32,000 bases of DNA from Candidatus Saccharimonadota bacterium. GTDB taxonomy: Bacteria; Patescibacteriota; Saccharimonadia; Saccharimonadales; UBA4665. The stretch covers positions 1,418,270 through 1,450,269 of the forward strand of contig CP025011.1 in NCBI GenBank assembly GCA_002952755.1, in the 5' to 3' direction. Position numbers and translations under genes: made by a program. Below, one piece after another: positions 1 through 32,000 of this stretch (positions are counted from its first letter, which is position 1; the number at the start of each line of letters is the position of its first letter). The notes under the pieces were generated by a model. That model was not told the DNA's origin. It saw only the letters and a list, made by a program, of their open reading frames with translations, and did no database searches.

Positions 1-2
1 CC

Positions 3-413
3 GCACGTGATGATTTTATTGACATCCTGAAAAACAACCAACAGAGCGTTACCAAAGCGCGTTTGAGCGTATTTGAGGCGCTTCTGGGACAGGAACCGCT
101 CGATATGCACACATTAGTGGCCCGGGTGCCCAAAACCGATCGTGCAAGCGTATATCGCGCCGTAGAATTATTCGAGCGGCTGGACATTGTGCAGCGATTG
201 CATACCGGCTGGAAGTATAAACTGGAACTAACCGATAAATTTACTGCGCACCACCACCATCTCACCTGCATCAACTGCGGTCGCACTATACCGATGAACG
301 AAGCCGAGCTGGAACGGGTGATCGAAGATCTCGCCAAGGCTCACCACTTTCGCCCCACCGCCCACCAGATAGAGCTGCAAGGGTACTGCCATCGATGCTC
401 CGCAGTGAGTTAA
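3..413 (+). CDS. Fur-family (Fur/Zur/PerR-type) metal-responsive transcriptional regulator, possibly 5'-truncated by the window edge
   Basis: Frame 3 is open from the window edge. The N-terminal part (TKARLSVFEALLGQEPLDMHTLV...RASVYRAVELFERLDIV) looks like the winged-helix part. The C-terminal HHHHLTCINCGRT...GYCHRC metal-site motifs are typical of the Fur family. The ORF track starts at TTG 63, but no upstream stop exists. Confidence 0.8.
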   Translation, partial: ARDDFIDILKNNQQSVTKARLSVFEALLGQEPLDMHTLVARVPKTDRASVYRAVELFERLDIVQRLHTGWKYKLELTDKFTAHHHHLTCINCGRTIPMNEAELERVIEDLAKAHHFRPTAHQIELQGYCHRCSAVS

Positions 414-438
414 AAACGCAACTCAGCCTCACGACTAC

Positions 439-1494
439 TTAATTAAGAGTTGGAAAGGGAGAGCCTCGGTATCTAAATACAGCTTGCTGGCCTAGTACTC
501 TATCTTCATCATCGGTCATCGGGACTACCATATCAGGGCCCCTGCCAAACACCCTCTGGGCTTGCCGTAGCATGAACTCTATTGAATTAGAGAAACCGAG
601 ATGCTCGTGCAAGCCACTTAGTACGAGACTGCCGCCAGGAACCATCAGCGCTGGGGCAGCGTGTATAGTCCCTCGGACAGTTCTCTCAGGCAAATGATGG
701 GCTAGTGGCATAACTACCGCGCCATAACGATGCCCTTTATCTTGCCTAAGCTCATTCACTATTGCCAGCCGAACAACTCCCTTCAAGATGTCATGACTGG
801 TCAATACATGCTCTAAAGAAACGGTAAACACTTCTTGGGCCATGGCTACAGAAAATGCCTCGTTAAAAACAGTGCTGCTAAATAAAGCCACATTCTTTAA
901 GTGGTTTCGCTTCACGTATAGACTAAGCGCGGCGCTATCAGCCATGCTTGGTGCACACCAGGCTATTCCATCATGACGCTTGGGCAATTGAACCTCTAGC
1001 CCATCACGAGATGTTAGTTGGCCGTCTCCATTAAGGCGAAACGCGCCCCTCATAAATGTTTGGGCAAATTCTGAACGCTCGTCCAATAGGTGGGGCCTGA
1101 GCAGTCCGGCGATAAAATAAGCAGCAGTCTGTTCAAAACGCTGATCATCATAACTTGGACTCTGTTCACGCAAACGTATCATGGCATCAGTAACCTCGTT
1201 GTCTACAGGGCCGATAAGCTCATCATAGCGTTGGGTAAACGACTCGAACGATTGCAGATGTGTCGGCAGACGCCCTTCCAGCATGAGCTGGTTATGTCGG
1301 TGCCGCATCGTGTCTTCGTCAGCAGGAATACTAAGATTTGTGCCCTCTTCTGAAAGCGTCGATACAGTAGCAGCCAACCACTCTTCAAGCGGCACAATCT
1401 CAATATCCGGGCTCAATCCGAGTCTTTCGGTGGCGTATGCTAAAAGTTCTGGGTCAGAAAAAAGATGCCCACCCTGTTCAGATGGTTGTGACAT
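439..1494 (-). CDS. hypothetical soluble protein, no family recognised
   Basis: Long uninterrupted ORF. The track starts it at GTG 1527; the first ATG (1494, MSQPSEQGG...) is preceded by AAAGG. No TM segments and no nameable motif. Confidence 0.6.
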   Translation of the reverse strand: MSQPSEQGGHLFSDPELLAYATERLGLSPDIEIVPLEEWLAATVSTLSEEGTNLSIPADEDTMRHRHNQLMLEGRLPTHLQSFESFTQRYDELIGPVDNEVTDAMIRLREQSPSYDDQRFEQTAAYFIAGLLRPHLLDERSEFAQTFMRGAFRLNGDGQLTSRDGLEVQLPKRHDGIAWCAPSMADSAALSLYVKRNHLKNVALFSSTVFNEAFSVAMAQEVFTVSLEHVLTSHDILKGVVRLAIVNELRQDKGHRYGAVVMPLAHHLPERTVRGTIHAAPALMVPGGSLVLSGLHEHLGFSNSIEFMLRQAQRVFGRGPDMVVPMTDDEDRVLGQQAVFRYRGSPFPTLN

Positions 1495-1699
1495 ATTTGT
1501 ACCTTTTATAACTTCGTTATGGGTCACGCTTCTAGAGACTATAAGCGCTTAAAAAACGGCCTAAAGCATGTGCGCGACCTGACGAGTATACCTCAGCCAG
1601 CCACCATAATACATGCCTATGTCTATAATATGTTCGGGTCATGCGGACGCCAGCCAGCTAGATAATTACATACGGTGCAATTCTGTTATGATAGTGGTC

Positions 1700-2347
1700 A
1701 TGAGTCATCAGCAAGAAGAAATTGTCGATATTTTGCAGCCGCCATTCTTCACCAAAACAGGCACGCATAAACCGCAATCCCAGGCCTGGAAAGACGGGGA
1801 CTGGATTGGCACATTTAATTTGTGGATCGTACAAGACAGTCCGCGCCCGGCGATTGTCTACCAAATGCGCAGCCCCGATTCCTCATGGGCGCCAAATAAA
1901 CTCGATGTAACGGCTGGCGGCCACTACCAGGCCGGCAAGGAGCGGACAGACGGCTTGCGCGAAGTAGTCGAAGAACTAGGCAAGCACTATAAGCCTGAGC
2001 AGCTCACTTTCGTAGGACGTAAACTACATGTTGCGCCGGATGTACTCGGTAATGAACGCCGCAACATCATCGATATATCGCTGATAATTGATAACGCCCC
2101 GCTCGAGAGTTATATCCTGCAGCCAGAGGAAGTCTATGCTATCTGTATCTGCCCCATCGACGAACTCGTCAAAGTCCACAGCGACCCAACATATAGCTTT
2201 GAGACCGCAGCCCAGAGAAGCGACGGCACTACCTGGGACATCAGCGTCACCAATGATTTATTCCCAGAGAATTGGGACGCCTACCACTTCAAAATGGCGC
2301 TGCTTGCCCAGCGCTTCCTACAGGGCGAACAGCACCTTATTTACTGA
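1700..2347 (+). CDS. Nudix-like hydrolase
   Basis: Nudix-box-like GGHYQAGKERTDGLREVVEELGK (G-x13-RE-x2-EE-x-G, with the usual box Glu shifted). The track ORF starts at 1613; ATG 1700 (MSHQQEEIV) was chosen. The start is uncertain. Confidence 0.6.
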   Translation: MSHQQEEIVDILQPPFFTKTGTHKPQSQAWKDGDWIGTFNLWIVQDSPRPAIVYQMRSPDSSWAPNKLDVTAGGHYQAGKERTDGLREVVEELGKHYKPEQLTFVGRKLHVAPDVLGNERRNIIDISLIIDNAPLESYILQPEEVYAICICPIDELVKVHSDPTYSFETAAQRSDGTTWDISVTNDLFPENWDAYHFKMALLAQRFLQGEQHLIY

Positions 2348-3186
2348 GCGAACTCAAGTGCGCTCTTGATTCGGGCGACTGATTCCTCCGCCCGGTAATC
2401 ATCGAACCACAACACATGCCAGCCATGTTTCTCCGCTGCCATGAGATTGATGCGCGAATCGTCTACCAGTAAGATTTCCGAAGCAGGGGAGTGTGCTTTG
2501 AGCGTAGCCTGGGTGTACATCCTGGATTCTGGCTTAATAAGTCCGACTTCCGACGAATCAACGATTGCATCATAGGGCACATTAGGTATCAGGCCTTTTT
2601 GGATCAGCACATCGACAAAACCAGGCATAATGTTCGTGAGCAGACCCACCCGGTAGTGCTGGGCTGTCCATTGGACCATTTTATGCATGGCAGGAATAGG
2701 CTCGATGGCGTCCATATAGTAGGCCTGCCAATCGATCGGCTCAGCTGTGTGCAAGTCACTGGCCAGTTTGCGATTAAACGCGGCCATAGTCATTTCGCCC
2801 CGGCAAACGCGGTCGTTATAGTGCCAGAAGGTTGTCTCGATAATATCGGCCGAGGCACCTGTTTGCTGGCTTAGGCGAGTAAACGCCCGATGGAAAAAGC
2901 GTACAAGGCAACCATTAATGTCGAAATAAACGAATGTAACGCCGCTTTTAGAACGCTGCCTGGGCCGGGGGCGTGCAGGCGCAACGCCGAGCAATTGATC
3001 TAAGCTCAATCCGAGCGCCGTGGCAATATTCTGAATCGTAAAAATCGAGGGCGACTTGATAGCTCCGCGCTCGATCTTGGTAAGCGTAGAGTAGCTCAGG
3101 CCAGCTTTTTGACACAGCGTCTGCTGCGTCATGCCCGCCTTCACACGCGCCAACTGCAGGCGCTGGCCTAACCCCTCCTCATCCAT
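2341..3186 (-). CDS. XRE-family HTH domain fused to HAD-IA-type hydrolase
   Basis: The N-terminus GQRLQLARVKAGMTQQTLCQKAGLSYSTLTKIERG is an XRE helix-turn-helix, followed by a PARPRPRQR linker. HAD motifs follow: FDINGCL (I), GLLTN (II), KPESRMY (III), LLVDDSRINLMAAEKHGW (IV). The 3' end overlaps the convergent Nudix gene by 7 nt. Confidence 0.8.
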   Translation of the reverse strand: MDEEGLGQRLQLARVKAGMTQQTLCQKAGLSYSTLTKIERGAIKSPSIFTIQNIATALGLSLDQLLGVAPARPRPRQRSKSGVTFVYFDINGCLVRFFHRAFTRLSQQTGASADIIETTFWHYNDRVCRGEMTMAAFNRKLASDLHTAEPIDWQAYYMDAIEPIPAMHKMVQWTAQHYRVGLLTNIMPGFVDVLIQKGLIPNVPYDAIVDSSEVGLIKPESRMYTQATLKAHSPASEILLVDDSRINLMAAEKHGWHVLWFDDYRAEESVARIKSALEFAQ

Positions 3187-3287
3187 AGCCTTATGATACC
3201 AGCTTATGGCAAAACTGCCTAGCGGACTAGCCGCAAACGGCCAGCTTTTTCCTTGGCCGAATCACGCAGACATGTACAATATGAACT

Positions 3288-4409
3288 ATGAATATACTAC
3301 GCAAAACCATCGTCGCACTAGCAGGGACATTTCTTGTACCGCTTTTATTTAGTTTCGGATTCGCCTGGAGCGTACATCAGGTCTTTGGCAACTCTACCGA
3401 TATAAAACAAGCATTGAGAAGTAGCGGGTTGTATACCTCAGTTGTGGGTGAGGCATTGGATCAATCTCAAAGACAGCAACATAGCAATACTTCCAGTAGT
3501 GATGTGCCAGTAGGCGATCCGCACATCCGAGCCGCTATCCAATCTGCCTTTCCACCGTCCTACTTGCAGTCACAAACCGAAAATACCATCGACGCCACCT
3601 ATGCCTGGATCCAGGGGAAGACACCGACACTGCAGTTCCGCATCGATATGTCCGGCGCCAAAGCTAAACTAGCCGATGGGGTCGGGCAATACGCCCAAGC
3701 ACGTGTCGCTTCGCTGCCGCGCTGTGCTGCAACTACCACTCCAAGCGGCGACATCGACCCGTTTACCGCCACCTGCGTACCAAAGGGGGTAGACGATGCG
3801 GCCATTGCCTCGGCCTCCCGTAACAACATCTTGCAAGGTGATTTTCTCAAGGACAGCACTATCACCGCCGACACCATTAAGACTAAAGACGGCATCACGC
3901 TGAATCAACAGCTTAAAAACGTACCGAAAGCGTACCAGAGGAGTGTCTCCGGCCTCTATATCAGCGGGGTCATCACGCTTTGTTTGCTTGTGGCTGTGGC
4001 ATGTTTAAGCATAGATTGGCGTCATGGCGTGCGGCGGGCCGGCATCTTTATGGTTGTTATGGGAGCCTTCAGCGCAGCCAGCGCTTGGCTGGCCAGCTTT
4101 ATTGTGCACAAAGTCGCAGTAAAGGTTGCAGAAAAACAAACCGCCGATACGCCGTTGCAAACGCAAATCCTCCATGTAGTACAGACACTGACTAACAACG
4201 TGCGAACCTGGTGGATGGCATATAGTATTACACTCCTCGTAGCGGGGACCGTTGCCATCCTGATTTCAGTACTGGTGAAACCGCGCTTAGATCAGAGTCA
4301 GGAGGTTAATCTCCCAAGTGGCGTCGATGGTATTGAGGGGCTCCCGCAGGAAAACCTGCCAGCTGCCGTGCCCTCCAAAACTGCTCATCCTCGCAGGCCG
4401 CAGAAATAA
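3288..4409 (+). CDS. integral membrane protein, unknown function
   Basis: 373 aa. It has an N-terminal TM helix (IVALAGTFLVPLLFSFGFAW), a ~190-aa hydrophilic middle, three further hydrophobic helices (e.g. GLYISGVITLCLLVAVACL, IFMVVMGAFSAASAWLASFIV, AYSITLLVAGTVAILISVLV) and a Pro/charged tail. Confidence 0.7.
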   Translation: MNILRKTIVALAGTFLVPLLFSFGFAWSVHQVFGNSTDIKQALRSSGLYTSVVGEALDQSQRQQHSNTSSSDVPVGDPHIRAAIQSAFPPSYLQSQTENTIDATYAWIQGKTPTLQFRIDMSGAKAKLADGVGQYAQARVASLPRCAATTTPSGDIDPFTATCVPKGVDDAAIASASRNNILQGDFLKDSTITADTIKTKDGITLNQQLKNVPKAYQRSVSGLYISGVITLCLLVAVACLSIDWRHGVRRAGIFMVVMGAFSAASAWLASFIVHKVAVKVAEKQTADTPLQTQILHVVQTLTNNVRTWWMAYSITLLVAGTVAILISVLVKPRLDQSQEVNLPSGVDGIEGLPQENLPAAVPSKTAHPRRPQK

Positions 4410-4512
4410 GTAAGGAAGTTTACGAGCCTCGGGCGAGTTTTTCACTCCTGGTTAAAGATAGGTAACTAGATACAGGATGGGGGTCCCGTATGACGGGAGG
4501 GCAAAAGGTTAC

Positions 4513-5115
4513 TCAAATTGCTAACGAATAGTTGTCGAGCGGCATTCCATTAAAATCAGGGGGTCCTAAATCTTTGATAAGCGAGAAGTGATCGACATGC
4601 TCGATCAGCTTAACCTTCGTATCGCCTGTCAGACGAGTAGCATCATCAAGATTAATTGGCCGGGTATACCGTGCAAGCGTGCAATGGGTGATGCCTGGTG
4701 GTTGTTTAGTACCTTCCGGCAGCGAAATTCGCTCAAGCAAGCGGACACGGATTGCATTCAACGCGGACGTATCGCTGGCCTTTATAATGATCGCCCCCTG
4801 ACTCACAATGAGCTGATCGAACATAATATCGAATGGCGGGCAGGTGGACAGCACCTCGTGCACAATCCGGTTATACTTCTGATACCACTGCGCAAAATGT
4901 TCGGCCCGCGTTTTGTCTCTATACTCCGCATCACAGATAATTTCCATAACCGTCACATGGAGGGCGGGAGGTTGCTGCAGCCAAATAGCGTCGCCAAAAG
5001 TCTGCACCAACTTTTCTTGTAGCGCTGCCACATATTGCGTTGCTGCTTTGCTCAATAAGATTGCTATATTATGCTCATCTTTAGAGTGTACTAGAGGGCT
5101 AGGAATTGTTAGCAT
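4513..5115 (-). CDS. 2H phosphoesterase / LigT-like (2'-5' RNA ligase family) protein
   Basis: Two H-x-T-x motifs (ALHVTVME and ITHCTLAR) lie about 90 aa apart, the hallmark of the 2H superfamily. ATG 5115 (MLTIPSP) is preferred over the TTG at 5142 used by the track. Confidence 0.7.
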   Translation of the reverse strand: MLTIPSPLVHSKDEHNIAILLSKAATQYVAALQEKLVQTFGDAIWLQQPPALHVTVMEIICDAEYRDKTRAEHFAQWYQKYNRIVHEVLSTCPPFDIMFDQLIVSQGAIIIKASDTSALNAIRVRLLERISLPEGTKQPPGITHCTLARYTRPINLDDATRLTGDTKVKLIEHVDHFSLIKDLGPPDFNGMPLDNYSLAI

Positions 5116-5235
5116 GACGATATCATAGCAAGAAAAGAACAAAAATAGCCTAACTGTTCTGGCCCTAAATCTTCATATGTTGTTTGTTTTTTAGAGGACT
5201 CGACTAATCACTTACAGAGGAGTGGCTTCGACACT

Positions 5236-5382
5236 GAGCAGGATAGTGAGCTTTGCCTTCTACAGAAAAACTTCCTCGGAATGCATTCCTGTGAGAGCTT
5301 TCCTTTCGCCAAACCTACGACTACGGTATCTTGCGCTACGCAAGATCCCTATCGTAGAACCAAACTCGGCGAATGTATCAAG
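5236..5382 (-). ncRNA. diverged second copy (copy A) of an unidentified structured RNA-like element
   Basis: It aligns by eye over its full length with 7052..7196. The hairpins are retained through compensatory changes (see findings). No terminator was seen. It lies directly upstream (minus strand) of the 2H phosphoesterase gene. Confidence 0.35.
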
Positions 5383-5454
5383 TAACGAAATGCGGAGCCC
5401 GGTTATTACAGAGCACTCCGTCTTGCGCGATTAGTTAGCTGTTATGATTATTCC

Positions 5455-6021
5455 ATGCAACCCATAGAAGCTTTTAAACAACTCTGTTTGCTGTCAGTAT
5501 TCATATTGCTCATTGGCCTTACTTTCTTGGCTATAAGGTGGCCAAAAGGCGTACATGCCACCTTCAGTCAGCATGCGGCAGTACAAAAGAAAACGATAGT
5601 TTACTATATTGTGCTGTTCATACTTGCCCTACCACCACTTACTGCGTTCTTTATATTTTGGTTTGTGCCTACTTTTCATCTGAGTACCTGGTTTATTGCT
5701 TTTGCCGTATTGTCAGAGCTGTTTCAGCACAGCGTTACTTTTATACCGGAAGTTGGAGGCTGGAAAACGAAGTGGCATGTTTTCCTGACGAATTGCTCAG
5801 CGGCGTTGCTAGTTCCTATGCTTTTGATCTTGTTGGCTTCTTCCTATGTGACCGGGATAGCCAAGATTATCACGCTGCTTGGCTTATTTTCCATGCTATC
5901 AATAACGGCTTACTTCCAATCTATGAAGCTTGCTAATAAGCTTAAGTATCTAATGCTCCTGCAGGTGGGTTATTATGGAGCTTTCTTCATAGCAATACTC
6001 GTTACAGCCTATAGCTACTGA
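5455..6021 (+). CDS. polytopic membrane protein, unknown function
   Basis: 188 aa, almost entirely hydrophobic helices (about 5-6 TM, e.g. LCLLSVFILLIGLTFLAI, IVYYIVLFILALPPLTAFFIFWFV, AALLVPMLLILLASSYV). ATG start. Confidence 0.7.
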   Translation: MQPIEAFKQLCLLSVFILLIGLTFLAIRWPKGVHATFSQHAAVQKKTIVYYIVLFILALPPLTAFFIFWFVPTFHLSTWFIAFAVLSELFQHSVTFIPEVGGWKTKWHVFLTNCSAALLVPMLLILLASSYVTGIAKIITLLGLFSMLSITAYFQSMKLANKLKYLMLLQVGYYGAFFIAILVTAYSY

Positions 6022-6040
6022 CCAAATAATCCCAACCCCG

Positions 6041-6135
6041 TCTAAGGTGTTAGCAAAAAGGAGCTTTTCTAAAAATCAAAAACAGAGGTACACATTGCCT
6101 CTGTTATGAGTTTTGTGATTATCAATTGGTACGCC
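6041..6135. repeat. direct repeat R1 (~95 bp), a copy of the 3' end plus terminator of the structured element at 7041..7196
   Basis: TCTAAGGTGTTAGCAAAAAG...AAACAGAGGTACACATTGCCTCTGTTATGAGTTTTGTGATTATCAATTGGTAC matches 6953..7050 with scattered substitutions. Confidence 0.7.
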
Positions 6136-6194
6136 GTTGTAGATGAAGTTGTAACCTGTATTATACAGGAAGCTCTGGAGATGGACCTTTACAT

Positions 6195-6216
6195 TCTAGA
6201 CTGTCTAGACTATTAT
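6195..6216 (+). promoter_or_regulatory. 15-nt perfect palindrome plus TATTAT box upstream of the antitoxin gene (candidate TA operator/promoter)
   Basis: TCTAGAC-T-GTCTAGA (6195..6209) is immediately followed by TATTAT (6211..6216). The antitoxin ATG lies at 6223. Confidence 0.3.
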
Positions 6217-6222
6217 GAACAT

Positions 6223-6471
6223 ATGATATGGCAACTGCAAGAAGCCAAGAACAAACTAAGCGAGGTCGTAGACACGAGCATTAACAATGGTCCGCAAATT
6301 ATTAGTCGGCACGGCCATAATGCCGCTGTCGTCATTAGCTACGCGGACTATCAGCGCTACATAGCATCCACAAAAGGATTGAAGAAGACGCTCCTATCAA
6401 GCGGCCTGGACGAGCTTACATTGGCCCGAGATAATTCCACTGTCGGTCGCACTACCGGCTTCTCGCTATGA
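6223..6471 (+). CDS. Phd/YefM-family type II antitoxin
   Basis: MIWQLQEAKNKLSEVVDTSINNGPQIISRHGHNAAVVISYADYQRY is the characteristic Phd/YefM N-terminal pattern. The stop overlaps the vapC start (ATGA). The track start at 6106 lies inside repeat R1 and was rejected. Confidence 0.8.
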   Translation: MIWQLQEAKNKLSEVVDTSINNGPQIISRHGHNAAVVISYADYQRYIASTKGLKKTLLSSGLDELTLARDNSTVGRTTGFSL

Positions 6472-6896
6472 TAACGGGTTACTTACTTGACACCAATGCG
6501 ATCAGTGAAGCGTCCAAAAAGAAGCCAGACACTGGTTTTATTGAGTGGTTCACAAAAACCGATGAATTAGCCATGTTTACTTCTTGTATTGTGCTTGGTG
6601 AAATTAAAAAGGGTGTTTCACTCATCCGGGACGAACCTAGACATAAACAGTTTGACACTCTTCTTGCTAAGCTCATCGTGCAGTTCGACGGTCGCATTGT
6701 AAATGTAGATAGTCGCACGGCTCTGCATTGGGGTGAACTACTGGCAACTGGCCAGCTCTCAGGGCAAACACCGCCTCTCATTGACGCGCTTATAGCCGCG
6801 CAATGTATTACACAGAATTTGATACTGGTAACACGTAACATGAGAGATTTTGAGCAATTTGCAGGGGTCAAACTACACAGCCCCTGGGTCGGATAG
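6468..6896 (+). CDS. vapC: VapC-type PIN-domain toxin (ribonuclease)
   Basis: PIN acidic residues appear in the usual contexts: YLLDTNAISE, LGEIKKG, LIDALIAAQ, LVTRNMRDF. There is a 4-nt overlap with the upstream antitoxin. Confidence 0.85.
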   Translation: MITGYLLDTNAISEASKKKPDTGFIEWFTKTDELAMFTSCIVLGEIKKGVSLIRDEPRHKQFDTLLAKLIVQFDGRIVNVDSRTALHWGELLATGQLSGQTPPLIDALIAAQCITQNLILVTRNMRDFEQFAGVKLHSPWVG

Positions 6897-6952
6897 TATA
6901 TAAGTTTCCTATACTAATTCTGGCAATATAAGCCAACAAGAGTCCAAACCTA

Positions 6953-7050
6953 GCTTAAGGTGTTAGCGAAAAATGTAGTTTTCTGAAAATCAAAAAACAG
7001 AGGCACTGCTGACCTCTGTTATGAGTTTGTGGATTATCAATTGGTACACC
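6953..7050. repeat. direct repeat R2 (~95 bp), partner of R1; it forms the native 3' end and terminator of the structured element
   Basis: CTTAAGGTGTTAGCGAAAAA...AAACAGAGGCACTGCTGACCTCTGTTATGAGTTTGTGGATTATCAATTGGTAC matches 6041..6135. Confidence 0.7.
6990..7020 (-). terminator. intrinsic terminator following the structured element
   Basis: The minus strand reads ACAGAGG-TCAGCAGTG-CCTCTGT followed by TTTTTT. Confidence 0.5.
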
Positions 7051-7196
7051 GGGGCAGGATAGCGGGCTTTGCCCTTCTACAGAAAAGCTTTCTCGGAATG
7101 CATTCCTGCGAGAGCTTTTCTTTCGCCGAACTTACGACTACAGTATTTGCTGCGCAAATCCCTAGTCGTAGAACCAAATCAGACGAATGTACCAAG
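7041..7196 (-). ncRNA. unidentified structured RNA-like element (copy B), about 155 nt
   Basis: The minus strand has an 8-bp closing helix UUGGUACA...UGUACCAA around three hairpins (UACGACUA/UAGUCGUA with inner AUUUGC/GCAAAU; GAAAAGC/GCUUUUC with inner GGAA-UGCA-UUCC; GGGC-AAA-GCCC). It has its own terminator and sits between tRNA-Arg and the TA cassette. I could not recognise a known RNA family by eye. Confidence 0.4.
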
Positions 7197-7220
7197 CAAA
7201 AACCCCACACAAGGTGGGGC
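7197..7220 (-). terminator. intrinsic terminator after tRNA-Arg
   Basis: The minus strand reads CCCCACC-TTGT-GTGGGG followed by TTTTTG, directly 3' of the tRNA. Confidence 0.5.
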
Positions 7221-7227
7221 CTTTGCT

Positions 7228-7304
7228 TGGTACACCCGACAGGATTCGAACCTACGACCTTTGGCTCCGCAAGCCAACGCTCTATCCAGCTGAGCTACGG
7301 GTGC
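7228..7304 (-). tRNA. tRNA-Arg, anticodon GCG as read
   Basis: Reverse complement: GCACCCG TA GCTC AGCTGGATA GAGC G TTGGC TTGCGGA GCCAA AGGTC GTAGG TTCGAAT CCTGT CGGGTGT A CCA. This is a full cloverleaf with A20 in the D loop and an encoded CCA. The anticodon loop UUGCGGA gives anticodon GCG. Confidence 0.9.
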
Positions 7305-7381
7305 GTGTGCAACAGGGGTAATTCTAGCACGTTTACCAGTTAATTACCAGTAAATATATGGTAGAATGGAGCAGTATTTAC

Positions 7382-7472
7382 GGAGAGGTCGCATAGTTGG
7401 TCTAGTGCGCTGCACTCGAAATGCAGTATGGGTGCAAGCCCATCGAGGGTTCGAATCCCTCCCTCTCCGCCA
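7382..7472 (+). tRNA. tRNA-Ser (anticodon CGA)
   Basis: GGAGAGG TC GCAT AGTTGGTCTA GTGC G CTGCA CTCGAAA TGCAG, a long variable arm TATGGGTGCAAGCCCATC, GAGGG TTCGAAT CCCTC CCTCTCC G CCA. Confidence 0.92.
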
Positions 7473-7476
7473 GTAT

Positions 7477-7527
7477 AAAACAGCCTGCTAACTAGCCTAC
7501 TAACTAATATGCAGGCTGTTTTTATTT
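7477..7527. terminator. hairpin terminator between tRNA-Ser(CGA) and the convergent gene at 7536
   Basis: AAAACAGCCTGC...GCAGGCTGTTTTTATTTT. It has a 10-12 bp stem, a 22-nt loop and U-runs on both strands. Confidence 0.5.
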
Positions 7528-7535
7528 TAGGCAGG

Positions 7536-8111
7536 TTAAAAACGAACGCGGCGCATCAGCTGATCGAACCCATCTCTGACAGCAGGCTGCATAGGCAAGT
7601 GTGCGCCGAGGGCGGTCATAATGGCGTGCTCGTCTTCTGGCGAAAAATAGATACTTAAAGGCGGCATAAAACGCTTTAGCGGAGCAAAGGTGATGCTGGT
7701 GAATGCCCCCTCGTTAATGAGTGCAAACGATTTAAACTCGCCATAAGGGTGAAATTTCTGACCAATCGTCAGCCCGGACCGATCGAGCCGGTAGGTAAGT
7801 ACGCGCGGTTGGCGCGACGTGGCATATCCCAGCACACAACTTAAAATTACAATCACGACTACCGAAAAAATGTCACGGGTAAGTGCAAAAATACCGACGG
7901 CCAACAGCAAGCCAATACCTCCAAATCCAAGATACCAGGCGAAGCCTTTCTGGTGAGCTACGAACTCTGATGCCGTCCACTCGACATCCCCAGGCGCTGG
8001 GGCAGAGGGGCCGGGATTGGGGGTGGGGGTGTTGGCCGGTCCACTGCTTGGCGCGTATTGCCACCCGCTCTGAGGTTCCTGGCCGGTCGTTTTCTGATTG
8101 CCCTCATCCAT
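7536..8111 (-). CDS. membrane protein with Pro-rich N-terminus, two TM helices and a possible bacterial PH-like C-terminal domain
   Basis: MDEGNQ..PAPGDVEW, then FAWYLGFGGIGLLLAVGIFAL and IFSVVVIVILSCVLGYA. The following RVLTYRLDRSGLTIGQKFHPYGEFKSF resembles YdbS/YdbT-type PH domains (weak call). ATG 8111 is preferred over TTG 8129. Confidence 0.6.
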   Translation of the reverse strand: MDEGNQKTTGQEPQSGWQYAPSSGPANTPTPNPGPSAPAPGDVEWTASEFVAHQKGFAWYLGFGGIGLLLAVGIFALTRDIFSVVVIVILSCVLGYATSRQPRVLTYRLDRSGLTIGQKFHPYGEFKSFALINEGAFTSITFAPLKRFMPPLSIYFSPEDEHAIMTALGAHLPMQPAVRDGFDQLMRRVRF

Positions 8112-8275
8112 ATGCGCTTTATTGTACAACGTAGCATTATTGGTTGGTAGAGGGAAGTATGCGCGCTGCTTACGATCATGAGGGGGGTGTTAGCATCTCA
8201 GACCGATGCTCATCTTTACAAACTGAGATACGGTGACTGTCTGCAAAACAGTCGCAAAGCTGCTATCATCGGAAG

Positions 8276-8869
8276 GTGGAAAAAGGCAGTATTGTTTTTA
8301 CTGAAGTGAGTAGGCTTTACAATACAGCCGCAACAAGCATGGGCAAATGGATGTGGGACAACCATGTGCAATGGGTGACCAGCAAGGCCATCCAACTAGC
8401 CAAAAAATATGGAGCCGATACTCAAAAAGTATACTGCGCTGCTTTATTGCATGACCTAGGAGATGCACGATACGAGCGGGATCATTCCGCTTTTGAGTCT
8501 TGGTCGTGGGAGACGGGCAAGGCAATACTTAAAAAGGCCGGCCTTCGCAAAGCTGCGCGCGATGCGATTCTCGAAGCCATTCGCACACATTCATGTCATC
8601 CCGGTCACCTCCCAACAACCATTGAAGGGAAGGTGCTCGCCACAGCGGACGGCATGTGGCACGTGCAAACAAACTTCTTTCCAGTTATTTGCTACATGAA
8701 TCGGCCAGACACCACTAAAACATTCAATGAGTGGCAGGAGTGGTTTACGACCAAAATTGAGCGCGATTTCGGCCCTAAAATCTTCTTTAGAGACGAACGA
8801 AATGAGGTGCGTGAAAATTACGAAGCCCTCAAAAGAGTATTCGAGAATAAAACGTTGTCAAACCCCTAG
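8276..8869 (+). CDS. HD-domain metal-dependent phosphohydrolase
   Basis: The AALLHDLGD motif follows a helix in the usual position, with further His residues (IRTHSCHPGH). The track start is GTG 8276; the alternative ATG at 8339 is equally plausible. Confidence 0.75.
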   Translation: MEKGSIVFTEVSRLYNTAATSMGKWMWDNHVQWVTSKAIQLAKKYGADTQKVYCAALLHDLGDARYERDHSAFESWSWETGKAILKKAGLRKAARDAILEAIRTHSCHPGHLPTTIEGKVLATADGMWHVQTNFFPVICYMNRPDTTKTFNEWQEWFTTKIERDFGPKIFFRDERNEVRENYEALKRVFENKTLSNP

Positions 8870-9009
8870 CTCTACATCTGCTATCAGTAGAGTGGGTCTA
8901 TCTTGCATCGCTCCCCCGTTCAGTCGCTTTAGGCGTAGACCTGCACCGTATGCTCGTTCACTCTATACAATCAAAACAAAACAGCCTACTACTGCAGACT
9001 GTTTTGTTT

Positions 9010-9102
9010 TGGCGGAGAGGGAGGGATTCGAACCCTCGCGGGAACTTGCGCCCCCCTATCGATTTAGCAAACCGACCCCTTCAGCCGCTTGGGTACCTCT
9101 CC
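9010..9102 (-). tRNA. tRNA-Ser (anticodon GCU)
   Basis: Reverse complement: GGAGAGG TA CCCAAGCGGCTGAAGGGG TCGGT TTGCTAA ATCGA, a long variable arm, GAGGG TTCGAAT CCCTC CCTCTCC G CCA. Its acceptor and T arms are identical to those of tRNA-Ser(CGA). Confidence 0.92.
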
Positions 9103-9321
9103 ATATGGACCAAGTTATTGTACTACAATTGGTCTCTGTTGGCGAGTGATTTTAAAGACTTTGTTTCGAAGTCGACACCGGCACTTCGTTGTTCGATATA
9201 CCCAAATCTCTTTTGCCGCTCGCGGGTAGTGCGGATGCGAACGATATGCGGCAATTGCCGCAGCACTTTCTGCACGGCCCATAGATAACACCCGTTTTTG
9301 AATAATACCTAAATGAGCTAC

Positions 9322-9358
9322 ATCATAATTTCCATTTTCCATGGGCTGGCCTTGGAAG
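9322..9358. repeat. direct repeat, left copy (ATCATAATTTCCATTTTCCATGGGCTGGCCTTGGAAG)
   Basis: It matches 9760..9793 apart from two 1-nt indels. Both copies lie upstream (minus-strand sense) of a tRNA-Ser gene. Confidence 0.6.
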
Positions 9359-9544
9359 AGGTTGGAAAATCAGAATGAATGCAGATCGTACAAGGCGGGG
9401 GCGTCTGCTTCGAAGACTGGACGTGGGGAAGGGGTGGGATCGCTCCGTTTCACTTCGCTCCGCCGCTCGGACATGCTCGGTGCAAGCACCTGCGCGTGTC
9501 TTCGCTCTACCGAACCCACGGTGACGCGACGCTTGCGCGCCGCT

Positions 9545-9579
9545 CTCACCGTGGGTTCGAATCCCACACTCAACCGCCA
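9545..9579 (+). pseudogene. tRNA 3'-half-like fragment (T arm + acceptor + GCCA) without a recognisable 5' half
   Basis: CTCACC GTGGG TTCGAAT CCCAC ACTCAACC G CCA. The first 23 nt are identical to the corresponding part of tRNA-Ser(UGA) on the other strand, but the acceptor strand differs. No matching GGTTGAGT 5' strand or D/anticodon arms were found upstream. Confidence 0.4.
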
Positions 9580-9613
9580 AAGCAAAAGCCCGCTTTCATG
9601 CGGGCTTTTGCTT
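9580..9613. terminator. bidirectional hairpin terminator shared by the tRNA-like fragment and tRNA-Ser(UGA)
   Basis: AAGCAAAAGCCCGC-TTTCAT-GCGGGCTTTTGCTT is a perfect palindrome that extends into both flanking CCGCCA / TGGCGG ends. Confidence 0.6.
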
Positions 9614-9701
9614 TGGCGGAAGGGGTGGGATTCGAACCCACGGTGAGTTGCCCCACGACGGTTTTCAAGACCGTTACCATCGACCGCTCGGTCACCCTTC
9701 C
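9614..9701 (-). tRNA. tRNA-Ser (anticodon UGA)
   Basis: Reverse complement: GGAAGGG TG ACCGAGCGGTCGATGGT A ACGGT CTTGAAA ACCGT CGTGGGGCAACTCACC GTGGG TTCGAAT CCCAC CCCTTCC G CCA. A TATAAT box lies about 12 nt upstream (GGTGGTATAATCGCC). Confidence 0.92.
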
Positions 9702-9759
9702 GTAACAGAGGCGATTATACCACCAATCAGGATAATCGAGCAAAACGGACTGCCGCTAG

Positions 9760-9793
9760 ATCATAATTTCATTTTCCATGGGCTGCCTTGGAA
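9760..9793. repeat. direct repeat, right copy (ATCATAATTTCATTTTCCATGGGCTGCCTTGGAAG)
   Basis: Partner of 9322..9358. Confidence 0.6.
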
Positions 9794-9803
9794 GGGAAAG
9801 GGT

Positions 9804-10466
9804 TTAGGCGGCAGCGAAAACTGCTGCGCTTACTCGGCGGGCTCCGGCGCTTTTTAGCGCTTGAGCGGCCGCTTCGCATGTTGCACCCGTTGTAAGAACA
9901 TCATCAATCAAAAGTACATGCTGGTTTAACAATTCTGGTCGAATGGCCCGGAATGCATTCCGCATCTGGCGCTGACGTTGTGTGCGTTTTTGTCCCACTT
10001 GGCGCTGCTCTCCGGTGCGCACGAGCAAGGTAGCGTAAGAAATACCGACACGCCTGGCCAAAGCACGGGCAATAAGCGCAGCCTGGTCGTACCCACGTTG
10101 GCGTACGCGTGCGGGCGCGGTTGGTATGTGACTAATAACAGTACACTCTCTCACTTCTAGGCAGTCGGCGAGCAAAGCAGCCATGTCATCGGCCGCTTTG
10201 CGACAACGGTCAAATTTTAACTTATATACAAGCTCTTTGGCTGCAGCATCGTACATTGTGCCCACCCACACCCTATATAAATTTGACGTCGATCTACAAA
10301 GGCGACAAGTACGAAAATCGTCAGTCAACCGCTTGCAGCGATAGCAGCGCGACGGAAAGGCAGGGATGGTTTGGCTGCACGAAGCACATAATAAGCGTCC
10401 TTCACTACCGCACAATAGGCAGTCATAAGGGGCCACGAGGGAGAGTAATTGATCTACTATGCTCAT
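9804..10466 (-). CDS. comFC: ComF-family protein (ComFC-type phosphoribosyltransferase-like competence protein)
   Basis: There is an N-terminal 4-Cys zinc finger (CLLCGSEG..CASC, then CYRC..C..C) and a C-terminal PRTase motif VLLIDDVLTTGAT. ATG 10466 (MSIVDQLL) is preferred over TTG 10508. Confidence 0.85.
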   Translation of the reverse strand: MSIVDQLLSLVAPYDCLLCGSEGRLLCASCSQTIPAFPSRCYRCKRLTDDFRTCRLCRSTSNLYRVWVGTMYDAAAKELVYKLKFDRCRKAADDMAALLADCLEVRECTVISHIPTAPARVRQRGYDQAALIARALARRVGISYATLLVRTGEQRQVGQKRTQRQRQMRNAFRAIRPELLNQHVLLIDDVLTTGATCEAAAQALKSAGARRVSAAVFAAA

Positions 10467-10588
10467 GTTGTATTTTTTGTGTTGTAAATAACCCGTTTGC
10501 GGTTGCAACCTAAATATTACCTAAGCTATACTACCATTAACACAAACATTCGAACACCTTAGAACTAAGTACGTGGAGGGTAACAACT

Positions 10589-11074
10589 ATGGCGCGACGC
10601 ACAAGTGGCGACGACGACCTGCTCATGCAAGAGGACGAATTAACCGCCGCTTTTTTGGGTGATGATGAAGCAATTGCTCCAGCAGATACCCAGAGCGCAG
10701 GCGCTGGACCAACGGCCGCAAATGATGATTGGGACGAAAGCGAAGACCTGCCAGGGCAACTCGCAGTAGACGTATACGAAACCAGAGAAAAACTGGTTGT
10801 AAAAGCCCGGACTGCCGGTGTAAATAAGAGTGACCTTGACGTTAGTATTTCTGACAACACACTCAGTATTCGCGGCACATTATCTGCCGGCAACGAAGAC
10901 GGAGTAGAGAACTACTTTGTTCAGGAATGCTACTGGGGCGAATTCTCTCGCAGCATTGCGCTGCCGGTGCCAGTTAAGGAAGAAGAGATCGAAGCTGTTC
11001 TTAAAGACGGCGTCCTTACCATCAGCTTTGCAAAAGTAAAACAGGATACGGTAAAAAAGATCCAGGTCCTCTAA
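10589..11074 (+). CDS. Hsp20/alpha-crystallin family small heat-shock protein
   Basis: The alpha-crystallin domain pattern is LAVDVYETREKLVVKARTAGVNKSDLDVSISDNTLSIRG...FSRSIALPVPVKEEEIEAVLKDGVLTISFAK. GGAGGG lies 8 nt upstream of the ATG. Confidence 0.9.
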   Translation: MARRTSGDDDLLMQEDELTAAFLGDDEAIAPADTQSAGAGPTAANDDWDESEDLPGQLAVDVYETREKLVVKARTAGVNKSDLDVSISDNTLSIRGTLSAGNEDGVENYFVQECYWGEFSRSIALPVPVKEEEIEAVLKDGVLTISFAKVKQDTVKKIQVL

Positions 11075-11091
11075 AAAACTGCCAGAACTAT

Positions 11092-11125
11092 AAAACACCA
11101 TCGTTCATCCGATGGTGTTTTATTA
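11092..11125 (+). terminator. intrinsic terminator after hsp20
   Basis: AAACACCATCG-TTCATC-CGATGGTGTTT followed by TATT. Confidence 0.6.
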
Positions 11126-11371
11126 TATGCAAAACGCAACAGGTCCGCTGGCCATATAGACTCACCCCCTTTAAAAATAATGTATATGGTACCTGAGTGA
11201 GGCTAATTTTATTTCAGCATTCCTGGCAACAGTGCCTGGTATATTGTGTGGAAATTAATTCAGGGTGGGAGCGAGAGAAGGACAGATGCCAATGCTTACG
11301 TCTAGTGTTATCAGCTCATACTGTACGGTATGCTGCCTCATAGACCTGCTCTTATATTCTCAGCCCATATA

Positions 11372-11404
11372 TAAAAACCCGCCTTTTTTAGGGGCGGATT
11401 TTTG
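11372..11404 (-). terminator. intrinsic terminator at the end of the pilin operon (readable on both strands)
   Basis: The minus strand reads CCGCCCC-TAAAAAA-GGCGGG followed by TTTTTAT, 23 nt downstream of the stop of the last pilin gene. Confidence 0.55.
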
Positions 11405-11426
11405 ACGTGTTCGAAATAAATGTAGC

Positions 11427-11879
11427 TTACGGTCCTGCCGGCGCTCCGGTGCCCGTATTGTTCACTTTGTCGAAGACAAACTTAACAACAACTTGTGCCA
11501 GAGCAACGATAACGAGGCCGATTACCGCATACACAATAGTGTTTTTGGCGCTGGTAATATTGCCTGAATCGCCCCCGGAAGTAATGTACTTAAAGCCGCC
11601 AAGCACGATCATGATAACGGCAATAATACCGACTACGATAGAGAAAATGTTTATAACCGTAGTAACAATATTCTGGACTTTGGTCGCCGATGATTGGTCG
11701 GCACTCGTATCAGCAGTACAAGTCTGGCCATTACCAGCAGTGCTCAACCCGGTGCCTTGAGATAAGCAGTCGCCGATAGTAGGAGCTGCATGCACCGCAA
11801 CAGGCACTAGCGCAGGCACAATGCTAAGCGCAAGAGTGGCGACGATAGCCGCGAAATGCTTACGAACGGTTTGTAACAT
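11427..11879 (-). CDS. T4SS pilin-like protein (TrbC/VirB2-type helical hairpin), paralog 1
   Basis: 150 aa. The signal peptide ends VAVHA|AP and is followed by a short Ser/Thr/Gly-rich ectodomain with 2 Cys. Then comes IFSIVVGIIAVIMIVLGGFKYITSGGDSGNITSAKNTIVYAVIGLVIVALAQVVV (helix-loop-helix). AAGGA lies 10 nt upstream of the ATG. Confidence 0.8.
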   Translation of the reverse strand: MLQTVRKHFAAIVATLALSIVPALVPVAVHAAPTIGDCLSQGTGLSTAGNGQTCTADTSADQSSATKVQNIVTTVINIFSIVVGIIAVIMIVLGGFKYITSGGDSGNITSAKNTIVYAVIGLVIVALAQVVVKFVFDKVNNTGTGAPAGP

Positions 11880-11959
11880 AATGAAATGTCCTTTCTTTGA
11901 ACGCTTTATTTACGTTATACCACAGGCATAAGCCGCATTACAATGGCACCGGAAAAAAA

Positions 11960-12409
11960 TTAGGATCTTGCTTTGGCCTTAACTGGGGGCGGGGTAGCAG
12001 TCGAGGTAGTGACGACATACTTAACGAGAATTTGAGCAAAGAACACCAATACCAAGCCAATAATTGCGTACGTAATAGTTTGCTTAGCCTTGGAAACAGC
12101 ATTGGCGTCACCCCCAGAAGTTATATAACGAAACCCGCCAACCATCATCATAATCACCGCAACAATACCGACTATGATACTAAGTATGTTCACTGCCGAA
12201 GCAATCGTATTGTCCAGGGATGGGCCGCTACTTACACACACTGCGCCAGTACCCGGATTTGTCCAGGTACCCCCCGAACCAATACAAGCCTGCTGCTTAG
12301 CAGCATCAGTAGAAGTGTCGGCCGAAGCTGGAGCGGGTAACAGCCAGTTGCTCGCAACGACGCTAATAAGAGTTACGCTTATGAGCAATATACGCCTGAA
12401 TATATACAT
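11960..12409 (-). CDS. T4SS pilin-like protein, paralog 2
   Basis: 149 aa. The signal peptide ends APASA|DT and the ectodomain has 2 Cys. The hairpin is ILSIIVGIVAVIMMMVGGFRYITSGGDANAVSKAKQTITYAIIGLVLVFFAQILV, followed by a Pro/Lys tail. Confidence 0.8.
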   Translation of the reverse strand: MYIFRRILLISVTLISVVASNWLLPAPASADTSTDAAKQQACIGSGGTWTNPGTGAVCVSSGPSLDNTIASAVNILSIIVGIVAVIMMMVGGFRYITSGGDANAVSKAKQTITYAIIGLVLVFFAQILVKYVVTTSTATPPPVKAKARS

Positions 12410-12419
12410 GTTGCCTCCA

Positions 12420-12833
12420 TTATTTCACGATATTAACAGCTAGGGCAAGAATTGCTTGGGCAAGAAGAATAACGAGCAGCCCAATGCCTGCAGCAATCAT
12501 GGTACGCCGGGCGTTCGCCGCTTTATTGGGATCGCCAGCGGCCGTAACATAATTAAAACCACCGACTATCATTAAAATTACCGCGGCGATACCTGAGACA
12601 GTCGACAGTATGAGCCCAACCTTGTACAAAATGCCGTTGGTGCCGCCAATAGGATTTTGCCCACTCGTCGTACAAACCGTTGAAGGGTTTTTGCCGGGCG
12701 TATTAGTCACACCTGTGTTCGAGCAGGCGTTTTGAAATGGATTAAAAGCTGCTGCTGAATGTGGTAAGAAAACAAAGACGATTCCAAACGCCAGTACAAA
12801 AACCGTAACCAGCAAGCGCGTATGTCGCAACAT
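12420..12833 (-). CDS. T4SS pilin-like protein, paralog 3
   Basis: 137 aa. The signal peptide ends HSAAA|FN and the ectodomain has 2 Cys. The hairpin is ILSTVSGIAAVILMIVGGFNYVTAAGDPNKAANARRTMIAAGIGLLVILLAQAIL. Confidence 0.8.
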   Translation of the reverse strand: MLRHTRLLVTVFVLAFGIVFVFLPHSAAAFNPFQNACSNTGVTNTPGKNPSTVCTTSGQNPIGGTNGILYKVGLILSTVSGIAAVILMIVGGFNYVTAAGDPNKAANARRTMIAAGIGLLVILLAQAILALAVNIVK

Positions 12834-12846
12834 ATTATATTACCTC

Positions 12847-13542
12847 CTATATATGACCAAGTGCATAGTTAACAATCGAGAAGGCAAGCATGGATACAAC
12901 CAGTCCAATAGCAGCATATATAATCGTGTTTTTCGTTTTTGCCATAGTATTAGGGTCGCCATTGGAAGTAACGTAGCGCAATCCGGCGATAATCAGCACT
13001 AATAACGCCACGCTGCCAAATAGCCCAATCACAATATTATAGAGGGAGAGAAGTGTAGTATTTGATGCCGCTGCATTAGGCAGGCTACTTAGGTCTACCC
13101 CGCTTGAGGTTTTGCCTGCACCTCCAGTTCCACCAAGACTCTCGCCAAGGAACCGTACGGCAGCAGCAGCGACGACGGTGATTCCTAGACCCACGAGGGA
13201 ATTAATAATGGTGCCGAGGGCATGCTTGGCTTTTTCGGGTTCACCCTGCGCGGTTATATATTGAAAGCCGGCATACACGATAAACCCGATGGCAACCAGA
13301 GCGCCGACACGGAGCAAAATATCGACAACACCAAGACCGACCAAACCAATCGAGCTAAGATCAAGATTACCGGTTGTATGATCAATAAAATGCGGGTCCA
13401 CCGAACAAAGACCGCTCGAATCTATTGTTACGTACTTCGCCCTGTCGAGATACTCAAACCACGAAGGGATCCCAAAGAAATTTCCTGGCTCCGGGCAGGG
13501 GCTCGCTCCAGCGGCAAAATGAGTCAATATATCCAAAAACAT
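12847..13542 (-). CDS. tandem double T4SS pilin-like protein (two hairpin modules in one chain), paralog 4
   Basis: 231 aa. Module a is LLRVGALVAIGFIVYAGFQYITAQGEPEKAKHALGTIINSLVGLGITVVAAAAV. Module b is IGLFGSVALLVLIIAGLRYVTSNGDPNTMAKTKNTIIYAAIGLVVSMLAFSIV. They are joined by a Gly/Ser linker. There is no obvious N-terminal signal peptide (MFLDILTHFAAGASPCPEPG...). Confidence 0.75.
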   Translation of the reverse strand: MFLDILTHFAAGASPCPEPGNFFGIPSWFEYLDRAKYVTIDSSGLCSVDPHFIDHTTGNLDLSSIGLVGLGVVDILLRVGALVAIGFIVYAGFQYITAQGEPEKAKHALGTIINSLVGLGITVVAAAAVRFLGESLGGTGGAGKTSSGVDLSSLPNAAASNTTLLSLYNIVIGLFGSVALLVLIIAGLRYVTSNGDPNTMAKTKNTIIYAAIGLVVSMLAFSIVNYALGHI

Positions 13543-13570
13543 GTCGATACCAGATACCGTTCATTACTCA

Positions 13571-14185
13571 TTATAGGATACCTCCGGGTGTAATCCACTG
13601 CAGGAAGGCCCACAAAAATCCAAAGGCTATAATCGCTATAACCGCATTAATAATACGCTGCTGAGCCGCTGCTGTGACATTCGGCTGGTCTGCCGAGGTG
13701 CTGTACTGAATACCCGCGACAATAATAGAAATGACAGCGGCAAGTACTACCACGACAGCCAATGTATTAATAATGGGATTTAGGTATTGGCGAACGATGC
13801 TGCACTGCTGCTGCGGGTCGAGTTCTGTTGGGCAATTGTTCCCACCTTTTGCGGCATTGTCAGTGCTGCCCGACGCGGTCTGAGCCTGGACGACATTCTT
13901 GGCTTGAAAAACGTCCCCGGAACAGTCGGATTGCGATACCCAGCCTTTCGCGGCATCCGATAGGGTGTAACATTTACCGGCTGCAAAGATGCCTTTACTC
14001 GGAGCTTTACCGTCCACGGGAAGGGTAGGAGTATCTGCGCATTGTGTAGTTATGCCAGCTAGTGCGTCAAAACATAATGCAGGACTGGCAGCGTGCACAA
14101 TGGCTGCCGGAAATACTGCCGACGGTACCGCGACTGCCGCACTGAAGAGGACTACTTGAATTATGTGTTTTACGCGCTGCAGCAT
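13571..14185 (-). CDS. T4SS pilin-like protein with enlarged 6-Cys ectodomain, paralog 5 (first gene of the operon)
   Basis: 204 aa. The signal peptide ends AIVHA|AS and is followed by a ~105-aa ectodomain with 6 Cys. The hairpin is INTLAVVVVLAAVISIIVAGIQYSTSADQPNVTAAAQQRIINAVIAIIAFGFLWAFL. Confidence 0.75.
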   Translation of the reverse strand: MLQRVKHIIQVVLFSAAVAVPSAVFPAAIVHAASPALCFDALAGITTQCADTPTLPVDGKAPSKGIFAAGKCYTLSDAAKGWVSQSDCSGDVFQAKNVVQAQTASGSTDNAAKGGNNCPTELDPQQQCSIVRQYLNPIINTLAVVVVLAAVISIIVAGIQYSTSADQPNVTAAAQQRIINAVIAIIAFGFLWAFLQWITPGGIL

Positions 14186-14469
14186 ATCTTCCGTTTTTTA
14201 GTTCTGCTTATTATAGAGTATAGGTCATCGCAGAATAATCACAAGCTACCCCGTATTTACACTTATCCCTACTCGCGTCATCCCGGATCTATTCTTACCG
14301 ACTTCATGTATTCCGCTGCTGGATGTCGGTCAAGTCCGGGAGGACCAAGAGTGGACGTTTTAAGACATGCGCGGGCACGAGCAGACGGGTATAAGCAACC
14401 GCATGCTCGTTGTATTAAATAGTGCCTGCTGCTACACTTTAACTTGAAAGCAAAGAGATACTACAAAGC
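14186..14469. promoter_or_regulatory. divergent control region between the pilin operon and the T4SS machinery operon
   Basis: 284 bp non-coding. On the minus strand a perfect TATAAT (14210..14215) sits 25 nt from the pilin ATG. On the plus strand TTGTAT-17 nt-TACACT (14410..14438) sits 31 nt from ATG 14470. An inverted repeat ACGAGCA...TGCTCGT (14377..14410) abuts the plus-strand -35 box. Confidence 0.35.
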
Positions 14470-14904
14470 ATGCGTCCTCGTCGATTAATCGTCATAGCTT
14501 CGCTGGCAACCATCATTTTAGTGGCCATTCCTTTGATTTTTATTCATAAGGGCGATGGTTATCGTGGTGTTTGTGACTCGCTACTAAAAGATATTCAAAA
14601 AAACGATGCTGCCAGCAGCTACAGTTTGCTTTCTGATACAGCCAAACGCACTGACTCGCTTTCTAGCTGGACGGGTAAAGTAAAGTTGCTCTACAACGTC
14701 TACTATAAAAGTACAGTTACGCCCGTAAAAAGTGTCGATTTAACCACCACTGTCAATAAAAAGAAGGGGCCGACGCGTATCGAGTACGTCTATACGGTTA
14801 CTAATCAATTTGCCACCTCCGATGCACTTTGCTACGCCACGAAGCCTTCAGGCTATAAAGTAGATTCTTTCTCGAGCGCAGTGAGACAGGAGGGCACTCA
14901 ATGA
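14470..14904 (+). CDS. small N-terminally membrane-anchored protein, unknown (possibly NTF2/DUF4878-like)
   Basis: 144 aa. The TM anchor is LIVIASLATIILVAIPLIFI. The following LLKDIQKNDAASSYSLLSDTAKRTDSLSSW pattern is typical of small anchored NTF2-like proteins (weak). The stop overlaps the next start. Confidence 0.65.
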   Translation: MRPRRLIVIASLATIILVAIPLIFIHKGDGYRGVCDSLLKDIQKNDAASSYSLLSDTAKRTDSLSSWTGKVKLLYNVYYKSTVTPVKSVDLTTTVNKKKGPTRIEYVYTVTNQFATSDALCYATKPSGYKVDSFSSAVRQEGTQ

Positions 14905-17900
14905 GGCGCCCTAAAGTTGCGAAAATTGGGCACTCGTTTCAGCAAGCCACTATCATTTTCGCCGCCCTAGTTGGAATCATTCTGCCTGCGACCGCACCTT
15001 TTCTCAAAACCAGCCATGCAGATGAGGTTGGAACGTCTTTTACTACTATAAATGGAGGCATATTCAAGGGTCCCGGCGGTGGAGTACCTATCGCTCATGC
15101 TATTGCATGTAAGGGGGGCATGATACCGGGACAGACGCTTGCGGCCACTAGTATAGATACGTCACTCGGCCGAAATCCGGCTGGCGATTCTGGCAACACC
15201 TTCAATGATGTCTATAATTCTACCGGTATGTATGCTGGCTTGCCCCGGCAGACAAACATCTTCGGATATCTGGGTCTTCCTGCTGCTGGCCGCGACCCTG
15301 GTGCCATACCCGAAGCAACAGCCACTGCATGGACATCATATATTTATGACCACTTTAACCAGCGAGTTACCACCCTAGGCCTTTTTCAAGGAGTAAATGG
15401 GCCTGGCCTGGACCCATGCGGATCAGGGCCAAACCGTCAATCAGATACGCCGCATCTTGTCATGATTCCAGTCGCTGACGATACTTGGGTCGCGTCGCAG
15501 TACAGCAATATTATTGCACAGGGAGGAGTTGGACAGCCAGCCCTGATTATCTTTCATCAAACCGGGCTGTCTCCTGCGGGTAACGCTGTTGGCTCCCTCT
15601 CATATTGGTACCCTGATTCCAGTAAAGGTATAGGCATGGCCTACAAGGGGCTGGACACTCAGGGTAAGCCTATCAACGGCGGCCCTCAGCAGAACGTTAT
15701 CGTTGAGGGCGTGTCCACCTCATCTAATCCTGTTGCTACAGGTAATGTCTCTAACGCTGAGTGGGTAGACGTGTCGACTATTAAAATACAGGTGAGCTAC
15801 AATGGCGGCGCACCTATTACAGAAACGTACATCAACCCTTCGTGGGATAATCATAGTTTCTATTTCCTGGCGAGCACTCCAAGCCCGACTCGTCAGGCCC
15901 TTATAGGCGCGGCCAAACAAGCCGATCCGTTCAGTAACGCCGCGCAAAACCAGGTACCTTTTATATGGATTCCGGACGCCGGCTTTACCGAACATAACGG
16001 CGAAGGTATTCTTAACTTATCCTACGATCGGCTCAGTCAGAGCCCGGGACTTGGTGACCTAAATCATAACATCGCCGGGTACACGTTTGCCAATCCGGCG
16101 TTTTATGATTACTCCCCCGGAAACCCGCCTGTGCCTGTTGGCCATGATGGAAAAAATCCGGCCCTTCCGGCAGGTCAGGTTATTACCAATAGCAGCCATC
16201 TTAATGGCGATATCTGGTTCTATGGCAGCAAAGCAAGCAATGCCTTTGTTACTGCTTGGACCAAAGGCAATGGCAACGAGCAGAACTATATTGGAGTCTA
16301 CACCTTTGACAATGCATCAAAGTTTTACGTGCACAGTGCCAAAGACTGTTCTGCGCTTGGCCAGATTAATTTAGGCACAACTATTGATAATATTACGCCG
16401 AACACAGAATTTCCGATACCGAAGTGGACCCTAGAGCCGCCGGGCCAATCCTGTCAGCCCCCTGCATATGGCAGCATCACCAAAGCATATGCAATTATTG
16501 ATGACCAAAAATTCACGGCTATCTCGGGCATTATAGCCGGCGCTGCTGCCAATTCGAATGGAAATAACCAGCAGTTGATATGTGATATCGGATGGAATCC
16601 TCTCACATGGCTGATTTGCCCGATCGCCCAAGGCGCCATCTCTCTGGCTGGTACGTTCGATACTGCCATCAACGACATGCTCAATATAAGCGTCAATACC
16701 TATCTAGACGAAAGTAAGCCCGGATCGGCAGGGGCAGATTTTTATGCAGCCTGGAACAGTTTCCGCGTTATCTCCATGGCGCTCATTGTAATTGCTGGGT
16801 TGATAATGGTGATGTCGCAAGCGCTGGGTGCCGAACTACTGAATGCTTACACCATCAAAAAAATGCTGCCTCGATTGCTCATGGCCGTCGTGTTCATTGC
16901 TGCTTCATGGCAACTACTTAAAGCGGCGGTAACTGCATCAGACGTGGTCGGCTACGGGACACGTTATCTTATCTACAAGCCATTTAGTACGGGGTTAGGT
17001 GCCGCCCACATTGGCGCAGGCACATCCGACGTTCTAGGAGTGTTAGGGGGTGCGGCTGTTGTTGGCCTAGGTATTTTTGGCATCTTGAGCTTTGCACTTA
17101 CTGGTCTACTTGCGTCACTGGTTGGATTCGTGTTGCTTACGTTCCGGGAAATGGTCGTTTTATTTGCGATTGCAATATCTCCTGTCCCCATCGCACTCTC
17201 TATCTTGCCGAATACCCGTAAGGGCTGGAAGATTTGGGGGGATACTCTGAGCGGCGCACTCCTGATGTTCCCGATTGTGGCTGGCTTTATCGCGATAGGC
17301 CATGTCTTTGCTCAAGTCGCCGCAAAAGTAAATGCCGGCGTGATCGGCCAACTCATATTTATCATCGCCTACTTTGCACCATACTTCCTTATTCCTTTAG
17401 CCTTCCGTCTGGCTGGCGGCCTGGTAGCCACAGTAGGTGGAGTAGTGAACGACCGCAGCAAGGGTGCCTTTGACCGTCTTAAGAATTATCGCTCCAACAA
17501 ATTCAAAACCAACATGCAAAAGGTTGCTGAAGGACGGCGCTTTAACGAGCTTGGTCAATTCCAAAGTAATAACCTGCTTGCACGGACAGCTAACCGGGGT
17601 ATTCGCGGGCTCAACCGGGGTATTAGTGGTTTTAATGATACAACTGAGGTCGCCGGTGCTTTCGGTGCAGCAGAAGCAAAATTCGGTTTCTTAACGAATC
17701 GGGGAATACGCCAAGCTGCCCTAAGCCAACATCGTGACATGGTTGGCGCCAAATACGCTCAGACCGGACGGGCGCAGGCGACCAAGGAAGACGACCTACT
17801 GCACCAAGCACGAACGTTCGGCAGCGAAGAAGAAGCGCGTGCCGGCCTCGCTGCCCGCTTCCGAAATATGAATTACGACGTCAACACTGACGAAGGACGC

Positions 17901-18872
17901 CGCAACATGGAAGCAGCCCTTTCTGCCGCCCGGGCAGCAGGCGGATACAGCAGGGCATACCAACGCTACTCATTGCGTCGCCTTGCAGCTACAGGAACTG
18001 GCTATGGTGACGTGGGCGACATGCTGCGTGCAGTAAGTGACGTGGCCGGAGATAATCGCGCCGAAGCTTCTGCCTTGCTCGGCGAATTAAATGCTGTTTC
18101 TGGCAATGTAGGCCGTCACGACCTCAAGCTTGGGTACGGTACTCAAATGCGCTTGTACGACCGGCTTCAGGCAGCCGGCCACCTGACCGAGGAAGAAGTT
18201 GACGATGCGGTGTATACAGCCGATAAAGACCTCGATAGCGTCAGCCGTATTCGCGACAAAAAGGTCTCCGTCGAAAACCTGAGCAAATCAACGGCACGGG
18301 TGTTTAGGCGCCTGGAGGTTCAGCGCGATACTGCCACTGACCCTGTTGTCATACAACAAGCTCGCGACGAACTGGATCGAGCAACGGGCCTTATCAACAA
18401 GGCGGAATCAGCCTTTGCATATGGATCTACGACGAATGTACAGGCTACTAATGATAACGTCGGCCGTGCGACCAGCGGCGCAAATACCGGCCTGGTAGTC
18501 GAAAACGCCGCGTATAACCCCGCGCTTCCGCCCTCACCGACAAATCCGCAAACTATATACGTTCCCGCCACTGGCCGGCGACGTGTGCAAATGGAGGCTA
18601 ACCCTGTGGAAACAAAGATTAACCCAACAACTGACCGACCTGAAATTACCTACGAGATCGCTCGCTATCCCGCAGGACATGCGTTGGCGGGGCAGGAAAT
18701 TATCGACGAATTTGGTACTCCAACACTATATAGAGATCCTGACACTGGCCGCCCCGTTCTCAGACAAAATCCAGCTACGAATGCTGTCACACAGCGTTCT
18801 GCGGAAAACCAACGTATCTACGGCGTAGGCACGGGCACGGGCGACCCTCAAAACAACGGTCTTATAACCTAA
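14901..18872 (+). CDS. giant VirB6/TrbL/PrgH-like polytopic T4SS membrane protein with large extracytoplasmic N-domain and charged C-domain
   Basis: 1323 aa with an ATGA overlap with the upstream gene. The signal peptide is ..FLKTSHA|DE and is followed by a ~560-aa Cys-containing exodomain. Six or seven TM helices lie around aa 620-880 (FRVISMALIVIAGLIMVM, LLMAVVFIAASWQLL, MVVLFAIAISPVPIALSILP, LLMFPIVAGFIAIGHVF, LIFIIAYFAPYFLIPLAF), then a ~440-aa Arg/Asp/Ala-rich tail. The family call rests on architecture and context, not alignment. Confidence 0.7.
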   Translation: MRRPKVAKIGHSFQQATIIFAALVGIILPATAPFLKTSHADEVGTSFTTINGGIFKGPGGGVPIAHAIACKGGMIPGQTLAATSIDTSLGRNPAGDSGNTFNDVYNSTGMYAGLPRQTNIFGYLGLPAAGRDPGAIPEATATAWTSYIYDHFNQRVTTLGLFQGVNGPGLDPCGSGPNRQSDTPHLVMIPVADDTWVASQYSNIIAQGGVGQPALIIFHQTGLSPAGNAVGSLSYWYPDSSKGIGMAYKGLDTQGKPINGGPQQNVIVEGVSTSSNPVATGNVSNAEWVDVSTIKIQVSYNGGAPITETYINPSWDNHSFYFLASTPSPTRQALIGAAKQADPFSNAAQNQVPFIWIPDAGFTEHNGEGILNLSYDRLSQSPGLGDLNHNIAGYTFANPAFYDYSPGNPPVPVGHDGKNPALPAGQVITNSSHLNGDIWFYGSKASNAFVTAWTKGNGNEQNYIGVYTFDNASKFYVHSAKDCSALGQINLGTTIDNITPNTEFPIPKWTLEPPGQSCQPPAYGSITKAYAIIDDQKFTAISGIIAGAAANSNGNNQQLICDIGWNPLTWLICPIAQGAISLAGTFDTAINDMLNISVNTYLDESKPGSAGADFYAAWNSFRVISMALIVIAGLIMVMSQALGAELLNAYTIKKMLPRLLMAVVFIAASWQLLKAAVTASDVVGYGTRYLIYKPFSTGLGAAHIGAGTSDVLGVLGGAAVVGLGIFGILSFALTGLLASLVGFVLLTFREMVVLFAIAISPVPIALSILPNTRKGWKIWGDTLSGALLMFPIVAGFIAIGHVFAQVAAKVNAGVIGQLIFIIAYFAPYFLIPLAFRLAGGLVATVGGVVNDRSKGAFDRLKNYRSNKFKTNMQKVAEGRRFNELGQFQSNNLLARTANRGIRGLNRGISGFNDTTEVAGAFGAAEAKFGFLTNRGIRQAALSQHRDMVGAKYAQTGRAQATKEDDLLHQARTFGSEEEARAGLAARFRNMNYDVNTDEGRRNMEAALSAARAAGGYSRAYQRYSLRRLAATGTGYGDVGDMLRAVSDVAGDNRAEASALLGELNAVSGNVGRHDLKLGYGTQMRLYDRLQAAGHLTEEEVDDAVYTADKDLDSVSRIRDKKVSVENLSKSTARVFRRLEVQRDTATDPVVIQQARDELDRATGLINKAESAFAYGSTTNVQATNDNVGRATSGANTGLVVENAAYNPALPPSPTNPQTIYVPATGRRRVQMEANPVETKINPTTDRPEITYEIARYPAGHALAGQEIIDEFGTPTLYRDPDTGRPVLRQNPATNAVTQRSAENQRIYGVGTGTGDPQNNGLIT

Positions 18873-18950
18873 TTTACGACCTTAAGATGGCAGAGATAAC
18901 GCCGCTCATCTACCCATACTGGCTCATATAGTAATTACATAAGCACTATA

Positions 18951-18980
18951 TTGACATTATACCAATCATGTGTTTATAAT
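18951..18980 (+). promoter_or_regulatory. near-consensus sigma-70-type promoter inside the T4SS operon
   Basis: TTGACA (18951..18956), an 18-nt spacer, then TATAAT (18975..18980), 36 nt upstream of ATG 19016, within the only sizeable gap (143 bp) of the operon. Confidence 0.5.
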
Positions 18981-19015
18981 TTAGATATGAAAAATTCACT
19001 CTTAGGCTGGTCGAC

Positions 19016-20893
19016 ATGGCTTTTCCAATAGCACTAGTAGGGGAATTTCCTGAACTGGCACATCGAAATCCGAATGTGATGATCGAGCCACGAGTGGCCG
19101 ATGTACCCGGCAATCCATTGACCGTCCAAGACCGAACCGCAAACATACATGCTGTCCACGACGAAATGAGCAACTTGCGCCGACAGCTTATAGATATGAA
19201 TCGGGCTGAAGGAAATCTATTACCTGGCGGGAATGTCGGCAACTTAACAGCAGGCATAGACCCCCGCGGCCGAAGTAGCACGCGGGCGGCATATAGCGCT
19301 AACCTGCGACGAGATCGTCTTACGCGACAACACGAAGCCATAGACGACCGTTTACACTCGCTATCCGACACTCAAGAAAGGTTACGAGATCTCGTAAATA
19401 CGGGAGGGAATCTCGATGACCATATACCCGGTATCGGGGACCGCATCGAAGCGGCACAAAACGTCGAAGACGCCTCCGAGCGCATGGTTGACGGCGCCGA
19501 AGCCGCAGAGCAGCGTGCACGAGCTGTCGAAAACTACCGCTACCACACTATGGAAGCACGCATGGCTTTTGAAGCGGCACACCCAGAACCGCATGCAGAT
19601 GCCGACCGGCAACTAGTGCTCCGGCTCAGAATGAACAGCCTCATTGGCTGCGCGATTAACGCGTCACTTGGTGACCCTAATGAGCAGCGACTAGGTGGCC
19701 GTGGCAATAGGGAAGCAGCCCTGGGGCGAGAAGAGCACTCGAGACAACTTGCATATGCTATTGCCGCGCGTGACGAGTTGGAAGGTTTATCGTTTTTGAC
19801 CAGCGATACATTCGAGCCGCTCATTACGAGGCACATAATTGCAAGACAGCGTTCAGCCAACCTTGGTTTTGAGGTTGATATACGATTAAGCAAAACTCGT
19901 ATTGGCGATGAGCTTGAGCAAAATGACGTCAATGTCGTAAACCATACACAAGATCTCCGTATGGAAACTATTGAGGGGATGCAAATCCATTCTACTGGTC
20001 GTGCCAACGAGCTGGCTGACGCCATTATTGCGGACTACCGTAACGAAGAACGCCTTGCACACCGCCCTGATCAGAGCCTCAACACGTACGACAGAGTCTA
20101 CACTCGGGATGGCGGCATACTAACTCATCATGGCGTAGTCAGGTATGATGACGGAAGTCAGGCCCGATACAATGGTACGAACTGGGTAAGGAGAAACTCT
20201 GACGGTAATGTATGGACCGGGCGGCCGACAGCAAACTTCAACGTGCCGGGCTTTTATACTGACGGATCTTTGGATACCTTACCGCTCAACGATTTCTATG
20301 ATAGAGTGCTCGAGAGGCGGGATCGGGCTGAAGAAGTCCGAGGTCCGAACGCAACTCGCGAGGCCTATTTTATGGACCGGGCTTTTACTGAAAGATGTAC
20401 GGCTGAGATTGCAAACATAAACACTCTCACCGACCAACTTCGCGGTCAAGTCACTGACTTAGACACTTACAGGACTGAGTGGCAAAATGAAATGGCACAA
20501 ATTCAAGGACGCTACGCTCCCGGTACCCCGCCAGCTAACTATGCGCAAGCCGACTGGAGTCGTTGGAGCAAGCTACATGACGCTATTACGCTTAATCAAG
20601 CCAACACCAATCTACTCCATCAGCAAATCCATGATGCTGAAGCACCTATAGGTGACATCCGGATCGCTGAGAACGTCACACGCTACTGGATGGCACGTTA
20701 CGAAGTAAACTATCGTAATCCAAGGGACACATCGAACAATCGCACGATGAGTCGTCGCGGCCACGTATTTCTAGATAATGTCACTATAAACGGTGTCCAT
20801 GGTAACTGGGAGATAGCCATTGGCGGTAGTGGATATCATACCGACCCTAACACCGGTGTAGCCACTTATTACCATCCGGATGGCACCGTTTAG
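19016..20893 (+). CDS. 625-aa soluble, highly charged protein of unknown function
   Basis: Long ORF with no hydrophobic segment, rich in Arg/Asp/Glu/Asn, and with predicted helical stretches (e.g. ERLRDLVNTGGNLDD...AEQRARAVENYRYHTMEARMAFEAAH). No motif recognised. Confidence 0.7.
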   Translation: MAFPIALVGEFPELAHRNPNVMIEPRVADVPGNPLTVQDRTANIHAVHDEMSNLRRQLIDMNRAEGNLLPGGNVGNLTAGIDPRGRSSTRAAYSANLRRDRLTRQHEAIDDRLHSLSDTQERLRDLVNTGGNLDDHIPGIGDRIEAAQNVEDASERMVDGAEAAEQRARAVENYRYHTMEARMAFEAAHPEPHADADRQLVLRLRMNSLIGCAINASLGDPNEQRLGGRGNREAALGREEHSRQLAYAIAARDELEGLSFLTSDTFEPLITRHIIARQRSANLGFEVDIRLSKTRIGDELEQNDVNVVNHTQDLRMETIEGMQIHSTGRANELADAIIADYRNEERLAHRPDQSLNTYDRVYTRDGGILTHHGVVRYDDGSQARYNGTNWVRRNSDGNVWTGRPTANFNVPGFYTDGSLDTLPLNDFYDRVLERRDRAEEVRGPNATREAYFMDRAFTERCTAEIANINTLTDQLRGQVTDLDTYRTEWQNEMAQIQGRYAPGTPPANYAQADWSRWSKLHDAITLNQANTNLLHQQIHDAEAPIGDIRIAENVTRYWMARYEVNYRNPRDTSNNRTMSRRGHVFLDNVTINGVHGNWEIAIGGSGYHTDPNTGVATYYHPDGTV

Positions 20894-20958
20894 CTAAGCC
20901 TGTAGTCTTTTTAATAACACTACAAGCAGCCCTTACTCTCGCGTATACTATGTAAGTA

Positions 20959-22227
20959 ATGTCTACCTACAAGGTCATTCAGGATGTGGAGGCCGAGGAC
21001 AAGCTCATTGGGCCGTTGTCGCTTCGGCAGTTTATCTATGCCGGCATTTCGGCTATCTGCTTGTATCTTTGCTATTTCTTAAGCACGCATCATGCGGCGT
21101 TCTTGACGATCGTCTTGATCCCGGTTGCTTTTATATCGGGCTTTTTTGCATTCCCTTGGGGGAGGGACCAGCCGACCGAACTCTGGGCGCTGGCCAAGAT
21201 CCGCTTTTTTTTGAAACCCCGTCGCAGAGTCTGGGATCAGGATGGCGTCAAGGAACTGGTGACCATTACAGCGCCTAAGCATGTACAGGTTGATTACACC
21301 AACGGCCTTTCGCAAGACGAAGTGCACAGCCGGCTGCAGGCGCTGGCCGCCACCATTGATAGCCGTGGTTGGGCTATTAAGAATGCCAACCTCACTGTGT
21401 CTACCCAGCCAACGCTCGTCATGGGCGATCCGCAGTCCGACCGTCTGGTGAATCCCAGCTCCTTACCCCAACCTGTATCCGACGTGCAGATAAGCGCTGC
21501 CGACGACATTCTGGACGAAAAGAACAATGCAGCAGCGTCACGTGTCGACAGTATGATTTCGGCCAGCTCAAAAGCGCACCGTGATAAACTACTGGAAGAG
21601 ATGCGCAAAAAGGATGCGCCAACCCTGCCGCCGCCGCCAAAGTCCGCAGCTACAGCAGCGGCTCCACAGAAGCCAAACGACTACTGGTTCCTCAATCAGC
21701 CCGCCCAGCCTGCCGGTATTCCTAATAATATGGTTACTTTTAACACCCAGGTTGTCACCCCGGCCACCCCCAGTACATCCGCGCCTATCTCCGATCCTGT
21801 CATAACTTCAGCGGTGACTCCTGTACAAAGTACTACGAGCACTCCACCCCAGGACGAAGCGAGTATCGTCGCCGAACTCGATGCTAAAAAACAGGAATTA
21901 CCGACAACCGCCTATTACAATCACTTGCACACCATTCAACCGCTTTCTGCCCAGCAGCAGGCTAGTACACCTCCAGCGCAATCACCAGACATACCTACCG
22001 CTCAACCGGTAGCGCCACAGTACAAATACAACGCCGTGACACCCACAACACCGAGCCCCGGTCCCGTTGCTCCGCCGGCCGCTGCAGCCGTAGCAGCGCC
22101 GGTGACACCCATTCAGCAGGCTGCTATACTACAGCTATCCAGGAATGACGATCTGAATGTGGCCACCTTGGCCCGCGAAGCCGAACGATCGGCACCACAA
22201 GACGAAGTCGTCATTAAACTGCATTAA
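20959..22227 (+). CDS. PrgI-family (VirB3-like) T4SS membrane protein with long Pro/Ala/Thr/Gln-rich C-terminal extension
   Basis: The N-terminus YKVIQDVEAEDKLIGPLSLRQFIYAGISAICLYLCYF plus a second TM (FLTIVLIPVAFISGFFAFPW) is the PrgI-family signature. It sits immediately upstream of VirB4, as in Gram-positive T4SSs. aa ~215-385 are low complexity. Confidence 0.75.
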   Translation: MSTYKVIQDVEAEDKLIGPLSLRQFIYAGISAICLYLCYFLSTHHAAFLTIVLIPVAFISGFFAFPWGRDQPTELWALAKIRFFLKPRRRVWDQDGVKELVTITAPKHVQVDYTNGLSQDEVHSRLQALAATIDSRGWAIKNANLTVSTQPTLVMGDPQSDRLVNPSSLPQPVSDVQISAADDILDEKNNAAASRVDSMISASSKAHRDKLLEEMRKKDAPTLPPPPKSAATAAAPQKPNDYWFLNQPAQPAGIPNNMVTFNTQVVTPATPSTSAPISDPVITSAVTPVQSTTSTPPQDEASIVAELDAKKQELPTTAYYNHLHTIQPLSAQQQASTPPAQSPDIPTAQPVAPQYKYNAVTPTTPSPGPVAPPAAAAVAAPVTPIQQAAILQLSRNDDLNVATLAREAERSAPQDEVVIKLH

Positions 22228-22236
22228 AAGAGGGAT

Positions 22237-23250
22237 ATGAATCCGAACGCACCAAACCAACCATATTCAGGTGGACAAACTCAGCCGGGCATGCCTTATG
22301 TGTCGCAGCAAGCTGCCTCGATGGCACCCGCTGGGGGCCCGCAGAACGTAGCCGGTGCTCATCCTGTTATTGCCAGCGATCTCATGCACCAGGCAGCTGG
22401 CATGGCAGCGTCGGTCGGCGCTCCTGATGCTTCCGCTGCGCCACAACCAACAAATGTAGTCGCCGGCGGTCCCGCCGCAGCCACTGGGGCAGACGGCAAG
22501 CCTTTAGTAGCTACACCACACACCAATCCTAACAGCACCCAAAATACGCTGCTAATTGCCGAGATCCGCGACGGTATTGTGATCATGAACGACGGCTCAT
22601 TCCGATCTGTTGTGATGGTCAAATCAGTCAACTTCGACCTGATGAGTCCCCAGGAGCAGGAATCAGTAGAGTATTCGTATCAAGGATTCTTAAACTCGCT
22701 CTATTTCCCAATTCAAATCTTCATCCGCTCGCAAAAAGTGGACTTACAACCATACGTCGAGAAACTCGACAAAATCCGCACCGAGCATGACAACATGCTC
22801 CTTGCCATGCTCATGGAAGATTACATTACCTATATCGACCAGTTGTCGCAGCAAACCAACATTATGGACAAAAAATTCTACATAGTTATTCCGTACTTTC
22901 CGCATGTTGATGTCCAAAAAGCACTCACTCAAAGCAAGAACTTTTTTACCGGCTTTTTGAACCTATTTAATACCAAAGAACAGCACGTAGTAGTGAATGA
23001 AGCCGATCTCGAAAAGGCCAAAACCGAGCTTCGTAACCGCGTCCAGGCCGTCCTCCAAGGTGCGTTACAATGTGGTATTCAAGGCTTGCCGCTCGACACC
23101 CAGGAGCTTATCGAACTATTCTACGACACCTATAACCCAGACACGGCTACCCGCCAACAACTAAAGAATTTTGGAAGTCTGACCGCCGATATTATCACTA
23201 AAGGGCAAGGGAATGCCCCTCAGGCACACTTACAACGGGAGCTCAACTAA
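22237..23250 (+). CDS. VirB4 N-terminal-domain-like protein (apparent detached N-domain of VirB4) with Pro/Ala/Gly/Gln-rich leader
   Basis: After a ~100-aa low-complexity stretch comes LLIAEIRDGIVIMNDGSFRSVVMVKSVNFDLMSPQEQESVEYSYQGFLNSLYFPIQIFIRSQKVD. This matches the N-terminal block of Gram-positive VirB4 proteins as I recall them (for example Tn916 Orf16). The stop overlaps the next ATG (TAATG). AGAGGG lies upstream of the ATG. Confidence 0.65.
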   Translation: MNPNAPNQPYSGGQTQPGMPYVSQQAASMAPAGGPQNVAGAHPVIASDLMHQAAGMAASVGAPDASAAPQPTNVVAGGPAAATGADGKPLVATPHTNPNSTQNTLLIAEIRDGIVIMNDGSFRSVVMVKSVNFDLMSPQEQESVEYSYQGFLNSLYFPIQIFIRSQKVDLQPYVEKLDKIRTEHDNMLLAMLMEDYITYIDQLSQQTNIMDKKFYIVIPYFPHVDVQKALTQSKNFFTGFLNLFNTKEQHVVVNEADLEKAKTELRNRVQAVLQGALQCGIQGLPLDTQELIELFYDTYNPDTATRQQLKNFGSLTADIITKGQGNAPQAHLQRELN

Positions 23251-25154
23251 TGGCACGTAAAAAACAACTTGACCCTGTTGCATTGGCACAGGCCCAGCAG
23301 CAGCGCGAACAGCAAGAAGTGGCTGCCGCTTTCCAAAAGGGTGTCACGGCGCTGCGTGATTTTATCGCGCCAAGCTCCCTGGAATTTAATAGTAGTTATT
23401 TTCACCTCGGAACCCGTATGGCACGCACCTATTATGTATACGGCTACCCGCGCCAACTATACACCGGTTGGATGAGCAGCATGGTGAACCTCGATGAAGT
23501 AATTGATATTTCACTATTTATTTACCCGGTCGAAAGCCAGGTCGTGCTCGACAACTTGCGTAAAAAAGTCACCCAGCTGGAAGCCGGCATCCAGATCGAC
23601 TCCGAAAAAGGTCGGGTACGCGACCCGCAAAAACAGGCCGCCATCCTCGACGCCGAAGAAATGCGTGATAAGTTGCAGGTGGGCGAAGAGCGCTTCTTCC
23701 GCTTTGGTTTCTACTTTACCGTCTACGCCGGCAGTCTCGAGGAACTCGAATTTATCAGCCACAAGGTGGAATCGATGCTCGGCCAGCAACTGGTCTTTTC
23801 CAAACCGGCATCATCACAGCAAGAGCAGGGACTCAACAGTACTGTGCCGCAATTTAGTGACCAGCTACAGATCCGCCGCAACATGAGCACCGGGGCGATT
23901 AGCACTAGCTTCCCATTCACCAGCGCCGACTTAAGCCAAGACAACGGTATTCTATATGGCATTAATATGCACAATTCCGGCCTGGTGATCTTCGACCGCT
24001 TTAGCCTGGAGAATGGTAACTCGGTCGTCTTCGCCAAGTCTGGTGCCGGTAAATCGTTTACCGTCAAACTTGAGGCGTTGCGCAGCATGATGATGGGCAC
24101 CGAAATCTTCATCATCGACCCCGAAAATGAGTACGAACGGATGTGCGATGCCGTTGCTGGTTCCTATGTGCGACTCAGTCTTAACTCGGCTACGCGTATC
24201 AACCCGTTCGATCTCCCCAGGGTAGTCGACACCGAAGAGGCCGACAATGCTTTGCGCAGCAACCTCATCACCTTGCACGGTTTGTTCCGTTTAATGATGG
24301 GCGGCGCCCAAGCGCAGATGCTTGGCGGACAGCAAGTGCTGGCTCCCGCTTTGTCTCCGGTAGAGGAATCTGATCTGGATGCGGCACTCATCGAAACTTA
24401 CGCCCGCGCCGGCATCACCAACGATCCGCTCACGCATCAAGGCTACCCGCCAACGATTGCCGACCTCTACGACACACTCCTGCACATGGGCGGCACCGGC
24501 CCGCAATTAGCTCAGCGCCTGCGCAAATATACCACTGGAACATTCGCTGGCATTTTCTCGCAGCAAAGCAACATCGACATTAACAACCCGCTCGTCGTCT
24601 TTAACATCCGCGACCTCGAGGACGAGTTGCGACCAGTGGCCATGTACATCGTACTTAATTACATCTGGAACAAGACCAAAACCGACCGGCGCAAGCGTAT
24701 CCTGATCGTGGATGAGGCCTGGCAGCTCATGAAGTACGAAGATTCGGCGAACTTCCTGTTTAGCCTCGCGAAACGCGCTCGCAAATACAACCTTGGTATT
24801 ACCACCGTCACTCAAGACGTCGAAGACTTTATGGGTTCGCGCATGGGTCGCGCTGTTGTCGCTAACGCCAGCATGCAGTTCCTGCTGAAGCAATCCCCAA
24901 CTGCAGTCGACGTGCTGTCTGATGTTTTCAAGCTCACCAGCGAAGAGAAAAAACGTTTGAGCCAATTCCCGGTAGGGCAAGGCCTCTTCTTTGCCGGCCA
25001 AAACCACGTCCACATCCAGGTGGTAGCCAGCCCGACTGAAACGACACTCATTACGACTAACCCAACGCAGGTACAGCAAATCCAGTCGGGCGCGATGGAT
25101 CAAGTGCAAGGCACGATCGACCTTGCCAATCAGCTAACGCCCGGGAGCTTATAA
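23250..25154 (+). CDS. virB4: VirB4-family T4SS ATPase (middle and ATPase domains)
   Basis: LRDFIAPSSLEFNSSYFHLGTRMARTYYVYGYPRQLYTGWMSSM is the VirB4 middle block. Walker A is VFAKSGAGKSFTVK (about 24036) and Walker B is RILIVDEAWQL (about 24700). The C-terminal blocks TTVTQDVEDF and LLKQSP follow. Confidence 0.92.
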   Translation: MARKKQLDPVALAQAQQQREQQEVAAAFQKGVTALRDFIAPSSLEFNSSYFHLGTRMARTYYVYGYPRQLYTGWMSSMVNLDEVIDISLFIYPVESQVVLDNLRKKVTQLEAGIQIDSEKGRVRDPQKQAAILDAEEMRDKLQVGEERFFRFGFYFTVYAGSLEELEFISHKVESMLGQQLVFSKPASSQQEQGLNSTVPQFSDQLQIRRNMSTGAISTSFPFTSADLSQDNGILYGINMHNSGLVIFDRFSLENGNSVVFAKSGAGKSFTVKLEALRSMMMGTEIFIIDPENEYERMCDAVAGSYVRLSLNSATRINPFDLPRVVDTEEADNALRSNLITLHGLFRLMMGGAQAQMLGGQQVLAPALSPVEESDLDAALIETYARAGITNDPLTHQGYPPTIADLYDTLLHMGGTGPQLAQRLRKYTTGTFAGIFSQQSNIDINNPLVVFNIRDLEDELRPVAMYIVLNYIWNKTKTDRRKRILIVDEAWQLMKYEDSANFLFSLAKRARKYNLGITTVTQDVEDFMGSRMGRAVVANASMQFLLKQSPTAVDVLSDVFKLTSEEKKRLSQFPVGQGLFFAGQNHVHIQVVASPTETTLITTNPTQVQQIQSGAMDQVQGTIDLANQLTPGSL

Positions 25155-25165
25155 GGTCATTATCT

Positions 25166-27766
25166 ATGGCAACGTACGACGATGACCATGACGATGACCA
25201 TGACACCAAAACCGGACCCAGTGCTGACGAGCTACATAACAGCGTATATGGCTCCGGAATCGAACACCCGCTTGGTGACATGGAGACCAAGGCCTACACC
25301 GCCAGAGACCTCCGTGCCCAAGAAGAAAAGCAGATGGGTATCACACCCGGCAACCTCCCGGATCTACGCACAGATGAGGGGCCACGCGGAAGTGGAGCCC
25401 CCGACCTCGCTGCACAAGGGAGAGACGACCGCCGACGCGACGCCAAAACCGCTAAAACTGCTCAAGGTATACCAAGCACCGACCTTCGAGATGCAGAAGA
25501 GGGCGGCAATCGACGCCCCAAAGTCGACTGGCTCAACGGTGGTTTTTATAAGGGCAAGGCAGGCGACCAGCAACCCGCAGGGGGAGCGAAAAGCTTCTAT
25601 AGCCGGCATAAAAAAGCAGTCATCTTTGGCAGTCTGCTGAGCGCCGGGGCGGTTTTTTTTGTAGGTATTTTGCTCATTATCGTTCTTCTGCTTGCTCCGT
25701 TCAAAAACGTGCACTTTGCAACCGTCTTGCGCTCCGTTGGCATGGCCCGTTTTACCTATGTCATGAACAAGCAGTTCTCACGCACCATTTTTGATGCCGC
25801 CGTGCTCACCGATAACAGCACCGGCAGATTCGTACCACCAAAGGATAGTCTCTTTTACAAAGTGCTGGGCATTACACCGCAAAAAAATCTCCTGGAGCTT
25901 GGCAATCAGAATAAACTCAAATTCGACTTTACCGGTGAATCGAGATTCGGTGATAAAACCGGGGGATTGCTTGGCCGGACTAACACCTTTAATGGCGTGG
26001 TTATAGACGGAAAGGGCTATTACCTCAACGACTATGCTAAGAGGATGTATGGTGTCAATTTCGACGATCTCTCTACCGTCTCGCTTACAGGCCGGACAGA
26101 GCAAACAAGAGTTTTGTCTGCGTTTGCCAATGACGTGCAGAGCAAACTATCCGATATGCTGCAGCTTAAGACTCGCCGTTTTAGATGGGGCGTATACAAG
26201 GGGTTCTACCAAGCAACCGGCATCAAACTGATTAAATGGTATAACAGAGGAAAAGATTATAGTAACCTGAACGACGCAGAAGCTCGGGCGAAAAATGTCG
26301 ACGATACCATAAAACAGGTAGAAGGTGAGGACGCCAAAGCGCGTTCGACAGGCGTATCTGAAATAGACAACGAGGCGCAACAGGAGAGGACTGATACCAT
26401 AAACGCAACCAAGACTGGCGATACTCCTGGGCAAGTAAGAAGCAAACTGGCCAATCGTCTCCGAACGGCAAGTGACGTCTCTACGGCATTCGCTGCCGTC
26501 ACGATGGCCTGTGTGCTGCACGGCCTAGCGAACGCCTTCGACGGATCTCAACAGATGCGCGAACAAAATGTGGCACGATTCGGGGCCGAGATCCAGACTG
26601 CCGCCGATCAGCAAAAGTACGGCGACACTACTGCCCAGGCTGTGGGTGCCGAAAATGCTATGTGGACTGATGCACAGAAATCAGCCGGCTACAAAAGCGC
26701 AACTGGTCGAGCTTTGTCTTCTGACGACCAGAAGGAATTAGCAGGCGTGCCGAGCGTTCTTCCTCCCAATCAGAAATTCGCAGATATCATTAGCCTGGTC
26801 GATAAAGTCATGACCGGGGGTTTCATCACCGGCTTCATACCCGGCCTCAATCAAGTACATGATTACCTGGCAAATGTCGGATGTGACGCAGTACTTAACC
26901 CTTACTCTCAGGCTCTGATTAGTGGGGGGGAGATAGCTCTGGCAGTTTACTCGGCCGGGTCTACGGAAGGCATTGTCGCCGCGATCCGTGCGGCCATTTC
27001 ATCTGGGTTGCAGCTGGGTGGAAGCGTCGGGTTGGGGGAGCTACTGGGTTTGTTTGTAGATAATGTTATCCATAGTGTTGCCAACCTCGACTTCTCAGGT
27101 ATCCAAACAGGTTCGGCACGCTTTGATCAGGGACTTGTAGCAACCGATTACATGCAGCAGGTAGGCAATCGCCAGATTACGTTTGGCGCTCCAATGAGCG
27201 TCGATGATGCAAACGCCGCCCAGCAGCAAGCCATGGCCGACTTGCATGCCCAAAATGCGCAGCAATCGTTTACAGAGCGCTATTTTGCCATGGACAATCC
27301 ATTCTCGCTCAGCAGCAATGTAGCTGCCGTTATGCCGACGACATTTAGCGGCATGGCCGATTCGATTCGTGGCGGCATTATGTCGACCTTATCGGTCATC
27401 AGCTCGCCTCAGCGATTATTTGGAAGTATCGCAAGTGTCTTTACGTCGCATAACCACGCTTTTGCTGCAGCAACGATAAAACGCTCAGATTCGTTTGGTG
27501 TAGATGAGTGGGGTTGGACAACAGACGAACTCAGCAAAGTAGATAACGATCCGAGCTTCGACCTGACCCAGCTGATTCAAACAGTCGAACCAAACCTGGC
27601 TACACTCAACACCAAATACGGCCCATGCTACGACAGTGGTTACGTGCTCCAGACCAACAAACCCTCACAGTGCACAAGAGGTTTCCTCGCAAGCGACGAG
27701 GCGCTTCACTGGCGCTCATACATGGCGCAGACATATGCTGCGACACACTTAACAGGATCTATCTAG
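25166..27766 (+). CDS. 866-aa bitopic membrane protein: charged cytoplasmic N-tail, one TM, ~670-aa external domain; T4SS-associated, unknown
   Basis: The N-terminus MATYDDDHDDDHD is followed by an Arg/Lys/Asp-rich ~160 aa, then the TM AVIFGSLLSAGAVFFVGILLIIVLLLAPF and a large hydrophilic domain. A Gly-rich amphipathic stretch (GGEIALAVYSAGSTEGIVAAIRAAISSGLQLGGSVGLGELLGLF) and a C-terminal Cys pair are present. Confidence 0.7.
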   Translation: MATYDDDHDDDHDTKTGPSADELHNSVYGSGIEHPLGDMETKAYTARDLRAQEEKQMGITPGNLPDLRTDEGPRGSGAPDLAAQGRDDRRRDAKTAKTAQGIPSTDLRDAEEGGNRRPKVDWLNGGFYKGKAGDQQPAGGAKSFYSRHKKAVIFGSLLSAGAVFFVGILLIIVLLLAPFKNVHFATVLRSVGMARFTYVMNKQFSRTIFDAAVLTDNSTGRFVPPKDSLFYKVLGITPQKNLLELGNQNKLKFDFTGESRFGDKTGGLLGRTNTFNGVVIDGKGYYLNDYAKRMYGVNFDDLSTVSLTGRTEQTRVLSAFANDVQSKLSDMLQLKTRRFRWGVYKGFYQATGIKLIKWYNRGKDYSNLNDAEARAKNVDDTIKQVEGEDAKARSTGVSEIDNEAQQERTDTINATKTGDTPGQVRSKLANRLRTASDVSTAFAAVTMACVLHGLANAFDGSQQMREQNVARFGAEIQTAADQQKYGDTTAQAVGAENAMWTDAQKSAGYKSATGRALSSDDQKELAGVPSVLPPNQKFADIISLVDKVMTGGFITGFIPGLNQVHDYLANVGCDAVLNPYSQALISGGEIALAVYSAGSTEGIVAAIRAAISSGLQLGGSVGLGELLGLFVDNVIHSVANLDFSGIQTGSARFDQGLVATDYMQQVGNRQITFGAPMSVDDANAAQQQAMADLHAQNAQQSFTERYFAMDNPFSLSSNVAAVMPTTFSGMADSIRGGIMSTLSVISSPQRLFGSIASVFTSHNHAFAAATIKRSDSFGVDEWGWTTDELSKVDNDPSFDLTQLIQTVEPNLATLNTKYGPCYDSGYVLQTNKPSQCTRGFLASDEALHWRSYMAQTYAATHLTGSI

Positions 27767-27773
27767 GAGTAGT

Positions 27774-29300
27774 ATGATGATCGGCACCTTCCGCCAAAAG
27801 CTCACATCACTCTATAAACGCTCAGAAAGCGCACGCAGCCTTATAGGCAGCATTCTGGCCGTCCTCATTCTTTTCAGTTCGAGCAATGCGCCCGTCTTCG
27901 CCGCTTTTGCCCCACCCACAACCGAACCACAGTCGGCGCCAGCCGACGTCCAAAGCTACCATCTCGACACCGTTCTGTATAGTATTACGAACTGTAACGG
28001 AGCGGCTACAGGTGCCGATGCATCACTTACCATTAAACCGGCTTCCGGCGTATGGGTAAGTCACGTGCCGCCGCCCTATACGCTTGAACAATTCATGATC
28101 CAGGTCCTCAAAGATATTGCCGCAAAAACAGGTGCACCGGAAAGCGATGTCGTAACCGAGCAACACGTAATTGCGTTAGTTGCTTTTGCTTACGGGGAAG
28201 GTGGTAATATAACGAATCTGGACATTTGGAATCCTTTGAACACGGGGCTAAACAATCCCGACCTGGTAGATGGCTCTCATAGCTCCAGCGGACTGCAGTC
28301 ATTCAAGTCATTCGATGCCGGAGTTGAGGCGACCGCCATAACCATGACCACCCCGAACCAAGACCGCCTCGCTCAAATTCTTACGCACCAGTCTTCAACG
28401 GCTATCGATTTTATGCATACCTTAACGTATTATCAGAATTATCCGCATAACTTCGAATGGGCAAAAGCGTCTATGCCACCCCATCAGGACTCATACTATG
28501 CCGAGCGTGTACAGCTCGTGCAACAAGTTACTGCAAATTACCGCGATATTGCCAGCCTTCAACTTGGCCCGCCAGGCTATACAGAAACCACACTACCGCA
28601 TAAGCCAGAACTTTTGGTATACAACCCGAGCGGGGCTGCCACGGGCGGACCTGTCGGAACACCCGTCGGCACTCCCGTCGTAAACGCTTCCTGCGCAACA
28701 GGGACCGACCCAGGCAGTACTGCCGCCAGTGCAAATGGGCTAGGCATAGCCGCCCGGGCAATCCAGGACTCCTGGCTGACCAATGCCCAAGGCGCAACCC
28801 TAAAACCCAAGCCAGAATATAGCTCGGACATATGCCAGTACAATAAGGACTACTGCAGCGGATCTGTAGCAGGTCCCACCGCTGCGGACTGCGGTATCTT
28901 TGTAGCAACGATTATGCATGCCACAGGGTCCGACCCCCACTATCCTGGAGTAGGGACGAGCAACCAAGCTAACTATGTACTCAAGCATCCAGAGTTATAC
29001 GCAGTTGTTGCCCTCCAACTAAAGACCACCGCACCTCTACTGCCTGGCGATATCCTATTATTAAACGCTGGAAGCTATATAGATAGTAACGGAAAACTAA
29101 TCGTACCGGCGGGTGCCGGCGGTTCCGGGCATACGATGATCTGGACCGGCCCGCAGCCGTCAACCAAAACCAACGTAGCAAGCGCCTCACTGGATAGCCG
29201 GATGCCAAACCTTGGGGTTATGGACACCCCTAGCTTAAATGACGATCCCCGCGGATACTATCTGGCAGTAAGATTTAAAGGCAGTATTCAGCAGCTTTAA
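27774..29300 (+). CDS. secreted or anchored cell-wall hydrolase: unknown N-domain plus C-terminal NlpC/P60 (CHAP-like) cysteine peptidase domain
   Basis: The signal/anchor is LIGSILAVLILFSSSNAPVFAAFA. The C-terminal papain-like triad context is TAADCGIFVATIMH (Cys), LLPGDILLLN and GSGHTMIWTG (His). A GPVGTPVGTPV linker separates the domains. AGGAG lies upstream of the ATG. Confidence 0.7.
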   Translation: MMIGTFRQKLTSLYKRSESARSLIGSILAVLILFSSSNAPVFAAFAPPTTEPQSAPADVQSYHLDTVLYSITNCNGAATGADASLTIKPASGVWVSHVPPPYTLEQFMIQVLKDIAAKTGAPESDVVTEQHVIALVAFAYGEGGNITNLDIWNPLNTGLNNPDLVDGSHSSSGLQSFKSFDAGVEATAITMTTPNQDRLAQILTHQSSTAIDFMHTLTYYQNYPHNFEWAKASMPPHQDSYYAERVQLVQQVTANYRDIASLQLGPPGYTETTLPHKPELLVYNPSGAATGGPVGTPVGTPVVNASCATGTDPGSTAASANGLGIAARAIQDSWLTNAQGATLKPKPEYSSDICQYNKDYCSGSVAGPTAADCGIFVATIMHATGSDPHYPGVGTSNQANYVLKHPELYAVVALQLKTTAPLLPGDILLLNAGSYIDSNGKLIVPAGAGGSGHTMIWTGPQPSTKTNVASASLDSRMPNLGVMDTPSLNDDPRGYYLAVRFKGSIQQL

Positions 29301-29317
29301 GATGAGTAGGGGGCGCT

Positions 29318-29935
29318 ATGCAGCAACACAGTAGCAAACGAATTTTATATATAGGCGTCGGATGTCTTATTGGCGTCTTGGTCATCCTTGGTTTTGCCTT
29401 TAGCAAACGGTCTTCGGCGACCATAACCGTTGCCATTGCCCCTCAGAGTGCAACAATCACTATTAATGGGAAGAAGGGCCATAGTGGCATGAATAATGTC
29501 TCTCCTGGGCCGGTAACCGTCACTGCTGTCCATCCAGGTTTTGCCACGCTATCGCGCACTGTTATTGTACAGAAGGGCACTGACGGCTACGTAGGACTGG
29601 TGCTAACGTCAAACAGCGCAGCAACTAATAATTGGTATGAAACGCACCCTGCGGACCTTCAGGCCAGTAGCGTTATCTCGAGCAAACAGTCAGACATCAA
29701 TGCCAGTCAATCGGTAAAAAACACCCCCATCATCCAAATACTTCCGTATATTGGCCCTGGTTTTGAGTGGCGTGTCGACTACGGCGTTAACCCTTCAGAG
29801 AAGGCGGCGCAGACTCCTGCGATTTACATAAACGCACTAACGCCGCGAGGGCGGTCAGATGCCTTATTCTGGATTAAGAGTCGCGGCTACGACCTGGCAA
29901 CAATGAAGATTATTTTTACCGCTAACCCAGAGTAA
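29318..29935 (+). CDS. membrane-anchored protein with PEGA-like beta-sandwich domain
   Basis: The TM anchor is ILYIGVGCLIGVLVILGFAF. It is followed by TITVAIAPQSATITINGKKGHSGMNNVSPGPVTVTAVHPGFATLSRTVIVQKG, which resembles the PEGA pattern. Confidence 0.6.
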   Translation: MQQHSSKRILYIGVGCLIGVLVILGFAFSKRSSATITVAIAPQSATITINGKKGHSGMNNVSPGPVTVTAVHPGFATLSRTVIVQKGTDGYVGLVLTSNSAATNNWYETHPADLQASSVISSKQSDINASQSVKNTPIIQILPYIGPGFEWRVDYGVNPSEKAAQTPAIYINALTPRGRSDALFWIKSRGYDLATMKIIFTANPE

Positions 29936-29944
29936 GGAACTAGT

Positions 29945-30613
29945 ATGCCCCCACAATCACCTAATCAAGCCCAAGCACGCAATCGACGATCACTACTGCT
30001 ACTAGCAGCGGCCATCATCGTACTCGTAACCCTAGCCGTTGTCGGCATACACCTCTGGCAAACGTACGTAATTGACAAAAAAGTGACATTAGCTGCAGCC
30101 AGCGGGACAAACATCACGCTCGGCAAGATCCGCGGTACGAATAATAACAGCGTAACCATGGGAGCCATCCTCGCCCACACCAGCACAAACAAACAGGTCC
30201 GCCTTGCGCCCGGGTCGTACGCCGTAACGTTCGGTGGCGCAGACTATCAAGACCAAACAGAAGCAATCGCGGTGAGTTCTACTATGACCATCGCTACGCC
30301 CAACCTCAGCTATAGCACCGCCAAACTGCAAGATCTGCTGGCACAGCAGGCAGCCGATATCCATCCGGTGGTAACGGGCATCGCCAGCCTGTCCGGCTAC
30401 ACCATTGCGTACGAAAAACTATATGTCAGAGGTGAGTGGTATGCAGCAAAACTAACTCCCGTTGATACAAGCACCCAAGATACATTGCGCGTCATCCTGC
30501 ATAAAGAAAATGGCCGATGGCAAGTCGCCGCAAGCCCGGGCATCGTATTTTATAGCGGCGACTACCCCTCGATTCCGGTCAGCGTCATTCGCGACATCGA
30601 CAATAGCCAATAA
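29945..30613 (+). CDS. membrane-anchored protein, unknown (beta-sandwich-like N-part, possible NTF2-like C-part)
   Basis: The TM anchor is LLLLAAAIIVLVTLAVVGIHLW. It contains LAPGSYAVTFGGADYQDQTEAIAV and a C-terminal GEWYAAKLTPVDTSTQDTLRVILHKENGRWQVAASPG. AAGGA lies upstream of the ATG. Confidence 0.6.
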   Translation: MPPQSPNQAQARNRRSLLLLAAAIIVLVTLAVVGIHLWQTYVIDKKVTLAAASGTNITLGKIRGTNNNSVTMGAILAHTSTNKQVRLAPGSYAVTFGGADYQDQTEAIAVSSTMTIATPNLSYSTAKLQDLLAQQAADIHPVVTGIASLSGYTIAYEKLYVRGEWYAAKLTPVDTSTQDTLRVILHKENGRWQVAASPGIVFYSGDYPSIPVSVIRDIDNSQ

Positions 30614-30621
30614 GCACCCAT

Positions 30622-31680
30622 CTAAGCCAGCAGGATGATATTGGCAGCTTCGGCAAAGTGGTGCACCACGATATCCGCATCGGTGGTCGTGATGAACGTC
30701 TGATAATCACGAACGTGTGCGGTCAGTGCCTGGCGACGTTTTCCGTCAAGCTCGCTGAATACATCATCCAGGAGCAGGAGCGGCTGCTCACCCCGCAACT
30801 CCTCGAGCAACTGCAGCTCGAGCAGCTTCAGCGTCAGCACCAGCGTACGTGTCTCCCCGCGGGAAGCCGCATCACTGGCGGCATGTCCGTCGATATACAC
30901 CCCCATGTCATCGCGGTGCGGGCCATAGGCGGTGAAACCGCGCAACATGTCCTGCTCGACACCCGTTTCGAGCTTGTGCAACAATTGGCTTTCATAATTA
31001 TCTGCTGAAAAGCGGGACGTATATTCGAGCGTGACGTGGTTTGACTGGTGGCTGAGCTCTTCGTATAGGCTACTCATATGCTCACTAAAGCGAGCGATTA
31101 ACTGCTGCCGGCTGCTGGCAATCTGTCCGCCAAGTTCGCTCAAACGTACATTCCACACGAATAATTGATCGTGAATATCGCGCGGCTGTTTTTTGAGCAG
31201 GGTATTACGTTGATACAATACCCGCCGGTAATGGCGCCGGAGCGCACCAAAACGGGGGTTGGTTTGCTCTAACAGATCGTCTAAAAAAGCCCGCCTCAGA
31301 TCGGGAGAACCATGGAGGAGCGATAAATGATTCGGCTCGAACAGCACCACTGGCAATAGCCGACTTGCGGTAAGGCGGCTGAGTAGCTGGCCGTCAATCT
31401 CAAAGCTTTTTAGCCACTTCTCAGCGCTTCCCGGCTGCAGCTTGACTGTACGCTGGCCAGTGAGTGTATCGGCGTCCAGGCGCGACCAGGGAGCGTCAAA
31501 TCGCACCAACTCCATGTCACTGACCCGGTACGAACTCCCGCGGGCTATAACCAGCACGGCTTCAAGTAAATTCGTCTTGCCGCTTGCATTGGGACCCACG
31601 ATGATATTCACGCCGTCCCCAAACTCAAACGAGGCGTCGTCGTACGACCTAAAATGCTGTAACCGAAGATTAGTAATCAT
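30622..31680 (-). CDS. recF: DNA replication and repair protein RecF
   Basis: MITNLRLQHFRSYDDASFEFGDGVNIIVGPNASGKTNLLEAV (Walker A), the signature region SRGETRTLVLTLKL, and Walker B LLLLDDVFSELD. Confidence 0.92.
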   Translation of the reverse strand: MITNLRLQHFRSYDDASFEFGDGVNIIVGPNASGKTNLLEAVLVIARGSSYRVSDMELVRFDAPWSRLDADTLTGQRTVKLQPGSAEKWLKSFEIDGQLLSRLTASRLLPVVLFEPNHLSLLHGSPDLRRAFLDDLLEQTNPRFGALRRHYRRVLYQRNTLLKKQPRDIHDQLFVWNVRLSELGGQIASSRQQLIARFSEHMSSLYEELSHQSNHVTLEYTSRFSADNYESQLLHKLETGVEQDMLRGFTAYGPHRDDMGVYIDGHAASDAASRGETRTLVLTLKLLELQLLEELRGEQPLLLLDDVFSELDGKRRQALTAHVRDYQTFITTTDADIVVHHFAEAANIILLA

Positions 31681-32000
31681 CTGACAGCTATTGTACTGGA
31701 TTCAAATAGATCGTCAGACAACTTTCCTTTGTCATCCGCCCCCATTTCCATCATTCTTCTAAGACTCCCTCTCCTCAATACCACCGCTCCCGCGAATAGC
31801 AATCCTTCTATTGTTACTTTTTTCCCACAAAAAAGGAACCGAAAAACCTCTCGGCCTGGGGAATGAAAAAACTTATTACGGCCGAACTAGTCGAATGTTC
31901 AACCCTACAATTGAAAGTTACTCAGTATTTACTGTACCGGCCACAATTGCTTCTTGTCTTTCCGACGGGGTTCGGGGCCTGGAGTAAAACATTACTCGAA

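Follow-up and report, generated by a model that had tools for sequence, protein, structure and literature searches.

The question raised by this locus is which apparatus its two divergent gene sets encode, and whether this apparatus belongs to the chromosome or to a mobile element. The window, i.e. the whole 32-kb stretch of DNA analysed, originates from a Saccharimonadales (Saccharibacteria/TM7) genome. All 15 open reading frames predicted between positions 11427 and 30613 were verified at their coordinates (Table 1). [quoted passage not shown] The original prediction regarded the apparatus as mostly undescribed; this does not hold, since the locus type has been published (PMC7427843, PMC10633639, PMC12102498, PMC12857230). 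It was reported for TM7x (McLean 2020; PMC7427843), and cluster SEML1_0004-0019 of Southlakia epibionticum was annotated from structures and found by Tn-seq to be essential for epibiotic growth (Wang 2023; PMC10633639). A Patescibacteria-wide T4SS survey (Quinonero-Coronel et al. 2025; PMC12102498) and a review (2025; PMC12857230) followed. The published view comprises a Gram-positive-like composition, an essential pilin array and a cluster without coupling protein or relaxase (PMC10633639, PMC12102498, PMC12857230).

Table 1 Features of the locus with their positions in the window
Feature	Length (aa)	Position	Strand	Evidence
VirB2-like pilin 1	150	11427..11879	-	PF18895 50.5 bits; TrbC 28.2 bits; Mbov_0395 E 2.7e-9
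VirB2-like pilin 2	149	11960..12409	-	PF18895 57.5 bits; Mbov_0395 E 8e-8
VirB2-like pilin 3	137	12420..12833	-	PF18895 35.8 bits; Mbov_0395 E 2e-8
Fused double pilin	231	12847..13542	-	PF18895 75.4 bits, two stretches
VirB2-like pilin 5	204	13571..14185	-	PF18895 26.1 bits vs 26.6; Mbov_0395 E 5e-9
Divergent intergenic region, pilin operon vs VirB6 unit		14186..14469	.	Sequence read
Small N-anchored protein	144	14470..14904	+	One TM, residues 7-25
Extended VirB6-like protein	1323	14901..18872	+	Topology prediction, orthologues, hhalign
Sigma-70 consensus promoter TTGACA-18-TATAAT		18951..18980	+	12/12 match; ahead of 625-aa gene
Slot protein	625	19016..20893	+	No TM predicted
PrgI/VirB3-like protein	422	20959..22227	+	PF12666 47.6 bits vs 27, residues 5-92
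TrsD-like protein	337	22237..23250	+	NCBIfam TrsD E 1e-6; precomputed PF26593 TraC-like
VirB4 ATPase, CD1110/MPF_FATA type	634	23250..25154	+	NCBIfam conju_CD1110 361 bits vs 325
Bitopic protein	866	25166..27766	+	One predicted TM, 157-175
Anchored two-domain peptidoglycan hydrolase (predicted)	508	27774..29300	+	Profile of orthologues
N-anchored PEGA/prealbumin-like beta-sandwich protein	205	29318..29935	+	PEGA 20.9 bits vs 20.8
N-anchored paralogue	222	29945..30613	+	Profile overlaps 205-aa family profile

A total of 488 VirB4 relatives were confirmed. The closest 80 loci, which are species representatives, belong to Saccharimonadales/Saccharibacteria MAGs or to bins labelled otherwise, with VirB4 identities of 83-93%, in agreement with the suspected epibiotic CPR host. 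Mapped loci and profile counts gave the order comF-hsp20-pilins-VirB6-(slot)-PrgI-TrsD-VirB4-866-aa protein-508-aa hydrolase-PEGA-recF-dnaN-dnaA. This layout, including the position beside recF/dnaN/dnaA, is fixed in at least 60 related species. The locus itself adjoins recF, dnaN-dnaA are also adjacent in relatives, and the setting with hsp20/comF on one flank and recF on the other is constant in dozens of species. The remaining genes of the window are housekeeping genes, tRNAs and one toxin-antitoxin pair. When an actinobacterial T4CP and relaxase were used as queries against the window and the 80 loci, neither the window nor the 10 kb on either side of VirB4 in the relatives yielded a relaxase or coupling protein, indicating that the locus does not belong to a mobile element. 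The ~1.45-Mb genome may encode a coupling protein at another site; a non-essential one is known from S. epibionticum (PMC12102498).

At the core of the locus, profile searches confirmed the PrgI/VirB3-like protein, the separate open reading frame for the VirB4 N-terminal domain and the VirB4 ATPase. The PrgI/VirB3-like protein consists of an N-terminal 2-TM PrgI domain and a long Pro/Ala/Thr-rich tail, and is present in 75 of the 80 loci (identity 33-66%). The TrsD-like protein, found in 78 of 80 loci (61-85%), has a low-complexity N-terminus, also matches N-terminal parts of VirB4 models and is, as judged from its sequence, a split-off VirB4 N-terminal domain. VirB4 is additionally matched by Mbov_0397 (254 bits) and P-loop_TraG (95.9 bits), and its Walker A (AKSGAGKS) and Walker B (ILIVDE) motifs are intact. 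The order PrgI-TrsD-VirB4-hydrolase agrees with MPF_FATA systems, as expected for the monoderm-type core that had been proposed. Outer-membrane components had been thought missing, and profile searches of the locus yielded neither VirB7/9/10 nor VirB5, VirB8 or VirB11 of the diderm MPF_T type.

The VirB6-like protein is predicted to comprise a signal/anchor, an exo-domain of ~580 aa, ~6-8 TM helices and a C-terminal domain of ~460 aa; the exo-domain (~36-600) is hypervariable, the TM bundle (~600-860) conserved, and the cytoplasmic C-domain (860-1323) Arg-rich. There is no direct Pfam match to the window protein. However, PF04610 TrbL/VirB6 is matched by 20 of 52 orthologous TM regions (best E 1.3e-5), and hhalign relates the protein to the product of the gene that precedes PrgI on a conjugative plasmid of Embleya (Prob 94.5%, E 7e-8). 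The assignment as VirB6 is thus supported transitively, via orthologues and profile-profile comparison. The TM region is kept in 57 loci. Precomputed TrbL_3 labels on orthologues were not reproduced by our own hmmscan. The 144-aa protein encoded upstream likely has an NTF2-like fold: PF05223 MecA_N, an NTF2-like domain, is matched by three of nine family members (best E 6.9e-6), and YoeB/IseA is a weak PDB match (E 0.01). The family, present in 8 of 80 loci, is a candidate for a VirB8-like/SEML1_0012-like accessory. A firm VirB8-like component was not identified in the locus, the 144-aa protein being a weak NTF2-like candidate.

Five VirB2/TrbC-like pilins had been proposed on the minus strand, and all five open reading frames were found to match PF18895 T4SS_pilin, with pilin 5 just below the cut-off of 26.6 bits, as well as the NCBIfam Mbov_0395 pilin-like family of the Mycoplasma ICE (53.2 bits vs a cut-off of 40 for the fused pilin). 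Since the 231-aa open reading frame carries two T4SS_pilin domains, the array holds six VirB2-like domains in five open reading frames, four of which have Sec signal peptides. Pilin 1 features a Sec signal peptide, a variable N-region with a Cys pair and a two-TM pilin core; pilin 2 is 39% identical to it. Pilin 5, the first gene of the minus operon, has a long, Cys-rich N-terminal region and a core motif aligned with the other pilins. The 231-aa protein has four TM helices and no obvious signal peptide. It aligns to two separate neighbouring genes in L015, L054, L023 and L006, so the window has, in fused form, two pilin genes that most relatives keep apart. A 225-aa fused pilin also occurs in L082, the nearest relative, and in L086, the two lineages that have the whole layout in common with the window.

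The predicted topologies were recovered, with one TM helix in the 866-aa protein downstream of VirB4, N-terminal anchors in the small proteins and no TM helix in the 625-aa protein. The 866-aa protein is predicted to have a disordered cytoplasmic N-terminus and a large helical exo-domain. Its family is present in 71 of 80 loci; the core has no Pfam or PDB relative, and the AF2 model is of low confidence (pLDDT 56), with no Foldseek match. The window protein lacks a hydrolase module, whereas orthologues carry M23 (7), VanY (4), CHAP (1) or GDSL (1). By position alone it corresponds to SEML1_0007. Wall-hydrolase modules are shuffled among orthologues, which we did not find in the literature searched.

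The predicted NlpC/P60 hydrolase has no direct Pfam match, but the profile of its orthologues supports the assignment transitively and adds a lysozyme domain. From these profiles, the 508-aa protein appears to be a phage-tail-type lysozyme joined to an NlpC/P60 endopeptidase, and as such a VirB1 analogue. The family profile matches the phi29 gp13 lysozyme (3csr, E 1.7e-9) and Spr/MepS/CwlO (E 1e-5 to 7e-5); NLPC_P60 is found in 13 and Phage_lysozyme2 in 10 of 23 orthologues. Residues C373 and H453 do not vary within the family, and E142 hardly does. The two small anchored beta-sandwich proteins proved to be PEGA/prealbumin-like. PEGA is matched by 16 and CarboxypepD_reg by 15 of 32 members of the 205-aa family, the counterpart of SEML1_0005. 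The 222-aa paralogue consists of a beta-sandwich N-domain and an additional C-domain, and corresponds by position to SEML1_0004, annotated as prealbumin-like + BT0923-like (PMC10633639). About 4,300 codons had been said to lack a recognisable family. Several of the proteins concerned now receive at least a fold class (lysozyme, NlpC/P60, PEGA/prealbumin-like, NTF2-like).

The plus-strand genes had been described as a single operon, 14470->30613, with mostly overlapping or short junctions. The junctions measure, in order, -4, 143, 65, 9, -1, 11, 7, 17 and 9 nt; seven of nine thus overlap or stay below 20 nt, and the 143- and 65-nt gaps lie on either side of the 625-aa gene. Because of these long gaps, the first of which contains a perfect promoter, the plus strand probably forms two or three transcription units. 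An identical 12/12 promoter precedes the L082 orthologue of the 625-aa gene, and ~10 other occupied slots have a match of 10/12 or better after the VirB6 stop. In the intergenic region between the divergent units, promoter-like matches were weak only and no switch-type inverted repeats were found. The 625-aa protein is predicted to be soluble and helix-rich, and is almost devoid of lysine (2 Lys, 0.3%; 68 Arg, 10.9%). Among 5.8e9 clustered proteins it matched only itself, and among 1.84e9 representatives it had four relatives; all three of those checked are encoded between VirB6 and PrgI. Its AF2 model is of low confidence (pLDDT 52), with no Foldseek match. By sequence and position, it appears to represent a rare family specific to T4SS loci, in a hypervariable slot. 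This slot, the perfect promoter, the four relatives and the near-absence of lysine were not found in the literature searched.

Identities to L082 differ along the locus: 96% for VirB4, 92% for TrsD, 65% for PrgI, 48-66% for the pilins, 47% for VirB6 (exo 26-31%, TM 74%, C 46-58%), 32% for the 144-aa and 31% for the 625-aa protein. As in well-established T4SS models, VirB4 would dock on PrgI/TrsD/VirB6, extract membrane-inserted pilins and assemble them into a filament or conduit of the VirB2 type. The hydrolases would open the peptidoglycan so that the structure crosses the epibiont wall, and perhaps attack the host wall too. The 866-aa protein would serve as conserved scaffold, and the fast-evolving surface parts (pilin N-regions, VirB6 exo-domain, hydrolase modules) would set host contact and specificity. 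We infer function by transfer from one cultured relative and distant model systems; filament assembly is probably the core activity, while translocation of protein cargo to the host is a tentative proposal. With neither a relaxase nor a coupling protein linked to the locus, DNA conjugation is unlikely.

The apparatus could instead be mainly an import or exchange conduit, by which host nucleotides, lipids, amino acids or signals are taken up rather than proteins exported. Uptake through the T4SS pilus was explicitly raised in a 2025 review (PMC12857230), the locus has no linked coupling protein, and DNA-importing T4SS relatives such as Ced/Ted exist. However, small-molecule import is known for no T4SS, profile searches found no transporter- or binding-protein-like genes in the locus, and an outward-acting machine would account at least equally well for the wall hydrolases and for the soluble slot protein with its strong promoter; we consider such a conduit improbable. 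The comF-type phosphoribosyltransferase gene, two genes from the pilin array and syntenic in relatives, would fit a ComB-, Ced- or GGI-like machine for DNA uptake or release in competence or nucleotide scavenging, and in another class of Patescibacteria, T4SS genes lie together with genes for competence and recombination (PMC12102498). The weak secondary NCBIfam matches to CedB/CedD cover the generic P-loop region only (52 and 25 bits vs cut-offs of 700 and 600). In S. epibionticum, moreover, cells lacking comEC can no longer be transformed but stay viable, and comF (SEML1_0021) is dispensable, whereas the T4SS is essential (PMC12857230, PMC10633639), and we rate this reading as very improbable. 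A conjugative element (ICE or plasmid remnant) moving DNA between cells is hardly credible: VirB4, PrgI and VirB6 are homologous to parts of conjugative MPF_FATA elements, and an Embleya plasmid has the order VirB6-PrgI-VirB4-T4CP-relaxase-NlpC/P60, but relaxase, T4CP, integrase and repeat boundary are absent from the 32 kb, the GC content is even along the locus, the position is fixed as described above, and the phylum-wide survey found a relaxase close to just 15 virB4 genes (PMC12102498).

The reading as a resident, non-conjugative T4SS or pilus cluster was compared with known systems. VirB4-dependent pilin handling is expected, as in the Agrobacterium VirB2 T-pilus and T4CP-less effector systems. 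Like the window locus, Bordetella Ptl and Brucella VirB work without a linked coupling protein (PMC12102498). These systems and that of Agrobacterium are of the diderm MPF_T type with a VirB7/9/10 core complex, VirB5, VirB8 and VirB11, none of which the window has. The MPF_FATA systems of Firmicutes/Actinobacteria (CD1110-family VirB4; Tn916/CTn-type, pCF10 Prg; the Embleya plasmid as concrete example) have VirB4 proteins 28-37% identical to that of the window, and share the order VirB6-PrgI-VirB4...NlpC/P60, the lack of VirB7/9/10 and a homologous VirB6 TM profile (hhalign 94.5%). However, they carry T4CP and relaxase and move DNA, and classic examples have adhesins, not pilins; the window adds a pilin array, the split TrsD, the 866-aa scaffold and PEGA proteins.

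Mycoplasma ICEs share the Mbov_0395 pilin family and the Mbov_0397 VirB4 model with the window, but are mobile and have wall-less hosts. A megaplasmid of Pontibacillus sp. ALD_SL1 has, in the order of the window, two pilin-like genes, a large membrane protein, TrsD-like (E 4e-39), VirB4 (E 5e-139) and a 1051-aa M23 hydrolase. No relaxase is annotated nearby, and the proteins in the VirB6, PrgI and 866-aa positions have no detectable similarity to those of the window. A pilin array of six domains and a chromosomal position near the origin are found in neither system. The membership of all pilins in the Mbov_0395 family and a Firmicute megaplasmid with pilin-TrsD-VirB4 layout were not found in the literature searched. 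The surveyed Patescibacteria T4SS and TM7x agree with the window in an MPF_FATA-related VirB4, TrsD as the commonest partner, PrgI-type VirB3, VirB6, VirB2 arrays of 2-11 genes, the absence of a relaxase and origin proximity (PMC12102498). VirB1 homologues were rare in the survey (PMC12102498), and the window hydrolase is recognisable only through its family profile. The survey regards the pilins as possibly co-opted from diderm systems (PMC12102498), whereas the window pilins match a monoderm ICE pilin-like family.

Judged by conserved gene order, the locus is the counterpart of the SEML1_0004-0019 cluster of S. epibionticum, of which every gene except SEML1_0012 scored essential (PMC10633639). 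Strain ML1 has the same flanks, with dnaA-dnaN-recF on one side and hsp20-comF-tRNA-Ser on the other (PMC10633639), the same order of PEGA-type proteins, lysozyme/cysteine-peptidase hydrolase, large bitopic protein, VirB4, TrsD-like, PrgI and VirB6-like, and likewise six pilins, encoded on the other strand. In ML1, two VirB6-like genes flank one for an exported NTF2-like protein. The single VirB6-like protein of the window has a far larger exo-domain and is accompanied by an anchored NTF2-like candidate, encoded upstream, and by the soluble 625-aa slot protein. A DD-peptidase domain forms the C-terminal end of the 1113-aa ML1 protein but is missing from the 866-aa protein, and the ML1 hydrolase has two lysozyme-like domains, that of the window a single one. 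In the window, unlike in ML1, two of six pilin genes have merged into one open reading frame.

An ORF scan of the window recovered all ORFs of the original prediction at identical coordinates, five on the minus strand and ten on the plus strand (see table below). The junctions between the plus-strand ORFs measure -4, 143, 65, 9, -1, 11, 7, 17 and 9 nt. The two long gaps bound the gene of the 625-aa protein on both sides, and the first of them contains, directly before this gene, the sequence TTGACA-18-TATAAT, which is a perfect sigma-70 consensus promoter and the sole 12/12 match in 20 kb. The plus-strand genes had been described as a single operon with mostly tight junctions. The tight junctions stand, but, given the two long gaps and the internal perfect promoter, the block probably consists of two or three transcription units instead of one operon. 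A recurrent TATACT was observed roughly 15–35 nt upstream of prgI in related loci and 14 nt upstream of it in the window.

Positions of features in the window and in related loci (L-numbers)
Feature	Sequence	Position	Strand	Remark
Fur-family regulator gene	window	3-413		PF01475, 63.6 bits; runs past the left edge
Low-GC stretch	window	5001-7000		43% G + C vs about 51%
Phd/YefM antitoxin and PIN toxin genes	window	6106-6896
tRNA genes	window	7228-7472, 9010-9102, 9614-9701		four genes: Arg-GCG, Ser-CGA, Ser-GCU, Ser-UGA
comF	window	9804-10508		flank of the locus
hsp20	window	10589-11074		flank of the locus
Pilin block	window	14185 down to 11427	minus	five ORFs
Fused double pilin	window	12847-13542	minus	231 aa, two pilin domains
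Plus-strand block	window	14470-30613	plus	ten ORFs
Consensus promoter of the slot gene	window	18951-18980
625-aa slot protein	window	19016-20893	plus
recF	window	30622-31680		flank of the locus
Separate adjacent pilin genes	L015	3120-3803		aligned with the fused double pilin
Separate adjacent pilin genes	L054	3433-4118		aligned with the fused double pilin
Promoter of the slot gene	L082	about 9100-9135		nearest relative
VirB6-like orthologue with TrbL_3 label	L082	5017-9027
VirB6-like orthologue with TrbL_3 label	L088	2165-5041
Metabolic slot occupants	L030	3712-7665
Metabolic slot occupants	L076	5629-7880
Metabolic slot occupants	L029	5510-6940
258-aa lysine-poor ORF	L038	17149-17925		near recF
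Pontibacillus locus	L084	5483-15036		megaplasmid NZ_CP062975
Embleya PrgI family protein	L085	8365-9414		349 aa, plasmid NZ_CP108778

The VirB4 ATPase (634 aa) was matched by the NCBIfam model conju_CD1110 with 361 bits (cut-off 325), has intact Walker A and Walker B nucleotide-binding motifs and is 83–93% identical to VirB4 proteins of Saccharimonadales. Directly upstream, overlapping virB4 by 1 nt, lies a 337-aa ORF that is matched by the NCBIfam model TrsD (E 1e-6), by N-terminal parts of VirB4 models and, in precomputed annotation, by the TraC-like family PF26593. It is a TrsD-like VirB4 N-domain. The PrgI/VirB3-like protein sits upstream of TrsD; PF12666 covers residues 5–92 of this 422-aa ORF (47.6 bits compared to a threshold of 27), and two transmembrane (TM) segments were found at residues 25–59. 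The PF12666, TrsD and conju_CD1110 profiles uphold the proposed assignments of PrgI, the VirB4 N-domain and the VirB4 ATPase. With Pfam-supported partner families at the locus, the reading that it contains only an isolated VirB4 was rejected.

No direct match to the 1323-aa ORF was obtained in Pfam, NCBIfam or the PDB. It has about 6–8 TM segments in a topology that fits an 'extended VirB6', and conservation of the TM bundle extends to 57 related loci. The TrbL/VirB6 family PF04610 was matched by 20 of 52 orthologous TM regions, far above any other family. Profile-profile comparison of the TM region with an Embleya conjugative-plasmid protein encoded just upstream of PrgI yielded an hhalign probability of 94.5% (E 7e-8), while a PDB profile search with the same TM alignment returned nothing meaningful. 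Based on topology, the conserved bundle, PF04610 in the orthologues and hhalign, we accept the VirB6 assignment, which is thus borne out by relatives and profile comparison, not by a direct match of the copy in the window. Two VirB6-like orthologues carry precomputed 'TrbL_3' (PF19590) labels; hmmscan against Pfam failed to reproduce these labels, even with E values up to 1, and they were left out of the primary evidence.

The five minus-strand ORFs had been proposed to encode VirB2-like pilins, and all five are matched by the Pfam family T4SS_pilin (PF18895). Four exceed the gathering score and the fifth falls 0.5 bit under it. The array comprises six PF18895 domains with a mutual identity of 25–39%, the same number of domains as in Southlakia epibionticum. 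All pilin ORFs combine a variable, Cys-containing region with a conserved two-helix core carrying the motif GGFxYxTSxGDP, and an AxA-type signal peptide is present in four of the five. The 231-aa ORF with two pilin domains corresponds to two genes that most relatives keep apart, and it aligns with two separate adjacent genes in four of them. Its N-terminal half has a conserved C...FFG.P.W..YL...C motif and no obvious signal peptide. Since the same fusion recurs in L082, the nearest relative, and in L086, two lineages that have the entire layout in common, we consider it real. In total, 242 pilin ORFs were detected in 46 related loci. A search for invertible or repeated DNA able to drive pilin variation yielded nothing beyond the paralogy of pilin1 and pilin2 (104 nt at 71%).

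Downstream of virB4, the 508-aa ORF had been proposed to be an NlpC/P60 hydrolase. It has no direct family match; a family profile built from 23 sequences matched the lysozyme domain of phi29 gp13 (E 1.7e-9) and, at E about 1e-5, Spr, MepS and CwlO, which are NlpC/P60 enzymes. Residues C373 and H453 are invariant in the family and E142 is nearly so. The NlpC/P60 assignment therefore holds, but not on its own, as a lysozyme domain is also present, and the protein is a predicted hydrolase and putative two-domain VirB1 analogue. The 866-aa family occurs in 71 of 80 related loci. Its core lacks relatives in Pfam and the PDB, including in a PDB search with the family profile, and a homologue search seeded with its alignment added no new sequences. 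An AlphaFold2 model from a 16-sequence alignment was of low confidence (pLDDT 56, pTM 0.55) and unusable, and Foldseek against the PDB gave nothing under E 0.6. Peptidoglycan-hydrolase modules are shuffled from species to species on these two conserved carriers: orthologues of the 508-aa protein carry variable Amidase_3, SLT or glucosaminidase modules, and those of the 866-aa protein M23, VanY, CHAP or GDSL, with none on the 866-aa protein itself. The 205- and 222-aa proteins, with PEGA/CarboxypepD_reg matches in their family, are paralogous PEGA/prealbumin-like beta-sandwich proteins. For the small anchored 144-aa protein, MecA_N (NTF2-like) was detected in three of nine family members together with a weak YoeB/IseA match, and no match to any VirB8-like structure was obtained. 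VirB8-like proteins such as PrgL/TraM/TcpC fall into the NTF2-like class of folds.

A VirB4 scan of one genome per species confirmed 488 relatives, of which the best 80 (83–93% identical) are almost all labelled Saccharimonadales or Saccharibacteria. Based on tblastn, ORF mapping and iterated profiles, their surroundings follow a fixed order: comF, hsp20, the pilin array on the opposite strand, the VirB6-like gene, a variable slot, PrgI, TrsD, VirB4, the 866-aa family, the hydrolase, one or two PEGA proteins, recF, dnaN and dnaA. The last two are putative, being ORFs of dnaN/dnaA size and position after recF in the mapped relatives, assigned from the gene order of S. epibionticum ML1. The locus ranks among the core features of the chromosome, close to the origin, and is not an acquired element. 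A conjugative plasmid or ICE with a relaxase and coupling protein (T4CP) nearby, which the original prediction had named as the opposing case, is rejected: neither gene was found by Pfam and NCBIfam scans of the window ORFs, nor by tblastn and phmmer with the Embleya T4CP and relaxase in the window and the 80 related loci. No integrase is present in the window. VirB7, VirB9, VirB10, VirB5 and VirB11 are absent from Pfam and NCBIfam scans of all 15 ORFs, in agreement with the proposed lack of outer-membrane components.

The G + C content of the window stays uniform at about 50%, except at 5–7 kb, where it falls to 43%. This sole low-GC stretch contains the Phd/YefM antitoxin and PIN toxin genes, adjoined by a 188-aa ORF without family match, and may be a small acquired island. 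An Rfam scan of the window yielded only the four tRNAs; the tRNA-Ser beside comF has a counterpart in the same position in S. epibionticum. Other genes of the window encode a NUDIX protein, an HTH-HAD protein, a 2'-5' RNA ligase and an HD protein.

Of 59 loci, 27 have nothing in the slot between virB6 and prgI, and the others have one to six ORFs there. The 43 slot ORFs and the 625-aa protein form 39 sequence clusters, nearly all without TM segments. A strong promoter is usually located at the start of occupied slots. The perfect promoter before the 625-aa gene is preserved at all 12 positions in the nearest relative, and about ten other occupied slots have a match of 10/12 or better. Some slots contain housekeeping metabolic genes, namely those for AdoHcy hydrolase (AdoHcyase) and a PfkB kinase in opposite orientation and riboflavin genes in the same orientation, which indicates that the junction tolerates insertions. 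A hypervariable virB6-prgI slot was not found in the literature searched, nor were the properties of the 625-aa protein described below.

The 625-aa protein has neither a signal peptide nor a TM segment. Among 5.8 billion clustered proteins only the protein itself was retrieved, and four relatives were found among 1.84 billion representatives; the three with readable context all occupy the same slot of T4SS loci. Its gene contains 2 Lys, 68 Arg and 49 Asn codons. This lysine content is below that of each of the 729 proteins with 200 aa or more in the 80 related loci (median 4.6%, minimum 0.39%). Other slot proteins account for four of the nine most lysine-poor members of that set and have no detectable homology to the 625-aa protein. 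As hhalign did not connect the 625-aa family with these proteins, we do not claim a single slot-protein family. A 258-aa ORF near recF in one related locus also has 0.39% Lys. A shared N-terminal 'PE...PG.MT' motif was considered as a secretion signal of slot proteins and dropped, with one weak match only (E 0.056). The AlphaFold2 model from four sequences was unusable (pLDDT 52, pTM 0.28), and Foldseek returned generic coiled coils only (E at least 0.05).

Comparison with the nearest relative yielded identities of 96% for VirB4, 92% for TrsD, 74% for the VirB6 TM bundle, 65% for PrgI and 48–66% for the pilins. The VirB6 exo-domain reached 26–31%, and the fastest-evolving proteins of the locus are the small anchored 144-aa protein (32%) and the 625-aa protein (31%). 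VirB4, TrsD, PrgI and the VirB6 TM bundle are fixed parts, and the slot gene, the hydrolase modules, the VirB6 exo-domain and the N-regions of the pilins are fast-evolving or modular. The window is a well-resolved environmental example that separates these two sets. A constant motor combined with surface and wall-cutting parts that change rapidly would fit a host-contact machine under diversifying pressure.

Parts list and conservation support the proposed monoderm-type T4SS in an epibiotic CPR bacterium. By analogy with T4SS biology, VirB4 hexamers would be seated on PrgI, TrsD and VirB6 in the membrane and would pull out Sec-inserted pilins and polymerise them; the hydrolases would open the cell wall, and a filament or channel would extend to the host. 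Because the component set is that for pilus biogenesis in model systems and includes no coupling protein, filament assembly is the best-supported activity and the probable one, rated over protein export, which is possible but rather doubtful. Transfer of cytoplasmic substrates in model systems normally requires a coupling protein. It is unlikely, though worth following as a lead, that the 625-aa protein, and perhaps other slot occupants, are T4SS cargo delivered into the actinobacterial host. This idea is based on the lack of a signal peptide and TM segments, the conserved perfect promoter, the slot location in relatives, the fast evolution and the near absence of lysine. Lysine avoidance would be expected of a protein escaping lysine-directed tagging, e.g. 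pupylation, inside an actinobacterial cell; by analogy, AB toxins have lysine-poor A chains. If true, this virtually lysine-free, strongly promoted, locus-specific soluble protein would represent the first family of candidate effectors for the Patescibacteria T4SS. This T4SS is the leading candidate for host exploitation by ultra-small epibionts and, to our knowledge, no other T4SS is known to be required for the growth of the cell that carries it. The interest of the window lies mostly in the slot protein and in the origin of the pilins, less in the locus itself.

The claim that most parts of the apparatus are undescribed does not hold, as the locus type has been published and surveyed phylum-wide; the present copy adds no new kind of system. 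A VirB4/VirB6 region with an array of small secreted proteins was reported for TM7x (McLean 2020, PMC7427843). In S. epibionticum, SEML1_0006-0019 are essential for epibiotic growth by Tn-seq, the only species for which this requirement is known, and the Gram-positive-like composition, the essential pilins and the lack of coupling protein and relaxase were remarked on (Wang 2023, PMC10633639). The supplementary gene order and fold assignments of that study correspond to the window gene for gene. A survey of the phylum described an MPF_FATA-related VirB4 clade with TrsD, PrgI, VirB6 and pilin arrays of 2–11 genes, very few relaxases and an origin-proximal position (Quinonero-Coronel 2025, PMC12102498). 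The proposed synteny and Tn-seq checks have thus already been carried out on relatives, and the synteny matches.

Likeness to monoderm systems extends to the pilins. All five pilin ORFs are matched by the NCBIfam model for the 'Mbov_0395 family pilin-like conjugal transfer protein', a family of Mycoplasma ICEs, with one ORF scoring above the cut-off; this link was found in no paper of the literature searched. The megaplasmid of Pontibacillus sp. ALD_SL1 repeats the gene order of the Saccharibacteria system: two pilin-like genes of the Mbov_0395 type are followed by genes for a TrsD-like protein, a CD1110 VirB4 and, last, a 1051-aa M23 hydrolase. Its TrsD-like and VirB4 proteins match Saccharibacteria profiles strongly. 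No relaxase or T4CP is annotated near this locus, which is flanked by flagellar and chemotaxis genes. In the Embleya 'PrgI family protein', residues 17–100 match the PrgI profile and residues 141–207 the TrsD profile, so that a true conjugative locus here encodes a fusion of PrgI and TrsD. VirB2-like pilins hence occur in monoderm MPF_FATA relatives. Their presence in monoderm ICEs and in the Firmicute locus makes borrowing from diderm systems less likely as the origin of the Patescibacteria pilins. The monoderm relatives of these 'Gram-negative-like' pilins bear on the origin of the Patescibacteria T4SS.

Follow-up and report, generated by a model that had tools for sequence, protein, structure and literature searches.

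Why a type IV secretion system (T4SS) should be accompanied by several different pilin genes in tandem is the question raised by this locus, which lies in a 32,000-nucleotide window of contig CP025011.1 from a Saccharibacterium. The genes could encode parts of one mixed assembly, interchangeable surface variants or something other than pilins. The analysis described below led us to read the region, with reasonable though not strong confidence, as the VirB2-like pilin array of a chromosomal monoderm-type (MPF_FATA-related) T4SS, the counterpart of SEML1_0014-0019 in Southlakia epibionticum (Se), with products that would build a heteromeric tube. A sequence-only reading of the window had implied that a multi-pilin array was novel, but divergent VirB2-like pilin arrays in Saccharibacteria and other CPR bacteria have already been published and reviewed (PMC10633639, PMC12102498, PMC12857230).

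A pilin array divergent from a T4SS operon

The same reading had proposed five tandem co-oriented paralogues carrying six modules between positions 11427 and 14185. Open reading frames were found at exactly these positions, all on the minus strand and encoding six helix-loop-helix modules, with intergenic gaps of 28, 13, 10 and 80 nt from p1 to p6. The array and the gene beyond it are as follows.

13571..14185, minus strand: p1, the first pilin (204 aa; signal peptide ...AIVHA/AS, ~95-aa ectodomain with 6 Cys, one hairpin)
12847..13542, minus strand: p2+p3, a two-module pilin (231 aa; fused canonical genes 2 and 3)
12420..12833, minus strand: p4, pilin (137 aa; signal peptide ...HSAAA/F, 2-Cys ectodomain, one hairpin)
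11960..12409, minus strand: p5, pilin (149 aa; signal peptide ...APASA/D, 2-Cys ectodomain, one hairpin)
11427..11879, minus strand: p6, the last pilin and candidate major subunit (150 aa; signal peptide ...AVHA/AP, 2-Cys ectodomain, one hairpin)
10589..11074, plus strand: Hsp20, convergent with the array (PF00011, precomputed)

A divergent intergenic region of 284 nt is common to the array and a monoderm-type T4SS operon (VirB6-like, PrgI/VirB3, TraC-like and VirB4), which runs in the opposite direction.

14470..14904, plus strand: first operon gene (144 aa; a single TM helix at the N-terminus; no family match)
14901..18872, plus strand: polytopic membrane protein, VirB6-like by position (1323 aa; hydropathy)
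19016..20893, plus strand: soluble T4SS-operon protein (625 aa; weak coiled-coil-type matches only)
20959..22227, plus strand: PrgI-family (VirB3-like) protein (422 aa; PF12666, E 2.4e-12)
22237..23250, plus strand: TraC-like protein (337 aa; PF26593, precomputed for the identical protein on Logan contigs)
23250..25154, plus strand: VirB4-type ATPase (634 aa; PF19044 P-loop_TraG, E 2.7e-27; AAA_10, E 4.9e-13)
25166..29300, plus strand: two genes in the same direction (866 aa and 508 aa; each with one TM helix and without a family match)

The last two genes probably belong to the operon, and the 144-aa gene was present on 3/3 Logan contigs bearing the locus. Hydropathy of the 1323-aa protein indicated an N-terminal TM helix, an outer domain of ~580 aa, at least six TM segments (aa 620-850) and a C-terminal domain of ~470 aa. 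It gave no Pfam or NCBIfam match and sits at the position of SEML1_0013, the model of which has a TM-score of 0.50 against TrbL/VirB6 (Wang 2023 Table S2, PMC10633639). No relaxase was matched in family searches of the scanned operon genes. The Hsp20 gene is a synteny marker common to S. epibionticum (SEML1_0020), and the closest relatives come almost entirely from Saccharibacteria/Saccharimonadales MAGs; a tblastn search with p6 against 72,556 plasmids gave no match.

All five proteins matched PF18895 (T4SS_pilin; E 9e-6 to 4e-21), four of them above the gathering score. The exception was p1 (E 9.4e-6), which at 26.1 bits just missed the threshold of 26.6; p2+p3 matched over two stretches (E 3.7e-21), and p4, p5 and p6 gave E 8.6e-9, 1.5e-15 and 2.2e-13, respectively. 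Against TrbC, p6 passed the cut-off of 27.9 bits (28.2 bits) and p5 scored 27.4 bits. All five also matched NF045849 (Mycoplasma-ICE pilin-like; E 1e-8 to 1e-14, p1 at E 5e-9), four of the five with scores below the family cut-off, and p1 was additionally recovered by a custom hairpin HMM. The profile check that had been suggested came out in favour of pilins, and these matches, together with the synteny to PrgI, TraC-like and VirB4 genes, bear out the proposal of VirB2/TrbC-type pilins tied to a VirB4/VirB6-type machine. Spurious weak matches also turned up to further families of two-helix membrane proteins, among them DctQ and cytochrome bd subunit II.

Kyte-Doolittle hydropathy assigned a pair of hydrophobic helices to each module, making four in the 231-aa protein, and AlphaFold2 modelled paired long helices for p6 (H58-100/H108-141, pLDDT 71.5) and four long helices for p2+p3 (H62-97/H102-136/H161-192/H197-230, pLDDT 63.6). 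Foldseek comparison of both models with the PDB returned nothing significant (best E 0.14 and 1.1) and the family profile search recovered no solved VirB2 or TraA by sequence, so the link to classical pilins rests on the Pfam profiles and the predicted topology. The six hairpin cores aligned without internal gaps at 22-51% pairwise identity, and the loops carry a net positive charge as calculated from the sequence. A loop motif had been claimed for all six modules; its strict form was recovered five times when the window was translated in six frames, always in the pilin genes, and not once in 200 shuffles. A slight departure from it is seen in the sixth module (AGIQYSTSADQ).

Classical signal peptides with an AxA site were found in p1, p4, p5 and p6. 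The p2+p3 protein has none, and consequently its topology is uncertain. It is marked by an N-terminal signature (Cys16…FFGIPSWFEYL…Cys46), followed by hairpin 1 (~aa 62-136), a Gly/Ser-rich linker that retains the p3 'SLP' motif, and hairpin 2 (~aa 161-230), and it has twelve full-length homologues with identity down to 39%.

Conservation of the module set, its order and the p6 promoter motif

In its canonical form the array has six single-hairpin genes, which are transcribed from p1 to p6 and are divergent from the VirB6-like/PrgI/VirB4 operon; the present locus has five genes for six modules because canonical genes 2 and 3 are fused. Exactly six modules were present in 55 of 84 arrays and some genomes had 7-9, and thus part of the array does turn over. 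When 53 six-module arrays were compared by position, the best match between loci lay at the same position in 82% of comparisons for p1, 84% for p2, 71% for p3 and 81% for p6. Positional orthology was weak for p4 and p5 (27-30% on the diagonal), which mostly matched p6. Module set and order are conserved across the 53 arrays, and each position can be told apart by its length, number of Cys and signal-peptide profile. Between loci, p6 is the best-conserved position (hairpin identity ~59-60%), for which more than 5000 homologues were found, the best 120 being 54-74% identical over the full length; the most variable is position 1, with orthologues of 92-327 aa, 0-13 Cys and 20% ectodomain identity.

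The idea of a conserved hairpin joined to divergent, Cys-paired ectodomains agreed well with these alignments. Orthologues were 38-60% identical in the hairpin as against 20-33% in the ectodomain, and most ectodomain Cys columns were nevertheless retained in 82-93% of sequences (both p4 columns in ~90%). The even Cys counts reported earlier were also recovered (6, 2, 2, 2 and 2 for p1, p2+p3, p4, p5 and p6). Faster evolution of the ectodomains would also fit diversifying selection.

Neighbouring pilin genes overlap or nearly touch (median gaps -2.5 to +9 nt), and in 10 of the 53 six-module arrays neighbours were fused (2+3 five times, 1+2 four times and 4+5 once). The p2 and p3 halves are separate genes (~131 and ~101 aa) in 43/53. 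The fusions fell on separate branches of a crude NJ tree, in which one split array (L020) was nested inside a fused clade.

The non-coding sequence around the pilin genes has three candidate features.

14217..14244, minus strand: candidate array promoter, TTGTGA-16-TATACT (consensus scan, 9/12 matches)
11915..11943, minus strand: internal promoter motif in the 80-nt spacer before p6, TTGTAA-N15-TGGTATAA, with an extended -10
11379..11397, either strand: possible bidirectional terminator, a hairpin rich in GC and flanked on either side by T-runs, ~30 nt beyond the p6 stop (terminator scan)

The first, a consensus match, is weak evidence for a promoter. The internal motif fails a generic consensus scan because the last base of its -10 is C, and it is followed by a ribosome-binding site (AAGAAAGGA) ahead of p6. 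The pre-p6 spacer is conserved between loci at ~72 nt. Among related loci, 43 have such a spacer of 45 nt or more, and 31 of these carry the motif TTGnnn-N13-16-TGnTA[TG]AA, a density of 9.3 per kb compared with 0.044 per kb in background (~200-fold enrichment), with 23-40 nt from the -10 to the p6 start codon. Elsewhere in the window the full motif occurs once, 13 nt upstream of a tRNA-Ser gene. As a motif match, it marks a candidate promoter for p6. On the minus strand the possible terminator has a weaker stem (five clean pairs), then GTTTTTAT.

A heteromeric assembly weighed against other readings

We favour a heteromeric assembly with p6 as its major subunit. Each pilin would enter the membrane as a hairpin of helices, its two termini outside and the positive loop inside, p1, p4, p5 and p6 losing their signal peptides to signal peptidase I and the small N-terminal domains being held by a disulfide. 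VirB4 would then power the extraction of the hairpins and their stacking on the VirB6-like platform, giving a single heteromeric tube that crosses the envelope or projects from it toward the host cell, the six modules being its non-redundant parts. The bulk subunit would be p6, since no other module is as well conserved and since a conserved promoter of its own and a strong ribosome-binding site precede it; the p6-like p4 and p5 may be minor subunits, and p2 and p3 a 1:1 adaptor pair, translationally coupled or fused and here lacking a signal peptide. With the largest, most variable and Cys-rich ectodomain, p1 could be the distal element that contacts the host. A precedent is PrgF_B2, a single VirB2-like hairpin protein required for conjugation by a Gram-positive T4SS and modelled as a pilus on a pentameric VirB6 (bioRxiv 10.64898/2025.12.18.695078). 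A filament made of these pilins is an unproven candidate: none has been seen in any Patescibacterium, and reviews treat a T4SS pilus in these bacteria as a possibility and the role of the T4SS as 'completely unknown'.

The VirB2-family hairpins might instead form no projecting pilus, lining a short heteromeric channel or stalk sized for a thin monoderm envelope and tight host contact. We consider this unlikely but worth serious attention, as no T4SS pilus has been reported on Saccharibacteria, cell contact is already supplied by type IV pili and adhesins, six distinct and stoichiometrically coupled subunits look more like a defined complex than an open-ended polymer, and the Gram-positive PrgF has been modelled as a short assembly on VirB6. 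However, p6 has a separate conserved promoter and is itself highly conserved, which suggests a need for one subunit in excess, as for a polymer. The stalk and the heteromeric tube differ in length and not in kind.

Antigenic or host-range variation has been proposed for the VirB2 paralogues of Bartonella Trw and Anaplasma. Applied here, as suggested for CPR bacteria by Quinonero-Coronel et al. (PMC12102498), it would make the paralogues interchangeable major pilins, any one of which could build the structure, their diversity reflecting adaptation to host strains. The low identity within arrays (22-51% here, a mean of 25% in the literature), the faster divergence of ectodomains than of hairpins, the poor positional resolution of the p4/p5/p6 subfamily and the spread of array sizes (from 2 to 11 genes in CPR bacteria and as many as 9 modules among the loci examined) are all compatible with this. 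Yet across widely diverged Saccharibacteria p1, p2, p3 and p6 keep a fixed order as stable orthologue groups, each position with its own architecture, and are not lineage-specific amplifications; fusing neighbours would make no sense for alternatives used singly; and the array shows one conserved internal promoter only and no sign of a switching mechanism. Furthermore, the six-pilin array SEML1_0014-0019 is essential in S. epibionticum (Wang 2023, Cell; PMC10633639), where all six genes were scored GD/ES/ES by Tn-seq in one host under one laboratory condition, and six pilins that are each essential are not redundant. The essentiality of p1-p5 could in part reflect polar effects; the genes are also small, with 11-15 insertions in the input library. 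Since the paralogues form old, positionally conserved groups and each is scored essential in S. epibionticum, we regard variation as quite improbable; of the functions offered by the sequence-only reading, it is the mixed or ordered heteromer that we retain.

There is very little to recommend a reading in which the T4SS delivers these proteins as Sec-secreted effectors or small toxins. Signal peptides are present in four of the five, and the TM7x genes have been labelled 'Sec secreted array' or 'putative effector genes' in TM7x papers, but each of the five has at its C-terminal end a pair of long hydrophobic helices that match T4SS_pilin, the architecture of an anchor or pilin and not of a soluble effector, and T4SS substrates are not normally exported by Sec. 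Finally, that these are unrelated small membrane proteins (holin-like, for example), pilin-like by composition only, as the spurious DctQ and cytochrome bd matches might suggest, is effectively refuted by specific profile matches above a curated threshold, by a loop motif found nowhere else in the window or in the shuffles, and by strict, conserved linkage to VirB4, PrgI and VirB6-like genes.

Comparison with known systems

The closest system is that of S. epibionticum ML1, which likewise has six tandem PF18895 hairpin modules divergent from a VirB6-like, PrgI and VirB4 operon with a convergent Hsp20 beyond (Wang 2023 Table S1), a spacer of ~80 nt preceding the last pilin (83 nt in Se) and a location near recF and oriC. 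It differs in having six separate genes where genes 2+3 here make one 231-aa protein, in its first two genes (132 and 185 aa, against 204 aa followed by the p2 half) and in that essentiality was established for Se only.

More broadly, the locus resembles the VirB2 arrays of Patescibacteria and the 'Sec secreted array' of TM7x in its tandem, highly divergent VirB2-like genes near virB4. In CPR bacteria 441 such arrays have been counted, most abundantly in Saccharimonadia (Quinonero-Coronel 2025, Microb Genom; PMC12102498), and the present one fits their description (2-11 genes, mean identity 25%). That study leans to variation and host range, which our comparison does not support; a term search of it found no mention of orthologues, promoters or heteropolymers, and no pilin fusions. 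As far as we found, the conservation of set and order, the 2+3 and other neighbour fusions, the high conservation of p6 and the promoter motif in its spacer are absent from both it and Wang 2023.

Among single-pilin systems, PrgF_B2 (pCF10), the VirB2-like proteins of Gram-positive conjugative plasmids and Mbov_0395 (NF045849) are likewise small hairpins of two helices joined by a short charged loop and are encoded beside VirB6 in a monoderm T4SS, but these systems have one functional copy and serve DNA transfer, whereas the present array has six specialised modules that carry additional Cys-paired N-terminal domains. Classical diderm VirB2/TrbC/TraA pilins (PF04956) have in common the long signal peptide, the two-helix hairpin with its basic loop and a reliance on neighbouring VirB4 and VirB6. 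They differ in being a single major pilin with a separate VirB5 tip protein, and the present organism is a monoderm lacking the VirB7/9/10 outer-membrane core. Bartonella Trw (TrwL) and Anaplasma phagocytophilum also have several tandem VirB2 paralogues per T4SS locus. Those copies are recent lineage-specific amplifications thought to yield surface variation, in contrast to the ancient, ordered orthologue groups seen here. Type IV pili and type II secretion pseudopili have an unrelated fold and another assembly machine, and the array contains no prepilin-peptidase motif; as a functional analogy only, they combine an abundant subunit with several scarce paralogues, co-transcribed and non-redundant, which prime the fibre or cap it.

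Pilin genes and their family membership

Five open reading frames were found on the minus strand within 11427-14185 of the window, listed here in order of transcription and separated by gaps of 28, 13, 10 and 80 nt.

Pilin genes of the array
13571-14185, minus strand: p1, 204 aa
12847-13542, minus strand: p2+3, a fusion protein of two modules, 231 aa
12420-12833, minus strand: p4, 137 aa
11960-12409, minus strand: p5, 149 aa
11427-11879, minus strand: p6, 150 aa

Hydropathy analysis showed that the C-terminal part of every pilin consists of two hydrophobic helices with a short polar loop between them, and that the 231-aa p2+3 protein carries two such hairpins. The proteins contain 6, 2, 2, 2 and 2 cysteines in the order p1 to p6, and the cores of the six hairpins could be aligned internally without gaps, at pairwise identities of 22-51%. 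The reading frames, hydropathy, cysteine counts and alignment confirmed the array of five genes and six modules described in the sequence-only reading. The loop motif that the same reading had ascribed to all six modules held in its strict form for five: the six-frame translation contains this form five times, always inside pilin genes, against none in 200 shuffles, and the sixth loop (AGIQYSTSADQ) fits the motif more loosely. By inspection, putative signal peptides of the AxA type with n- and h-regions were recognised in p1, p4, p5 and p6, and p2+3 is without one. AF2 modelled p6 as paired long helices (pLDDT 71.5) and the fused p2+3 as four helices (pLDDT 63.6).

All five proteins matched the T4SS_pilin family PF18895 (E 9e-6 to 4e-21), the 231-aa protein over two stretches, so that the array comprises six co-oriented tandem PF18895 modules carried by five genes. 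Four proteins scored 50.5, 57.5, 35.8 and 75.4 bits against a gathering cut-off of 26.6 bits; p1, at 26.1 bits, fell 0.5 bit below it, and was picked up by NF045849 (E 5e-9) and by an HMM built from the window hairpins. The array also shows the traits of PF18895, namely a two-helix hairpin with a short polar or charged loop and a setting in a T4SS cluster. With the TrbC/VirB2 profile PF04956 (gathering cut-off 27.9 bits), p6 scored just above the cut-off (28.2 bits), p5 reached 27.4 and p2+3 21.9 bits, and neither p4 nor p1 was matched. The proposal that these are VirB2/TrbC-type pilins was borne out by the Pfam and NCBIfam matches and by the synteny with PrgI, TraC-like and VirB4 genes. NCBIfam NF045849 (Mbov_0395 pilin-like conjugal transfer protein, from Mycoplasma ICE) likewise matched all five, but the four single-module proteins, at 31.8-36.6 bits, were under its equivalog cut-off of 40 bits and the fused p2+3 obtained 53.2 bits only as a sum over two modules; on these scores the window pilins are relatives of this family, not members.

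Structural comparison by Foldseek was uninformative. Foldseek searches of the PDB with the fused p2+3 and p6 models gave best E values of 0.14 and 1.1, with none at or below 0.001, and the matches were generic helical bundles with no pilin among them. This mismatch to solved conjugative pilins is a weak negative, because the pLDDT values are only moderate and simple hairpins are hard to tell apart. All PDB sequences were also searched with a profile built from 41 p6 homologues, which gave only a spurious match to cytochrome bd (E 2.4). As neither search returned a solved pilin, the link to classical VirB2 is based on profiles and topology. A tblastn search of p6 against 72,556 plasmids gave zero matches, and hence no BLAST-detectable link to plasmid pilins. 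The homologues in Southlakia epibionticum have been reported to reach TM-scores of 0.73-0.75 when compared with predicted TrbC/VirB2 and DUF4134 proteins (Wang 2023 Table S2, PMC10633639). Taken together, assignment of the array to the T4SS pilin family is supported. The possibility that these are holin-like small membrane proteins was rejected on the PF18895 matches above cut-off, the specificity of the loop motif and the T4SS linkage; a reading as secreted effectors was also rejected.

Gene neighbourhood of the array

Upstream of the array lies a divergent plus-strand operon of T4SS type, flanked by a RecF-like gene, and an Hsp20 gene converges with the array from the other side.

Genes neighbouring the array
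Plus strand, divergent from the array: protein with a single TM segment, 144 aa
14901-18872, plus strand: polytopic operon protein with an 'extended VirB6'-like layout, 1323 aa
Plus strand: soluble operon protein, 625 aa
Plus strand: PrgI/VirB3 protein of the operon (PF12666)
Plus strand: TraC-like protein of the operon
Plus strand: VirB4 ATPase of the operon
Plus strand: two further operon proteins of unassigned family
30622-31680, minus strand: RecF-like gene (SMC_N/AAA_23) flanking the T4SS operon
10589-11074, plus strand: Hsp20 gene, convergent with the pilin array

The 1323-aa protein adjoining the array gave zero sequence-family matches; it has an N-terminal TM helix, an outer domain of about 580 aa, at least six TM segments and a C-terminal domain of about 470 aa. 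Within this adjacent divergent operon, 7-11 kb separate the PrgI, TraC-like and VirB4 genes from the array. In S. epibionticum the T4SS comes after dnaA-dnaN-recF, and since the RecF-like flank is the same here, the window probably adjoins the replication origin. Hsp20 is likewise convergent with the array in S. epibionticum, where it was scored essential. Its linkage to the array may have a functional basis, such as chaperoning of the hairpin proteins, or be merely syntenic. Just past Hsp20 is a gene for a ComF-like phosphoribosyltransferase with N-terminal CxxC pairs (9804-10508, minus strand), possibly tied to competence. The same end of the window holds overlapping genes for a Phd/YefM antitoxin and a PIN-domain toxin (6106-6896, plus strand) and a cluster of four tRNA genes (7228-9701; Arg-gcg and three tRNA-Ser, cga, gct and tga). 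An identical locus was present on three Logan contigs and one NCBI/JGI contig, and the closest relatives among 185,579 species genomes were almost all Saccharibacteria/Saccharimonadales MAGs.

Module order and the spacer before p6 in related loci

The HMM from the six window hairpins was searched against all ORFs of 80 loci. Six modules were the modal state (55 of 84 arrays). Among 53 six-module arrays, 43 had six separate genes, five had modules 2 and 3 fused as in the window, four had 1 and 2 fused and one had 4 and 5 fused; the fusions were spread over several separate branches when p4-p6 were placed in a crude NJ tree. The 1+2 fusions carry the signal peptide, Cys-rich domain and hairpin of p1 and after them the signature and hairpin of p2. 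Fusion and fission seem to flip easily: in one locus (L020, 8886-9601) genes 2 and 3 are split, with a 4-nt overlap, inside the fused clade formed by the window and L004-L007.

Each position has a recognisable character. Orthologues of p1 are long and variable (92-327 aa, 0-13 Cys); those of p2 are about 131 aa with two Cys and low N-terminal hydrophobicity, those of p3 about 101 aa and mostly without Cys, and those of p4, p5 and p6 about 134-140 aa with a signal peptide and two Cys. The p2 N-terminus bears a family-specific signature, Cys-x(4-8)-FFG[LI]PxWYxYL-x(n)-Cys, which gave no Pfam match; in the window it occupies the N-terminal 60 aa of the 231-aa protein (13363-13542, minus strand) and it recurs in the p2 genes of L008-L049. 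In the window lineage p2 has no classical signal peptide, and L018, L021 and L043 have one ahead of the same motif. A lipoprotein reading of the short p2 N-terminus ('FAAxxC') was rejected, since the leader lacks charge and sufficient length and in some orthologues a normal signal peptide precedes the same Cys.

It had been suggested, in the sequence-only reading and for CPR VirB2 arrays in general (PMC12102498), that the paralogues provide antigenic or host-range variation. Between loci, however, the best match lay at the same position in 82% of comparisons for p1, 84% for p2, 71% for p3 and 81% for p6, and this diagonal of 71-84% speaks against the suggestion. At positions 1-3 the best window match was at the same position in 45, 47 and 40 of 52 arrays. 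Positions 4-6 form a single subfamily mostly matching window p6, the best matches of p4 and p5 between loci being mostly to p6, the slowest-evolving module. Identity was 43-59% between loci at the same position and 39% between different positions within a locus; within-genome paralogues were not closer than cross-genome copies, as they are in amplification of the Bartonella Trw or Anaplasma type. Interchangeable antigenic variants fit poorly with a fixed, ordered, individually essential set in which neighbours are coupled or fused and p6 is separately promoted, although the poorly resolved p4-p6 subfamily, the fast-evolving ectodomains and the existence of arrays of seven to nine modules leave some room for turnover. 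Such longer arrays occur in some Saccharibacteria (L030 9169-13787, L034 9548-14043, L018, L025, L029, L046, L063 and L072). The predicted contrast between a conserved hairpin and a divergent, Cys-paired ectodomain (the N-terminal part ahead of the hairpin) was upheld by the rate comparison, as orthologues were 38-60% identical over hairpins and 20-33% over ectodomains, and most Cys columns were kept in 82-93% of orthologues. Separately, three MAGs labelled Gammaproteobacteria (L081, L082 and L083) have arrays of 5-7 hairpin genes of weak similarity (24-36%); either these are CPR contigs that were mis-binned, or pilin arrays occur there separately.

Neighbouring pilin genes overlap or lie close together, with median gaps of -2.5 to +9 nt; only p6 is preceded by a longer spacer, of median length 72 nt (IQR 57-79). 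The spacers at this point showed no excess of RNA structure, as folding z-scores relative to shuffles centred on a median near 0, so a structured RNA was rejected in favour of a promoter. Of 43 such spacers of at least 45 nt, 31 had the extended -10 motif TTGnnn-N13-16-TGnTA[TG]AA, 23-40 nt ahead of the start codon, at a density of 9.3 per kb in spacers versus 0.044 per kb background in the same loci, and 38 of the 43 contained a AAGAAAGG-type ribosome-binding site.

Predicted promoter in the window
11915-11943, minus strand: extended -10 promoter motif, predicted from the cross-locus comparison

With C as the last base of its -10, this copy was missed by a generic sigma-70 scan. The window contains just one other full match (9715-9743, minus strand), at 13 nt upstream of the tRNA-Ser(tga) gene (9614-9701, minus strand); this location supports a real promoter type and suggests that the motif represents the strong-promoter type of this organism. 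The motif in the p6 spacer is thus predicted to be a conserved internal promoter; a term search of the array survey in PMC12102498 found no mention of a promoter.

Possible assembly and comparison with published arrays

A heteromeric assembly fits the combined observations: the set is fixed, ordered and individually essential, neighbours are translationally coupled and recurrently fused, and the last gene is the most conserved and is separately promoted. Within it, p6 would be the bulk subunit, p2 and p3 a 1:1 pair and p1 a variable outward-facing element; the product may be a pilus that projects or a short stalk that spans the envelope, polymerisation into an extracellular, lipid-containing pilus being, according to the literature, unproven for Patescibacteria. 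Open caveats to this reading are the polarity of Tn-seq insertions, a promoter known as a motif only and a fused protein without a signal peptide. More tentatively, and in our view rather doubtfully, the array might build one ordered heteromeric monoderm T4SS conduit in which gene order mirrors structural neighbours, as the recurrent fusions of adjacent genes suggest, p6 is the separately promoted bulk, p2-p3 an obligate 1:1 adaptor on the VirB6-like platform and the hypervariable Cys-rich p1 a host-recognition tip replacing the missing VirB5. If true, a multi-subunit architecture with division of labour would be described here for the first time in a VirB2-type fibre.

Saccharibacteria require the T4SS with its pilin array to live as epibionts, a requirement known for the array from Tn-seq in S. 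epibionticum only. The two may be the conduit by which these bacteria, with their reduced genomes, draw what they need out of their hosts. The role of the saccharibacterial T4SS has been described as 'completely unknown' (PMC11665869). The comparison across genomes weakens the published suggestion of antigenic or host-range variation and gives a testable structure, in which a set of six parts is fixed, a candidate major subunit has a promoter to itself, an adaptor pair is recurrently fused and a candidate tip is variable; this tells experimenters which genes to tag, quantify, deplete or model first.

Multiple T4SS pilins at one locus did not prove to be unprecedented, as arrays of the same kind are already in Wang et al. 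2023 and PMC12102498. The latter survey counted 441 VirB2 arrays across 383 CPR assemblies, in which array size ranges over 2-11 genes and identity averages 25% (Quinonero-Coronel et al. 2025), and a VirB2-like hairpin, PrgF_B2, is essential in Gram-positive T4SSs (December 2025 preprint, bioRxiv 10.64898/2025.12.18.695078). The window therefore holds no new kind of system, and its value lies mainly in comparative details that sharpen hypotheses on an essential one. SEML1_0014-0019 of S. epibionticum are six PF18895 proteins scored GD/ES/ES (Wang et al. 2023 Table S1, PMC10633639), and the synteny of the window is of this type, with a divergent VirB6-like/PrgI/VirB4 operon, a convergent Hsp20 and a long spacer before the last pilin. 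Both loci have the VirB6-like gene upstream and Hsp20 downstream, the gap ahead of the last gene is 83 nt in the SEML1 array and 80 nt in the window, and the window array is a gene-fusion variant of this already published kind.

Follow-up and report, generated by a model that had tools for sequence, protein, structure and literature searches.

Predicted fusion of two adjacent pilin classes in the type IV secretion pilin array of a Saccharimonadales genome

The DNA analysed here, referred to as the window, is a stretch of 32 000 nucleotides from Candidatus Saccharimonadota bacterium (GenBank assembly GCA_002952755.1, contig CP025011.1, positions 1 418 270 to 1 450 269), and represents the last 32 kb of a single-contig genome of 1.45 Mb that is 98.5% complete. 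Five minus-strand genes between positions 11427 and 14185 all matched the Pfam family PF18895 (T4SS_pilin) in a profile search. The gene for pilin class 1 (13571–14185, 204 aa), encoding a signal peptide and a Cys-rich ectodomain, lies directly upstream of the open reading frame (ORF) considered here (12847–13542, 231 aa plus stop), a double pilin in which two modules, A and B, represent classes 2 and 3. Pilin classes 4, 5 and 6 are encoded at 12420–12833, 11960–12409 and 11427–11879 respectively, on the same strand and each with a classic signal peptide.

A divergent operon of type IV secretion system (T4SS) genes, recognized from Pfam matches and gene positions, occupies 14470–25154 on the plus strand. 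It starts with genes for proteins of 144, 1323 and 625 aa; the 1323-aa protein stands in the VirB6-like gene position and returned no match in the Pfam search. A PrgI/VirB3-like protein (20959–22227; PF12666 PrgI, 2.4e-12) and a VirB4-like ATPase (23250–25154; PF19044 TraG P-loop, 2.7e-27) are also encoded on the plus strand, and the gene for a 337-aa protein is listed between them. The pilin array adjoins these T4SS genes (VirB4, PrgI/VirB3 and, by position, VirB6-like) and belongs to the T4SS that Saccharimonadales (Patescibacteria) carry on the chromosome. The named relatives are metagenome-assembled genomes (MAGs) of Candidatus Saccharimonadales, Saccharibacteria and Microsaccharimonas.

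The dnaA gene is located at 2.1–2.6 kb of the same contig (G000:C1:2089–2574), a YidC gene at 3888–4595 and a RecF-like gene at window positions 30622–31680. Counted across the ends of the single contig, dnaA lies ∼19–39 kb from the T4SS locus. As dnaA is near the start of the contig, the T4SS locus is near the origin across the circular junction. This fits the placement published for Patescibacteria, for which origin-proximal T4SS loci are described in PMC12102498. An HSP20 small heat-shock gene (10589–11074, plus strand) is convergent with the pilin array at the array's distal end, and the same gene adjoins the array in the relatives L007 (6020–6505) and L008, an instance of conserved synteny.

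The whole 231-aa protein scored 75.4 bits (E 3.7e-21) with PF18895, for which the cut-off is 26.6 bits. A six-frame search of the genome resolved this match into separate stretches at aa 160–226 (50.6 bits) and aa 72–130 (35.7 bits), and each of the two modules therefore passed the cut-off alone. The KD19 hydropathy profile contained four transmembrane (TM) peaks, at residues 67–85, 111–129, 170–188 and 206–224. AlphaFold2 placed four long helices at 62–97, 102–136, 161–192 and 197–230, with a low-confidence, disordered linker at 137–160, in a model of only moderate confidence (pLDDT 67.5, pTM 0.52). The helices make up two hairpins, each with a polar/basic loop. The original prediction of a single chain containing two pilin hairpins and four TM helices was thus confirmed by the profile, the hydropathy and the model.

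From its N-terminus the protein begins with a short segment, MFLDILTHFAAGASP (aa 1–15, 13498–13542), of the 'h-h-x-x-h-x-FAA' type, which is not a classic signal peptide and was modelled with pLDDT <50. A Cys-bracketed ectodomain, C16 ... FFGIPSWFEYL ... C46, follows (aa 16–62, 13357–13497), and leads into hairpin A (class 2; aa 63–136, 13135–13356), which consists of TM1, the loop QGEPEKAK and TM2. A polar Gly/Ser/Thr linker, GTGGAGKTSSGVDLSSLPNAAASN (aa 137–160, 13063–13134), also with pLDDT <50, joins it to hairpin B (class 3; aa 161–231, 12850–13062), which consists of TM3, the loop NGDPNTMAKTK and TM4. All of these segments are read from the minus strand. The N-terminal domain was modelled as small beta elements and a helix (pLDDT 62–73). 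In alignment A1 F22, Y31 and C46 were invariant and C16 and W28 were at least 90% conserved. The Cys pair that had been noticed in the non-hydrophobic N-terminal region of ∼60 aa is conserved: all 72 of the 72 A orthologues compared have one Cys before the W anchor and one after it.

PF04956 (VirB2/TrbC) matched weakly, at 21.9 bits (E 2.1e-4), below its cut-off of 27.9 bits, while paralogues p1 and p2 scored 28.2 and 27.4 bits respectively. A Foldseek search of the PDB with the moderate-confidence model gave nothing at E ≤0.001; helical-bundle matches (F-BAR and V-ATPase c, the latter at E ∼0.9) were not significant. A profile search against PDB sequences returned nothing relevant. As no significant structural match was obtained, the VirB2-like fold is assigned from sequence profiles.

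The ORF had been described as internally duplicated, and in this respect the description needs revision. Hairpins A and B were 27% identical, less than the identity of A to paralogue p3 (38%) or of B to paralogue p2 (41%); a recent internal duplication is therefore rejected in favour of the fusion of two old paralogues. When the six modules of the window were compared with the six pilin genes of L007, the best-match matrix was diagonal, each module pairing with a single gene and the order being preserved, with hairpin A matching gene 2 and hairpin B gene 3. This ordered correspondence identifies the modules of the fused ORF, A as class 2 and B as class 3. Both classes are ancient, and most relatives encode them in separate adjacent genes. 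On these sequence comparisons we interpret ORF 12847–13542 as a genuine fusion of classes 2 and 3 of a six-class VirB2-like pilin array.

Sequence relatives were of two kinds, fused forms of ∼225 aa and forms of 130–136 aa which end exactly at the '...GG' preceding the linker. In the latter case a PF18895 gene of 94–97 aa is the next on the contig. In-frame A/B splits consist of a stop, zero to seven codons and a start, as in the junctions GGAGGT-TAG-GTT-ATG and GGAGGT-TAA-GCC-ATG. The GGAGGT at these junctions indicates that the last Gly-Gly codons of A also serve as the ribosome-binding site of B. In the window, the linker GTGGAGKTSSGVDLSSLPNAAASN stands where a separate B gene would have the stop that precedes it, its start and its short N-terminal motif, and in this linker the (I/V)D.S.LP motif of B is retained.

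The frequency of the fusion was assessed in several samples. In the order sample, 380 of 400 genomes contained a match at E ≤1e-10. Among the best 150 of these 380 matches, 11 were stop-free fusions, from at least nine families, ∼53 spanned both modules via one or two in-frame stops (TAA/TAG) and ∼80 were of module A only. Forty of the 'A-only' loci were fetched, and a B gene of 88–121 aa directly followed A in all 40, out of frame in 38 of them, mostly by ATGA overlap. A B gene of ∼98 aa directly after A was found in every split locus examined, so that in each of these the two genes are neighbours and their translation is coupled. Programmed read-through or an alternative genetic code at the A–B stop was considered and rejected because the in-frame stops were mostly TAA/TAG and not TGA; the lack of a conserved A/B frame in the 'A-only' loci likewise speaks against programmed read-through.

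Within the window's family, 16 of 300 other genomes carried the fused form. Among 20 other genomes of the same genus four were fused (56–68% identity) and 13 split, which gives a tally for the genus of five fused and 13 split. When 1.84 billion cluster representatives (50% identity) were searched with phmmer, 33 matches were obtained at E ≤1e-30, and ∼50 of the best 150 matches were full-length fusions in a single stretch, of 205–285 aa. Strong matches were nearly absent outside the order in a sample of 400 genomes of the phylum. Fused forms are a minority and separate A and B genes are the majority state.

Some matches carried unexpected taxonomic labels. L087 (DATIJU010000008.1), a MAG labelled 'Bacillota bacterium', encodes a fused A–B pilin 66% identical to that of the window; this is probably a Saccharimonadales genome that was assigned to the wrong taxon. 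L106 (MEWX01000022.1, 'Candidatus Adlerbacteria'), a contig of 5.3 kb binned to another class of Patescibacteria, contains a pilin with an A-type N-terminal domain and an in-frame split B. A stop-free double-hairpin match was also found in another family of the phylum (G508:C35:2553–2993). The L106 and G508 matches could reflect rare spread outside Saccharimonadales or mis-binning.

To trace the fused state, a maximum-likelihood tree of the A module was used (85 rows, 118 columns, unrooted), drawn from a locus sample that was enriched for fused forms, so that its proportions are not population frequencies. The fused state required 13 changes on this tree, at least eight of them forced by well-supported branches, and a single origin of fusion was recovered in none of the bootstrap trees. 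As reconstructed from these alignments, the tree shows that A and B have been joined or separated many times. The clade containing the window (support 98/95) has seven fused and four split members, and the split pair L009/P0010 is nested within its fused forms (support 100/96). On the unrooted tree this nesting could mean that a fused gene was split again once, or that fusion took place several times in parallel.

The linkers of 22 fused forms were compared. They were 16–43 aa long, differed in length and sequence among lineages, and were polar in every case; the '(L/I)P' motif of B was kept in most. Remnants of the N-terminal motif of B were visible in two of them, 'SQFATS' in L025 and 'GEFAAK' in L044. 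This comparison shows that after fusion a polar linker takes the place of the short N-terminal motif of B.

The N-terminus of the A–B protein was then compared with those of its paralogues. The best 10-residue hydropathy (KD10) within the first 32 aa was 1.40, with no K/R in the first eight residues, against 2.69–3.07 and two K/R each in the four other paralogues, in agreement with the original prediction that an evident signal peptide is lacking. An upstream start or missed signal sequence, for which a check had been proposed, was rejected: an in-frame stop lies six codons upstream of the ATG and leaves no room for a longer N-terminus, and the sole nearby ATG is out of frame. In several split loci, among them L009, L054, L073 and L078, A could begin further upstream and would then gain an 'ARR/RTRR' n-region. 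The codons concerned also encode, in a different frame, the conserved '...PGGIL*' end of the class-1 gene, and on account of the overlap the true start of A is ambiguous in those loci, which is not so for the window. A lipoprotein was also rejected: the lipobox criterion was [LVI][ASTVI][GAS]-C after a signal peptide, and the window has G-A-S-P-C, with Pro at −1 and without a basic n-region. The context before the Cys was inconsistent among A orthologues (FAADC, FAQTC and AANC). Inspection of the sequence found no G/F-x-x-x-E after a short basic leader, and a class III (prepilin-peptidase) signal was rejected.

In 32 of 85 A orthologues (∼38%) the Cys ... FFGxPxWYxYL ... Cys domain is preceded by a classic Sec signal peptide. 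The remaining 53 are leaderless and start 'M-x-h-h-x-x-h-x-FAA-x-C', as in the window. The signal-peptide state of A changed at least 14 times on the tree, independently of fusion. A classic signal peptide is very rare among the separate B proteins, a KD10 of at least 2.4, the hydropathy level of a signal peptide, being reached in only four of 81, each with a hydrophobic stretch of no more than 10 residues. The pattern '[FLIVMY]-A-[QAE]' occurred within residues 3–18 of 46 of the 81 B proteins, whereas shuffled sequences would give 6.6. Class-B and leaderless class-A pilins thus have in common a short motif at the N-terminus, 'M-x(1-8)-h-h-x-x-h-A-[Q/A/E]', which B no longer has once it is fused; the motif may act in targeting, processing or assembly, independently of Sec.

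It had been left unclear how the Cys-containing region would reach the outside of the cell. That question is largely, but not wholly, settled by the orthologues. The presence of the same Cys domain behind a classic signal peptide in so many of them argues that the domain lies outside the cell. The genome encodes YidC, signal peptidase I (SPase I), VKOR and a DsbA-like thioredoxin, and together with the invariant Cys pair these point to an extracytoplasmic domain for which the leader is dispensable. The N-terminal tail of 65–66 aa is acidic (eight D/E, two K/R), and five K+R fall in the two short loops, against two in the 37-aa linker and two in the 66-aa tail, a distribution that fits the positive-inside rule and a predicted N-out/C-out topology.

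Translocation of N-terminal tails in the absence of a signal peptide has precedents in the 100-residue tail of E. coli ProW and in the Pf3 coat protein, which is inserted via YidC. The window's tail resembles these in being acidic, poor in K/R and followed by a TM helix that could act as a reverse signal-anchor, and YidC is encoded in this genome; the Pf3 tail is shorter than the 60-aa tail of the window, which is predicted to be disulfide-bonded. In the reading of export that we infer to be the best, the acidic tail would cross the membrane without a Sec signal peptide, TM1 serving as reverse signal-anchor with help from YidC/Sec. The protein would insert with four TM helices and both termini outside, so that the loops QGEPEKAK and NGDPNTMAKTK would be on the cytoplasmic side, or would point into the lumen once a pilus is assembled, and the FFGxPxWYxYL ectodomain and the linker would lie outside the cell. 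The disulfide of the ectodomain would be made by the VKOR/DsbA-like system of the genome.

A tether of ∼24 residues connects the C-terminal end of A with the N-terminal end of B. Such a tether has been tolerated repeatedly, and the fusion would hard-wire the A–B pair. The recurrent tether and the decay of the N-terminal motif of B suggest that A and B are neighbours in equal numbers, and the two classes probably occupy neighbouring positions, in a 1 : 1 ratio, in the assembled structure. This adjacency is deduced from the logic of the fusion. A gene fusion of A and B, with termini outside and the two modules as a 1 : 1 neighbour pair, is the best explanation overall and we regard it as likely.

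Longer concatenations of the same hairpin were encountered among the relatives. P0028, P0030, P0037, P0050 and others are poly-pilins, single polypeptides of 344–1147 aa with one N-terminal signal peptide and four to ∼12 near-identical PF18895 hairpins separated by Gly/Ser/Thr linkers. There are six hairpins in the 552 aa of P0028 and ∼12 in the 1147 aa of P0050; P0023 (329 aa) has three. No published description of poly-pilins was found.

Several other explanations were weighed against this reading. With respect to export, the first 12–15 residues might constitute an ultra-short cleavable Sec-type leader, with a truncated h-region and 'FAA' as c-region, which SPase I would cut immediately ahead of the first Cys; export would in that case follow the route of the paralogues and would not involve translocation of an uncleaved tail. 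The signal-peptide orthologues have an AxA site two to seven residues before the first Cys, the 'FAA/FAQ' of the leaderless forms is at the same place, the two states interconvert at least 14 times and SPase I is encoded in the genome. However, the hydrophobic stretch is shorter than 10 residues and is interrupted by D, T and H, a basic n-region is missing, the KD10 of 1.40 compares with 2.7–3.1 for the real signal peptides of the array, and in B proteins the same motif is distant from any Cys and has no AxA around it. We consider such a leader conceivable, though doubtful. An inverted or non-pilin arrangement, in which the N-terminal domain is cytoplasmic and the protein is a four-TM membrane component, for example of an assembly platform, that never enters a filament, would account for the missing signal peptide; the poly-pilins with up to ∼12 hairpins are difficult to reconcile with extraction of subunits one by one, and PMC12857230 speaks only of the 'potential to elaborate conjugative pili' for the Patescibacteria T4SS. 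This arrangement is improbable. The evidence against it bears on the topology: 38% of orthologues have a classic signal peptide ahead of the domain, its Cys pair is invariant, and the positive-inside count favours cytoplasmic loops.

An error of assembly or sequencing, or a recent read-through without function, in a genome that truly has two genes, would agree with the existence of two genes in most relatives, often in the same frame and one stop apart. Against this, the linker contains neither a start codon nor the N-terminal motif of B and resembles the linkers of P0002–P0004, the ORF is uninterrupted in four genomes of the same genus and twelve others of the family, in independent assemblies, as well as in ∼50 cluster representatives among the best 150 matches, and both modules remain conserved. 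The occurrence of uninterrupted fused orthologues in so many independent assemblies bears out the fusion, and an artefact is very hard to credit. Relatives in which the modules are always separate genes with their own signal peptides had been proposed as contrary evidence; what was found is that fused forms recur and that few separate B genes reach even the hydropathy of a signal peptide. The suggestion that a covalent dimer nucleates, caps or anchors the filament, a special role that monomeric pilins lack, was also considered. Class A has a conserved, class-specific ectodomain and the A–B arrangement is conserved across the order, compatible with a minor or tip subunit, and these loci lack a VirB5-like gene (PMC12857230). 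The fused state is nevertheless a patchy minority, even within the genus, and since it flips among close relatives the covalent linkage itself probably does not give rise to a cap or nucleator. A special role, if there is one, would be that of classes A and B as such and not of the fused state, and such a role for the dimer is judged unlikely. A broader proposal is offered tentatively, as less probable than not being so: the structure would be a hetero-oligomer of fixed stoichiometry with classes 2 and 3 as obligate neighbours, and not a homopolymer of interchangeable subunits; covalent concatenation of two to ∼12 hairpins would be a general, hitherto undescribed building mode of this family; and leaderless A and B would be exported independently of a Sec signal via the 'h-h-x-x-h-A-Q/A' motif.

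The preferred reading, an A–B fusion with outside termini and a neighbour pair, can be set beside known systems. The VirB2/TrbC/TraA conjugative pilins of Gram-negative T4SS (T-pilus, F-pilus) share the two-helix hydrophobic hairpin, the short basic loop and termini on the same side, but they are single hairpins, and the window's host is monoderm and its protein has no long cleaved leader. The proteolipids of V/A-type ATPase rotor rings are an unrelated family with an unrelated function in which an oligomerizing two-TM hairpin has, as in A–B and the poly-pilins, been fused repeatedly into multi-hairpin chains, including four-TM c subunits and the 13-hairpin subunit K of Methanopyrus kandleri. 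In cyclic pilins (RP4 TrbC, the VirB2 T-pilin and TrhA of the H-pilus; PMC12037004) the two termini of the hairpin are near each other at the outer face, where a covalent bond can link them. That join is post-translational and within one subunit, whereas in the window it is genetic and connects the C-terminus of one class, A, with the N-terminus of another, B.

VirB2 arrays of Patescibacteria have been treated by Quinonero-Coronel et al. (2025, PMC12102498), and arrays of two to 11 pilin genes are published (PMC12102498, PMC10633639 and PMC12857230). An essential six-pilin array lies in the T4SS cluster SEML1_0006–0019 of Southlakia epibionticum ML1 (Wang et al., 2023, PMC10633639), and a requirement of the array for epibiotic growth is reported there for S. 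epibionticum ML1 only. The Saccharibacteria six-pilin array agrees with that of the window in its PF18895 modules, six in order, its divergence from the T4SS operon and its position near the origin, and differs in that modules 2 and 3 are one polypeptide in the window. Fused pilins, leaderless classes and A–B pairing are not mentioned in the passages of PMC10633639, PMC12102498 and PMC12857230 searched by keyword, and a literature search for fused or tandem T4SS pilins found nothing. No Patescibacteria T4SS filament is shown in the literature examined, including PMC12857230.

The overall picture of the locus, a six-class T4SS pilin array, is already published and is unchanged by the A–B fusion. 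In the sole Saccharibacterium that has been tested genetically, epibiotic life depends on the T4SS and its pilin array, both of which are essential for it. The recurrent natural fusion of A and B acts as a 'Rosetta-stone' constraint on this structure, bearing on which classes are neighbours, in which ratio, and which termini share a side. The mixture of signal-peptide and leaderless orthologues offers a clean system for the leaderless crossing of a membrane by a disulfide-bonded tail of 60 aa, and the fused form may be of practical use, for instance in structural studies, where both classes could be tagged in one construct.

What the first reader, a model, noticed from the sequence alone, without database searches (positions are those of the whole stretch)
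22237..25154. VirB4 apparently split into two translationally coupled ORFs (TAATG junction)
In single-chain Gram-positive VirB4 proteins as I recall them (Tn916 Orf16, PrgJ-type), an N-terminal block (..I.DG.i...d..yskvi.v..iNf.l.s..eq..i...f..fLn......iq.....) precedes the middle block (DFIAPSS.ef......lg....r.l.v...P..l..g.l) and the Walker A/B ATPase. Here the first block is in ORF 22237..23250 (IAEIRDGIVIMNDGSFRSVVMVKSVNFDLMSPQEQESVEYSYQGFLNSLYFPIQIFIRS). The second block begins 35 aa into ORF 23250..25154 (LRDFIAPSSLEFNSSYFHLGTRMARTYYVYGYPRQLYTGW). The first stop and the second start share one nucleotide (TAATG) and the frames differ by one. This is either a natural gene fission, with an N-domain that could dock or regulate separately, or a frameshift (pseudogenisation or sequencing error).
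Basis: partly seen in the sequence, partly recalled or inferred. Interest (0 to 1): 0.65.

Follow-up and report, generated by a model that had tools for sequence, protein, structure and literature searches.

The report
Conserved two-gene VirB4 (TrsD-like plus ATPase)
The secretion-system motor VirB4 really is encoded here as two back-to-back, overlapping genes, but this is a conserved arrangement already described (TrsD plus VirB4) in Patescibacteria and some Gram-positive plasmids, not a frameshift and not new.

Summary
ORF1 (22237..23250, 337 aa) ends in a TAA that shares one base with the ATG of ORF2 (23250..25154, 634 aa).

ORF1 residues ~97-337 form a VirB4 N-terminal ("TraC-like", PF26593; TrsD-like) domain. 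Evidence:
- Profile hits fall on the first ~120-250 positions of single-chain VirB4 models.
- A confident AlphaFold model (pLDDT 87) has R388 TrwK/VirB4 as all 14 of its top PDB matches.

ORF2 covers the remainder (CD1110 VirB4 profile positions 178-734) and has Walker A and B motifs.

The split is not an error:
- The identical gene pair occurs in an independent assembly.
- All 79 related Saccharimonadia loci examined keep two ORFs, 46 of 80 with the same 1-nt overlap.
- pSK41 TrsD/TrsE, Firmicutes plasmids and a haloarchaeal plasmid are split at the same point.
- A Berkelbacteria lineage has the two parts fused in the same order.

The arrangement is published. Quiñonero-Coronel et al. 2025 report TrsD homologues next to virB4 in 1,664 cases in Patescibacteria, and the homologue is essential in Southlakia.

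Verdict: a real, ordinary, already known feature. The only mildly new point is that, where spacers were inserted at this junction in relatives, a "relay" ORF always bridges them. That argues for selection on translational coupling.

The parts
20959..22227 (+). PrgI-family (VirB3-like) membrane protein, 422 aa. The PrgI domain is at residues 5-92, followed by a long P/A/T/Q-rich low-complexity tail. It ends 9 nt before ORF1.
   Evidence: Pfam PF12666 PrgI, E 2.4e-12, 47.6 bits against a cutoff of 27. The same gene order VirB3-like -> TrsD -> VirB4 occurs in pSK41, C. difficile BI1 and Berkelbacteria.
22237..22518 (+). Low-complexity (P/Q/A/G-rich) N-terminal extension of ORF1, about 94 aa. It varies in length and sequence among relatives and is absent in some.
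   Evidence: Alignment A1: no conserved columns before N97. Some homologues (P0048, P0090) start just before the domain.
22519..23250 (+). TraC-like / TrsD-like domain of ORF1, the N-terminal subdomain of VirB4 encoded as a separate polypeptide. It includes the conserved C-terminal tail ...HLQREL-x-stop.
   Evidence: NCBIfam hits to the N-terminal positions of VirB4 profiles and to TrsD NF041427 (E 1e-6). Precomputed PF26593 TraC-like. AF2 pLDDT 87. The Foldseek top 14 hits are all TrwK/VirB4, prob 1.0. 2390 clusters at 50% identity in the representative library.
23237..23241 (+). Shine-Dalgarno-like GGGAG for ORF2, inside the last codons of ORF1 (Arg334-Glu335), 8 nt upstream of the ORF2 ATG.
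   Evidence: Sequence read directly. The same (A/C)GGGAG or AAGGAG / CAGGAG motif sits at this position in most of the related loci.
23248..23252 (+). TAATG junction: ORF1 stop (23248-23250) overlaps the ORF2 start (23250-23252) by one base.
   Evidence: The same 1-nt overlap occurs in 46 of 80 loci (window included), and 0 to +4 nt spacing in 16 more.
23250..25154 (+). VirB4-type ATPase lacking the N-terminal subdomain, 634 aa. Walker A GAGKS is at residues 265-269 (window 24042-24056). Walker B ILIVDEAW is at residues 484-491 (window 24699-24722).
   Evidence: NF045971 conju_CD1110, 361 bits (cutoff 325), profile positions 178-734. Pfam P-loop_TraG, AAA_10 and DUF87. PDB 4ag5 VirB4 C-terminal domain, E 5e-47, over residues 226-602. 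End-to-end alignment with pSK41 TrsE. Aligns to PrgJ 215-772.

Best explanation
This is a natural, ancient and conserved two-gene form of the type IV secretion ATPase VirB4, in the chromosomal T4SS operon of a Saccharimonadia (Patescibacteria) genome. ORF1 is a TrsD-like ('TraC-like' domain) protein and carries the N-terminal subdomain of VirB4. ORF2 carries the middle region and the C-terminal Walker A/B ATPase domain.

The two genes are translated from one mRNA in a coupled way. The ORF2 Shine-Dalgarno (GGGAG) lies in the last codons of ORF1, and the stop and start codons overlap (TAATG). Ribosomes finishing ORF1 therefore open or occupy the ORF2 start site, and the two chains are made together in similar amounts.

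Inferred: the two polypeptides associate non-covalently to rebuild a VirB4-like protomer. The ORF1 part would sit next to the VirB3-like PrgI protein encoded just upstream, as the VirB4 N-terminal domain does with VirB3 and VirB8 in the R388 structure (established knowledge, not tested here). The assembly would power a T4SS that, in Saccharibacteria, is essential for epibiotic growth.

Shown: homology of each part, colinearity, complementarity, conservation of the split, and the coupling signals. Inferred: the physical complex, its stoichiometry and its function.
For: 1. ORF1 and ORF2 map to successive parts of single-chain VirB4 profiles.
2. The ORF1 domain model (pLDDT 87) matches only TrwK/VirB4 chains with probability 1.0 (ranks 1-14; the next hits have probability <=0.2).
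3. ORF2 starts where pSK41 TrsE starts. It aligns to PrgJ from residue 215 onward, so it lacks about 200 N-terminal residues that single-chain proteins have. There is no similarity between ORF1 and the ORF2 N-terminus, so ORF1 is not a duplicate.
4. A fused 860-910 aa form exists in about 70 protein clusters (Berkelbacteria/Patescibacteria), with the domains in the same order. It matches the VirB4_plasma profile positions 92-893 in one stretch.
5. Conservation of the split: 5951+ homologues, the top 120 all 260-396 aa. 149 of the 150 best 50%-identity representatives are standalone. 79 of 79 GTDB loci with both genes keep two ORFs with a conserved ORF1 C-terminus.
6. The identical protein and the same 1-nt overlap occur in an independent Logan assembly.
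7. The same split and gene order occur in pSK41, Pontibacillus, C. difficile BI1 and a Haladaptatus plasmid.
8. Literature: TrsD is described as a remote homologue of the VirB4 N-terminus. There are 2,272 homologues in Patescibacteria, 1,664 of them next to virB4, and the homologue is essential in Ca. Southlakia epibionticum (PMC12102498). The T4SS is essential (PMC10633639).
9. Selection on coupling: where spacers exist in relatives, a relay ORF with overlapping start and stop always bridges them.
Against: - No direct evidence that the two polypeptides bind each other, or that ORF1 contacts PrgI.
- The sequence match of ORF1 to the curated TrsD model is far below its cutoff (28.7 against 200 bits).
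- The local Pfam scan gave no hit for ORF1, although the precomputed annotation lists PF26593.
- PDB sequence searches with ORF1 profiles found nothing.
- hhalign of the ORF1 family against the single PrgJ sequence was not significant (E 0.49).
- Foldseek TM-scores are moderate (0.43-0.50 on the query), and the tool does not report which TrwK residues were aligned.
- Stop/start overlaps do not by themselves prove coupling. E. coli work questions reinitiation as the mechanism (PMC7538156, title only).
Confidence: 0.85

Rival explanations
1. The split is a recent frameshift: a pseudogene in the making, or a sequencing or assembly error in a gene that is really one continuous virB4.
For: Frames differ by one and the two parts are colinear with single-chain VirB4. 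Fused relatives exist in another CPR lineage.
Against: - All 79 related loci keep the split, and ORF1 ends at the same conserved residue.
- Thousands of standalone homologues exist.
- ORF2 has its own ATG, and a Shine-Dalgarno motif lies 8 nt upstream of it.
- The identical pair appears in an independent assembly.
- Both ORFs are under strong purifying selection. The ORF1 domain is 67-92% identical. ORF2 is >=83% identical across 72 species.
- The fused relatives are only 39-50% identical and have an ~85-aa linker absent here.
Confidence: 0.01
2. The two ORFs are joined at the ribosome, by programmed frameshifting or stop-codon bypass at the TAATG junction, so that a single-chain VirB4 is made at least part of the time.
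For: Adjacent ORFs in different frames with a shared nucleotide. A fused architecture is functional in Berkelbacteria.
Against: - No slippery heptamer at ...CTCAACTAATG....
- Among relatives the junction varies from 14-nt overlap to 166-nt spacer, with all three frame relations. No fixed recoding signal could be conserved across these.
- ORF2 always begins with its own ATG, preceded by a Shine-Dalgarno motif.
Confidence: 0.03
3. ORF1 is an independent accessory or adaptor protein that merely descends from a VirB4 N-domain. It would have its own role, for example substrate or pilin recruitment or regulation of the ATPase, rather than acting as a structural complement of ORF2.
For: [quoted passage not shown]
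- ORF1 carries a variable disordered N-terminal extension.
- In Gracilibacteria, TrsD homologues are reported not to be linked to virB4.
Against: - ORF2 lacks the corresponding region, so a VirB4 without ORF1 would be incomplete relative to every single-chain family.
- Linkage and coupling to virB4 are tight in 79 of 79 loci.
- The fusion in Berkelbacteria keeps the canonical order.
- The relay ORFs preserve coupling.
Confidence: 0.1

Closest known systems
TrsD/TraD + TrsE/TraE of staphylococcal conjugative plasmids pGO1/pSK41 (MPF_FATA, pGO1 subclass)
   Same: Same gene order: VirB3-like (TrsC) -> TrsD -> VirB4-like ATPase. Same breakpoint: ORF2 aligns with TrsE from its N-terminus to its C-terminus, and both map to VirB4_plasma profile positions ~265/287-893. 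The ORF1 domain aligns with TrsD (29% over 79 aa, E 2e-5; NF041427 E 1e-6).
   Different: - Very divergent: 28.7 bits against the 200-bit family cutoff.
- ORF1 is longer (337 against 227 aa), with a ~94-aa disordered N-terminal extension and a longer C-terminal part.
- pSK41 has a 14-nt gap between trsD and trsE, not an overlap.
- The window locus is chromosomal, and the window shows no recognisable relaxase or coupling protein in the cluster. It also has VirB2-like pilin genes.
TrsD homologues next to VirB4 in Patescibacteria T4SS (Quiñonero-Coronel et al., Microb Genom 2025, PMC12102498); the essential T4SS of Ca. Southlakia epibionticum (Wang et al., Cell 2023, PMC10633639)
   Same: This window is an instance of exactly that arrangement: a Saccharimonadia chromosomal T4SS with PrgI, TrsD-like and VirB4 genes plus pilin genes.
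   Different: Nothing substantive. The paper calls TrsD a remote homologue of the VirB4 N-terminal portion with no assigned function. In the passages read, it does not spell out that the adjacent VirB4 lacks that portion, nor does it describe the junction.
Single-chain monoderm VirB4 (pCF10 PrgJ, CD1110 family NF045971; Mycoplasma ICE VirB4 NF045975)
   Same: ORF1+ORF2 together cover the profile colinearly. ORF2 22-583 aligns to PrgJ 215-772. PrgI lies immediately upstream in both.
   Different: One polypeptide there against two here.
Fused TraC-like+VirB4 of Berkelbacteria-type Patescibacteria (P0221 and ~70 clusters, 860-910 aa)
   Same: Same two modules in the same order: 39% identity to ORF1 and 50% to ORF2. 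PrgI is upstream.
   Different: Covalently joined through an ~85-aa P/A/G-rich linker. The linker resembles the disordered tails of standalone TrsD-like proteins, which suggests, without proving, a secondary re-fusion.
R388 TrwK/VirB4 (PDB 7O41, 8RTB, 8RTD)
   Same: The fold of the ORF1 domain matches TrwK chains (prob 1.0, E 2.7e-4 to 6e-3). The ORF2 C-terminal region matches TrwK 583-733 by sequence.
   Different: Diderm system, single chain, 12-17% identity. The aligned TrwK residues are not reported by the tool.

Membership tests
VirB4 ATPase, CD1110 family (NCBIfam NF045971) | Score at or above the curated cutoff (325 bits) | tested here: met
   ORF2 scores 361.1 bits, E 1.1e-107.
VirB4 ATPase, CD1110 family (NCBIfam NF045971) | Full-length coverage of the 752-position profile by one polypeptide | tested here: not met
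   ORF2 covers positions 178-734 only. Positions 11-119 are matched by ORF1 (E 3.9e-5).
VirB4 ATPase | Walker A and Walker B NTP-binding motifs | tested here: met
   GAGKS at ORF2 265-269 and ILIVDEAW at 484-491. Pfam P-loop_TraG/AAA_10. 4ag5 VirB4 C-terminal domain, E 5e-47.
TrsD/TraD family (NCBIfam NF041427) | Score at or above the curated cutoff (200 bits) | tested here: not met
   ORF1 scores 28.7 bits, E 1e-6, profile positions 13-142 of 201. pSK41 TrsD itself scores 227.6 bits. ORF1 is a remote relative, not a member of this narrow subfamily.
TrsD-like split arrangement (TrsD as defined by the CONJScan profile used in PMC12102498) | Standalone protein homologous to the VirB4 N-terminus, encoded immediately upstream of a virB4 that lacks that region, downstream of a VirB3-like gene | tested here: met
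   The CONJScan TrsD profile itself was not available to run.
Pfam PF26593 TraC-like domain | Significant match to the domain model | tested here: inconclusive
   The precomputed annotation lists PF26593 for the window's own protein (P0001; unmarked hit = E<=1e-5 on L087) and for the N-terminus of the fused VirB4s. However, the local Pfam-A hmmscan returned no family for ORF1 at E<=0.1. The local copy may lack or predate that model.
VirB4 N-terminal domain fold (R388 TrwK) | Structural similarity of a confident model to the N-terminal part of a solved VirB4 | tested here: met
   Model pLDDT 87, pTM 0.75. Foldseek ranks 1-14 are all TrwK/VirB4, prob 1.0, TMq 0.31-0.50, 139-214 aligned columns. 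Which TrwK residues align is not shown. The N-terminal location is inferred from the profile coordinates.
Programmed ribosomal frameshift site | Conserved slippery sequence and fixed frame relation at the junction | tested here: not met
   No slippery heptamer. Junction geometry varies from -14 to +166 nt, with all frame relations, among relatives.
Physical two-subunit VirB4 complex | The ORF1 and ORF2 products bind each other, and ORF1 contacts PrgI/VirB3 | not testable with these tools
   No multimer prediction or experimental data are available. Inferred from complementarity and from the fused homologues.

The most novel reading that the evidence does not exclude
Translational coupling between the TrsD-like gene and virB4 is itself under strong selection. 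This could be because the two halves of the ATPase must be made together, for co-translational assembly or a fixed 1:1 ratio.

In Saccharimonadia relatives where repeat-rich spacers of 13-166 nt have been repeatedly inserted at this junction, the spacer is always spanned by a non-conserved 'relay' ORF. Its start overlaps the upstream stop (ATGA/GTGA). Its stop overlaps the virB4 ATG (TGATG/TAATG), or in one locus (L033) ends 1 nt before it. Often a small hairpin surrounds the Shine-Dalgarno motif. Such a junction would be a natural model for how split enzymes keep their halves matched.
Probability: 0.4. Interest if true: 0.35.

Novelty: already known. Interest (0 to 1): 0.2.

Why it matters
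The T4SS of Saccharibacteria is one of the few machines shown to be essential for their epibiotic life, and TrsD is its most widespread component with no assigned function. Seeing that the TrsD-like protein and the adjacent VirB4 are complementary halves of one canonical ATPase gives TrsD a concrete structural role to test. These halves are split at the same point in CPR bacteria, Firmicutes plasmids and a haloarchaeal plasmid, and re-joined in Berkelbacteria. This sharpens a published observation rather than making a discovery. For genome annotation, the practical value is that such pairs should not be flagged as frameshifted virB4.

Tried and rejected
1. AlphaFold with the shallow alignment A1 (19 close homologues, full length) failed (pLDDT 38). 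Repeating it on the domain alone with 98 diverse representatives gave pLDDT 87.
2. hmmsearch of ORF1 family profiles against PDB sequences found nothing, even at E<=10. Only the fold comparison saw VirB4.
3. The local Pfam scan of ORF1 found no family, in conflict with the precomputed PF26593 annotation. I relied on NCBIfam, the fold result and the precomputed hits.
4. hhalign of the ORF1 family against the single PrgJ sequence placed the match at PrgJ 35-103, the expected place, but without significance (E 0.49). It is not used as evidence.
5. P0336 (582 aa, 83% identical to the ATPase part of the fused P0221) looked like a very recent split/fused toggle. The DNA shows a continuous 906-aa ORF (L082 3029..5749), so the 582-aa protein is a truncated gene call. 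Rejected.
6. Internal duplication (ORF1 as a paralogue of the ORF2 N-terminus) was rejected: no similarity.
7. I tried to decide whether fused or split is ancestral in CPR. The fused N-domain is about equally distant (~40%) from all standalone representatives, so this was uninformative. No rooted phylogeny was built.
8. The 2014 Guglielmini paper, which PMC12102498 cites for the TrsD-VirB4 homology, does not contain the word TrsD in its held main text. The statement is therefore cited from PMC12102498 only.
Full report
**1. Observation**

The window holds ORF1 at 22237..23250 (+, 337 aa) and ORF2 at 23250..25154 (+, 634 aa). The junction reads CGGGAGCTCAAC-TAA-TGG. The stop TAA is 23248-23250 and the ATG is 23250-23252, so one base is shared and the frames differ by one.

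**2. What the two ORFs are**

ORF2 is a VirB4-type ATPase:
- NCBIfam NF045971 (CD1110 family): 361 bits against a cutoff of 325, covering profile positions 178-734 of 752.
- Pfam P-loop_TraG, AAA_10 and DUF87.
- E 5e-47 to the crystal structure of a VirB4 C-terminal domain (4ag5) over residues 226-602.
- Walker A GAGKS at 265-269 and Walker B ILIVDEAW at 484-491.

ORF1 has a variable, low-complexity N-terminal ~94 residues and a strongly conserved domain from about N97 to the C-terminus. That domain hits:
- positions 11-119 of NF045971 (E 3.9e-5);
- positions 100-253 of the Mycoplasma ICE VirB4 model NF045975 (E 1.1e-5);
- positions 19-137 of TIGR00929 (E 7.6e-4);
- the TrsD/TraD model NF041427 (E 1e-6).

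The two ORFs therefore cover consecutive, non-overlapping stretches of single-chain VirB4 models. The public collection's precomputed Pfam annotation gives PF26593 'TraC-like' for ORF1 and all its homologues. My local Pfam scan returned nothing.

A first AlphaFold run with a shallow alignment failed (pLDDT 38). A second run, on the domain alone with 98 diverse representatives, gave pLDDT 87 and pTM 0.75. Foldseek against the PDB returned R388 TrwK/VirB4 chains as ranks 1-14 (probability 1.0, E 2.7e-4 to 6e-3, query TM 0.31-0.50). Everything below had probability <=0.2. ORF1 shows no similarity to the ORF2 N-terminus, so it is a complement, not a duplicate.

**3. Error or real?**

Several independent results show the split is real:
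- A search of 5.8 billion proteins gave at least 5951 homologues of ORF1. The best 120 are all 260-396 aa standalone proteins from Saccharimonadales/Patescibacteria MAGs.
- In the 50%-identity representative library, 2390 clusters match at E<=1e-3. 149 of the best 150 are standalone.
- 495 GTDB species encode a relative. Of the 80 loci fetched, 79 contain both genes, and all 79 have two ORFs, with ORF1 ending at the same conserved ...HLQREL-x position.
- Junction geometry in 80 loci, window included: 1-nt overlap (TAATG/TGATG) in 46; 0 to +4 nt in 16; 8- and 14-nt overlaps in 2; one unchecked outlier (computed value -62, probably a mis-picked start); longer spacers in the rest.
- The exact ORF1 protein, followed by a 634-aa ORF with the same 1-nt overlap, is present in an independent assembly (Logan SRR34954208).
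- ORF2 is >=83% identical across 72 species.

A frameshift, pseudogene or sequencing error is excluded. Programmed frameshifting is also unlikely. There is no slippery site, and the frame relation and spacing vary among relatives.

**4. The same split elsewhere, and a fused form**

pSK41 has trsC (VirB3-like), trsD (227 aa) and trsE (672 aa, VirB4-like) in the same order. ORF2 aligns with TrsE from end to end with coincident N-termini (E 2e-39). The ORF1 domain aligns with TrsD (E 2e-5). TrsE maps to NF045975 positions 265-893, against 287-892 for ORF2. The breakpoint is therefore the same.

A tblastn of the ORF1 domain against 72,556 plasmids hit 90 records, mostly Bacillus, Clostridium and Paenibacillus, plus two Haladaptatus archaeal plasmids. 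The three I opened show a standalone 274-337 aa gene immediately upstream of a 621-666 aa VirB4. In C. difficile BI1 the gene before it is annotated as PrgI-family; in the Pontibacillus and Haladaptatus records that upstream gene is an unnamed hypothetical protein.

By contrast, pCF10 PrgJ is a single 796-aa chain, and ORF2 aligns only to its residues 215-772.

One of the 150 representatives, P0221 (898 aa), is a fusion. The TraC-like domain is at residues 13-230, followed by an ~85-aa P/A/G-rich linker and then a VirB4 part 50% identical to ORF2. It matches NF045975 positions 92-893 in one stretch. About 70 clusters of 860-910 aa share this architecture, several named Berkelbacteria, on many independent contigs with PrgI upstream. 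An apparent close split relative (P0336) proved to be a truncated gene call of a continuous 906-aa ORF.

**5. How it most likely works**

The + strand genes from 14470 to 30613 are packed with gaps of -4 to 143 nt. This fits one operon.

The sequence shows the following:
- ORF1 has its own GAGGG 5 nt upstream of its ATG.
- The ORF2 Shine-Dalgarno motif GGGAG (23237-23241) is encoded by Arg334-Glu335 of ORF1, 8 nt before the ATG.
- The same purine motif is kept in relatives even where the residue changes (AAGGAG, CAGGAG).

I infer classical translational coupling. I also infer non-covalent reassembly of the two chains into a VirB4-like protomer, with the ORF1 part next to PrgI/VirB3. This follows established knowledge of the R388 structure, where the VirB4 N-terminal domain binds VirB3 and VirB8; I did not test it.

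The last ~25 residues of ORF1 are nearly invariant but modelled with low confidence. They may be a docking peptide as well as carrying the Shine-Dalgarno motif. That is speculation.

**6. Comparison with what is known**

Quiñonero-Coronel et al. (Microb Genom 2025, PMC12102498) state the following:
- It was the most abundant T4SS component in Patescibacteria: 2,272 homologues in 2,221 assemblies, 1,664 associated with VirB4.
- It has no assigned function.
- It is listed as essential in Ca. Southlakia epibionticum.

Wang et al. (PMC10633639) describe that essential T4SS, with its pilin genes and its lack of a relaxase and coupling protein. The window fits: four VirB2-like pilin genes lie upstream on the minus strand. 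The 2025 FEMS review (PMC12857230) mentions the Patescibacteria T4SS but not TrsD or a split.

So the arrangement is already catalogued and named. NCBIfam and Pfam both hold models for the domain. By the strict NCBIfam cutoff, ORF1 is not a member of the narrow TrsD/TraD subfamily (28.7 against 200 bits). It is a remote relative with the same architecture and context.

**7. What is mildly new**

*(a) Complementarity.* The adjacent VirB4 truly lacks the region that TrsD supplies. The breakpoint is shared by CPR, staphylococcal, Bacillus/Clostridium and haloarchaeal systems. A Berkelbacteria lineage carries the two parts fused.

*(b) Relay ORFs.*
- In 16 of the 79 relatives, the two genes are separated by 13-166 nt of repeat-rich spacer.
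- In each of the 16, an ORF of 5-56 codons spans the spacer. Its start overlaps the ORF1 stop (ATGA/GTGA). Its stop overlaps the virB4 ATG (TGATG/TAATG), with a single 1-nt gap in one case.
- Across 11 long spacers there are 0 stops in the relay frame against 36 and 25 in the other two frames. Eleven of the 36 are simply the ORF1 stop codon.
- The product of the shuffle probabilities, over the 14 spacers tested, is about 1e-11.5.
- The peptides are unrelated to each other.
- Spacer-bearing loci are interspersed with TAATG loci. For example, the nearest relative of L023 is L022, which has a direct TAATG junction, at 95.5% VirB4 identity.

This suggests repeated insertion with selection to keep ribosomes flowing into virB4. 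Coupling through short upstream ORFs is a known kind of mechanism (for example iraD, PMC5574718; title and abstract only). This is therefore a curiosity, not a new principle, and it lies in related loci, not in the window.

**8. Verdict**

- Observation: confirmed.
The frameshift alternative is refuted.
- Novelty: already known.
- Interest: low (0.2).

Noticed in passing
L023, L026, L033, L034, L049, L050, L051, L053, L058, L060, L061, L070, L072, L073, L078, L079 (junction between the TrsD-like gene and virB4; e.g. L023 4753-4914, L051 4792-4962): Spacers of 13-166 nt are inserted at the junction. Each is spanned by a non-conserved 5-56 codon 'relay' ORF whose start overlaps the upstream stop (ATGA/GTGA) and whose stop overlaps the virB4 ATG (TGATG/TAATG; L033 has a 1-nt gap). 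There are 0 stops in the relay frame against 36 and 25 in the other frames over 11 long spacers. The spacers contain tandem and inverted repeats, and several have a small hairpin around the GGAGG Shine-Dalgarno motif. Spacer-bearing loci are interspersed with TAATG loci.
   Followed up: partly
P0221 / L084 4001-6697; L082 3029-5749; ~70 protein clusters: A Berkelbacteria-type Patescibacteria lineage encodes the TraC-like domain and VirB4 as one 860-910 aa protein, joined by an ~85-aa P/A/G-rich linker. The linker resembles the disordered tails of standalone TrsD-like proteins (P0188, P0226, P0228), which hints at a secondary re-fusion.
   Followed up: partly
L082 4001-5749 (CP066695.1): The deposited 582-aa VirB4 protein (P0336) is a truncated gene call. 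The DNA has one continuous 906-aa ORF (3029..5749), and no gene is annotated over its first ~970 nt.
   Followed up: yes
L088 (Pontibacillus plasmid), L089 (C. difficile BI1 plasmid), L090 (Haladaptatus plasmid): The same split (a 274-337 aa TraC-like gene followed by a 621-666 aa VirB4) occurs in Firmicutes megaplasmids and in a haloarchaeal plasmid. The upstream gene is annotated PrgI-family only in L089. The TrsD-like genes are annotated 'hypothetical protein'. This distribution looks wider than 'only the pGO1 subclass'.
   Followed up: partly
window 11427-14185, minus strand: Four consecutive genes (11427..11879, 12420..12833, 12847..13542, 13571..14185) carry the T4SS_pilin / TrbC-VirB2 domain. 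One match (13571..14185) falls just under Pfam's cutoff. This is the pilin cluster reported as unusual for monoderm-type T4SS in Saccharibacteria.
   Followed up: no
window 20959-22227 and 22237-22518: The PrgI protein has a ~330-aa P/A/T/Q-rich tail after its 90-aa PrgI domain, and ORF1 begins with a ~94-aa P/Q/A/G-rich region. Two long disordered segments thus flank the PrgI/TrsD-like gene boundary. Their length and sequence vary freely among relatives.
   Followed up: no
window 30622-31680, minus strand: A RecF/SMC_N-type ATPase gene lies next to the T4SS operon. This would fit the published remark that Patescibacteria T4SS clusters often lie near the replication origin. dnaA itself was not looked for.
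   Followed up: no
window 14901-18872, 19016-20893, 25166-27766, 27774-29300: Large operon genes (1323, 625, 866 and 508 aa) flank the VirB4 pair and have no significant Pfam or NCBIfam family. They are presumably lineage-specific T4SS components. A similar pattern of very large unannotated neighbours occurs in the Berkelbacteria loci (L082, L084).
   Followed up: no
window 22237-23250 (ORF1): The local Pfam-A hmmscan returned no family at E<=0.1, while the collection's precomputed annotation lists PF26593.2 (TraC-like) for the identical protein. The local library copy may lack or predate that model.
   Followed up: no
L044 ~4776-4783; L062 ~2455-2468: In two relatives the ORF1 stop has moved downstream, so ORF1 overlaps virB4 by 8 and 14 nt instead of 1. 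These are further variants that still keep the two ORFs overlapping.
   Followed up: no
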